Part shown: positions 1 to 12,710 of the stretch, piece after piece
How the letters are laid out: every line of letters begins with the position of its first letter
How positions within the stretch are numbered: the stretch's first letter is position 1
IMG/VR virus record: IMGVR_UViG_3300045988_019235
Location: 1-12,710 of that record
DNA: 12,710 nt
Source: a virus
Direction: 5' to 3' (one strand)
The notes under the pieces: generated by a model
What the model saw: the letters and a program-made list of their open reading frames with translations, nothing else
What the model was told of the DNA's origin: nothing
The model's database searches: none
Made by a program: the position numbers and the translations under genes

Positions 1-23
1 TTCCTCTGAACGCTCTTCCGATC
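1..23. other. Adapter-like terminal 23-mer (probable library artefact, not phage DNA)
   Basis: TTCCTCTGAACGCTCTTCCGATC contains GCTCTTCCGATC, the reverse complement of the Illumina adapter core GATCGGAAGAGC. The whole 23-mer resembles the old paired-end adapter ...TTCCTGCTGAACCGCTCTTCCGATCT apart from two 1-nt gaps. Confidence 0.7.
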
Positions 24-179
24 CAGCATAAAGGTACACAAGGCACCCATTTTTAACATTTCCCAACAGGTTTTTAACACTTGCTAACACACTTTGGCAC
101 GCTTTTTGTTGCCGTGCCACAAGTACCACAATTAACAAGCCTTAACACACTTTAACTCTGTTAAACTTTCATAAAAATG

Positions 180-224
180 ATGTTTCACGTGGAACGGTGG
201 CAAAGTGAATGTTTCACGTGGAAC
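180..224. promoter_or_regulatory. Two ATGTTTCACGTGGAAC sites (182..195 and 211..224) at the inner edge of ITR-L; candidate protein-binding sites
   Basis: The same 16-mer occurs twice, 29 bp apart. It has a CACGTG core and is a near-palindrome. The same motif recurs at 7603..7616 and at 12459..12529. Confidence 0.6.
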
Positions 225-285
225 AAAATTGCGTATATGTTAAAAAGATTTAAATTAATATTTTTGCATTATTTAACAAAAATAA

Positions 286-317
286 TTTGGTTTGTTCGTG
301 GAAAATGCTTATCTTTG
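286..317 (+). promoter_or_regulatory. Promoter P1 (Bacteroidota-type: -33 TTTG at 286..289, -7 TAtcTTTG at 310..317)
   Basis: The sequence is TTTGGT...20-nt spacer...TATCTTTGCA, lying about 45 nt upstream of the ATG at 362. The same architecture and spacing occur at P2 and P3. Confidence 0.7.
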
Positions 318-361
318 CAACAGATTTAGAAATTTAGTTCAACCCTTTAAAATACAAGAAT

Positions 362-688
362 ATGGCAACGTATGAAATTACTTTAGAGTTTGAAACAGTT
401 TTATCTGTTGACGGTACACGTGTTAAAAGTGAAACATCACGTGAAACACAAATAGTTACAGGTGTTTTTGCTGACGTGGCAAAAGTTATGTTTGAACACG
501 AAACAAACTGCATCAAGCACAACAGATTGCCAAAGTTGACGAAAGACGTTTACACCGTCTTTGAATCGAAAGATAGTTTGAACTACATCAACGAATATGG
601 ATGCTGTGTTACTCAACTTTGCAACAAATTAGGTAATAACGCTAGTTCATTCTTACAGTTGATTCAAACAAGCAAAAGAATCAAATAA
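362..688 (+). CDS. Hypothetical protein (108 aa), first gene of the left operon
   Basis: ORF directly downstream of P1 with no competing long ORF. The C-terminal segment VTQLCNKLGNNASSFLQLIQ could be helix-turn-helix-like, which is speculative. It carries a CACGTGAAACA half-site internally (438..448). Confidence 0.6.
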   Translation: MATYEITLEFETVLSVDGTRVKSETSRETQIVTGVFADVAKVMFEHETNCIKHNRLPKLTKDVYTVFESKDSLNYINEYGCCVTQLCNKLGNNASSFLQLIQTSKRIK

Positions 689-698
689 ATGTTTAACC

Positions 699-724
699 GC
701 CTGTAAGGTTCAACCCTTACAGGC
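699..724 (+). other. Intergenic 10-bp-stem hairpin GCCTGTAAGG-ttcaac-CCTTACAGGC inside a GTTTAACCGCC...GGCACAAA motif
   Basis: Perfect inverted repeat read directly. No T-tract follows, so it is not a canonical intrinsic terminator. Confidence 0.5.
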
Positions 725-739
725 ACAAACAAAAAAGTT

Positions 740-934
740 ATGATTAGAGTTGAAAAGTTTAAGTTTGAAAACCGTTTTGAATCTTTTGAAACGAAAAACA
801 TAAAGGTAGTTACAAAAGCGTTAAAAGACTATCGTTTTTGTGGTGGCGGTTTATATATCCACACAAAGTTTGTCGGGCAATATGCAAAGGTGGATTTTAT
901 AGACGTTAACGGCAAACCTGTTAAAAGCATATAA
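740..934 (+). CDS. Hypothetical protein (64 aa)
   Basis: ORF in the same orientation and tightly spaced within the left operon. No recognisable motif. Confidence 0.5.
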   Translation: MIRVEKFKFENRFESFETKNIKVVTKALKDYRFCGGGLYIHTKFVGQYAKVDFIDVNGKPVKSI

Positions 935-969
935 GTTTAACCGCCCTTATGGGCACAAATAATTGATAT

Positions 970-1164
970 ATGGAATATTCATATTTTAAAATTACATTGA
1001 AACAGTCGGACAAAGTAACCGTGTATATGGTACGTTCTGACAAAGTAAGCGAGTTTTTCAACAACAAAATCGACTATTTACAGGGCGACTGTTCGATAAC
1101 TGTAAAGGGTCGTTTTCCAACGCACAAAGATTCTCGAAAGTGGTTTATTGTTTCACCTAAATAA
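970..1164 (+). CDS. Hypothetical protein (64 aa)
   Basis: ORF in operon context, ending 2 nt before the endolysin ORF. No recognisable motif. Confidence 0.5.
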   Translation: MEYSYFKITLKQSDKVTVYMVRSDKVSEFFNNKIDYLQGDCSITVKGRFPTHKDSRKWFIVSPK

Positions 1165-1172
1165 TAGTGTAT

Positions 1173-1595
1173 ATGAAAAAGATTAAGTATTTTAGTTTGA
1201 ATGAGTTTATCACCTCACCAACTGCAAAACGTTTGGGCATTGACAATTTGCCAACGTTTGAAATCGTTGACAACTTGAATCGTCTTGCCGATTATTTGGA
1301 TGGCATCCGTGAAAAGTTAGGCAAACCGATATTGATTAATAGCGGTTATCGTTCACCGATTCTTAATAAAGCGGTTGGCGGTGTGTCTAACAGTCAACAC
1401 CTTAAAGGTTTGGCTGCGGATATTGTTTGCTCTGATATGGAATCTTTGTTAAAGGTTCTTAGAGAAACAGGCGGTTTTGACCAACTTATTAAGGAACACC
1501 GCAAAGGTTCTACATCTTTTTGGTATCACGTTTCAGTTTGTTCACGTAACGGCAAACCCCGTAATCAAGTAATAATGAATCTAGAAAAGAAATAG
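1173..1595 (+). CDS. Endolysin, zinc peptidase M15 family (VanY / L-Ala-D-Glu peptidase-like)
   Basis: SQHLKGLAAD matches the M15 zinc-binding signature SxHxxGxAxD, and a downstream His lies in FWYHVS. It is single-domain, with no signal peptide or TM segment. The ORF track begins at GTG 1167; ATG 1173 (MKKIKYF...) is the more likely start. Confidence 0.85.
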   Translation: MKKIKYFSLNEFITSPTAKRLGIDNLPTFEIVDNLNRLADYLDGIREKLGKPILINSGYRSPILNKAVGGVSNSQHLKGLAADIVCSDMESLLKVLRETGGFDQLIKEHRKGSTSFWYHVSVCSRNGKPRNQVIMNLEKK

Positions 1596-1597
1596 TT

Positions 1598-1846
1598 ATG
1601 CACGAACATTTTAAACTTCTGAAAGATTCCATTTCAGTAACAAAGAAAAGTATTGAAACTGTTGCAAACGATTCAGCTAGCGAAACAGGTTTACTGTTAA
1701 CTTCGTGTGCTGATACCTTACAGGCGAATTTGATTTTCATTGATGCTTTAGAAGTTAAAGCACAAACCTGTTTAGCAGAACGAAACGACCTGTTAACGTT
1801 CATCAATAACAAAGGGTTGTTAGAAGAATTTTATGGTAAGAAATAA
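1598..1846 (+). CDS. Hypothetical protein (82 aa), last gene of the left operon
   Basis: ATG 2 nt after the endolysin stop. Predicted to be helical, with no clear TM segment. Followed by the bidirectional terminator. Confidence 0.55.
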   Translation: MHEHFKLLKDSISVTKKSIETVANDSASETGLLLTSCADTLQANLIFIDALEVKAQTCLAERNDLLTFINNKGLLEEFYGKK

Positions 1847-1850
1847 AGAA

Positions 1851-1878
1851 AACGGGCGGCATCCATTTACCGCCCGTT
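1851..1878. terminator. Bidirectional intrinsic terminator between convergent operons
   Basis: AACGGGCGG-catccattta-CCGCCCGTT is a perfect 9-bp GC-rich stem. It is followed by ATCTTTT on the + strand and by TTTTCTTTATTT on the - strand. It sits between the stops at 1846 (+) and 1884 (-). Confidence 0.8.
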
Positions 1879-1883
1879 ATCTT

Positions 1884-3977
1884 TTATAGATAAACACCTG
1901 TTTCAAGCTGTGAAACAATTTCGTTATATTCATCAACCAACAGATTTGCCGTGTTCAAATTCACGTTGGAAAACTGTGCGAAACCTGTAACCGCATTTAT
2001 AGTTACGTTTTCTTGCGTGTTGTTTACAGGAACATCAACGGTTAAATTCTCAGTAATCAATACATAAGGTTCTAAACCGTACAAAATTTGTTCGTTCCAT
2101 TGTTCACCGCCAACAACGTTTAAATCCGTTCCCAAACGGTAAAGAACATCACGTGACAAAGAAAAACTTTCAATTTGGAATGTCACACCGTCACACGATA
2201 ACAACGCAACAGAATCGCCCGTAATAACGTTTACTTTGATAGTTAAATTAATCGTTTTACCGATGTATTTACTATCTATAGTAACAACACCCCGACACGG
2301 AATAAACATCTGTACCTGTGCGTTAAAGTCTTCATTGTTACCGTTTGCGCCTGTTAGTTCAACGTTTCCGAAATCTAGAACAATAACATCACTATCGGGA
2401 TATTTTACATTTATTCCCGTGTTGTAGTTACCGCATTTCAGAACGTCATCACCGCCAACGGGAACGGTTGTAAAGATTCTTTTGATACGGTTTACATATT
2501 GACCCAAATTGACTTCTGAATATTTTGCACCCGTTTCTGTTTCCCCTGTTTGAACAAAGAAACGTTTCTTTGCAAACTCATCCAAATTCGCCAACGTAAC
2601 GATATAAACGTTTATAGCACCGTAATTTTTGATAGTTGGCGGTGTAACTACATTCGCATTCGCAACGATATTCAAATCAACTGCATTCGGTGTTAAAGTG
2701 AACGTTACACTACCCGTTTGTTTATCTGCTGATATTGTACCGTTTACAACTACGGGATTCCCGTCATCATCTTTGAAATTTGCTTCAATTTCGGTCAATT
2801 CCGTGTTCGGGTTTGCTCTGAAATTAAACGTGTAACTTTGACCCGTTTTAACCTTTACAGGTTTATCGCCAACGATTTCGCAATTAGTCAAACCGTATTG
2901 AACTTCGATATATTTACCTAATAAGTACTCACCGTTGATAATAACCGATTCCGTTGCTATAGGCACAATAGCCGTTGCGGTTTGGTTCGTTACAGTCATA
3001 TTGTAGGTTTCGCCACCGTATGTTATCGTTGGCGTACCGTTAAACATTCCCTTTGCGTTTCCTGTAACCGTTACGGTGTAATTTGTTTCACTTGCAACAG
3101 AACTTGCTGTTGTGTTCTGAATATTGTTGGTTATTTGCAGTTCACGAACACCCGAAATAAAACTACCTGTTATAGTAATTTCGTCACCCTTAGAACAATA
3201 AACAGTAAGTGTTGCAACGTTACCCGATACGGCAAACGGTTCTTTTGTATAGTTTCCATCCCAATCGGTATAACTAGCCATCAAATTGCTAAATGTGCCC
3301 TCACCGTTACCCGTCACCGTTACATTGAAGTGGTGGGCATCCGTTCCCTGTTGGTCGGTTATTGTAACGTCACCCGTCAAACCTGTTTTGTCATAAGACA
3401 ACAAAGTTGTCGGTGTTGGTGGGTCGGGTGTGCCACCGCTTACAAACTCACCTGTTATCGCAATCTCATCACCTTTATTACAGTAAACCGTAATCGTTCC
3501 AACGTTACCCGATACGGCAAACGGTTCTTTTGTATAGTTTCCATCCCAATCGGTATAACTAGCCATCAAATTGCTAAATGTGCCCTCACCGTTACCCGTC
3601 ACCGTTACATTGAAGTGGTGGGCATCCGTTCCCTGTTGGTCGGTTATTGTAACGTCACCCGTCAAACCTGTTGTGTCGTATTTTAACAAGTTTGTGGGCG
3701 TTGGTGTACCGCTTACAAATTCACCGTAAACCGTAACGGTGTTCCAATAGTTTGTGTTGGCAAATAATGTGGCGACTTTTCCGTTAACTGTAAACGGGTG
3801 TTTTGCCCAATCGCCATCCATATTTTCATAGCCACCCGATAAACCGTCTTTAAAATAACCGTCAACGTTTCCCGTCAAAGTTATTTTAAAATGTTTGTCG
3901 TCACCGTCTTGTTCAACTTTCGTTGAAACATCACCGACAAATCGTGATAAACTAATATTTACTAATCTTTCAGCCAT
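1884..3977 (-). CDS. Tail / receptor-binding protein (697 aa) with N-terminal tandem beta-sandwich-like repeats
   Basis: Last and largest gene of the structural operon. It has three about 95-aa tandem modules at the N-terminus (two near-identical), further Ig-like-looking segments and a distinct about 250-aa C-terminal domain. Function is inferred from position and architecture only. Confidence 0.55.
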   Translation of the reverse strand: MAERLVNISLSRFVGDVSTKVEQDGDDKHFKITLTGNVDGYFKDGLSGGYENMDGDWAKHPFTVNGKVATLFANTNYWNTVTVYGEFVSGTPTPTNLLKYDTTGLTGDVTITDQQGTDAHHFNVTVTGNGEGTFSNLMASYTDWDGNYTKEPFAVSGNVGTITVYCNKGDEIAITGEFVSGGTPDPPTPTTLLSYDKTGLTGDVTITDQQGTDAHHFNVTVTGNGEGTFSNLMASYTDWDGNYTKEPFAVSGNVATLTVYCSKGDEITITGSFISGVRELQITNNIQNTTASSVASETNYTVTVTGNAKGMFNGTPTITYGGETYNMTVTNQTATAIVPIATESVIINGEYLLGKYIEVQYGLTNCEIVGDKPVKVKTGQSYTFNFRANPNTELTEIEANFKDDDGNPVVVNGTISADKQTGSVTFTLTPNAVDLNIVANANVVTPPTIKNYGAINVYIVTLANLDEFAKKRFFVQTGETETGAKYSEVNLGQYVNRIKRIFTTVPVGGDDVLKCGNYNTGINVKYPDSDVIVLDFGNVELTGANGNNEDFNAQVQMFIPCRGVVTIDSKYIGKTINLTIKVNVITGDSVALLSCDGVTFQIESFSLSRDVLYRLGTDLNVVGGEQWNEQILYGLEPYVLITENLTVDVPVNNTQENVTINAVTGFAQFSNVNLNTANLLVDEYNEIVSQLETGVYL
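3123..3977 (-). repeat. Tandem 285-bp (95-codon) coding repeat, three units (3693..3977 diverged; 3408..3692 and 3123..3407 near-identical)
   Basis: 3216..3387 and 3501..3672 are 172 bp of perfect identity, checked base by base, offset by exactly 285 bp. Confidence 0.9.
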
Positions 3978-4425
3978 ATTTTAAAACGTTACCTTTAATA
4001 GTTACCATAACAATACTACCTGTTTCGTTCAACAACCCCTTATTCGGAAAATCTAGTTTTCTGATGTTAGGTCGAACGTCAACAACGTTTGAACGGTTTG
4101 AAAGATATTTGTTTCCGTTTTCGCTTTTAGTCAACGTTGCAGTACTGTTTAAGATAATATCCTTATAAGTAAACAGAACGTCAACACGTAAACGAACGGT
4201 GCAAATATCGCCATCCTGTTGTTTCTCTGAAACGAAATAATAACGGTTCAAACTTTCGATATAAACATAGTTAAACGTTACAGGGGTTCGTGTTCTGAAA
4301 CGAACAACAGGGGTTAACACGTTGAACGTTGCATTCAACACACCCGTATATTCTTCGTTTTCCTGTAACGTCTTGTTTACTTCATTCGGTTTACCGTTGT
4401 AAATGAAAGTTTTAATTTTAACCAT
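3970..4425 (-). CDS. Hypothetical structural protein (151 aa), possible tail/collar component
   Basis: Lies between the capsid and tail-fibre genes. Its stop overlaps the start of the 697-aa gene by 8 nt, suggesting translational coupling. No motif recognised. Confidence 0.5.
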   Translation of the reverse strand: MVKIKTFIYNGKPNEVNKTLQENEEYTGVLNATFNVLTPVVRFRTRTPVTFNYVYIESLNRYYFVSEKQQDGDICTVRLRVDVLFTYKDIILNSTATLTKSENGNKYLSNRSNVVDVRPNIRKLDFPNKGLLNETGSIVMVTIKGNVLKYG

Positions 4426-4430
4426 ACCTT

Positions 4431-4477
4431 AAAAGCTAAAAGGGGCATCCCTGTGCTATCAACTACAGGAACACCCC
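4431..4477 (-). terminator. Intrinsic terminator/attenuator downstream of the major capsid gene
   Basis: The minus-strand RNA reads GGGGUGUUCCUGU-aguugauagc-ACAGGGAUGCCCC followed by UUUUAGCUUUU. This is a 13-bp stem including 3 G-U pairs that only form in the minus-strand sense. Confidence 0.55.
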
Positions 4478-4496
4478 AACAGTTAAACAACTAAAA

Positions 4497-5681
4497 TTAG
4501 GCAACAAAGAACACAACAAAGTTTTCGTTTGTGTCGTTGAAGTAACCCGCATCAAACTTGAAATAGTTGTTGAAAAACTCTGCTTTTGCGTTGTAGTTGG
4601 TGGTTACTCGCTTATCCAAATTTGTAACACCCAACGCATCACGGTCGAACATCACACCCAACACACCGCTAACTGAAACGCTCGCACCGCTTGCCGATTT
4701 AACGTCAATCTTTGAAACGTCTGCAAAAGCGTAATCTGTGCCTGTTGCTTGCCAACTTGCAACGGTTTCAGCCTGTGGCAACAGAACGTTCTCGCTGTGG
4801 AACGTGTCGGCATACAGGTATGCTTTTGCAGCGGCTGCGAAATCGGACAACAGAACGGTGTGCAAAACGTCTTTCGGTGTGAATCGTTCCTTACCGCCAA
4901 CGTTGAACAGGGTTGAAATTGTCTGCAAACGGTCGGCATACAAACCCATTGTATAGGCTGCAAAACGGATGAAATCGGGTGTGGTTACTGCTGCGTCTGC
5001 GGTCAAATGTGCGCCCGTCTTAGTGTTGTAAAGTTTCAACAGGTTCACGCAACGAACAGTACTAGCAATTGAATAGTCAACAGTTTCGTGTGTTGATGCT
5101 AACCAACCGAAAGCGGTTTTGTCGGCATTCAAAGTTTCCGCAATCATATTGTTAATTGTGCGCATAACAAGCGCATCCGTCTTGATAGTCATTGACTTCT
5201 CAACTGCGGAATAAATCATTGACAGGAAACCGTTCAACTGCTCTGCACTACTGAAAGATTCCTTTACCTGTCTTTCGGTAATTGATACAGGAACTTCAAA
5301 AGTTACCTTTGAGTTGAAGAACTTAGCGGAAACGGTCGGTTTGTGGAACACGTCTTGTTTGTACTCTGTACCGTCTTTGAGATTCCACGTGTCGTTTTCC
5401 TCAGCCTGTGGAACGTCAGCGGAAATCTTTTCCAAAACGCTACCAAATTCCCACGCATCCATAAGAACACTCGGAACTTTACCCGAATAAGGGCGGTTCA
5501 CAAAAACAACCTTACCGATGTGGTTAACCAACGATTTAACGTAATTATCCACGGCATTTTGGTTGAACACTTCGTTACCCAAATCAACCAAACCTGTAAG
5601 GTCTTCGTGTACCAAATCGGTTTTGCCCAATACTTCACCCGAAACGGTGTTAACTAAACTATAAATCTGCTTTACATTCAT
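4497..5681 (-). CDS. Major capsid protein (HK97-fold, phi29 gp8-like)
   Basis: 394 aa. The N-terminal region (NYVKSLVNHIGKVVFVNR) parallels the phi29 gp8 segment FITSLVDRIGLVVIRQ recalled from memory. Its position downstream of the connector and the following attenuator fit a highly expressed capsid gene. Confidence 0.75.
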   Translation of the reverse strand: MNVKQIYSLVNTVSGEVLGKTDLVHEDLTGLVDLGNEVFNQNAVDNYVKSLVNHIGKVVFVNRPYSGKVPSVLMDAWEFGSVLEKISADVPQAEENDTWNLKDGTEYKQDVFHKPTVSAKFFNSKVTFEVPVSITERQVKESFSSAEQLNGFLSMIYSAVEKSMTIKTDALVMRTINNMIAETLNADKTAFGWLASTHETVDYSIASTVRCVNLLKLYNTKTGAHLTADAAVTTPDFIRFAAYTMGLYADRLQTISTLFNVGGKERFTPKDVLHTVLLSDFAAAAKAYLYADTFHSENVLLPQAETVASWQATGTDYAFADVSKIDVKSASGASVSVSGVLGVMFDRDALGVTNLDKRVTTNYNAKAEFFNNYFKFDAGYFNDTNENFVVFFVA

Positions 5682-5701
5682 TTTTATAAAAATTTTATGT
5701 A

Positions 5702-6271
5702 TTAATAAATATCTATTGTTAACTCTTTTGCAAGTTCTGTTATCACTTGCGTTTTGAAATTAGTTTTGCGCAAACTCATTTCTTTTTGAATAATTTCACT
5801 AGTTGGAACACTAGACGGAACACCGTTCTTAATACTTGTTTTCGTGCCCGTTTCTTGTCTGTTCCCTGTGGAATCTCTTTGCTGTTTCGTGTCATTTCCA
5901 AATTCCCCATTATTAAACGTTACACTTGAATCGACTGTGCTGTTATTGCCTGTTTCGTCAACGGTGTTACTTGTTGTTTCCGTTGTCTTTGACGTTACAG
6001 GGTTCAACACGTCATATTCTTTATTAAACACTTGAATCTGTTTTTGCCATTCGCCAAACTTTACTGTAATAATACCTTTGACAATATCGTTTGCAGTTTC
6101 GTTTGTAACGGCATCACACAAAGTTCTGTTTCCATATTTGAAACGAAAATCAATATCTATTATTTTCGGGTCATCCGTGCCGAATATTGATTCATACAAA
6201 ACAGGAAACAGGGGTTTAAAGATTTTATCAAATAAACCGTTTTCAGTTGTAAAAAGTTCATTAATTTTCAT
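5702..6271 (-). CDS. Hypothetical structural protein (189 aa), possible scaffold or head-associated protein
   Basis: Lies between the connector and capsid genes. Its start overlaps the connector stop by 11 nt. The middle is T/S/N-rich low complexity and the C-terminus is helical. Function is inferred from position only. Confidence 0.45.
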   Translation of the reverse strand: MKINELFTTENGLFDKIFKPLFPVLYESIFGTDDPKIIDIDFRFKYGNRTLCDAVTNETANDIVKGIITVKFGEWQKQIQVFNKEYDVLNPVTSKTTETTSNTVDETGNNSTVDSSVTFNNGEFGNDTKQQRDSTGNRQETGTKTSIKNGVPSSVPTSEIIQKEMSLRKTNFKTQVITELAKELTIDIY

Positions 6272-7325
6272 CTTTGTTTTCTTTTTCTTCTGTTTCTTCT
6301 GTTTCTTGCGTTTCTTCTGTTTCTGTTTCTGTTTCTTCTGTTTCTTCTGTTTCTTCTGTTTCTGTTTCCGTTTCTTCTGTTTCTTGCGTTTCTTCTGTTT
6401 CGTTTTCCGTTACAGGGTCAACGTCTTCTGTGTCGGTGTGTTCGTGCCCGTCTTCTGTTGCTTTGAGCAACGACAAATAATTTTCGTGTTCGATTTTCCA
6501 ACTTGACCCCAAAGTTACGGTAATATCCGTACCGAACATTTCGTTAACACGTTTCACACCCTCAACACGTTCTGTTAACATTGAATCAACGAACGGCATC
6601 AAAGCATCAATATTCATTGAAACTTCTTGCGTGTTCAATCGTTCACGTTTCATATTATAGTTTGCATTCAAACCCAAATCGTTGAACATTGATGCTTTGT
6701 AGTACTGCAACAGTTCTATTAATTGACCGATTTGTTGGTTTCCCTGTGTCGGTGGGGTCTGTAAGTTTACACCTTTGAAAAAAGCATTTTCACCGATAAC
6801 AGAAAAATCACCGTTCAAAATTTTCTGTAAGAACGATTCTGCACTCTGTTTGGTCTTATCGTCACTTGCCGAAATCAACATAGTGATGCGGGTCAATATG
6901 CTAGCCAAATTCAAAGTTATTGTGGCATCCGTGTAAAGTACACCATATTTGCCGATAATAGGCATAAGCGAATCCGCAAACGGTGTGTTATTGATAACTA
7001 CAATATCCTCATCAATTTTGAACGTTTTGTTCAACTTTAACCACGGGTTTGCAACAACGTAATCTTTGCCGTGATAATAGGCATCACAATCGCCACCCCG
7101 TGTGCCCTGTAAAGCATACAAATCCCCGTTGACTTCTGCTATTCCAACGTTACCCGTTGTTTGAAGAATCTTTTCAAGTTCAACAGGCGGCATTGTTTCG
7201 GGCATCCCCGTGTAAACAAACATTTTTGAAGTCATACAAAGAACACGTTGCATAAATGTGAATAATGCTGTATCTTTGTTTTTAACTTCTGTTTGAAACC
7301 TGTTATATAAGTTTTCTTTTTCCAT
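6261..7325 (-). CDS. Portal / head-tail connector (phi29 gp10 upper-collar-like) with acidic Glu/Thr-repeat C-terminal tail
   Basis: 354 aa. Size and pattern parallel phi29 gp10 as recalled from memory: MPETMPPVELEKILQTTGNVG near the N-terminus and NYNMKRERLNTQEVSMN in the centre. Confidence 0.75.
   Translation of the reverse strand: MEKENLYNRFQTEVKNKDTALFTFMQRVLCMTSKMFVYTGMPETMPPVELEKILQTTGNVGIAEVNGDLYALQGTRGGDCDAYYHGKDYVVANPWLKLNKTFKIDEDIVVINNTPFADSLMPIIGKYGVLYTDATITLNLASILTRITMLISASDDKTKQSAESFLQKILNGDFSVIGENAFFKGVNLQTPPTQGNQQIGQLIELLQYYKASMFNDLGLNANYNMKRERLNTQEVSMNIDALMPFVDSMLTERVEGVKRVNEMFGTDITVTLGSSWKIEHENYLSLLKATEDGHEHTDTEDVDPVTENETEETQETEETETETEETEETEETETETEETQETEETEEKENKDEN
6285..6410 (-). 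repeat. Coding microsatellite-like (TTCTGTTTC/TTCTGT)n tract encoding a 42-aa Glu/Thr tail
   Basis: The peptide TENETEETQETEETETETEETEETEETETETEETQETEETEE contains only E and T apart from one N and two Q. The DNA shows higher-order repeats. Confidence 0.9.
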
Positions 7326-7520
7326 TTACTTAATCAAAGTTTTAATTAAGGTACAAAGTTCTGTGAGCACCTTTGTGTTACTTTGTACCGTTTCATTTAA
7401 CTTGTCGGTTTCGTTTTGGTGTCGTTCGTTCTGTTTTTCCATATAGAAAAATAGGGCGACACACACCGCAACAGGAAAACCAACGTTGCTAATAAGTGAA
7501 ATTATTCCGTTTGCATCCAT
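7326..7520 (-). CDS. Small membrane protein (64 aa; N-terminal TM helix plus helical tail), holin candidate
   Basis: GIISLISNVGFPVAVCVALFFYM is the only clear TM segment in the genome. The ISNVGFPVAV pattern recalls YvrJ-family small membrane proteins (from memory, unverified). It is the first gene after P2, and its stop abuts the connector ATG. Confidence 0.6.
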   Translation of the reverse strand: MDANGIISLISNVGFPVAVCVALFFYMEKQNERHQNETDKLNETVQSNTKVLTELCTLIKTLIK

Positions 7521-7553
7521 ATAGTAATTTTTTAACTTTGTTATTTAACGCTG

Positions 7554-7585
7554 CAAAGATAATAACTTTATTTGGTTTCACCAAA
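7554..7585 (-). promoter_or_regulatory. Promoter P2 (Bacteroidota-type) for the structural operon
   Basis: The minus strand reads TTTGGTG...20-nt spacer...TATCTTTGCAG. The -33 element is the complement of 7582..7585 and the -7 element the complement of 7554..7561. It lies about 34 nt upstream of the ATG at 7520. Confidence 0.7.
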
Positions 7586-7588
7586 TAA

Positions 7589-7632
7589 AACAGGGGAAAA
7601 ATGTTTCACGTGAAACAATTTTAACCCCTGTT
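7589..7632 (-). terminator. Terminator hairpin of the replication/packaging operon, with the GTTTCACGTGAAAC palindrome (7603..7616) embedded
   Basis: The outer 8-bp stem AACAGGGG/CCCCTGTT (7589..7596 / 7625..7632) encloses AAAA..TTTT and the perfect 14-bp palindrome. On the minus strand the hairpin is followed by TTTTATTTGG, which contains the -33 TTTG of P2. It starts 9 nt after the ATPase stop. Confidence 0.65.
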
Positions 7633-7640
7633 AACAGATA

Positions 7641-8780
7641 TTAAGTAATAATATTACTGCGAGCACTCGCCATTAAATAGTTACGAACGATTTCGCCAAT
7701 TTCGTTACTTTGATAAAATACCTTATCGGTAGCGAAATATTTAGTTATCTGCGATTCTATATACGTTGCAGTACTCAACAACTTTCGTTTGTAGTTCGGT
7801 TTGCCGTTCATTTGCAACGAATAAATCAAACTGTTGTCGGTGTCCTTAATCGGTGTTGTTTTGTTGTGAATGTAAATGAAATTATTCACACCGTTTTCTT
7901 TGTCCTCAACCTGTATCACGTTACCCTGTAACGTCATTTCGTTAAACTGAATATAGAAGACAAACAACACGTCACTCGGTTTATATTTTACAGGTAGGTG
8001 CGGATATACTGCTAGTTCCCATTTACCGCCCGTAATCATTTGCAAATTTTGGTTGTCGAAACAGAAATATTTGTTACTCGCTTTCTGTTTGACAACAGTA
8101 CTGCAATATTCAACCGCAACCGTTGCACCGTGCTCACCGAACTTATAAATATCTATTGTGCCCTGTTCCATCACTCGCACCTGTTTCAATCCCATTTCGG
8201 TAAAATACGGGCAAAACTGATTCACGGTATTACCTAACATAAAGACTTTAACATCATTTCTTTGACGAATAATTGTACTCAACAGGTTCATATATAGCAT
8301 AAACTCATCGGGCAAATAATAACGTCTTGTAAGGAACTCATCGAAAACAATAGTAGTTATGTTCGGGTAACTGCTAGATTTTTCGTGTTCCTGTTCTGAA
8401 AGACAAAAACCATAACAGAACGGTGTGTTTTCGGGCACACGTTTTTTCGTTTCTGCATCATAGAACGAAAGAAACCATTTACCCGAAACGTAAAACACTT
8501 CGTTAAACTTACCGTTTGTAAGTTCTTTTATCACACCGTTTGCCACGTGATTTGCAAACAAACTTTCTGCACGTTTGCCCCTTAAATCTTCTCGCCAACG
8601 TCTAATATAAGCCATTTGTTTACCTGTGCGCAAATATTCTTTTATTCCATACAACAACGTTGCATACGTCTTGCCGTTGGAACGTTCACCGAAAATAACG
8701 TTGTAATCTGCATTTTTTGATAAAATACGATTCAACGTGTAAAATTTAGGTGTTTCAACTTTTTCTTTTTTCTGTTTCAT
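7641..8780 (-). CDS. DNA encapsidation (packaging) ATPase, phi29 gp16-like
   Basis: 379 aa. Walker A is GERSNGKT (codons at 8667..8690) and Walker B-like is TTIVFDEF. Size and single-subunit organisation are typical of phi29-type packaging ATPases. Confidence 0.8.
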   Translation of the reverse strand: MKQKKEKVETPKFYTLNRILSKNADYNVIFGERSNGKTYATLLYGIKEYLRTGKQMAYIRRWREDLRGKRAESLFANHVANGVIKELTNGKFNEVFYVSGKWFLSFYDAETKKRVPENTPFCYGFCLSEQEHEKSSSYPNITTIVFDEFLTRRYYLPDEFMLYMNLLSTIIRQRNDVKVFMLGNTVNQFCPYFTEMGLKQVRVMEQGTIDIYKFGEHGATVAVEYCSTVVKQKASNKYFCFDNQNLQMITGGKWELAVYPHLPVKYKPSDVLFVFYIQFNEMTLQGNVIQVEDKENGVNNFIYIHNKTTPIKDTDNSLIYSLQMNGKPNYKRKLLSTATYIESQITKYFATDKVFYQSNEIGEIVRNYLMASARSNIIT

Positions 8781-8781
8781 A

Positions 8782-10989
8782 TTATTCCTTTTTTAATCTT
8801 ATTCCCATTAAATAATTTATATAAAGAACTGAAAGACTCAAAGTGTACCCCGTTGGTTCTAAATGTACCCCTGTGGTCGTATCGTAACTTGAAACGTTTC
8901 CCTTATAGTCTTTTATCGTTCCCGTTTGTTCGTAATCTATATACGTGTGGATGTTCTTACCTGTTGCACTCGGTGGGATGTCTAGATAGTTTGTGAACGC
9001 ATCGAACACACCATTTTCACCGTACGTTTCCACCATATAGGGGATAGCTGATTTCTTGTTGACACCCGAAACGGTCATAGAGTAATTATAATTTTTGCCG
9101 TTTACTGTAAGGGCATTTTCTTCTTCAACCATATATCTTTTAGCACCCAAAGTTTTAAAACGGCTGTATCTACCCTCATAGTCCCAAACCCCCAAAGGTT
9201 TTGCTATTCCCTTTATTGTGACGGGTTCAACTTTTTCAAAGGGGATTTTATGATGCTTACAGGCTGCACGCAATTTCTGTTGTGCCAAATCGTTGTATGC
9301 TTTGAAATATTCTTTGTGGGCATCCCCGTTCATTATTTTGACTGAATCGGTGTCGCTGTATATGTAATCGTCACCGCATTCTGAAATACCTGTAAACAAG
9401 TTTCTTCTTGCATAGGCGGTTACATAAATACCCCACGGGTAAAATAAAAAGCGGTTTTTGCTATCGTTGTATTTATTGAGCATTTCTAATTGCTTTTCGC
9501 CTGTAAGGTGTTCCACATCCCACGTTTCCCCGTCACATAGAATCTCATCACGCAACGGGTTTGTAACACACATACCGTAACAACTATTAAGCATTTCTTT
9601 ACTATTCAGATATTCCACTTCTTTACCCTTTACACCTTTAAGTTTCGTCTTCATTTCATACAGGTGCAAAATTGATTCCACAAATTCGGTCGGCAAATAT
9701 TCTTTGCGGTAACAAATCATTCGCCCGATTCTTATTTGTTCCCACGTGTAAAACTGTGAAAACACTTTGTAATCTATTTCTGTAATCGTCATACAGATTT
9801 TCTTTGCACAAACCAATCTACCGTTATTCTCGGAAACGTTTTCTTTGACGAAACATTTACTTACCGATATAGGGTTTTCGTTTTCTGATTTCGCAAATAT
9901 GTTTGTGATTTCTACATCGAACACACAACAAAATTTGCTAGTCATAAACTCAAACTGTTTCATAGACTTTACAGGAACAAAAACACCTGTGCTCATCGGG
10001 AATTTTTCCGACACCATAACATAAGGGTAACTGCTAGTAAAATCGTAACTATCTACGTTTTCAATTACCTCATCGGTATATTTTGCGTTTGCGTGTGTGA
10101 AACCGCCCGAAAACGCCCTTTGCAGCATAGAAAACTCTTCTAAACCTGTAATATTCAAAGAATGAATCTTATCAATATATTTAAAGTTAGGAATCGTTTT
10201 CCCCGTTTCGTCAGTTGTTTTAAAGCATACAGAACGGCAATACTTTCGGACAAACCCCGTTTTTGTAATCGGCAAACGTGTTATTCCTTTATATTGTTCT
10301 ATTAATTCCTGTATATAGCACATCACAACTTTTATGTCGTTCAAACAGTAACCAATTTCTTTTTGGGTCAACGGTGTTTCGCTGTGGCGCAACAGGGAAT
10401 AATCTAAATCCCCGACTAACTTTTCACATTTATATTTGTGAAGTTGTTCACCCAATTTCGCCAACGAATATCCCGAAAGTAAGTAACTGCATCGGAACTC
10501 TAAACCCGTTTTAGTTATTCCGTAAATAGGTTTTCTAAGGTCTATAGAAAAAACTTTTTCCCATTCCAACAGTTCACGGAAAAACTGAAATTCATAAGCT
10601 AAGTTATGCACGTATATAATAACACGCTTTTTCGGGCATAGTTCCAATATAGCCACGATTTCGACTAACATATTCAAAAACTCATCCCACGTTCTACCAA
10701 TAATGCAAAAACCGTTTATTCCAAATTGCCACACATACATCAAAGAACATTTTTCCATTTTGGTTTGTTTACCGCCTAATTTCATATAACGTTCATAACT
10801 GTATGTTTCGCCATCCGCATCCCTGTAAAAAGATGTAGTTTCAATATCGAAAGAAACAGGCACATTAAGGAACTTTTCGCCCTTATTATTGCCTGTAAAA
10901 TTCTTTTCGTTCACCGCCAAAGATAAAACCTTTGCAATATCTTTTGGGGTGTAAACTTCTGTTTGTAGTTCAAAGGGTATTTTCTTCAT
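8782..10989 (-). CDS. Protein-primed family-B DNA polymerase
   Basis: Motifs read directly: Exo I FDIET, Exo II HNLAYEF, Exo III YCLND, FSGG (YxGG-like), motif A DFTSSYPY, motif B KEMLNSCYG, motif C YSDTDS and KxY (AKRY). The long motif A to B spacing is compatible with a TPR1 insertion. The genome has ITRs. Confidence 0.92.
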   Translation of the reverse strand: MKKIPFELQTEVYTPKDIAKVLSLAVNEKNFTGNNKGEKFLNVPVSFDIETTSFYRDADGETYSYERYMKLGGKQTKMEKCSLMYVWQFGINGFCIIGRTWDEFLNMLVEIVAILELCPKKRVIIYVHNLAYEFQFFRELLEWEKVFSIDLRKPIYGITKTGLEFRCSYLLSGYSLAKLGEQLHKYKCEKLVGDLDYSLLRHSETPLTQKEIGYCLNDIKVVMCYIQELIEQYKGITRLPITKTGFVRKYCRSVCFKTTDETGKTIPNFKYIDKIHSLNITGLEEFSMLQRAFSGGFTHANAKYTDEVIENVDSYDFTSSYPYVMVSEKFPMSTGVFVPVKSMKQFEFMTSKFCCVFDVEITNIFAKSENENPISVSKCFVKENVSENNGRLVCAKKICMTITEIDYKVFSQFYTWEQIRIGRMICYRKEYLPTEFVESILHLYEMKTKLKGVKGKEVEYLNSKEMLNSCYGMCVTNPLRDEILCDGETWDVEHLTGEKQLEMLNKYNDSKNRFLFYPWGIYVTAYARRNLFTGISECGDDYIYSDTDSVKIMNGDAHKEYFKAYNDLAQQKLRAACKHHKIPFEKVEPVTIKGIAKPLGVWDYEGRYSRFKTLGAKRYMVEEENALTVNGKNYNYSMTVSGVNKKSAIPYMVETYGENGVFDAFTNYLDIPPSATGKNIHTYIDYEQTGTIKDYKGNVSSYDTTTGVHLEPTGYTLSLSVLYINYLMGIRLKKE

Positions 10990-11660
10990 TATAAACCAAA
11001 TTTTTCAAATTCTTGCAATATCTTTTTTAACGGCTCATCCGTTTTAAATTCGTCAACGTCATTCACGTATGCTTCTGCTGTACCACTGTGGGCGATTTGG
11101 TCTATTGCATCATCCAACGCATTTTCAATTCTAACCGCATCGTCTTCGATTTGGTCGGACACGTCACGGGATTCCTGTTCAAGTTCACCTGTAAAGTCTT
11201 TATATTGCATTAAGTATTGTTCCAAAAATCTTTCATCGGAAACACTTGCAATTTTACCCATTAATTTATCTTGCATCAACTTAAATTCTTTATCGTTTAA
11301 GTCGTAAGACTTCTTTAAGTGATTTGAGTACTCACGTGTACCACTTGCCGTTGATGTCGGTTGTTGCAAAAAAGAAACCGCTTTGGAATATTCGATTTTT
11401 AAATCGTTCCAATCGTGTTTCATTGAAAATTTTGCGAAACCTTTGATGTCACCTTTGTTCAACGCAACAACTGCGGGCGAAACCAAACCCATTTTTTCCA
11501 CGTTTTGGATTCTTCGATTTGCCTGTTGAAATACACGGGCGATTTCTTTGCGTAAATAGCCACGTGATTCTATTGCATCCATTATCTGCTTATCTACGTG
11601 TATTTTAGAAGTTGATGCAAAAGTTCTTTTTGAAAAACCTATCGGATTCAATTTAGCCAT
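10989..11660 (-). CDS. Candidate terminal protein (223 aa)
   Basis: Immediately upstream of the polymerase and translationally coupled to it (TAATG overlap at 10989), as in phi29 gene 3 / gene 2. The N-terminal half is basic and the C-terminal third strongly acidic, as in the DNA-mimicking priming domain of known TPs. No sequence-level proof. Confidence 0.5.
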   Translation of the reverse strand: MAKLNPIGFSKRTFASTSKIHVDKQIMDAIESRGYLRKEIARVFQQANRRIQNVEKMGLVSPAVVALNKGDIKGFAKFSMKHDWNDLKIEYSKAVSFLQQPTSTASGTREYSNHLKKSYDLNDKEFKLMQDKLMGKIASVSDERFLEQYLMQYKDFTGELEQESRDVSDQIEDDAVRIENALDDAIDQIAHSGTAEAYVNDVDEFKTDEPLKKILQEFEKFGL

Positions 11661-11684
11661 ATTATTACAGTTTTAAAATGAAAC

Positions 11685-11727
11685 AAAAAACGGGGCAACA
11701 ATAAACAAAGTTACTGTTTACCCCGTC
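11685..11727 (-). terminator. Putative attenuator/terminator between the 121-aa gene and the TP-polymerase genes
   Basis: The minus-strand RNA reads ACGGGGUAA...UUGCCCCGU, a 9-bp stem with one G-U pair, followed by UUUUUU. It starts 30 nt after the stop at 11757 and ends about 24 nt before the ATG at 11660. Confidence 0.45.
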
Positions 11728-11756
11728 ACGTTATCCACCCTTTACCCTACGAAAAA

Positions 11757-12122
11757 CTACTTATCTACAAACGTTATACCATAACATTTCTTTGCGTGCG
11801 ATTCATATTCGTAAATCGTGTAACCAACTTTGTTGGCTTTGATAGCATCAACCGCCTCACTATCTGCGAGAATCTCACGAATCGTGTCACCTGTGAACTG
11901 TGGCAAATTTACAAGACGTTTGTTCTCGGCATCAATAATAACAGGCGAATCACCCAACTGCGATTTGTGAACGTACATACCGTTGATAGGGTGTACCACA
12001 TCACCGCCACCCTCATTCTCGCTGTTGAAAATGTCGGTCAACTTTACAAACGGAAAATCGGTTGTATCAATACCGAAACTTGTCTTATTGAACTTACTTG
12101 CAAAACTAAAACCTTTAGCCAT
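11757..12122 (-). CDS. Early protein (121 aa), possible ssDNA-binding protein
   Basis: Its size and position (upstream of TP and polymerase) mirror phi29 p5 (124 aa). The C-terminal strand-loop-strand pattern is loosely similar. Weak evidence. Confidence 0.55.
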   Translation of the reverse strand: MAKGFSFASKFNKTSFGIDTTDFPFVKLTDIFNSENEGGGDVVHPINGMYVHKSQLGDSPVIIDAENKRLVNLPQFTGDTIREILADSEAVDAIKANKVGYTIYEYESHAKKCYGITFVDK

Positions 12123-12156
12123 AACTTAATCTTTTTAAAACGTTAAACTTCTGTTG

Positions 12157-12324
12157 TTACTTTACTTCATTCAAACCGTTTGCAGCCGCAAAATCGTTCA
12201 ACCACTTCTTAAAGCGGTTCAACTTAATAACCGCCTTATCGTCTTTAGCAACTTCGTTTGAAGTCATTAAAGCGTTAACACTTGTAATACAGTTGAAAAC
12301 AGTTTCATTAAAATTTTCGTTCAT
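12157..12324 (-). CDS. Small early protein (55 aa), absent from the supplied ORF track
   Basis: Hand translation of the minus strand gives MNENFNETVFNCITSVNALMTSNEVAKDDKAVIKLNRFKKWLNDFAAANGLNEVK*. The ATG at 12324 lies about 45 nt downstream of P3, and the ORF fills an otherwise empty gap before the 121-aa gene. Confidence 0.55.
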   Translation of the reverse strand: MNENFNETVFNCITSVNALMTSNEVAKDDKAVIKLNRFKKWLNDFAAANGLNEVK

Positions 12325-12374
12325 AACTTACCTAATTTAAATTGTTAAACTTATATTGTTTATTAAACACGGTG

Positions 12375-12406
12375 CAAAGATACGTCTTTTTCTAATAACC
12401 ACCAAA
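12375..12406 (-). promoter_or_regulatory. Promoter P3 (Bacteroidota-type) for the right-end replication operon
   Basis: The minus strand reads TTTGGTG...20-nt spacer...TATCTTTGCAC. The -33 element is the complement of 12403..12406 and the -7 element the complement of 12375..12382. The upstream TTAACtAAAATAATTTGGT is 18/19 identical to the equivalent P1 segment. Confidence 0.7.
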
Positions 12407-12458
12407 TTATTTTAGTTAAAAAGTATTAAAGAATAAAATTAATATCTGTTAACACTTC

Positions 12459-12529
12459 GTTTCACGTGAAACATTAATAACAGTTTGTTCCACGTGAAAC
12501 ATTCACTTTGCCACCGTTCCACGTGAAAC
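12459..12529. promoter_or_regulatory. Three phased GTT(T/C)CACGTGAAAC sites (12459..12472 unique perfect palindrome; 12487..12500 and 12516..12529 in ITR-R)
   Basis: Read directly. Spacing is 28 and 29 bp. The unique copy is flanked by the CTGTTA/TAACAG inverted repeat (12446..12451 / 12478..12483). Confidence 0.6.
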
Positions 12530-12710
12530 ATCATTTTTATGAAAGTTTAACAGAGTTAAAGTGTGTTAAGGCTTGTTAATTGTGGTACTTGTGGCACGGC
12601 AACAAAAAGCGTGCCAAAGTGTGTTAGCAAGTGTTAAAAACCTGTTGGGAAATGTTAAAAATGGGTGCCTTGTGTACCTTTATGCTGGATCGGAAGAGCG
12701 TTCAGAGGAA
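12484..12710. repeat. Right inverted terminal repeat (ITR-R)
   Basis: Exact reverse complement of 1..227. Confidence 0.95.
12688..12710. other. Adapter-like terminal 23-mer (mirror copy)
   Basis: GATCGGAAGAGCGTTCAGAGGAA, compared with the Illumina PE adapter GATCGGAAGAGCGGTTCAGCAGGAA... as recalled from memory. Confidence 0.7.

Follow-up and report, generated by a model that had tools for sequence, protein, structure and literature searches.

A 12.7-kb viral contig as the probable complete genome of an uncultured phi29-like podophage in the Astrithrvirus-like clade

The window analysed here, a stretch of 12,710 nucleotides (IMGVR_UViG_3300045988_019235, positions 1 to 12,710, used for all coordinates), very probably holds the complete linear genome of an uncultured phi29-like podophage of lytic type that forms a separate genus-level lineage in the Astrithrvirus-like clade; this high confidence extends to the reading as a whole, including the replication, promoters and tail proposed below. 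A first-pass annotation had described a complete phi29-like genome of 16 genes, and our analysis bears this out: the genome carries terminal repeats (ITRs), and profile searches for pPolB, the gp16-type ATPase, the gp10-type connector and the phi29-type capsid were all significant. The 16 ORFs cover 90% of the window (11 on the minus strand, 5 on the plus strand), and the profile matches reported for the polymerase, ATPase, connector, capsid and M15 peptidase exceed curated cut-offs.

Genome ends and terminal repeats

1..29, no strand: TruSeq adapter tail (10-23, ACGCTCTTCCGATC) and 6 nt of junk (CAGCAT), non-phage; mirror copy at 12682-12710
30..227, plus: left ITR, 198 bp, starting 5'-AAAGGTACAC; presumed origin of protein-primed replication (complementary arms, conserved terminus)
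12484..12681, minus: right ITR, 198 bp, same AAAGGTACAC terminus at its end (complementary arms, conserved terminus)

The window arms (1-227 and 12484-12710) are complementary at 100% and had been read as perfect ITRs reaching the window bounds; the repeat is real over 198 bp, but the outer 29 nt on each side are adapter and junk. With its 3' end the TruSeq adapter matches window 10-23 exactly over 14 nt, at both ends, and in related assemblies the full adapter (...GTGTGCTCTTCCGATCT) abuts AAAGGTACAC directly; the phage genome, trimmed of adapter remnants, is therefore window 30-12681, linear and 12,652 bp long, with a perfect ITR of 198 bp. Among relatives, 46 contig ends carry AAA followed by GGTACAC and 24 begin exactly at AAAGGTACAC. 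Because adapters are fused onto this conserved terminus in 7 independent assemblies, the genome termini are physical ends. The left ITR contains TAACA-rich repeats and two copies of a 14-bp palindrome (183-195 and 212-224); the right ITR has copies at 12488-12500 and 12517-12529, with a third at 12460-12472, just within the unique region. An imperfect extension of the ITR reaches about 320-340 nt at 88.5% identity.

The adapter and junk at both ends mean that the assembler took in artefactual sequence, and one could ask whether the contig is an assembly artefact (a false ITR arising from chimerism, either adapter-mediated or fold-back) or part of some larger element. We regard this as highly improbable: the 198 nt are genuine ITR sequence conserved among relatives; the AAAGGTACAC end recurs, at lengths of 11.2-12.75 kb, in dozens of assemblies made independently from several datasets; in cultured relatives the gene set is the same and the annotated ITRs measure about 170-220 bp; and replication, packaging, head, tail and lysis functions are all present. 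The conserved ITR, the shared ends and the cultured relatives' ITRs largely refute such an origin. Host flanks, as expected for an integrated element, are also lacking: none occurs on 37 related contigs from bacterial genome and MAG assemblies or on 80 IMG/VR contigs, all of them phage-sized (<=14.4 kb).

Replication and packaging

12157..12324, minus: 55-aa early protein, no family match
11757..12122, minus: 121-aa putative early protein, kept in 84/85 relatives, in the place of phi29's SSB
10989..11660, minus: 223-aa candidate terminal protein (position; hhalign 97.1% to the astrithr gp02 family)
8782..10989, minus: 735-aa protein-primed family-B DNA polymerase (DNA_pol_B_2 8.8e-17, phrog_1907 3.9e-70)
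7641..8780, minus: 379-aa DNA packaging ATPase, phi29 gp16 type (Podovirus_Gp16 1.9e-23, phrog_2150 3.3e-34)

The family-B polymerase has the exonuclease and polymerase motifs ascribed to it: a motif alignment with phi29 and GA-1 matches ExoI, ExoIII, A, B, C and KxY to those of phi29, and ExoII reads NLAYE, with Glu at phi29's Asp position. The annotated packaging ATPase is likewise supported, with Walker A (GERSNGKT) and Walker B (IVFDE) read from its sequence. The neighbouring 223-aa protein, whose stop codon overlaps the polymerase start codon, is a candidate terminal protein because of its position and its homology to the Astrithrvirus candidate; the earlier description as TP-like stands on these two grounds, but not on likeness to phi29, as the protein has no detectable similarity to phi29 p3 and no Pfam match.

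We propose that the putative terminal protein primes the polymerase at the 3'-TTT ends of the 198-bp ITRs, probably via sliding-back as in phi29, an initiation mode suggested by the AAA terminus. The gp16-type ATPase would then package DNA through the gp10-type connector. Neither a pRNA nor a scaffolding protein was detected in the genome.

Virion proteins and the reduced tail

7326..7520, minus: 64-aa single-pass membrane protein, holin-like (phrog_4898 holin 4.2e-8; hhalign 99.0% to astrithr gp05)
6261..7325, minus: 354-aa head-tail connector (portal), phi29 gp10 type (Phage_connector 5.3e-14, phrog_2038 1.3e-36)
5702..6271, minus: 189-aa protein, Astrithrvirus gp07 homologue (hhalign 97.3% to the a07 family)
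4497..5681, minus: 394-aa major capsid protein, phi29 gp8 type (Phi29_MCP 1.9e-53)
3970..4425, minus: 151-aa tail-knob N-part (hhalign 98.9% to astrithr gp09)
1884..3977, minus: 697-aa distal tail protein (hhalign 98.3% to a10 residues 274-566; AF2, Foldseek)

The holin-like protein occupies the same position in all Astrithrvirus-like phages. The connector matches phi29/GA-1 p10 (hhalign 97.5%) and ends in an acidic (TEE)n tail, and its gene carries a 9-nt repeat at 6279-6401; the capsid is 56-59% identical to those of Astrithrvirus-like isolates.

Three proteins (189, 151 and 697 aa) were expected to build the tail, and these are the ones we find, although the arrangement is a published Astrithrvirus-like trait rather than a novelty. 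The 189-aa protein would be the short lower collar/tail tube, counterpart of phi29 gp11, a label taken from PMC11476376; alternatively, it may have a scaffold role. Its AF2 model (pLDDT 55) places helices around a ~65-residue segment with two beta-strands, and Foldseek and PDB-HMM searches with this protein returned no match. For the 151-aa protein, the family HMM matches solved tail knobs of C1 (4EO2, E 3.8e-5), Andhra (8EGS, E 0.005) and phi29 (5FB4, E 1.3), all at knob residues ~50-125, and by homology we assign it as the counterpart of the phi29 gp9 N-terminal domain.

Structure prediction of the 697-aa protein was confident over residues 1-445 (pLDDT 85-93) but not over 446-697 (about 28), and the 189-aa model is likewise of low confidence. 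Five Ig-like beta-sandwich domains follow one another in residues 1-445 and match Ig/FnIII arrays in Foldseek; two of the domains are a recent 95-aa duplication (tandem repeat 3160-3706). From about residue 407 to 696 the protein is a homologue of Astrithrvirus gp10 in its C-terminal half, which has been described in print as the C-part of a split tail knob (PMC11476376); for this knob-C domain (the C-terminal 250 aa) AF2 predicted no fold, and comparison with solved structures gave no confirmation. The gene is the most variable structural gene (median 55% identity), and the modelled Ig-like array is probably an adhesion or receptor-binding module.

Acinetobacter phage Phanie, a close relative, requires a helper myophage (PMC11476376), and the autonomy of the window phage is therefore not assured. 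It is unlikely, though worth some weight, that the same phage depends on a helper as Phanie does, its own reduced tail being non-infectious and its virions docking on the tail of a co-infecting myophage via the Ig-like array. Its tail module shows homology to that of Phanie, with hhalign 97-99% for gp7, gp9 and the gp10 C-terminus against the family including Phanie; profile searches of the genome turned up no gene for a tail fibre, a tailspike or a gp13-like tail lysin; multi-Ig arrays are carried by both the 697-aa protein and Phanie's counterpart, and Phanie's strategy has been suggested to be possibly common to other clade members (PMC11476376); and the lineage has no cultured member despite hundreds of assemblies. 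However, the array region itself is not homologous to Phanie's, since hhalign covers the C-terminal domain only, and Astrid and astrithr, whose tails share this architecture, are described as forming plaques without being satellites (bioRxiv 10.1101/2025.06.18.659913); tail architecture alone therefore implies no dependence. Under the preferred reading, a lytic-type podophage in its own right, the tail would be reduced as described for the clade, i.e. a short collar and a tail knob split across two genes, with the Ig-like array as the likely adhesin.

Plus-strand cassette and lysis

362..688, plus: 108-aa protein, variable accessory gene, no family match, in 33/85 related genomes
740..934, plus: 64-aa protein, no family match, in 14/85
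970..1164, plus: 64-aa protein, no family match, conserved in 79/85
1167..1595, plus: 142-aa endolysin, zinc peptidase M15, GTG start (Peptidase_M15_3 4.7e-22, phrog_894 3.6e-38)
1598..1846, plus: 82-aa protein, no family match, divergent within the lineage

The closest cultured homologues of the endolysin come from Bacteroides fragilis phages (46-48% identity), a nearness that counts toward a Bacteroidota host.

Expression signals and host

286..317, plus: left promoter, Bacteroidota type (TTTGG-N20-TATCTTTG), for the plus-strand operon (motif scan)
7554..7585, minus: late promoter, same type (TTTGG-N20-TATCTTTG) (motif scan, conservation)
12375..12406, minus: right promoter, same type (TTTGG-N20-TATCTTTG), for the early replication operon (motif scan)
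1851..1878, minus: strong terminator hairpin, 11-bp stem with 7 G-C pairs, where convergent operons meet
7575..7631, minus: early-operon terminator, GGGG...CCCC hairpin then U-run (dG -27.3 kcal/mol, z -4.8)
4426..4496, minus: hairpin and U-run 3' of the capsid gene, probable attenuator (dG -23.7 kcal/mol, z -3.1)
11661..11756, minus: hairpin and U-run between the 121-aa and terminal protein genes, probable attenuator (dG -27.3 kcal/mol, z -3.4)

The bipartite promoter motif has 4 matches against 0.52 expected, a count reached in 0/200 shuffles; per genome it occurs 3.47 times in the lineage versus 0.18 in shuffles, 0.12 in relatives using Shine-Dalgarno sites and 0.20 in isolates. The late promoter is kept in 81 distinct relatives, in which only the 'nn' positions vary. 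Shine-Dalgarno sites, present in the isolates and in Clostridia-binned relatives, are absent from this lineage. The 14-bp palindrome lies upstream of 3/3 promoters, forms the top of the early-operon terminator hairpin (7603-7616) and is probably an operator for some putative regulator.

Three Bacteroidota-type promoters would thus organise expression, two of them adjoining the ITRs and facing inward: the right promoter would serve the small early genes, terminal protein, polymerase and ATPase; the left, the small genes and the M15 endolysin; and the central one, just past the early-operon terminator, the holin-like protein, connector, 189-aa collar protein, capsid, knob-N and knob-C/Ig-array genes.

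Because these promoters are conserved and Shine-Dalgarno sites are absent, the host most likely belongs to Bacteroidota, as far as sequence signals indicate. A gut Melainabacterium (Gastranaerophilales) as host of the same phage seems quite improbable to us. The two closest relatives in a species-representative genome collection (capsid identity 92% and 90%) come from independent bins, one a Melainabacteria MAG and the other a Gastranaerophilales MAG, a GC content of about 37% fits low-GC Gastranaerophilales, and Shine-Dalgarno sites are also few in Cyanobacteria-related lineages. MAG binning is, however, unreliable for 12-kb contigs, and other relatives lacking Shine-Dalgarno sites were binned to Scatosoma, Prevotella, Tissierella, Staphylococcaceae, Acutalibacteraceae and Christensenellaceae; moreover, TTTG-N19-21-TAnnTTTG is a Bacteroidota promoter signature, here conserved and about 19-fold enriched, and the endolysin is closest to those of Bacteroides phages. 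We retain Bacteroidota as the most likely host.

Comparison with known systems

The lineage comprises 354 IMG/VR contigs and is abundant in gut metagenomes, the window being one of hundreds of near-identical uncultured genomes.

With phi29 and other Salasmaviridae it shares a pPolB with all motifs, a linear, ITR-bearing genome with 5'-AAA at its terminus, the gp16-type ATPase, the gp10-type connector, the gp8-type capsid and the tail-knob N-domain. It differs in size (12.65 versus 19.3 kb), ITR length (198 versus 6 bp), the placement of the ATPase in the early polymerase operon, a two-gene tail knob and non-Firmicute expression signals; phi29 gp12 appendages, gp13 tail lysin, gp8.5 head fibre, gp7 scaffold and pRNA were not detected in the window, nor were homologues of p3, p4, p5 and p6 recognisable there.

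A second comparison, by the review's description only, is with Bacteriophage sp. isolate 2692_55609 ('cluster 30'), a ~12-kb phi29-like gut phage from a MAG with a split tail knob and a suggested Bacteroidales host (PMC11476376). For both capsid and polymerase, its nearest neighbour is Amedibacillus phage AD70P2 (PMC11476376); the window capsid shares only about 28% identity with AD70P2/P3.

The nearest known system is the group of Astrithrvirus-like phages of Gram-negative bacteria ('cluster 23' of Evseev et al. 2024, PMC11476376): Salmonella astrithr/Astrid/assan, Pectobacterium DU_PP_III, Acinetobacter Aci01-2-Phanie, Enterobacter Entb_47, Shigella vB_SHGBLB0004 and Vibrio K58 g2. Proteome-level comparison shows the same nine-gene order (terminal protein, polymerase, ATPase, ~63-aa membrane protein, connector, ~185-aa protein, capsid, ~147-aa knob-N, knob-C), collinear and homologous with astrithr, Phanie, DU_PP_III, Entb_47 and K58 g2 (tblastn 22-59% identity, hhalign 97-100%; capsid 56-59%, ATPase 50-54%, polymerase 42-47% identity). 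Also shared are ITRs of about 170-220 bp (171-219 bp in the isolates), genomes of 10.4-12.7 kb, a divergent small-gene cassette at one end and the lack of tail fibres. The window had been placed near the lower size limit and its ATPase position set apart from phi29; the gene order is as described, but the genome is no outlier, isolates of 10.4-11.9 kb being smaller (the literature floor for isolates is 11.6 kb; bioRxiv 10.1101/2025.06.18.659913), and small size, ATPase in the polymerase operon and three-protein tail are all published traits of these phages (PMC11476376).

Intergenomic nucleotide similarity to the isolates is only 10-13% against a genus threshold of 70%, and the window phage therefore represents a separate genus-level lineage. 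Its endolysin is a non-homologous M15 peptidase in an opposite-strand cassette rather than after the knob gene; the small early genes and the N-terminal Ig-array are unrelated; the terminus is AAAGG... rather than GGG...; and it is an uncultured gut metagenome phage, whereas the Astrithrvirus-like phages are wastewater isolates on Gammaproteobacteria with expression signals of enterobacterial type. New here are the Bacteroidota-type promoters without Shine-Dalgarno sites and the palindrome upstream of all three promoters.

Relationship to Astrithrvirus-like phages

The genome represents a new genus-level lineage, so far uncultured, within the recently reviewed miniature phi29-like clade; it sets no size record and has no new architecture. 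No GenBank phage gave a megablast match to the whole window; its capsid protein matches a tight set of isolates, all cultured phages of Gram-negative bacteria, at 56–59% identity.

Capsid-matching isolates and genome lengths
Acinetobacter phage Phanie: 11.9 kb
Pectobacterium phage DU_PP_III: 11.5 kb
Enterobacter phage Entb_47: 11.6 kb
Shigella phage vB_SHGBLB0004: 11.15 kb
Vibrio phage K58 g2: 10.4 kb

In annotated maps the gene order of the isolates is the reverse complement of that of the window, and terminal repeats are present in DU_PP_III (219 bp, annotated) and in Phanie (a 171-bp perfect ITR). The window shares the clade's collinear set of genes (TP, Pol, ATPase, small membrane protein, connector, a protein of ~185 aa, capsid, a protein of ~147 aa and large tail protein), its genome size of 10–14 kb and its ITRs of ~200 bp. 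The K58 g2 record (OZ195715.1, 10,390 bp) starts partway through the terminase gene and breaks off within the polymerase gene; this deposit is permuted and probably incomplete, and its 10.4 kb is no basis for a genome-size record.

Window proteins compared with those of the isolates (tblastn identity; hhalign probability for family alignments from 85 lineage genomes against families of the isolates; gp numbers are those of Astrithrvirus astrithr)
Pol, 735 aa: 42–47% identity
ATPase, 379 aa: 50–54% identity
Connector, 354 aa: 37–45% identity; hhalign 100% with gp06
Candidate TP, 223 aa: 29–34% identity; hhalign 97.1% with gp02
Membrane protein, 64 aa: 22–36% identity; hhalign 99.0% with gp05
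Protein of 189 aa: hhalign 97.3% with gp07
Protein of 151 aa: 24–30% identity; hhalign 98.9% with gp09
Protein of 697 aa, residues 407–696: hhalign 98.3% with gp10 residues 274–566

Nothing in the isolates corresponds to the endolysin, to any of the small genes or to the first 400 aa of the large tail protein; in hhalign, the small genes and the lysin gave nothing at or above 50% against the small genes of Astrithrvirus.

Membership of the ICTV genus requires a nucleotide identity of 70% or more to Astrithrvirus astrithr across the genome. Intergenomic nucleotide similarity of the window is 11.1% to astrithr and 9.9–12.8% to the other isolates; for astrithr itself, this calculation yields 27.9% against Phanie and 41.3% against DU_PP_III, in agreement with the published 30–40% (PMC11476376). 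Similarities of 10–13% against a threshold of 70% therefore place the window outside the genus Astrithrvirus, and on the sequence comparisons we assign it to the same higher-level Astrithrvirus-like clade, family-level and unnamed so far.

Evseev et al. 2024 treat these viruses as phi29-like phages of Gram-negative bacteria with genomes of 11–14 kb (PMC11476376, section 2.6). In that review, the clade has phi29-like Pol, TP and capsid as well as both collars, the lower one being shorter than that of phi29; the tail knob is divided between two genes, one encoding a small counterpart of the N-part of phi29 p9, the other a large multi-domain protein with a C-part like that of p9 and a variable number of Ig-like domains; and the clade is without tail fibres or spikes (PMC11476376). 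The size floor for isolated tailed phages has been put at 11.6 kb, for Astrid/astrithr, which is termed “non-satellite” (2025 preprint 10.1101/2025.06.18.659913). The first-pass annotation had drawn attention to an unusually small size, to the position of the packaging ATPase gene within the polymerase operon and to a tail built from just three proteins. All three are traits of the group rather than surprises, and 12.65 kb exceeds the known minimum; since smaller isolates of this plan have been published, the genome adds little on the minimum size of tailed phages.

Relatives are numerous in public assemblies. The exact capsid protein is encoded on an ENA gut-type metagenome scaffold (99.3% nucleotide identity), and 354 IMG/VR contigs encode a relative, the best 80 of which have capsid identities of 89–98% and are nearly all 11.2–12.75 kb long; protein searches placed the 189-aa protein in 90%-identity clusters of 379–692 members and found over 1,200 proteins related to the large tail protein. 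Genome-wide similarity to the window is 91–94% for the nearest contigs and ~71% for other members of the lineage, which indicates several species in about one genus, and 12–13 of the 16 window genes each occur in 79 or more of the 85 genomes.

Genome termini and completeness

As deposited, the window carries a perfect inverted repeat with arms at 1–227 and 12484–12710. Positions 10–23 (ACGCTCTTCCGATC) are identical over all 14 nt to the 3′ end of the Illumina TruSeq adapter, mirrored at the opposite end; the deposited contig is thus 58 nt too long, and its apparent ITR 29 nt too long.

Terminal features
1–29 and 12682–12710, both tips: non-phage ends recognized by the adapter match, an adapter tail plus 6 nt of junk (CAGCAT)
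50–150, left ITR: TAACA-rich region with a 21-nt unit present 1.9 times (50–89)

The junk string CCAGCAT is likewise seen in the related contig L070. Among 85 related contigs, GGTACAC lies no more than 80 nt from the tip at 65 contig ends, with exactly AAA before it at 46; 24 contig ends start exactly at AAAGGTACAC; and in seven assemblies (L023, L029, L038, L054, L056, L061/L089 and L064) the adapter (...GCTCTTCCGATCT) is joined directly to AAAGGTACAC. Ligation of the adapter to one fixed base across many independent libraries identifies that base as a physical DNA end, so that the true genome is window 30–12681, with 12,652 bp, 37.7% GC and a perfect ITR of 198 bp; the perfect ITRs claimed for both ends in the first-pass annotation hold once trimmed by 29 nt. 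These adapter-to-terminus junctions in public assemblies fix the true 5′-AAAGG end and substitute for read mapping, and the same approach could serve for other ITR phages. Past the perfect ITR, the two ends are 88.5% identical out to ~320–340 nt, which indicates a paralogous promoter region at each end.

The phi29 terminus is 5′-AAAGTA, and its terminal reiteration is used in sliding-back after protein priming (PMC11476376). The 5′-AAA terminus of the window is the same kind of reiteration, and by analogy this phage too would use sliding-back. In the TAACA-rich region of the ITR, the replication initiation complex or a p6-like DNA-binding protein may have an array of binding sites.

Sixteen ORFs fill 90% of the window, 11 on the minus strand and five, at the left end, on the plus strand. 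All 37 matches in a bacterial genome collection are MAG contigs of whole-phage size without host flanks, and profile searches of the window proteins found no integrase or repressor; both observations argue against an integrated element, the alternative that the first-pass annotation had named.

Replication, packaging and head proteins

Profile matches of Pol, ATPase, connector and capsid, the last three all above curated cut-offs, bear out the initial identification of a phi29-like, protein-primed podophage. Pol matches DNA_pol_B_2 (PF03175, 8.8e-17) and phrog_1907 (3.9e-70), again above curated cut-offs. The claim that it has every exonuclease and polymerase motif of the family-B enzymes stands for ExoI, ExoIII, A, B, C and KxY, which all align with the phi29 and GA-1 polymerases, and needs amendment for ExoII:

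10591–10605, Pol residues ~129–133: ExoII, NLAYE, in which Glu replaces the catalytic Asp66 of phi29

As the same Asp-to-Glu change is found in both astrithr and Phanie, it is a trait of the clade and not an error.

The ATPase matches Podovirus_Gp16 (PF05894, 1.9e-23), and its Walker A (GERSNGKT) and Walker B (IVFDE) can be read directly from the sequence, as expected of the packaging ATPase proposed at first pass; the gp10-like connector (Phage_connector, PF05352, 5.3e-14; hhalign 97.5% against phi29/GA-1) and the gp8-like capsid protein (Phi29_MCP, PF25622, 1.9e-53) likewise have profile matches. A 9-nt repeat in ~13 copies (window 6279–6401) encodes an acidic (TEE)n C-terminal tail of the connector, and in some relatives naive ORF calling turns this repeat into a spurious K/R-rich N-terminal extension on the next ORF.

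The gene of the candidate TP is translationally coupled to pol, and the protein is related by hhalign to the Astrithrvirus candidate TP (gp02); it is without similarity to phi29 p3 (hhalign) or to Pfam, and the covalent 5′-end linkage ascribed to it is putative. A 64-aa protein encoded between ATPase and connector is holin-like (phrog_4898, 4.2e-8). The proteins of 55, 64, 64, 82, 108 and 121 aa have no match in Pfam or PHROGs. Comparison by hhalign of the lineage families with p3, p4, p5, p6, p7, p11, p13, p14, p1, p17 and p16.7 of phi29/GA-1 gave nothing at or above 20%; the exceptions in the phi29/GA-1 comparison were the connector and, weakly, the 151-aa family, which matched p9.

Prohead assembly and packaging in phi29 require both a scaffolding protein and pRNA. 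No scaffolding protein was identified in the window; a pRNA gave no Rfam match at E ≤ 1, and RNA folding detected no pRNA-like structure in the terminal non-coding regions (z +2.0 to −2.4). Salasmaviridae, i.e. phi29 proper, have a pRNA gene, whereas none is detectable here; as pRNA is known only from Bacillus relatives of phi29 (PMC11476376), its absence is consistent with the clade. An Rfam match to CsrC (23 bits against a gathering score of 61 bits) is noise, and the window contains no tRNAs.

Tail proteins

The HMM of the 151-aa family matches the solved knobs of streptococcal phage C1 (4EO2, E 3.8e-5), staphylococcal phage Andhra (8EGS, E 0.005) and phi29 (gp9, 5FB4, E 1.3), in each case at N-terminal residues ~50–125 of the knob, and hhalign against p9 of phi29/GA-1 gave 38%. 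At the level of sequence profiles, these matches confirm the predicted assignment of the 151-aa protein as the N-part of the tail knob.

Structure prediction resolved one part of the 697-aa protein and failed on the other. Residues 1–445 are predicted by AF2 (pLDDT 85–93) as five tandem beta-sandwich domains, and the Foldseek matches of this region are Ig/FnIII arrays, among them LILRB ectodomains and the extender of a giant bacterial adhesin (6XI3). Within the gene lies a recent duplication:

3160–3706: 285-nt tandem duplication, 1.9 copies, 91% identical, corresponding to two Ig-like domain copies

Homologues range from 602 to 802 aa, which implies that the number of Ig-like domains differs between strains, and the gene is the most divergent of the structural genes (median identity 55% vs. 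~92% for the capsid). Divergence and duplication of this kind are to be expected in a module for receptor binding or adhesion. No usable model was obtained for the C-terminal 250 aa (pLDDT ~28), because the available homologues are nearly invariant there; a profile of this part produced only noise against the PDB and no match to phi29 profiles or solved knobs. The label of predicted knob-C for this part rests on homology to Astrithrvirus gp10 and on published modelling.

For the 189-aa protein, the AF2 model (pLDDT 55) has helices on either side of a ~65-residue polar segment with two strands; there was no Foldseek match, no profile-HMM match in the PDB, and no HMM or hhalign match to gp11. 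It may be a scaffold protein; no other scaffold gene was found in the window. From its homology to astrithr gp07, its position after the connector, as for phi29 gp11, and the review (PMC11476376), we infer a role as a putative short lower collar.

Transcription signals and regulatory layout

We searched for the motif TTTG-N19-21-TAnnTTTG, which we take from the Bacteroides literature to be the bipartite Bacteroidota promoter consensus. It occurs four times in the window (0.52 expected; none of 200 shuffles reaches four). Three matches share the form TTTGG-N20-TATCTTTG and stand, correctly oriented, before operons. A 14-bp palindrome, GTTTCACGTGRAAC, is present at six sites vs. 0.07 expected.

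Promoters, palindromes and terminators
286–317, plus strand: promoter before the plus-strand operon
7554–7585, minus strand: late promoter before the late operon
12375–12406, minus strand: promoter before the right early operon
183–195, 212–224, 7603–7616, 12460–12472, 12488–12500 and 12517–12529: palindrome sites
1851–1878: strong terminator at the convergence of two operons
4426–4496, minus strand: hairpin and U-run after the capsid gene (z −3.1)
7575–7631, minus strand: early-operon terminator, hairpin and U-run directly after the ATPase stop (dG −27.3 kcal/mol, z −4.8)
11661–11756, minus strand: hairpin and U-run after the 121-aa gene (z −3.4)

The fourth bipartite match (7510–7540, plus strand) points away from any gene and is ascribed to chance; a TAnnTTTG box at 11706 (minus strand), upstream of the TP gene, was rejected as a further promoter, lying in a terminator-like hairpin loop and lacking the −33 TTTG. 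Sigma-70 sites are not enriched (31 vs. 33 expected).

Each ITR contains two palindromes; the fifth lies in unique sequence close to the right ITR and the sixth precedes the late promoter, so that each of the three promoters has a palindrome 50–150 nt upstream; the palindrome also occurs in L119, a distant relative. It is probably an operator, and a putative dimeric regulator, phage- or host-encoded, would coordinate early and late transcription. The late copy sits at the apex of the GGGG...CCCC hairpin of the early-operon terminator, which adjoins the late promoter. The four hairpin and U-run elements suggest graded transcription of the early leader, of the replication operon, and of capsid in excess of tail proteins. 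In phi29, p4/p6 would be the functional analogue of the proposed regulator; hhalign found no homology to them in the window.

Host

None of the 16 window genes has a clear Shine–Dalgarno (SD) site. When the same six core genes are compared, members of the lineage have SD sites at 0–1 of the six, and GGAG/GAGG/AGGA sites are present in the enterobacterial and Acinetobacter isolates and in Clostridia-binned distant relatives. The late promoter is kept in 81 distinct relatives, in which only the “nn” positions vary, and the promoter motif occurs 3.47 times per genome in the lineage (0.18 when shuffled), 1.71 times in distant SD-less relatives, 0.12 times in SD-using relatives and 0.20 times in isolates. 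In both respects the window is unlike two other groups in its clade, the enterobacterial isolates and the Clostridia-binned relatives, which implies that the clade has undergone a host shift. The lysis gene also differs:

1167–1595, plus strand: endolysin, M15 zinc peptidase, 142 aa (Peptidase_M15_3, 4.7e-22)

Among cultured phages, the closest homologues of this endolysin come from Bacteroides fragilis siphophages (46–48%) and Achromobacter phages. Lysins of Astrithrvirus isolates follow the knob gene on the same strand, whereas the window endolysin is non-homologous to them and lies in the opposite-strand left operon; it looks like a replacement of the lysis module that accompanied the change of host.

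Promoters, absent SD sites and endolysin homology together make a Bacteroidota host the somewhat likelier reading. Binning would suggest Melainabacteria/Gastranaerophilales instead, to which the MAGs containing the two closest relatives in a species-representative genome collection belong (L088, QHMG01000022.1; L089, CAAGHI010000088.1). We give binning low weight, since the bins of other SD-less relatives are spread over six unrelated taxa; that of L088 and L089 is either mis-binning or a genuine host hint at odds with the promoter evidence. Expression signals unlike those of the enterobacterial isolates offer a concrete hypothesis of a Bacteroidota host and targets for isolation.

Comparison with known systems

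Our analysis adds corrected genome ends and a link to hundreds of public assemblies; a direct confirmation of knob-N and the Ig-array anatomy of the large tail protein; and a map of promoters, operators and terminators with Bacteroidota-type expression signals. Three promoters, a shared palindromic operator and four terminators or attenuators would make a tidy minimal model if the host is found.

Phanie has a tail module homologous to that of the window, and the review's account of Pourcel et al. 2024 has Phanie virions infectious only when attached to the tail of myophage Aci01-1 (PMC11476376); Astrid has the same tail module and is reported as non-satellite. We regard it as unlikely that this lineage lives in the gut as Phanie does in Acinetobacter, as a helper-dependent mini-phage that hijacks tails, with Bacteroidota (or Melainabacteria) as hosts; in such a case, the reduced split-knob tail with its hypervariable Ig array could dock onto the tail of a co-resident myophage, explaining both the minimal gene set and the resistance to isolation, and the tail-hijacking lifestyle would extend to the gut. 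The Astrithrvirus-like body plan itself, known from the cultured phages of Gram-negative bacteria, reaches a very abundant uncultured gut lineage.

Follow-up and report, generated by a model that had tools for sequence, protein, structure and literature searches.

parS sequences are the sites at which the dimeric host protein ParB/Spo0J nucleates. Among phages, the closest described system is that of phi29, whose genome carries parS for the host Spo0J; according to PMC2731898, these sites are involved in segregation of the phage DNA into the prespore (Meijer et al. 2005, cited there), act in cis on the phage DNA and are linked, together with Spo0A sites, to suppression of lytic growth. The plasmid-prophages P1 and N15 and extrachromosomal mycobacteriophages (PMC7157519) also depend on a ParB-parS complex for inheritance of the phage genome, and they use their own ParA and ParB and their own, non-chromosomal parS. 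SGI1 (PMC10954446), an integrative element without partition proteins, has parS copies that are served by the ParB of an IncC plasmid parABS system and is in this respect a parasite of its helper plasmid. On bacterial chromosomes the literature consensus of parS is TGTTTCACGTGAAACA (PMC7022226), and sites with at most two mismatches were found in every one of the 12 OMM12 gut genomes, among them that of Bacteroides caecimuris, at 1–10 parS per genome and with ParABS homologues in all 12 (PMC10197239). Besides phi29, our literature search found no hijacking of host ParB by gut or phi29-like phages.

The whole stretch of 12,710 nt analyzed here, referred to as the window, is by its sequence a complete 12.7-kb phi29-like, protein-primed gut podophage. 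Pfam matches comprise Phi29_MCP, the connector, the Gp16 ATPase and DNA_pol_B_2, its polymerase is only ~23% identical to that of phi29, and no cultured phage matched the whole window in a megablast search. An initial annotation had described six copies of a 14-bp palindrome, GTTTCACGTG(G/A)AAC, and all six were recovered at the same positions: as GTTTCACGTGRAAC on the plus strand at 182–195 and 211–224, on the minus strand at 12487–12500 and 12516–12529, and as perfect palindromes at 7603–7616 and 12459–12472. Dinucleotide-preserving shuffles gave a chance expectation of 0.00 matches to GTTTCACGTGRAAC, confirming the enrichment. The conserved unit is 16 rather than 14 bp, with an information content of ~2 bits throughout the 16-mer (lower at positions 8, 12 and 16) and 0–0.5 bits at most flanking positions, in a calculation that is partly circular because the sites were chosen by match. 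Read as 16-mers, the six copies differ from TGTTTCACGTGAAACA by 0, 1, 1, 1, 2 and 2 mismatches and all qualify as parS, taken here as a 16-bp palindrome with at most two mismatches to this sequence (consensus and cut-off from PMC7022226 and PMC10197239). Across the whole window, eight matches with at most three mismatches, i.e., the six sites and two weak ones, compare with 0.33 expected. The sites and the neighboring packaging gene are as follows.

181..196, no strand: L1, a parS of the left terminal repeat that reads TGTTTCACGTGGAACG and differs from TGTTTCACGTGAAACA by 2 mismatches
210..225, no strand: L2, a parS of the left terminal repeat that reads TGTTTCACGTGGAACA (1 mismatch) and is the variant of phi29's four sites
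7602..7617, no strand: central parS, TGTTTCACGTGAAACA, perfect 16/16, 24 nt 3′ of the gp16-like ATPase gene and at the apex of a terminator-like hairpin
7641..8780, minus strand: gp16-like DNA-packaging ATPase gene (Pfam), immediately upstream of the central parS
12458..12473, no strand: R3, a parS with 1 mismatch that reads CGTTTCACGTGAAACA and lies just inward of the right terminal repeat
12486..12501, no strand: parS copy R2 in the right terminal repeat, mirror of L2
12515..12530, no strand: parS copy R1 in the right terminal repeat, mirror of L1

The palindrome is thus, on sequence grounds, a canonical chromosomal-type parS centromere sequence, and not, as annotated, an unrelated site without a recognizable binder. 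The suggestion that it serves a dimeric DNA-binding protein stands, with the host factor that had been named as a fallback now the best candidate in place of the small phage proteins. Like chromosomal ParABS centromeres (consensus tGTTtCACGTGAAACa), the phage sites are clustered 16-bp palindromes with 0–2 mismatches; unlike them, they belong to a linear viral genome of 12.7 kb, not to the vicinity of oriC, and have no linked parA or parB. None of the 16 ORFs of the window contains a ParB or ParA domain, and tblastn with a Spo0J sequence, an approximate query whose result carries little weight by itself, gave no match in the window. The phage therefore has no self-contained parABS cassette, with parA and parB on the same replicon. 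In contrast to the plasmid-prophages, it has neither partition gene and has copied the site of the host, and in contrast to SGI1, this virulent-type phage would use the chromosomal system.

The resemblance to phi29 is much closer. Both are protein-primed phi29-like podophages with several canonical parS and no ParB of their own, and in both one parS lies directly 3′ of the packaging-ATPase gene, beside a terminator. The phi29 genome (NC_011048) contains four copies of TGTTTCACGTGGAACA, the G variant that is identical to copies in the terminal repeats of the window. The parS sites of phi29 are internal, as its terminal repeat measures only 6 bp, whereas four of the six sites of the window phage lie inside terminal repeats of ~200 bp. 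The initial annotation had instead likened the motif to the sites of phi29 p4 and p6, which are also bound by protein near the genome ends and at the early/late boundary. However, p6 does not recognize a defined palindrome, the sites of p4 have an unrelated sequence and the window motif is the site of a host protein, so that the apt phi29 counterpart is its own parS, bound by host Spo0J. No p4 or p6 homologue was found in the window by Pfam and PHROG searches of the small ORFs, and tblastn against phi29 matched only connector, ATPase and polymerase.

The inverted terminal repeat of the window spans 1–227 and 12484–12710 with 100% identity, which bears out the annotated placement of two copies in each repeat and of a further one, at 12459–12472, just inside the right repeat. 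Bases 1–23, like their mirror, derive from a sequencing adapter (..GCTCTTCCGATC); six unexplained bases come next. Since the adapter is fused directly to 5′-AAAGGTACAC in many relatives, we place the true termini at ~30 and 12681 and the true repeat length at ~198 nt. Measured from the true termini, each end has two parS sites, at about 160 and 190 bp; the right end has an additional one, and the sixth is central. A second, family-specific motif, TTGGCACGNTWTTTG, which is not parS, is found in nearly all members of the family at a fixed distance of ~65 nt from the genome ends and is a likelier origin-proximal protein site than parS.

30..227, no strand: true left inverted terminal repeat, starting 5′-AAAGGTACAC
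94..108, plus strand: family-specific terminal motif TTGGCACGCTTTTTG, not parS
12484..12681, no strand: true right inverted terminal repeat
12603..12617, minus strand: mirror copy of the family-specific terminal motif

All six parS copies are located outside conserved genes, as annotated; overlap with ORFs is limited to one mechanical ORF of 50 aa at 177–329. The annotation had also placed the copies upstream of three promoters, and each of the three promoter-like elements of the form TTTG-N20-TATCTTTGC (0.1 expected, no others in the window) indeed lies downstream of motif copies, with gaps of 61, 17 and 52 nt between the nearest copy and the first promoter box at the left, central and right element, respectively. 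ParB bound near these elements may have a transcriptional effect.

286..318, plus strand: left promoter-like element (TTTG-N20-TATCTTTGC) preceding the left-arm genes, whose first ATG is at 362
7553..7585, minus strand: central promoter-like element preceding the holin/structural operon, whose first ATG is at 7520
7589..7632, minus strand: terminator-like hairpin after the early (polymerase/ATPase) operon, outer stem AACAGGGG/CCCCTGTT, parS as upper stem, then a U-rich tail
12374..12406, minus strand: right promoter-like element preceding the early replication operon, whose first ATG is at 12324

The central hairpin folds with −20.8 kcal/mol (z = −4.2), and its outer stem shows compensatory AT↔GC and CG↔AT changes across 78 relatives; in the relative L215 the outer stem differs and the parS apex is kept. 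This role in the hairpin could by itself account for part of the conservation of the central copy. As an explanation of the motif as a whole, structure alone is ruled out, since the terminal copies precede promoters and the 16-mer recurs in unrelated phages.

Conservation analysis, based on alignment-based scans that mostly return close relatives, showed that nearly all relatives with assembled ends carry 1–5 parS per end and a central site after the packaging-ATPase gene, with varying flanks, copy number and spacing. Conservation is confined to the 16-mer, which is retained at 45–69% polymerase identity with flanks that can no longer be aligned (L139, L108, L105 and L218–224); the 227 terminal sites represent only 15 distinct 16-mers, and the spacers between them comprise 83 distinct sequences among 132. 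The phasing of 28–29 bp noted for the terminal copies holds in the window, but the phase is not conserved: relatives have terminal sites 26–42 bp apart, with modes at 28–29 and 36–37 bp, so that fixed helical phasing is rejected.

Conservation of the motif in related contigs, which had been proposed as a check, holds for nearly all of these relatives; two complete ones, L215 and L216, lack terminal parS. The terminal sites are therefore accessory and not part of the replication origin. An essential role in the origin organization that the initial annotation had envisaged is unlikely in view of these relatives, of Astrithr-like phages without any parS and of the separate family-specific terminal motif. 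Furthermore, L025 has decayed parS, with CATGTG and CACGCG cores, at all three site positions that could be examined, and together with L215 and L216 this indicates that the benefit of parS is conditional. Astrithr-like relatives of Salmonella and Pectobacterium, which lack chromosomal ParABS, contain zero parS and zero CACGTG. The association of parS with a host ParABS system is not strict, since parS is also missing from Astrithr-like phages of Vibrio and Acinetobacter, hosts that do have ParB.

The motif is not confined to this family, and parS pairs were detected in more than 119 IMG/VR contigs of very different GC content and context. Of 108 additional loci from that scan, 45 (~40%) belong to phi29-like phages of at least 10 lineages, and no small protein common to these phi29-like loci was found. 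ParB was absent from the ten proteins scanned that flank parS pairs in non-phi29 contigs, which were capsid, protease, terminase or unknown. tblastn with the approximate Spo0J query gave no match in any analyzed locus, large contigs being covered in part.

For the host, two conflicting candidate groups emerged: metagenome-assembled genome (MAG) bins (n = 3) assign the phage to Gastranaerophilales/Melainabacteria, whereas its promoter architecture is Bacteroidota-like. Given this disagreement, we assume from the near-universality of parS that the host ParB recognizes the 16-mer. Both candidate host groups, Bacteroidota and Gastranaerophilales, are non-sporulating. Spo0A boxes (TGTCGAA) are not enriched in the window, with one occurrence, not near a promoter, compared to 2.6 expected, and the phage thus shows neither hallmark of phi29-type sporulation coupling, i.e., Spo0A boxes near promoters and a spore-forming host. 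Since the host is apparently non-sporulating and the boxes are not enriched, spore entrapment, the known use of parS in phi29, cannot be the function here.

We consider it probable that the phage recruits host ParB through its canonical parS sites for positioning or partition of its linear genome, possibly along with promoter silencing. As the phage has no parB gene, dimers of the host ParB (Spo0J) would be expected to nucleate on the six sites. Going by the established biochemistry of ParB, clamps of the CTP-bound protein would load there and spread by sliding along the linear genome of 12.7 kb, and the covalently attached terminal protein could act as an end-cap that stops the clamps from running off. 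ParB-CTP accumulates on closed or end-capped DNA only (PMC7053999), which provides a rationale for parS beside protein-capped termini. The resulting partition complex would couple the phage DNA to the ParA/SMC machinery of the host, and phage genomes could then be positioned and inherited by daughter cells when lytic growth is delayed, e.g., if the host grows slowly or a carrier state is established. Entry of phi29 into the Bacillus prespore relies on the same trick. As a secondary effect, loading of ParB may damp adjacent promoters, because every site cluster lies 17–61 nt upstream of one.

That last effect could also be the main one, with host ParB primarily silencing or timing the three promoters as a latency switch dependent on host state and partition being secondary. 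This reading, to which we give a rather low probability, draws on the position of each cluster relative to the first box of the promoter-like element, on the repression of promoters next to high-affinity parS by ParB in Pseudomonas aeruginosa, as stated in PMC5521831, and on the suppression of lytic growth in phi29 for which PMC2731898 is cited above. However, the distance between site and promoter is not conserved, spacing and copy number are variable, the parS pair of L086 and L180 is located elsewhere, pairs in other phi29-like lineages lie between the capsid and tail-knob genes, and the same promoters are present in L215 and L216, which lack terminal parS. Titration of host ParB off the chromosome, which would disturb segregation, SMC loading or cell-cycle control, appears very improbable. 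Such a decoy would not require a phage ParB, and replication would multiply the six high-affinity sites to hundreds per cell, more than the few parS of the host (1–10 per genome in the OMM12 set; PMC10197239); yet the positions beside the termini and in the terminator, irrelevant to a decoy, are conserved, and the phi29 sites act in cis according to PMC2731898.

The model of the initial annotation, in which a dimeric phage protein of 55–121 aa binds the palindrome, organizes the origins and switches early to late transcription in the manner of p4/p6, is in our view hardly tenable. The sites do lie in the terminal repeats and beside promoters, and the 121-aa protein is unusually conserved (79–85% identity where the polymerase has 68–80%), with no known function: none of its 507 homologues is named or has a Pfam domain, its clusters hold up to 1,700 member sequences and an AlphaFold2 model was unusable (mean pLDDT 47). 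None of the proposed binders co-varies with the motif, however. L215 and L216 retain the 121-, 55-, 64- and 82-aa proteins without terminal parS, L105 has terminal-repeat parS and lacks these proteins, and the 108-aa protein and one 64-aa protein are missing from many close parS-bearing relatives. In addition, Pfam and PHROG gave no DNA-binding match for the small ORFs, the motif is identical to host parS and common to unrelated phages without these proteins, terminal copies are missing in complete relatives, and the family-specific terminal motif is the better origin element.

Recruitment of host ParB for partition, our preferred reading, recasts the orphan regulatory palindrome as an interaction between host and virus that can be tested: members of a very abundant gut phage family have a host centromere sequence at each end of the genome and in its center. 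That phi29 borrows host ParB in Bacillus is already known; what sets the present case apart is the terminal-repeat position of the sites, the apparently non-sporulating host and the breadth of occurrence. If host ParB loads on these sites, this would offer a concrete mechanism for keeping apparently strictly lytic small podophages in dividing gut hosts, and would extend the single phi29/Bacillus-spore precedent to non-sporulating hosts and many phage lineages. A more general and tentative view, which may well be too broad, is that virulent-looking phi29-like phages of non-sporulating gut bacteria are terminal-protein-capped linear episomes that are segregated by host ParABS, with the capped ends keeping ParB clamps on the DNA and centromere copying being a general persistence strategy of protein-primed podophages, across the phi29-like lineages counted above, and of other tailed phages. 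In any case, parS in a viral contig is a simple searchable marker, and a host of such a phage should have a canonical ParB. Outside the six sites, the window also contains a weak excess of the bare CACGTG core (8 vs. 4.1 ± 2.1 expected) and of GTTYCAC half-sites (12 vs. 5.9 ± 2.2 expected).

The six palindromes described in the initial annotation were confirmed: the pattern GTTTCACGTGRAAC occurs at 182, 211, 7603, 12459, 12487 and 12516 of the window, and 200 dinucleotide-preserving shuffles give an expected number of none. Because the terminal inverted repeat spans 1–227 and 12484–12710 (100% identity), two copies fall into each repeat and one just inside the right one, as had been described. 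Together with one base on either side, the motif reads TGTTTCACGTGAAACA; this is the consensus sequence of parS, the centromere of bacterial chromosomes, at which the dimeric host protein ParB/Spo0J nucleates. The window's sites deviate from this consensus by 0 (7602–7617), 1, 1, 1, 2 and 2 mismatches. In a literature search the 16-mer turned up only in ParB/parS papers; a review tabulates it as parS for Alpha- and Betaproteobacteria (PMC7022226), and both parS at ≤2 mismatches and ParABS homologues are found in 12/12 OMM12 gut genomes, including Bacteroides caecimuris (PMC10197239). Thus, the motif is not the unrelated site with an unrecognized binder that it had been taken for. The central copy lies within the 120-nt gap separating the genes at 7641–8780 and 7326–7520.

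Genes of the window (the four marked Pfam were assigned by Pfam)
1167–1595: M15 endolysin
4497–5681, minus strand: phi29-type major capsid protein (Pfam)
6261–7325, minus strand: connector (Pfam)
7326–7520: holin-like 64-aa protein
7641–8780, minus strand: Gp16 packaging ATPase (Pfam)
8782–10989, minus strand: protein-primed family-B DNA polymerase (Pfam)

The outermost 23 bases of the window and their mirror are sequencing-adapter sequence (..GAACGCTCTTCCGATC), followed by six unexplained bases (CAGCAT), the two together making up 1–29 and 12682–12710. In many relatives the full Illumina adapter is joined directly to 5′-AAAGGTACAC, so that the contig reaches the physical genome ends, with the true termini at ∼30 and 12681. 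They begin with AAA, as do those of phi29.

The motif is kept in related contigs. All 80 loci from our polymerase scan share ≥90% identity with the window's polymerase, and virtually all of those with assembled ends carry the central site together with one to five sites at each end; contigs that seem to lack sites are truncated. Pairs of parS are also present in the terminal repeats of the distant relatives L218–224 and L139 (polymerase ∼69%), L108 (58%) and L105 (45%), where the surrounding sequence can no longer be aligned to the window; in L086 and L180 (65%) the pair is located elsewhere, outside the terminal repeats. Copy number is variable, the spacing of terminal sites ranges from 26 to 42 bp, and 83 of 132 spacers between them are distinct, compared to only 15 distinct sequences among 227 copies of the 16-mer itself. 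The 16-mer therefore behaves like a selected protein-binding site rather than like an invariant structural component of the origin.

Moreover, the parS sites are accessory. The complete genomes L215 and L216, with 400–417-nt terminal repeats and adapter-joined AAAGGTAC ends, have no terminal parS, and in L025 the core has decayed in the two terminal sites that can be seen at one end and in the central site (CATGTG, CACGCG, an indel). The closest cultured relatives, Astrithr-like phages of Gammaproteobacteria (polymerase identity 42–47%), were represented by four genomes, none of which contains parS or CACGTG. A second motif, TTGGCACGNTWTTTG, is located at 94–108 of the window (mirror 12603–12617), ∼65 nt from the true end, and is found at this distance in nearly all family members with one or two copies per end, including L215, which lacks terminal parS, and L086 and L180. 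No unrelated locus searched contains it. Of the two motifs, this one is the better candidate for an origin-proximal protein-binding site belonging to the phage itself, and probably is that site. In the part of the terminal repeat equivalent to the parS region, L215 (170–230) and L216 (140–200) carry three tandem copies of GCATAAATATRCGCT, which suggests a swappable accessory-site module between origin and promoter. Outside parS, CACGTG is missing from ten close relatives (L025, L059, L051, L056, L057, L061, L064, L065, L067 and L072), and L025 and L059 have no CACGTG anywhere in their loci; a restriction system specific for CACGTG, and selection to escape it, may account for this scarcity.

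Scanning IMG/VR for two motif copies 10–20 nt apart revealed >119 contigs of 4 kb to 247 kb with very different GC content and ribosome-binding-site style. Most of them are unrelated to the window, so that the motif is not specific to its phage family. In unrelated tailed-phage contigs the pair is often placed a short way upstream of the gene for the large terminase, e.g., immediately upstream in L141 (7497–7534), L122 (8259–8305) and L119 (8701–8745; contigs of 54–62 kb and 22 kb), and no ParB was detected among the flanking ORFs scanned beside these three pairs. Among 108 additional loci from the scan, 45 match core proteins of the window in tblastn searches, and for the most distant of them this is confirmed by Pfam matches to DNA_pol_B_2, Phi29_MCP, Gp16 or the gp9 tail knob. 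These phi29-like loci represent at least ten lineages, several clearly of Firmicutes type; in L165, L133 and L174 the pair separates the capsid gene from the tail-knob gene. Phi29 itself (NC_011048) has four copies of TGTTTCACGTGGAACA, the exact variant of the window's terminal repeats.

parS sites in other phi29-like records (cultured phages and fecal contigs; ≤2 mismatches)
phi29: 4
Bacillus phage Chedec 11: 3, one directly 3′ of the packaging gene
Clostridium phage HM2: 2
Amedibacillus phage AD70P2: 1
Fecal contig MT836125: 2
Several other phi29-like records: 0

The window is thus a further phi29-like phage carrying host parS, a type of carriage already known, and these occurrences are evidence, at the level of sequence, for widespread host-centromere mimicry among protein-primed podophages. 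The case is of moderate interest for this breadth, for parS inside terminal repeats and for an apparently non-sporulating host.

At the central site, the early-operon transcript can fold into a long hairpin (−20.8 kcal/mol, z = −4.2) with the outer stem AACAGGGG/CCCCTGTT, the parS palindrome as apex and a U-rich tail. A comparison of 78 distinct relatives reveals compensatory AT↔GC and CG↔AT changes in the outer stem, and L215 has a wholly different outer stem with the parS apex kept, indicating that the central site is both a terminator element and parS. This perfect site lies 24 nt past the stop of the gp16-like gene. Likewise, a phi29 site (17243–17258, L190) lies one base past the stop of gene 16, which encodes the packaging ATPase, and adjoins terminator TD1; the packaging-gene site of Chedec 11 (L204) is at 1587–1602, and pairs are located 3′ of gp16 in L081, L094 and L087 and just 5′ in L090. 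At least seven phi29-like lineages, with polymerases only 20–35% identical, have parS directly beside gp16, which could be due to shared ancestry, convergence, or this being merely the sole free intergenic region.

None of the 16 window ORFs received a ParB, ParA or other DNA-binding assignment (Pfam, PHROG). A tblastn search with Spo0J gave no match in the window or the compared loci, which is supportive only, as the query was an approximate Spo0J sequence. The initial annotation had proposed a dimeric binder, either a small phage protein (55, 64, 64, 82, 108 or 121 aa) or a host factor; none of these proteins co-varies with the motif. The 121-aa protein (11757–12122, minus strand), upstream of the putative terminal-protein gene and in the position of the SSB/p6 genes of phi29, shows 79–85% identity compared to 68–80% for the polymerase in the same relatives, and is present in parS-less genomes too. 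Its 507 homologues include none that is named or has a Pfam domain, and its structure model, at a pLDDT of 47, is too poor for use. The core proteins are all that the window has in common with parS-bearing phi29-like contigs from other lineages. Taking these results together, the simplest candidate for the binder would be the host's ParB, in line with the host-factor part of the proposal. Instead of the suggested p4/p6, the matching precedent in phi29 is its own parS, bound by host Spo0J (PMC2731898).

It is established that ParB dimers, once nucleated at parS, take up CTP and close to form sliding clamps. They accumulate only on closed DNA or if a roadblock caps the end (PMC7053999). With parS 160–190 bp from each terminal-protein-capped end and a central site, clamps could be loaded over the whole 12.7 kb, which would yield a partition complex on which host ParA/SMC can act, so that phage genomes might be positioned or segregated during delayed lysis. 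Spore entrapment, the use known from phi29, does not apply, because Spo0A boxes are not enriched in the window and the candidate hosts (Bacteroidota, Gastranaerophilales) are not known to sporulate. The transcriptional switch of the initial annotation could persist in modified form as ParB-mediated promoter repression, a possible secondary or rival function to partitioning, as ParB bound close to a promoter can repress it (PMC5521831).

The window contains three promoter-like elements that share one architecture, TTTG-N20-TATCTTTGC, and no further copies of it (0.1 expected).

286–318, plus strand: heads the left arm
7585–7553, minus strand: heads the structural operon
12406–12374, minus strand: heads the replication operon

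This build fits the −33/−7 promoter consensus of Bacteroidota, although it would also pass for a weak sigma-70 promoter. The host evidence conflicts: the threefold Bacteroidota-like build (TTTG-N20-TAnnTTTG) points to Bacteroidota, and the MAG bins to Gastranaerophilales/Melainabacteria. The only three matches in the genome collection at ≥89% polymerase identity are stand-alone phage contigs (L195, L196 and L197) binned in three such MAGs from two projects. The parS sites would be expected to work in either host group.

Between the convergent left-arm genes (end 1846) and the tail gene (end 1884), a strong GC-rich hairpin with T-tracts at 1851–1878 is probably a bidirectional terminator. The gene of the 697-aa tail/receptor-binding protein contains a 257-nt direct repeat (3165–3421 and, 285 nt downstream, 3450–3706; 91% identical) encoding two copies of a ∼95-aa domain. 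At the connector C-terminus (6260–6410, minus strand), a repeat with a 9-nt period encodes an acidic (ETEET)n tail. In many publicly available assemblies the phage sequence breaks close to this region, leaving contigs of ∼6.0–6.2 kb.

Follow-up and report, generated by a model that had tools for sequence, protein, structure and literature searches.

Relationship to described phages and promoters

Bacillus phage phi29 (Salasmaviridae) encodes a protein-primed PolB, the capsid protein Phi29_MCP, a connector and a gp16 ATPase, all of which are also present in the stretch of DNA analyzed here (12,710 nt, IMG/VR record IMGVR_UViG_3300045988_019235; hereafter the window). Phi29 is transcribed by the host RNA polymerase from units that diverge and converge, and its early operon contains an internal terminator (PMC11476376), an arrangement that can be likened to that of the window. 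The phi29 genome end is AAAGTA and the end of the window likewise begins with AAA; however, the terminal repeat is about 198 nt in the window and 6 nt in phi29. The window further differs from phi29 in its genome, which is one third smaller, in a split tail knob, in the absence of a detected pRNA or a recognizable p4 or p6 and, probably, in its promoter type and the phylum of its host.

The closest relatives in culture are phages of Salmonella, Enterobacter, Shigella, Pectobacterium, Acinetobacter and Vibrio, which contradicts the statement of a preliminary description of this DNA that the hosts of practically all cultured phi29-like phages are Firmicutes, Mollicutes or Actinomyces. On the basis of sequence comparison, the window belongs to the Gram-negative Astrithrvirus-like branch of these phages, with a capsid protein 56-59% identical and a polymerase 42-47% identical to those of its members. 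A genus is delimited by the ICTV at about 70% nucleotide-level genome similarity. The window falls short of the nucleotide similarity to A. astrithr that defines Astrithrvirus, its proteins being only 42-59% identical, and no cultured or deposited phage matched the complete window by megablast. The Astrithrvirus-type phages (Salmonella astrithr, Astrid and assan, Pectobacterium DU_PP_III, Acinetobacter Phanie and Vibrio K58 g2) resemble the window in possessing inverted terminal repeats, genomes of 10-12 kb and a common gene order: small genes, the terminal-protein position, protein-primed PolB, gp16 ATPase, a small membrane protein, connector, a protein of about 190 aa, Phi29_MCP, a tail-knob part of about 150 aa and a large distal tail protein, together with a convergent block of small genes. 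In their expression signals the two differ: Astrithrvirus-type phages carry Shine-Dalgarno (SD) sites on 38-85% of their genes and lack the bipartite Bacteroidota motif. The window also has one further predicted promoter and terminator, placed internally between the ATPase gene and the structural genes, an M15 peptidase endolysin that is encoded within the convergent block instead of following the tail gene, and TTTCACGTGAAA palindromes that are absent from Astrithrvirus-type phages.

A Bacteroidales-infecting phage of this kind has already been proposed from a metagenome. "Bacteriophage sp. isolate 2692_55609" is a 12,148-bp faecal phi29-like genome whose suggested Bacteroidales host is based purely on bioinformatics (Evseev et al. 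2024, PMC11476376). Both this precedent and the Gram-negative branch itself make the earlier wording "atypical for phi29-like phages" an overstatement. Compared by its published description, the isolate shares with the window a small phi29-like genome, a split tail knob and a gene plan like that of Astrid, but its GC content is 42.5% versus 37.8%. It forms its own capsid-protein cluster, said to be related to Amedibacillus phage AD70P2, and its host was called from protein homology, without promoter or SD analysis (PMC11476376).

The promoters of Bacteroidota that are recognized by sigma-ABfr, as described for B. fragilis, B. thetaiotaomicron, Flavobacterium and phage B40-8, offer the other point of comparison. 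Bayley et al. 2000 reportedly place the -33 TTTG about 19-21 nt upstream of the -7 box, and for Flavobacterium a spacer range of N17-23 is quoted. The consensus for Bacteroidota is TAnnTTTG at -7 with TTTG at -33 (PMC7366714), refined to TAHHTTTG (PMC6847099). The elements in the window resemble these promoters in both boxes, in the 20-nt spacing, in the absence of G at the nn positions, in their placement upstream of operons and in the A-rich leaders without SD sites that follow them. They differ in that the boxes are extended and near-identical in 3/3 copies (TTTGGT, TATCTTTGCA) and in that their promoter function is predicted.

Genome organization

The window is a complete phi29-like phage genome of 12.7 kb with a GC content of 37.8%, linear and bounded by inverted terminal repeats (227 nt, 100% identity) as is characteristic of phi29-like phages (Table 1). 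Bases 1-29 are an adapter remnant and junk, and the true left end, AAAGGTACAC, is at position 30; in several relatives AAAGGTACAC ends are joined directly to sequencing adapters, which identifies them as true genome ends. Matches above cut-offs to Pfam families PF03175, PF25622, PF05352 and PF05894, and to the corresponding PHROGs, were obtained among the ORFs of the window. The order of genes in the P2 unit is syntenic with astrithr and Phanie. As in those two phages, an ORF occupies the terminal-protein position directly upstream of the polymerase; its 223-aa product has no family match. The 697-aa tail protein likewise matches no family, and its only weak match is to Pectobacterium phage DU_PP_III. 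The leftward-end P1 unit consists of four small ORFs and the endolysin, and several small ORFs of the genome are without known function. No tRNA was found in the window by a tRNA scan. Rfam gave no pRNA match in the window at E <= 1, which leaves room for a divergent pRNA, and the sole Rfam hit, a sub-threshold match to CsrC, was taken as chance.

Strong predicted hairpin terminators bound the gene blocks between the P1 and P2 units and between the P3 and P2 units. In the latter hairpin, the loop-proximal part is the TTTCACGTGAAA palindrome, and the U tract overlaps the -33 box of P2.

Table 1. Coordinates of repeats, genes and predicted expression signals in the window
Feature	Position	Strand	Details
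Left inverted terminal repeat	1..227		100% identical to 12484-12710
P1, predicted promoter	286..319	+	-33 TTTG 286-289; -7 TATCTTTG 310-317; predicted start A322; unit 362..1846
P1 unit	362..1846	+	ORFs 362-688, 740-934, 970-1164; M15_3 endolysin 1173-1595; ORF 1598-1846
Predicted bidirectional intrinsic terminator	1851..1878		between two convergent units; 11-pair stem, 7 GC pairs, T tract; dG -20.2 kcal/mol, z = -4.8
P2 structural unit	1884..7520	-	six genes, holin-like through 697-aa distal tail protein
697-aa distal tail protein	1884-3977	-	P2 unit
151-aa protein	3970-4425	-	P2 unit
Predicted internal terminator or attenuator-like hairpin	4442..4477	-	U tract; after capsid gene
Major capsid protein Phi29_MCP	4497-5681	-	P2 unit
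189-aa protein	5702-6271	-	P2 unit
Connector	6261-7325	-	P2 unit
Holin-like gene	7326-7520	-	P2 unit
P2, predicted promoter	7552..7585	-	-33 at 7585-7582; -7 at 7561-7554; predicted start G7549; unit 7520..1884
Predicted terminator hairpin ending P3 unit	7589..7632	-	dG -20.3 kcal/mol, z = -3.55
P3 replication and packaging unit	7641..12324	-	55-aa, 121-aa and 223-aa proteins, PolB, ATPase
gp16-type ATPase	7641-8780	-	P3 unit
Protein-primed PolB	8782-10989	-	P3 unit
Predicted internal terminator or attenuator-like hairpin	11689..11727	-	U6 tract; after 121-aa gene
P3, predicted promoter	12373..12406	-	-33 at 12406-12403; -7 at 12382-12375; predicted start G12370; unit 12324..7641
Right inverted terminal repeat	12484..12710		bases 12682-12710 artefactual

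Promoter motifs and their conservation

The motif TTTGGT-N18-TATCTTTGCA occurs exactly three times in the window, where 0.06 copies are expected, and none of 200 shuffled sequences reaches this number; no further match exists in the window even when two mismatches are allowed. Each copy lies in the non-coding DNA that immediately precedes the first gene of a block of co-oriented genes (Table 1), and 20 nt separate TTTG from TA in 3/3 copies. The preliminary description, which had placed one element with an identical 20-nt spacer before all three transcription units, is thus borne out. The -7 element TATCTTTG, present in all three copies, fits both TAnnTTTG and the refined TAHHTTTG (PMC7366714, PMC6847099), so that 10/10 specified positions of the published consensus are matched when the -33 TTTG is included. 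Transcription starts were predicted by setting the G of the -7 box at -5, after PMC6847099.

The relaxed form TTTG-N19-21-TAnnTTTG is found four times versus 0.62 expected (the fourth copy being at 7510-7540 on the plus strand), a number reached by 2/500 shuffles. TAnnTTTG alone is not enriched over the whole genome (22 versus 19.4 expected). The density of TAHHTTTG, nevertheless, is 5.73/kb in non-coding versus 0.87/kb in coding DNA, a 6.6-fold difference (Fisher p = 6e-4). A reading in terms of sigma-70-type promoters was rejected because such sites occur at shuffle level (31 versus 33 expected).

The same arrangement is conserved among relatives. At least three bipartite motifs are found at the same three positions in 75 of 80 IMG/VR relatives, and across about 80 relatives conservation of the -33 and -7 boxes is at least 95% at all three positions, with a variable spacer between them. 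At P2 (81 distinct sequences), the conserved boxes (at least 95%) are ATTTGGTG and TATCTTTGCA. The boxes are thus constrained relative to the spacer, as in sigma-ABfr promoters of Bacteroidota. Motif density is 0.285/kb in 90 SD-less genomes, compared with 0.012/kb in the negative controls, 33 SD-using relatives whose GC content is similar or lower. Deeper branches of the SD-less clade retain TAHHTTTG in the same intergenic regions. On the capsid tree, the SD-less genomes form one clade nested inside an SD-using family that includes the Salmonella, Acinetobacter and Vibrio phages.

Translation start regions

The absence of AGGAGG-like sites noted earlier holds across the genome, and the upstream sequences then quoted for the capsid and connector genes are correct. 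A 4-nt SD core precedes only one of 16 genes in the window and none of the P1-unit ORFs, and the mean anti-SD pairing energy at starts (-1.09 kcal/mol) is no better than at random genome positions (-1.44 kcal/mol). In astrithr, Phanie and Vibrio K58 g2, the core is found in 38-85% of genes and mean pairing energies are -4.8 to -6.8 kcal/mol. Initiation regions of Bacteroidota are enriched in adenine at -3, -6 and -11 to -15 (PMC7366714). Over 116 start regions, the leaders show 62-77% A at -14 to -12, 55% at -11 and 59% at -3, with G at 3-5%; position -6 (44% A) is without clear enrichment. This profile is the same as that of the cultured Bacteroides phage B40-8, whereas SD-using relatives show instead a G peak at -13 to -8. 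As a positive control, B40-8 gave a mean SD energy of -0.83 kcal/mol, four bipartite motifs on the coding strand of intergenic regions and a -7 box density of 2.13/kb intergenic versus 0.29/kb coding, at a GC content of 38.6% versus 37.8% in the window.

Host assignment

Given that both the promoters and the ribosome-binding regions are of the Bacteroidota type, a Bacteroidota host is most likely for this phage and for its very abundant uncultured metagenomic relatives, following a host shift from relatives that infect Proteobacteria. The full reading, in which the window is a linear-genome phi29-like podophage of a Bacteroidota host, transcribed entirely from three sigma-ABfr-type promoters and translated without SD sites, and in which its clade derives from a single host shift, is given a probability of about 80%. 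The earlier proposal of a Bacteroidota host from cis signals is strongly supported by footprinting, by B40-8, by the 33 SD-using controls and by the monophyly of the SD-less clade, while the framing around it is outdated.

From these signals we infer the host, the exact positions of the transcription starts and recognition of the motifs by the RNA polymerase of a Bacteroidota bacterium. The primary sigma factor of the host, of sigma-ABfr type, would drive the three promoters through the -33 TTTG, the 20-nt spacer and the -7 TATCTTTG, with the G of the -7 box about 5 nt ahead of the transcription start and hairpin terminators bounding the three units. Domain searches found no sigma factor or RNA polymerase domain in any ORF of the 12.7-kb genome, which would make the phage reliant on the host holoenzyme. 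Its mRNAs would be translated in the Bacteroidota manner, with no SD pairing and with leaders A-rich at -14 to -11 and -3, and its replication would proceed by protein priming. The large clade abundant in metagenomes would have arisen by one host shift from SD-using ancestors with sigma-70-type promoters, its cis signals having been replaced wholesale.

The endolysin contributes less to this assignment than was first supposed. It is, as described earlier, a single-domain enzyme (Peptidase_M15_3, residues 7-113 of 142) of Gram-negative type: its top matches among cultured phages are B. fragilis siphophages at 45-50% identity, tied with Achromobacter and Burkholderia phages, and it therefore supports a Gram-negative host only. 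A search for named cellular homologs returned, among the 120 matches listed, exclusively metagenomic sequences of 82-92% identity, many on contigs of about 12 kb; these are apparently copies from the same phage clade and thus say nothing on the host.

Metagenome bins suggest a different host. The two closest MAG-binned contigs, from two independent studies, are placed in "Candidatus Melainabacteria" (capsid 92%) and "Candidatus Gastranaerophilales" (capsid 90%), and the three promoters are present in each; from the SD-less clade, a single contig is found in a Bacteroidota bin (Prevotella, capsid 78%). The host might accordingly be a gut member of the Melainabacteria (Gastranaerophilales, non-photosynthetic Cyanobacteriota), the only named rival host, with low SD use and a polymerase that recognizes this motif or one resembling the Bacteroidota consensus by chance. 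A phage GC content of 37%, near the 33% that the first MAG carries in its name, and the lack of SD sites in some Cyanobacteria (PMC6847099) agree with this. However, composition and coverage, not linkage, determine the bin of a 12-kb phage contig, and the labels look like noise: the SD-less contigs bear the labels Scatosoma, Prevotella, Tissierella, Staphylococcaceae, Acutalibacteraceae and Christensenellaceae as well, while strongly SD-using contigs are labelled Bacteroidales and Phocaeicola, at odds with what is known of these taxa. Because they are mutually inconsistent and run against the cis signals, MAG labels were rejected as host evidence, with Melainabacteria kept as a flagged rival. 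The -33/-7 consensus is documented for Bacteroidota, with a looser variant in the related Chlorobi, and we know of no report of it from Cyanobacteria; a search of the literature on phages, promoters and SD use of Melainabacteria/Gastranaerophilales yielded nothing usable. A melainabacterial host is thus considered unlikely. Another lineage without SD sites, such as a different member of the FCB group or an uncharacterized gut lineage, could also recognize promoters of the -33/-7 type. The looser -7 consensus of Chlorobi, whose RpoD clusters with that of Bacteroidota, speaks for such a host, as does the want of a direct host link: a capsid-gene scan of genome collections found only MAG contigs and no isolate genome with the phage, and a search of plasmid records with the capsid protein, seeking carrier-state isolates, gave no match. 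Nonetheless the window matches the strict Bacteroidota TAHHTTTG and the leader profile of B40-8, and Bacteroidota are, to our knowledge, the only abundant members of the FCB group in gut communities, making such a host decidedly unlikely.

The remaining explanations concern the motif itself. The conserved bases beyond the consensus (TTTGGT, TATCTTTGCA) and the small ORFs without known function would be compatible with a phage-specific site, bound by a phage regulator or by a phage-encoded or phage-modified polymerase, whose likeness to Bacteroidota promoters is coincidental. This is very unlikely, as all ten consensus positions and the spacing match Bacteroidota, the spacer is the least conserved part, as expected of a two-box promoter, only the -7 box persists in deep branches and has other bases at nn there, the genome has no polymerase or sigma domain, and the translation signature independently indicates the same phylum. 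That the copies are chance products of an A+T-rich composition is scarcely credible: the expected overall frequency of TAnnTTTG would suit this explanation, but the shuffles, the density contrast with SD-using relatives and the conservation of motif position refute it.

Implications

More than 8000 capsid-protein clusters (90% identity), a lower bound, are found in public assemblies, and the window likely represents a lineage of minimal protein-primed podophages of gut Bacteroidota that is extremely abundant and has never been cultured. By analogy with Acinetobacter phage Phanie, this lineage may depend on the tail of a helper phage. In this phage family MAG bin labels contradict the cis signals, and typing by promoter type and SD use separates hosts within the one family better than such labels do. 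If the host were instead melainabacterial, this would be the first phage lineage for that uncultured group, and the -33 TTTG and -7 TAnnTTTG boxes with A-rich SD-less leaders would be used outside the Bacteroidota-Chlorobi group. If the Bacteroidota assignment is true, gut Bacteroidota carry a very abundant lineage of protein-primed podophages of about 12 kb with no cultured representative, and the phi29-like group would extend to a third major host group. The minimal genome, with its three compact, near-identical and predicted strong promoters, would then be a candidate tool for Bacteroides genetics. The clade would also offer a clean natural example of a host shift across phyla, with all promoters and ribosome-binding regions rewritten but gene order and proteins retained.

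Promoters and transcription

The promoter and translation signals of this phi29-like phage point to a Bacteroidota host, a reading that is well supported by the sequence (probability about 0.8). The element TTTGGT-N18-TATCTTTGCA occurs in three exact copies in the window against 0.06 expected, with no further copy there even when two mismatches are allowed. All three lie in non-coding DNA, each ahead of a co-oriented gene block, in agreement with the preliminary description, which had placed the same Bacteroidota-type promoter before every transcription unit. That description had also proposed a comparison of motif frequency with random positions, and here the answer is divided: TAnnTTTG alone is not enriched genome-wide in the window (22 vs 19.4), but the relaxed element TTTG-N19-21-TAnnTTTG is (four copies vs 0.62 expected), and non-coding DNA contains TAHHTTTG at 6.6 times the coding density (Fisher p = 6e-4). 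Sigma-70-like sites in the window stay at shuffle level (31 vs 33).

Predicted regulatory features of the window (P1 to P3, putative promoters; TATCTTTG, their -7 box; TATCGGGG, an altered version of that box)
Feature	Position	Strand	Remarks
P1, TTTGGT-N18-TATCTTTGCA	286-319	+	exact match; block 362..1846 (+) directly downstream
P2, TTTGGT-N18-TATCTTTGCA	7585-7552	-	exact match; block 7520..1884 (-) directly downstream
P3, TTTGGT-N18-TATCTTTGCA	12406-12373	-	exact match; block 12324..7641 (-) directly downstream
Bidirectional terminator	1851-1878	both	dG -20.2 kcal/mol, z = -4.8; block boundary
Terminator	7589-7632	-	dG -20.3, z = -3.55; block boundary
Hairpin with U tract	11689-11727	-	after 121-aa gene
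Hairpin with U tract	4442-4477	-	after capsid gene
Palindrome TTTCACGTG(G/A)AA	183-194, 212-223, 435-446, 7604-7615, 12460-12471, 12488-12499, 12517-12528		repeats in window

Because the genome encodes no RNA polymerase or sigma domain, transcription must be carried out by the host holoenzyme. For F. johnsoniae, TAnnTTTG has its G at position -5 (PMC6847099), and this rule, applied to each -7 box, predicts starts at A322, G7549 and G12370 for P1, P2 and P3, with leaders of 40, 29 and 46 nt. Genes for replication and packaging would be under the control of P3, the holin-like gene and the structural genes under that of P2, and the endolysin and four small ORFs under that of P1. The hairpins after the 121-aa and capsid genes resemble attenuators and may boost the relative output of those genes. 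The fourth bipartite match, at 7510-7540 (+) (TTTGCATCC...TAACTTTG), is antisense to P2 and overlaps the holin-like gene's start codon. This match recurs in two related genomes (L004 and L010) and may be either an antisense promoter or fortuitous. Two -7-like boxes (TATTTTTG, one then CA) lie without a -33 TTTG in the left non-coding end at 259-266 (+) and 277-284 (-), the latter oriented into the terminal repeat. Since an Rfam search of the window yielded no pRNA, a small RNA of an unrecognised type may be transcribed from the end of the genome.

The palindrome stands upstream of each promoter, its centres some 60 to 153 nt ahead of the predicted starts; copies lie within each terminal repeat and in the 7589-7632 terminator, in the part of the stem next to the loop. 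The window contains CACGTG 14 times against about 1.6 expected (our own estimate from composition). The palindrome TTTCACGTGAAA is a candidate site, probably of a phage-encoded DNA-binding protein that would act in regulation or help to recognise the origin, a role comparable to that of phi29 p4 or p6.

Translation signals

The SD core precedes 1 of 16 genes in the window, and the energy of anti-SD pairing averages -1.09 kcal/mol, level with genomic background (-1.44), so that the reported absence of Shine-Dalgarno (SD) motifs is borne out. Across the clade to which the window belongs, made up of genomes with SD energy near background (the SD-less clade), start regions contain 62, 69, 77 and 55% A at -14 to -11 and 59% A at -3, with just 3-5% G at -14 to -12. 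This profile is the same as that of the cultured Bacteroides fragilis phage B40-8, whereas SD-using relatives peak for G at -13 to -8. Bacteroidota leaders have been described as A-rich at -3, -6 and -11 to -15 (PMC7366714; PMC6847099), a pattern matched by the clade except at -6, where enrichment is not clear. On these base frequencies the SD-less clade has a positive Bacteroidota-type translation signature.

B40-8, the positive control, resembles the window in mean SD energy (-0.83 kcal/mol) and GC content (38.6%, near the window's 37.8%); it carries four intergenic bipartite motifs on the coding strand, and its -7 box occurs at 2.13/kb in intergenic vs 0.29/kb in coding DNA. The negative controls, proteobacterial phi29-like phages, have the SD core on 38-85% of genes, mean pairing energies of -4.8 to -6.8 kcal/mol and no bipartite motif.

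Genome ends and gene content

The 12,710-nt window covers an entire linear phage genome and has a perfect terminal inverted repeat of 227 nt; a tRNA scan of it found none. Its outermost bases (1-29 and 12682-12710) are non-phage, TTCCTCTGAACGCTCTTCCGATC being an Illumina adapter remnant followed by CAGCAT. Because 24 contig ends among relatives begin exactly at AAAGGTACAC, and several have ...GCTCTTCCGATCT joined straight onto AAAGGTACAC, the true genome is taken to run from about position 30 to 12681, which leaves a repeat of about 198 nt. Its true end is AAA, as in phi29 (AAAGTA), which fits sliding-back initiation.

The gene products include a 64-aa holin-like protein and an endolysin with one Peptidase_M15_3 domain only, as the preliminary description had read it. 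The connector C-terminus is a long acidic repeat of the ETEETEETQ type, derived from a 9-nt tandem repeat (6260-6410, -), and the 697-aa gene holds a 257-nt direct repeat (3165-3421 and 3450-3706, 91% identical). Proteins of 151 and 697 aa (1884-4425, -) correspond in position to Phanie gp9 and gp10, a split tail knob with Ig-like domains. Since Phanie reportedly requires the contractile tail of a helper myophage for infectivity (PMC11476376), the SD-less clade may likewise depend on a helper.

Phylogenetic distribution

DNA-level similarity to deposited phages is absent. The cultured phages closest in protein sequence are Salmonella astrithr, Astrid and assan, Enterobacter Entb_47, Shigella vB_SHGBLB0004, Pectobacterium DU_PP_III, Acinetobacter Phanie and Vibrio K58 g2 (capsid protein 56-59%, polymerase 42-47% identity), and this Gram-negative phi29-like group has a gene order identical to that of the window. 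The earlier statement that cultured phi29-like phages essentially all infect Firmicutes, Mollicutes or Actinomyces is therefore outdated.

Among 80 IMG/VR relatives analysed (of at least 354; capsid protein 89-98% identical), 75 carry three or more bipartite motifs and 48 the full set of three strict ones, and the three positions never vary. In alignments anchored at the downstream start codon rather than the motif, conservation of TTTGGT and TATCTTTGCA is 95% or more and variation is greatest in the 18-nt spacer, as expected from a two-box promoter. A capsid scan over 185,579 species genomes added 37 contigs (L084-L120), all MAG-derived (capsid protein 53-92% identical). The family falls into two clean groups by SD energy and motif content. 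One has SD energies near background and -7 or bipartite motifs in equivalent intergenic regions; the other uses SD strongly (-4.3 to -10.6 kcal/mol; partial contig L108, -2.4) and virtually lacks the motif. Motif density is 0.285/kb in SD-less genomes (300 motifs, 90 genomes) vs 0.012/kb in SD-using ones (4 motifs, 33 genomes) at similar GC, and neighbour joining on the capsid places the SD-less genomes in a single clade inside the SD-using ones. The palindrome is kept throughout the SD-less clade (four per repeat in contig L090, 15 sites in L115), and is present in one or two copies in SD-using contigs L097, L104 and L116; astrithr, Phanie and K58 g2 lack it. A 9.2-kb metagenome contig (L122; ENA ERZ28579053, scaffold_1533; sample SAMEA4545311) has an identical capsid protein and the same gene order. 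The capsid-protein search of public assemblies returned at least 8000 candidates, all at E <= 1e-10, making the SD-less clade extremely common there.

Host assignment

Apart from the cis signals, host evidence is weak. The best cultured matches of the endolysin are B. fragilis siphophages (45-50% identity), equalled by Achromobacter and Burkholderia phages. Gastranaerophilales, the sole rival host retained, is suggested by the two closest MAG contigs, binned as Melainabacteria and Gastranaerophilales; we found no literature on promoters or SD use in this group. Such a host is improbable. Bin labels across the family are contradictory: among other SD-less contigs the labels include Prevotella, Scatosoma, Tissierella and Christensenellaceae, and some contigs with strong SD use bear the names Bacteroidales (L097, L116) and Phocaeicola (L091), which that SD use contradicts. 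All 37 are 2-14-kb contigs in MAGs of widely differing phyla and, since the majority are entire phage genomes with their terminal repeats, represent phage contamination of bins. Because the labels contradict each other, they were rejected as noise.

The observation is thus confirmed, and a Bacteroidota host is a well-supported interpretation of it. Its description as atypical was overstated. The general idea of a phi29-like phage of Bacteroidota is not new, since Evseev et al. 2024, reviewing Gram-negative phi29-like phages, suggested from protein homology that faecal metagenomic genome 2692_55609 (12,148 bp; 42.5% GC) infects Bacteroidales; its promoters and SD sites lay outside that analysis (PMC11476376). 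Shah et al. 2023 gave gut vOTUs resembling Salasmaviridae only Firmicutes and Actinobacteria as hosts (PMC10159846). New here are the evidence from cis signals, how large and coherent the clade is, and the pattern of a single shift within the family.

Follow-up and report, generated by a model that had tools for sequence, protein, structure and literature searches.

We suggest that the junction between the replication and structural operons of a phi29-like gut phage is a three-in-one module, in which an intrinsic terminator, the late promoter P2 and a parS loading site for the ParB protein of the host are probably combined. Judged by its sequence, the palindrome at the tip of the terminator hairpin is a copy of the chromosome-segregation site parS, which suggests that the phage borrows ParB from its host. 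The three activities of the module would most likely be separable.

Results

Genome organization around the junction

The window, i.e. the whole stretch of DNA analysed, is the complete linear genome of a phi29-like podovirus of 12,710 bases, with sequencing-adapter remnants at ~1..23 and 12688..12710. Its inverted terminal repeats are seen as ends that are identical over 1..227; hence, the true terminal repeat is ~198 bp long. Protein-primed replication of the genome is deduced from its family-B DNA polymerase (minus strand, PF03175), its probable terminal protein, the terminal repeats and an atypical single-stranded DNA-binding protein (SSB). Starting from the right end, the minus strand encodes a 55-aa ORF, a 121-aa protein, the probable terminal protein of 223 aa, the polymerase and the packaging ATPase, whose stop codon TAA (7643..7641) closes the right-hand, replication operon. 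A 120-nt gap separates the ATPase gene from the structural genes. The first gene of the late operon encodes a 64-aa membrane protein; in distant phi29-like phages, homologues of it are likewise encoded after the ATPase. Beyond it lie the genes of the connector, a 189-aa protein, the phi29-type major capsid protein, a 151-aa protein and a 697-aa tail protein. At the left end the plus strand carries a short operon (362..1846), one product of which is an M15 peptidase endolysin. The elements of the junction and its two flanking genes are the following.

7641..8780, minus strand: gene of the phi29 gp16-type DNA packaging ATPase (Pfam PF05894, E = 1.9e-23; PHROG 2150 terminase, E = 3.3e-34)
7589..7632, minus strand: hairpin, very probably of an intrinsic terminator, with the basal clamp AACAGGGG/CCCCUGUU, an A/U-rich middle and parS as the apical stem-loop (folding, covariation)
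7602..7617, no strand assigned: putative parS site TGTTTCACGTGAAACA, 16/16 match to the chromosomal ParB-binding consensus TGTTNCACGTGAAACA
7582..7590, minus strand: T-tract of the terminator, TTTTATTTG, ending in the four bases (7585..7582) that form the -33 TTTG of P2 (column conservation 0.99 in clade 1)
7554..7585, minus strand: predicted structural (late) promoter P2, with -33 TTTG (7585..7582), a 20-nt spacer and the -7 box TATCTTTG (7561..7554) (consensus match)
7326..7520, minus strand: gene of the 64-aa membrane protein, probably a holin (PHROG 4898 holin, E = 4.2e-8)

Among cultured phages, Salmonella phage Astrid and others like it from Proteobacteria come closest, their polymerases being 42-47% identical, and no near-identical DNA was found among GenBank phages. 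The phage family is very abundant in metagenomes: 318 stretches in IMG/VR encode a relative of the packaging ATPase, and 7,186 of 8,000 scored candidates from public data are ATPase homologues at E <= 1e-10. A scan of the whole window against Rfam gave only a sub-threshold match to CsrC, which lies outside the junction, and no RNA family covers the junction.

The hairpin is very probably an intrinsic terminator

A hairpin was expected from the preliminary description to start nine nucleotides after the ATPase stop, and this is indeed so, 7632 being the ninth nucleotide past the stop codon. The same description took 7589..7632 for a 44-nt near-perfect inverted repeat. The location holds, while "near-perfect" is slightly generous, as the 18 pairs (8 basal, 4 A-U and 6 apical) are interrupted by one 2-nt internal loop and one 1x1 mismatch. 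The hairpin on the minus strand has a minimum free energy of -19.8 kcal/mol, compared to -7.5 +/- 2.5 kcal/mol in 200 shuffled sequences (z = -4.93, none of the 200 as good); the value for the plus strand is nearly equal, -19.6 kcal/mol. The hairpin is directly followed by TTTTATTTGG (also written TTTTATTT or UUUUAUUU). A simple terminator consensus scan missed the junction hairpin, because its stem is long and interrupted. Two further hairpins of the same design were identified with the terminator scan and folding.

11727..11691, minus strand: hairpin and T-tract at the end of the gene of the 121-aa putative SSB
1878..1851: hairpin and T-tract at the end of the tail gene, bidirectional

Conservation of the hairpin was analysed in clade 1, for which the gap of the window was aligned with that of 80 IMG/VR genomes; their ATPases are at least 93% identical, with gap DNA down to 76%. 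RNAalifold on the MAFFT alignment missed the outer stem owing to indels, and the conservation was assessed by folding every sequence separately and by explicit pair counts. For these counts three clade-1 contigs from bacterial genome assemblies (L163-L165) were added (n = 84). Folded singly, nearly all of the 81 clade-1 gap sequences keep the hairpin. The fourth basal pair could be read in clean register in 55 of the 84 clade-1 genomes and is A-U in 22, G-C in 27 and G.U in 6 of them, with no case of A.C (Fisher p = 3.5e-10). On a neighbour-joining tree of the flanking coding sequence the covarying columns underwent at least 7 and at least 10 state changes. Only in the sense transcript is the G.U pair permissible, and this points to an RNA structure encoded by the minus strand. 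In divergent members of clade 1 the clamp is shifted to AAGACAGGG/CCCTGTTTT, yet it is kept.

A sister group, clade 2 (80 genomes, ATPase ~80% identical), carries at this position a G+C-rich hairpin of unrelated sequence, ACGGGCGGTTTGGTGC-AAATTTC-GTGCCGAACCGCCCGT; TTTTAC and then the -7 box TAYCTTTGCA come after it. In Salmonella phage Astrid and its kin the ATPase and membrane-protein genes are not separated by a gap; therefore, the terminator-promoter junction is an innovation of the gut lineage. As the basal G/C stem co-varies across 84 relatives, the junction hairpin is very probably an intrinsic, Rho-independent terminator. The earlier proposal that such a terminator ends the replication/ATPase operon is thus well supported by the stability of the hairpin, its T-tract, the covariation in the sense RNA and the equivalent hairpin of the sister clade.

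P2 is a predicted Bacteroidota-type promoter

The TTTG at 7585..7582 opens the only match to TTTG-N20-TAnnTTTG in the region, in line with the prior claim that the U-tract contains the -33 box of P2. The pattern occurs three times in the window, compared to 0.21 expected, and none of 200 shuffled sequences reached three matches. Besides P2 the matches are the two below.

286..317, plus strand: predicted promoter P_L at the head of its operon (TTTG-N20-TAnnTTTG match)
12406..12375, minus strand: predicted early promoter P_R at the head of its operon (TTTG-N20-TAnnTTTG match)

Each of P_L, P2 and P_R heads an operon in the correct orientation, and all three have the identical -7 box TATCTTTGCA. 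The TTTG / TAnnTTTG pattern, with a spacing of ~19-20 nt, is the promoter consensus for sigma-ABfr, the primary sigma factor of Bacteroides (PMC7366714). P2 lies 33 nt upstream of the first late gene, and we infer its transcription start, i.e. the 5' end of the late RNA, at ~7549..7546. Within clade 1 the -7 box of P2 has a column conservation of 0.99 and the spacer 0.78; in clade 2 the -7 box is kept and the -33 box is not. A GTGAAAC half-site and a small hairpin are present in the spacer (7581..7567), and neither is conserved in the clade-1 relatives, where they vary freely. Hence, the suggested promoter that overlaps the T-tract stands as a predicted Bacteroidota sigma-A-type promoter of the structural operon, with conserved boxes and a free spacer. 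Since P2 matches the full consensus, it should need no factor.

A Shine-Dalgarno-like sequence is absent from 14 of the 16 genes, as expected for Bacteroidota. From the promoter type together with the lack of Shine-Dalgarno sequences we infer that the host belongs to this phylum. The bins in which relatives are found are labelled Gastranaerophilales, Melainabacteria, Prevotella, Scatosoma, Staphylococcaceae, Christensenellaceae and Acutalibacteraceae (MAG labels). They were discarded as a clue to the host, being taxonomically inconsistent and looking like mis-binned free phage contigs.

The palindrome reads as parS

The palindrome announced for the hairpin apex, GTTTCACGTGAAAC, is present there at 7603..7616, and with one more base on each side it gives the 16-mer listed above. 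The consensus that this 16-mer matches is that of the chromosomal parS site, which is nearly universal and at which ParB/Spo0J is loaded (PMC7022226; PMC10197239). Five more sites are found at the genome ends.

181..196, no strand assigned: putative parS in the left terminal repeat, one mismatch, upstream of P_L
210..225, no strand assigned: putative parS in the left terminal repeat, perfect, upstream of P_L
12458..12473, no strand assigned: putative parS beside the right repeat, one mismatch, upstream of P_R
12486..12501, no strand assigned: putative parS in the right terminal repeat, perfect, upstream of P_R
12515..12530, no strand assigned: putative parS in the right terminal repeat, one mismatch, upstream of P_R

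The sites at 210 and 12486 match at 16/16 positions as TGTTCCACGTGAAACA, the form typical of B. subtilis. All six parS sites have at most one mismatch, compared to 0.14 sites expected even when two mismatches are allowed. Similarly, the 14-mer of the apex occurs six times in the window with at most one mismatch, against an expectation of 0.18 that already allows two. Most of the 160 contigs of clades 1 and 2 that reach the genome ends have the terminal-repeat copies.

Among the 81 clade-1 genomes the junction site is perfect in 56 and has one mismatch in 17, so that 73 have at most one. The mean column conservation is 0.96 for the parS site and 0.94 for its unpaired loop ACGT, compared to 0.78 for the P2 spacer. 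Conservation of the loop above that of the spacer favours a sequence-specific constraint over hairpin stability alone. Several of the apex variants in clade 1 are U.G-compatible (wobble) and fit plain selection for a hairpin equally well. None of the 80 clade-2 genomes has a junction parS, and in one clade-1 genome (L027) the apex is deleted; thus, the junction copy is dispensable.

Pfam and PHROGs searches detected no ParB-family protein among the 16 ORFs judged to be genes. With no ParB of its own, the phage would rely on a host protein for binding. ParABS homologues and parS of the same consensus have been found in two gut Bacteroidetes (PMC10197239).

The site recurs in distant phi29-like phages

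The exact 16-mer was searched in IMG/VR. It is multi-copy in very distant phi29-like phages with polymerases 23-44% identical to that of this phage, some of which have Firmicute-style ribosome-binding sites, and also in an unrelated podovirus-like group. The contigs with several copies are largely phi29-like and include some with Firmicute-like and some with Bacteroidota-like expression signals, which argues for a universally conserved binder. No phage protein is as conserved as the spread of the 16-mer demands; in an all-against-all BLASTP of the ORFs from motif-bearing contigs there was no small protein common to all.

The phi29 record itself has four perfect parS sites. One of them (17243..17258) starts one base past the stop of gene 16, which encodes the packaging ATPase, and the terminator TD1 begins 3 nt further on. 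L217 and L235, with ATPases 41% and 28% identical to gp16, show the same junction, TAA(A)TGTTTCACGTGAAACA. The distance from the ATPase stop to the site is 25-56 nt in the window, L168 and L169 and 180-300 nt in L240 and L276. In L176, L190, L217, L235 and L276 the sites immediately precede the homologue of the 64-aa late gene. The placement relative to the promoter varies. Of three more distant relatives from genome assemblies, L169 carries parS within the P2 spacer, L168 has two copies past the -7 box, upstream of the ATG, and L170 has the half-sites 20 nt apart, with the hairpin retained but no parS. In L235 the site abuts a TTGACA box.

Since phi29, L217, L235, L168 and L169 share an ATPase-adjacent parS, its location at the 3' end of the ATPase gene appears to be an old, positionally conserved trait of phi29-like phages. 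What seems particular to this clade is the nesting of parS into the terminator stem, which it lengthens.

Six cultured proteobacterial relatives, including Acinetobacter and Vibrio phages, have no parS; hence, parS is no necessity for this phage type. The distribution was also compared with that of host ParABS. Enterobacterales lack chromosomal par genes (PMC7022226). The four relatives that are enterobacterial phages have no parS, as predicted, and the Acinetobacter and Vibrio phages have none either. Acinetobacter and Vibrio hosts do have ParABS, so that this control is weakly informative. A gut phage of similar size, MT836125, has two parS sites; it turned out to be a distant Firmicute-type relative and was useless for analysis of the junction.

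No dedicated regulator detected and no fixed coupling supported

The palindrome had been described as an operator of a regulatory protein. It does belong to a repeated element of the protein-binding type, but the 16/16 match to parS speaks against the operator of a dedicated regulator. Searches against Pfam and PHROGs detected no p4-like or other transcription regulator among the 16 ORFs. Two candidates were considered and rejected. The 108-aa ORF at 362..688 was viewed as a possible helix-turn-helix regulator; it has no family match and is not conserved even within clade 1. The 121-aa early protein was viewed as a possible binder of the palindrome; its fold matches SSBs of protein-primed phages. 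It is the most conserved small early protein and is, like the palindrome, absent from phage Astrid. Its AlphaFold model has a pLDDT of 54 with a shallow alignment and 88 with a deeper one, and the best match of the predicted fold is the SSB of Staphylococcus phage JBug18 (E = 9e-9, TM 0.71), with weak matches to PRD1 P12 and PrgE. According to the model, the 121-aa protein is thus an SSB of the type found in protein-primed phages.

Termination, protein binding and initiation at P2 had also been proposed to be mechanistically coupled. This was not borne out. The 80 clade-2 genomes keep the terminator and the promoter without parS, and L027 has deleted it, so that an obligatory coupling is not supported. 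In the window the edge of the junction parS is 17 bp from the -33 box. Across lineages parS is absent at the junction (clade 2), in the spacer (L169), downstream of the -7 box (L168) or right after the stop codon (L217, L235 and phi29). As no parS-promoter geometry is fixed between lineages, the comparison does not support a coupled module as a conserved design. It is possible that ParB, once bound, influences P2 or read-through.

Discussion

Proposed mechanism

We suggest that transcripts of the replication/ATPase operon, initiated at P_R, would fold the 7632..7589 hairpin and be released at the U-tract in a Rho-independent manner, so that their 3' ends are predicted here. The primary sigma factor of the host, of the Bacteroidota type, would start the late operon at P2, the -33 TTTG of which is the end of the T-tract. 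As duplex DNA, the tip of the hairpin would present a canonical parS and, together with the five terminal sites, would most likely load the chromosomal ParB of the host. The loading of ParB would tie the phage genome to the segregation and positioning machinery of the host, as is the case for phi29 with Spo0J in B. subtilis. Phage DNA would thereby be more readily inherited or persist in the dividing cells of a non-sporulating gut host (carrier state).

A broader proposal can be made only tentatively, and we regard it as rather doubtful. Hijacking of host ParB-parS may be an ancient, general trait of phi29-like phages, including very abundant human-gut phages of non-sporulating Bacteroidota, rather than a speciality tied to Bacillus sporulation. 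ParB clamps, loaded at the terminal repeats and at the site by the ATPase gene, might position "lytic" 12-kb linear genomes and have them inherited like mini-chromosomes in a carrier state. Where parS overlaps expression signals, as at the terminator and P2 here, ParB might also damp late transcription, thus linking persistence to the silencing of lytic genes.

Alternative explanations

The palindrome could instead be a transcriptional control site, at which either a dedicated regulator or ParB, acting as a silencer or roadblock, modulates read-through, activates or represses P2 and, via the terminal copies, also acts on P_R and P_L, as an early/late or lytic/quiescent switch. Such a role fits the centre of the site, which is ~61.5 bp upstream of the predicted P2 start, the classical position of an activator, and the presence of copies upstream of all three promoters. 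Moreover, parS is found in the P2 spacer (L169), past the -7 box (L168) or against a TTGACA box (L235), and a protein bound there must affect transcription. ParB-family proteins can silence neighbouring promoters, as is known for P1 ParB, KorB and N15 SopB. We nevertheless consider a control site unlikely: the promoter geometry is not conserved between lineages, clade 2 has the terminator and P2 without the palindrome, and P2, P_R and P_L are all full-consensus promoters with the same -7 box. A regulator gene was not recognized in any of the 16 ORFs, the small early protein with the highest conservation is predicted to be an SSB and not a transcription factor, and with an exact match to parS there is no need for a separate regulator. 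The apex could also be purely structural, i.e. lengthen the terminator hairpin, its parS identity being inherited as a relic or as a copy of the module beside the right repeat with no present ParB function here. The changes seen in relatives are mostly wobble-compatible (T.G) or in the loop, the split half-sites of L170 still form a hairpin, an unrelated hairpin serves clade 2, and the site together with the 15-nt TTAATATCTGTTAAC is common to the right end, suggesting a duplication. A purely structural apex is, however, quite improbable in view of the perfect 16-mer in 56/81 clade-1 genomes and of the unpaired loop ACGT, which is as conserved as the stem and more conserved than the neutral spacer. 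In addition, the same post-ATPase site is present in phages with an ATPase or polymerase ~24-41% identical to that of phi29 or of this phage, and a relic would not survive such divergence.

Finally, the inverted repeat might act as DNA in replication, forming a hairpin or cruciform in the single strands displaced during protein-primed synthesis, e.g. as a pause site or a landmark for SSB or polymerase. In favour of this, the folding energies of the two strands are nearly equal, and replication is protein-primed, as the polymerase, the probable terminal protein, the repeats and the SSB indicate. Nonetheless, the G.U pair of the basal stem is tolerated only in the sense RNA, where no A.C is found, while on the other strand it corresponds to A.C; the T-tract and the location past a stop codon fit termination; and the closest cultured relatives have no such element. 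A role of the repeat at the DNA level in replication thus seems highly improbable to us. The terminator with a parS tip, joined to P2, remains our preferred explanation.

Comparison with known systems

The parS sites of phi29 are bound by the host Spo0J and help to move the phage genome into the prespore, as PMC2731898 states in summarising Meijer et al. 2005. The window resembles phi29 in several respects. Both are protein-primed and have a gp16 ATPase, a connector and a phi29-type capsid protein. The sites are of the same 16-bp class, the four perfect TGTTCCACGTGAAACA of phi29 being the same variant as the terminal-repeat copies of the window. The window has no phage ParB, and the sites of phi29 depend on host Spo0J. 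In both, one site is directly 3' of the ATPase gene and by a Rho-independent terminator (TD1 in phi29, 17262..17301). However, in phi29 the site and the terminator are side by side, whereas here the site is nested in the stem and the promoter follows at once. The ATPase gene ends the late operon in phi29 and the replication operon here. Unlike in phi29, which has 6-bp repeats and sites mostly inside genes, 5/6 sites of the window are in or beside the 198-bp terminal repeats. Trapping in the prespore cannot apply here if the host is a non-sporulating member of the Bacteroidota, as the promoters suggest.

With the centromeres of chromosomal ParABS systems the window shares the exact match to TGTTNCACGTGAAACA, the presence of several clustered copies and the palindromic 16-mer. 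Here, however, the sites are carried by a 12.7-kb genome of a lytic-type phage, which has no parA or parB of its own and no chromosomal origin nearby. We know of no study of ParB clamp loading on short linear, protein-capped DNA. The linear plasmid-prophage N15 has dispersed centromere sites, located in promoter regions and bound by SopB. As in the window, several partition sites are scattered between the expression signals of a linear phage genome, so that a bound protein may also affect transcription, but N15 differs in having its own SopAB and another site sequence and in being a true prophage.

The p4/A3 switch of phi29 also has inverted repeats between the early and late units, upstream of the late promoter; in the window no p4 homologue was detected, and the site reads as parS, not as a p4 site. 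The A3 promoter of phi29 has no -35 box (PMC2731898), whereas P2 of the window has a full -33 box. Ordinary terminator-promoter junctions, e.g. that of phi29 TD1, similarly have a hairpin with a G+C clamp and a U-tract past the stop codon. The positional analogue of TD1 in the window is the bidirectional terminator at 1851..1878. In contrast to ordinary junctions, the U-tract here doubles as the -33 box of the next promoter and the stem carries a putative protein-binding site.

The use of host parS by phi29 is already published. New are the nesting in a terminator, the fusion to a promoter, the copies in the terminal repeats and the host context. A 2024 review of phi29-like phage diversity makes no mention of parS, Spo0J or ParB, and no report of parS use in gut or Bacteroidota-type phages was found in the open-access literature. 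The use of Spo0J and parS by phi29 has so far been treated as a niche adaptation to spore formation. The same site is found here, in several copies and at the same gene boundary, in very abundant human-gut phi29-like phages with Bacteroidota-type signals. If host ParB is recruited, this would provide a concrete, testable mechanism for the persistence of small "virulent" gut phages in dividing hosts (carrier state). If the proposed module is real, it would also be a natural compact part for Bacteroides engineering, with a terminator, a centromere site and a strong promoter in ~80 bp. For annotation it follows that a conserved palindrome beside a promoter need not be an operator.

Short repeats next to the hairpin

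Last, we note the short repeats at the hairpin base. A 10-bp palindrome CTGTTAACAG had been reported to overlap the base, and CTGTTAAC to recur next to the right-end palindrome. The coordinates are correct (7628..7637 for CTGTTAACAG and 12446..12453 for CTGTTAAC), but the palindrome is not conserved in relatives. Most of them read CTGTTAACGG at its position, and only its core is kept.

7630..7636, minus strand: conserved TGTTAAC motif, core of CTGTTAACAG (column conservation 0.975)

The stretch common to the junction and the right end is 15 nt long, being located at 12439..12453 on the plus strand as the reverse complement of 7629..7643. As read from the sequence, TGTTAA(C/A) is also present 48, 51 and 48 nt upstream of the -33 box in P_R, P2 and P_L, respectively.

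parS in other phages

Among the relatives of the phage, contig L169 (JAZRKO010000018.1), whose packaging ATPase is 70% identical, carries six perfect copies of the 14-bp parS core GTTTCACGTGAAAC, with 0-2 mismatches against the full 16-mer.

191, 2441, 5823, 7453, 9575, 11971 (L169): copies of the parS core

The copies are separated by gaps of 1.6-3.4 kb, and three of the six lie within coding regions, namely those of the polymerase and two structural genes. They are spaced as if candidate ParB loading sites covered the whole genome. Contigs L191, L231 and L243 (also L246, L265, L275 and L290) are podovirus-like and unrelated to phi29, with a large terminase, an SU10-type portal and a G+C of ~0.5. 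They contain 3-5 perfect parS 16-mers, clustered in a stretch of ~0.8 kb that is non-coding or has small ORFs, and may be a further example of phages with host-type parS.

Genome ends and a second candidate element

Leftover sequencing adapter (…CTCTTCCGATC…) occupies both ends of the window (1-29 and 12682-12710). The true termini start at about AAAGGTAC, position 30, which is reminiscent of AAAGTA in phi29. The two copies of the terminal repeat are identical across positions 1..227, and each terminal repeat has TTAAC(A) 5-6 times.

100-130, terminal repeats: CTTTGGCACG(G/C)TTTTTG motif, one copy in the window
238-243, 7630-7636, 12448-12454: TGTTAA(C/A) motif

The first of these motifs makes an inverted repeat GGCACG…CGTGCC in the window and is present three times, as ~50-bp repeats, in the terminal repeats of the sister clade 2 (L083, 1-250). 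The TGTTAA(C/A) motif lies upstream of the -33 box of each of the predicted promoters P_L, P2 and P_R, at 48, 51 and 48 nt, respectively, and is kept in relatives. It may be a second protein-binding element, associated with either the origin or a regulator.

Terminators and the early SSB

1851-1878, both strands: strong bidirectional terminator hairpin AACGGGCGG…CCGCCCGTT
11681-11727, minus strand: second terminator-like hairpin ACGGGG…CCCCGT, then TTTTTTGTTT
11757-12122, minus strand: gene of the 121-aa early protein (SSB)

The hairpin at 1851-1878 (-24.9 and -20.2 kcal/mol on its two strands) separates the convergent tail and lysis operons. By position it is the analogue of the phi29 terminator TD1, but it has no parS.

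The 121-aa early protein has no match in Pfam or PHROG. Its structural model is nonetheless confident (pLDDT 88) and resembles the atypical SSBs that protein-primed phages encode, with the SSB of Staphylococcus phage JBug18 as the top match (TM 0.71) and PRD1 P12 and PrgE as weak matches. Many homologues have N-terminal extensions of 20-70 aa. The hairpin at 11681-11727 lies directly 3' of this gene, ahead of the probable terminal-protein gene, and may act as an attenuator raising SSB expression, much like the terminator within gene 4 of phi29.

Structural proteins

The C-terminus of the connector (6261-6420, minus-strand gene) is a long, acidic tail of low complexity with ETEETEETQETEE… repeats. 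The 697-aa tail protein, also from a minus-strand gene, has a near-perfect internal duplication of ~100 aa (2900-3700).
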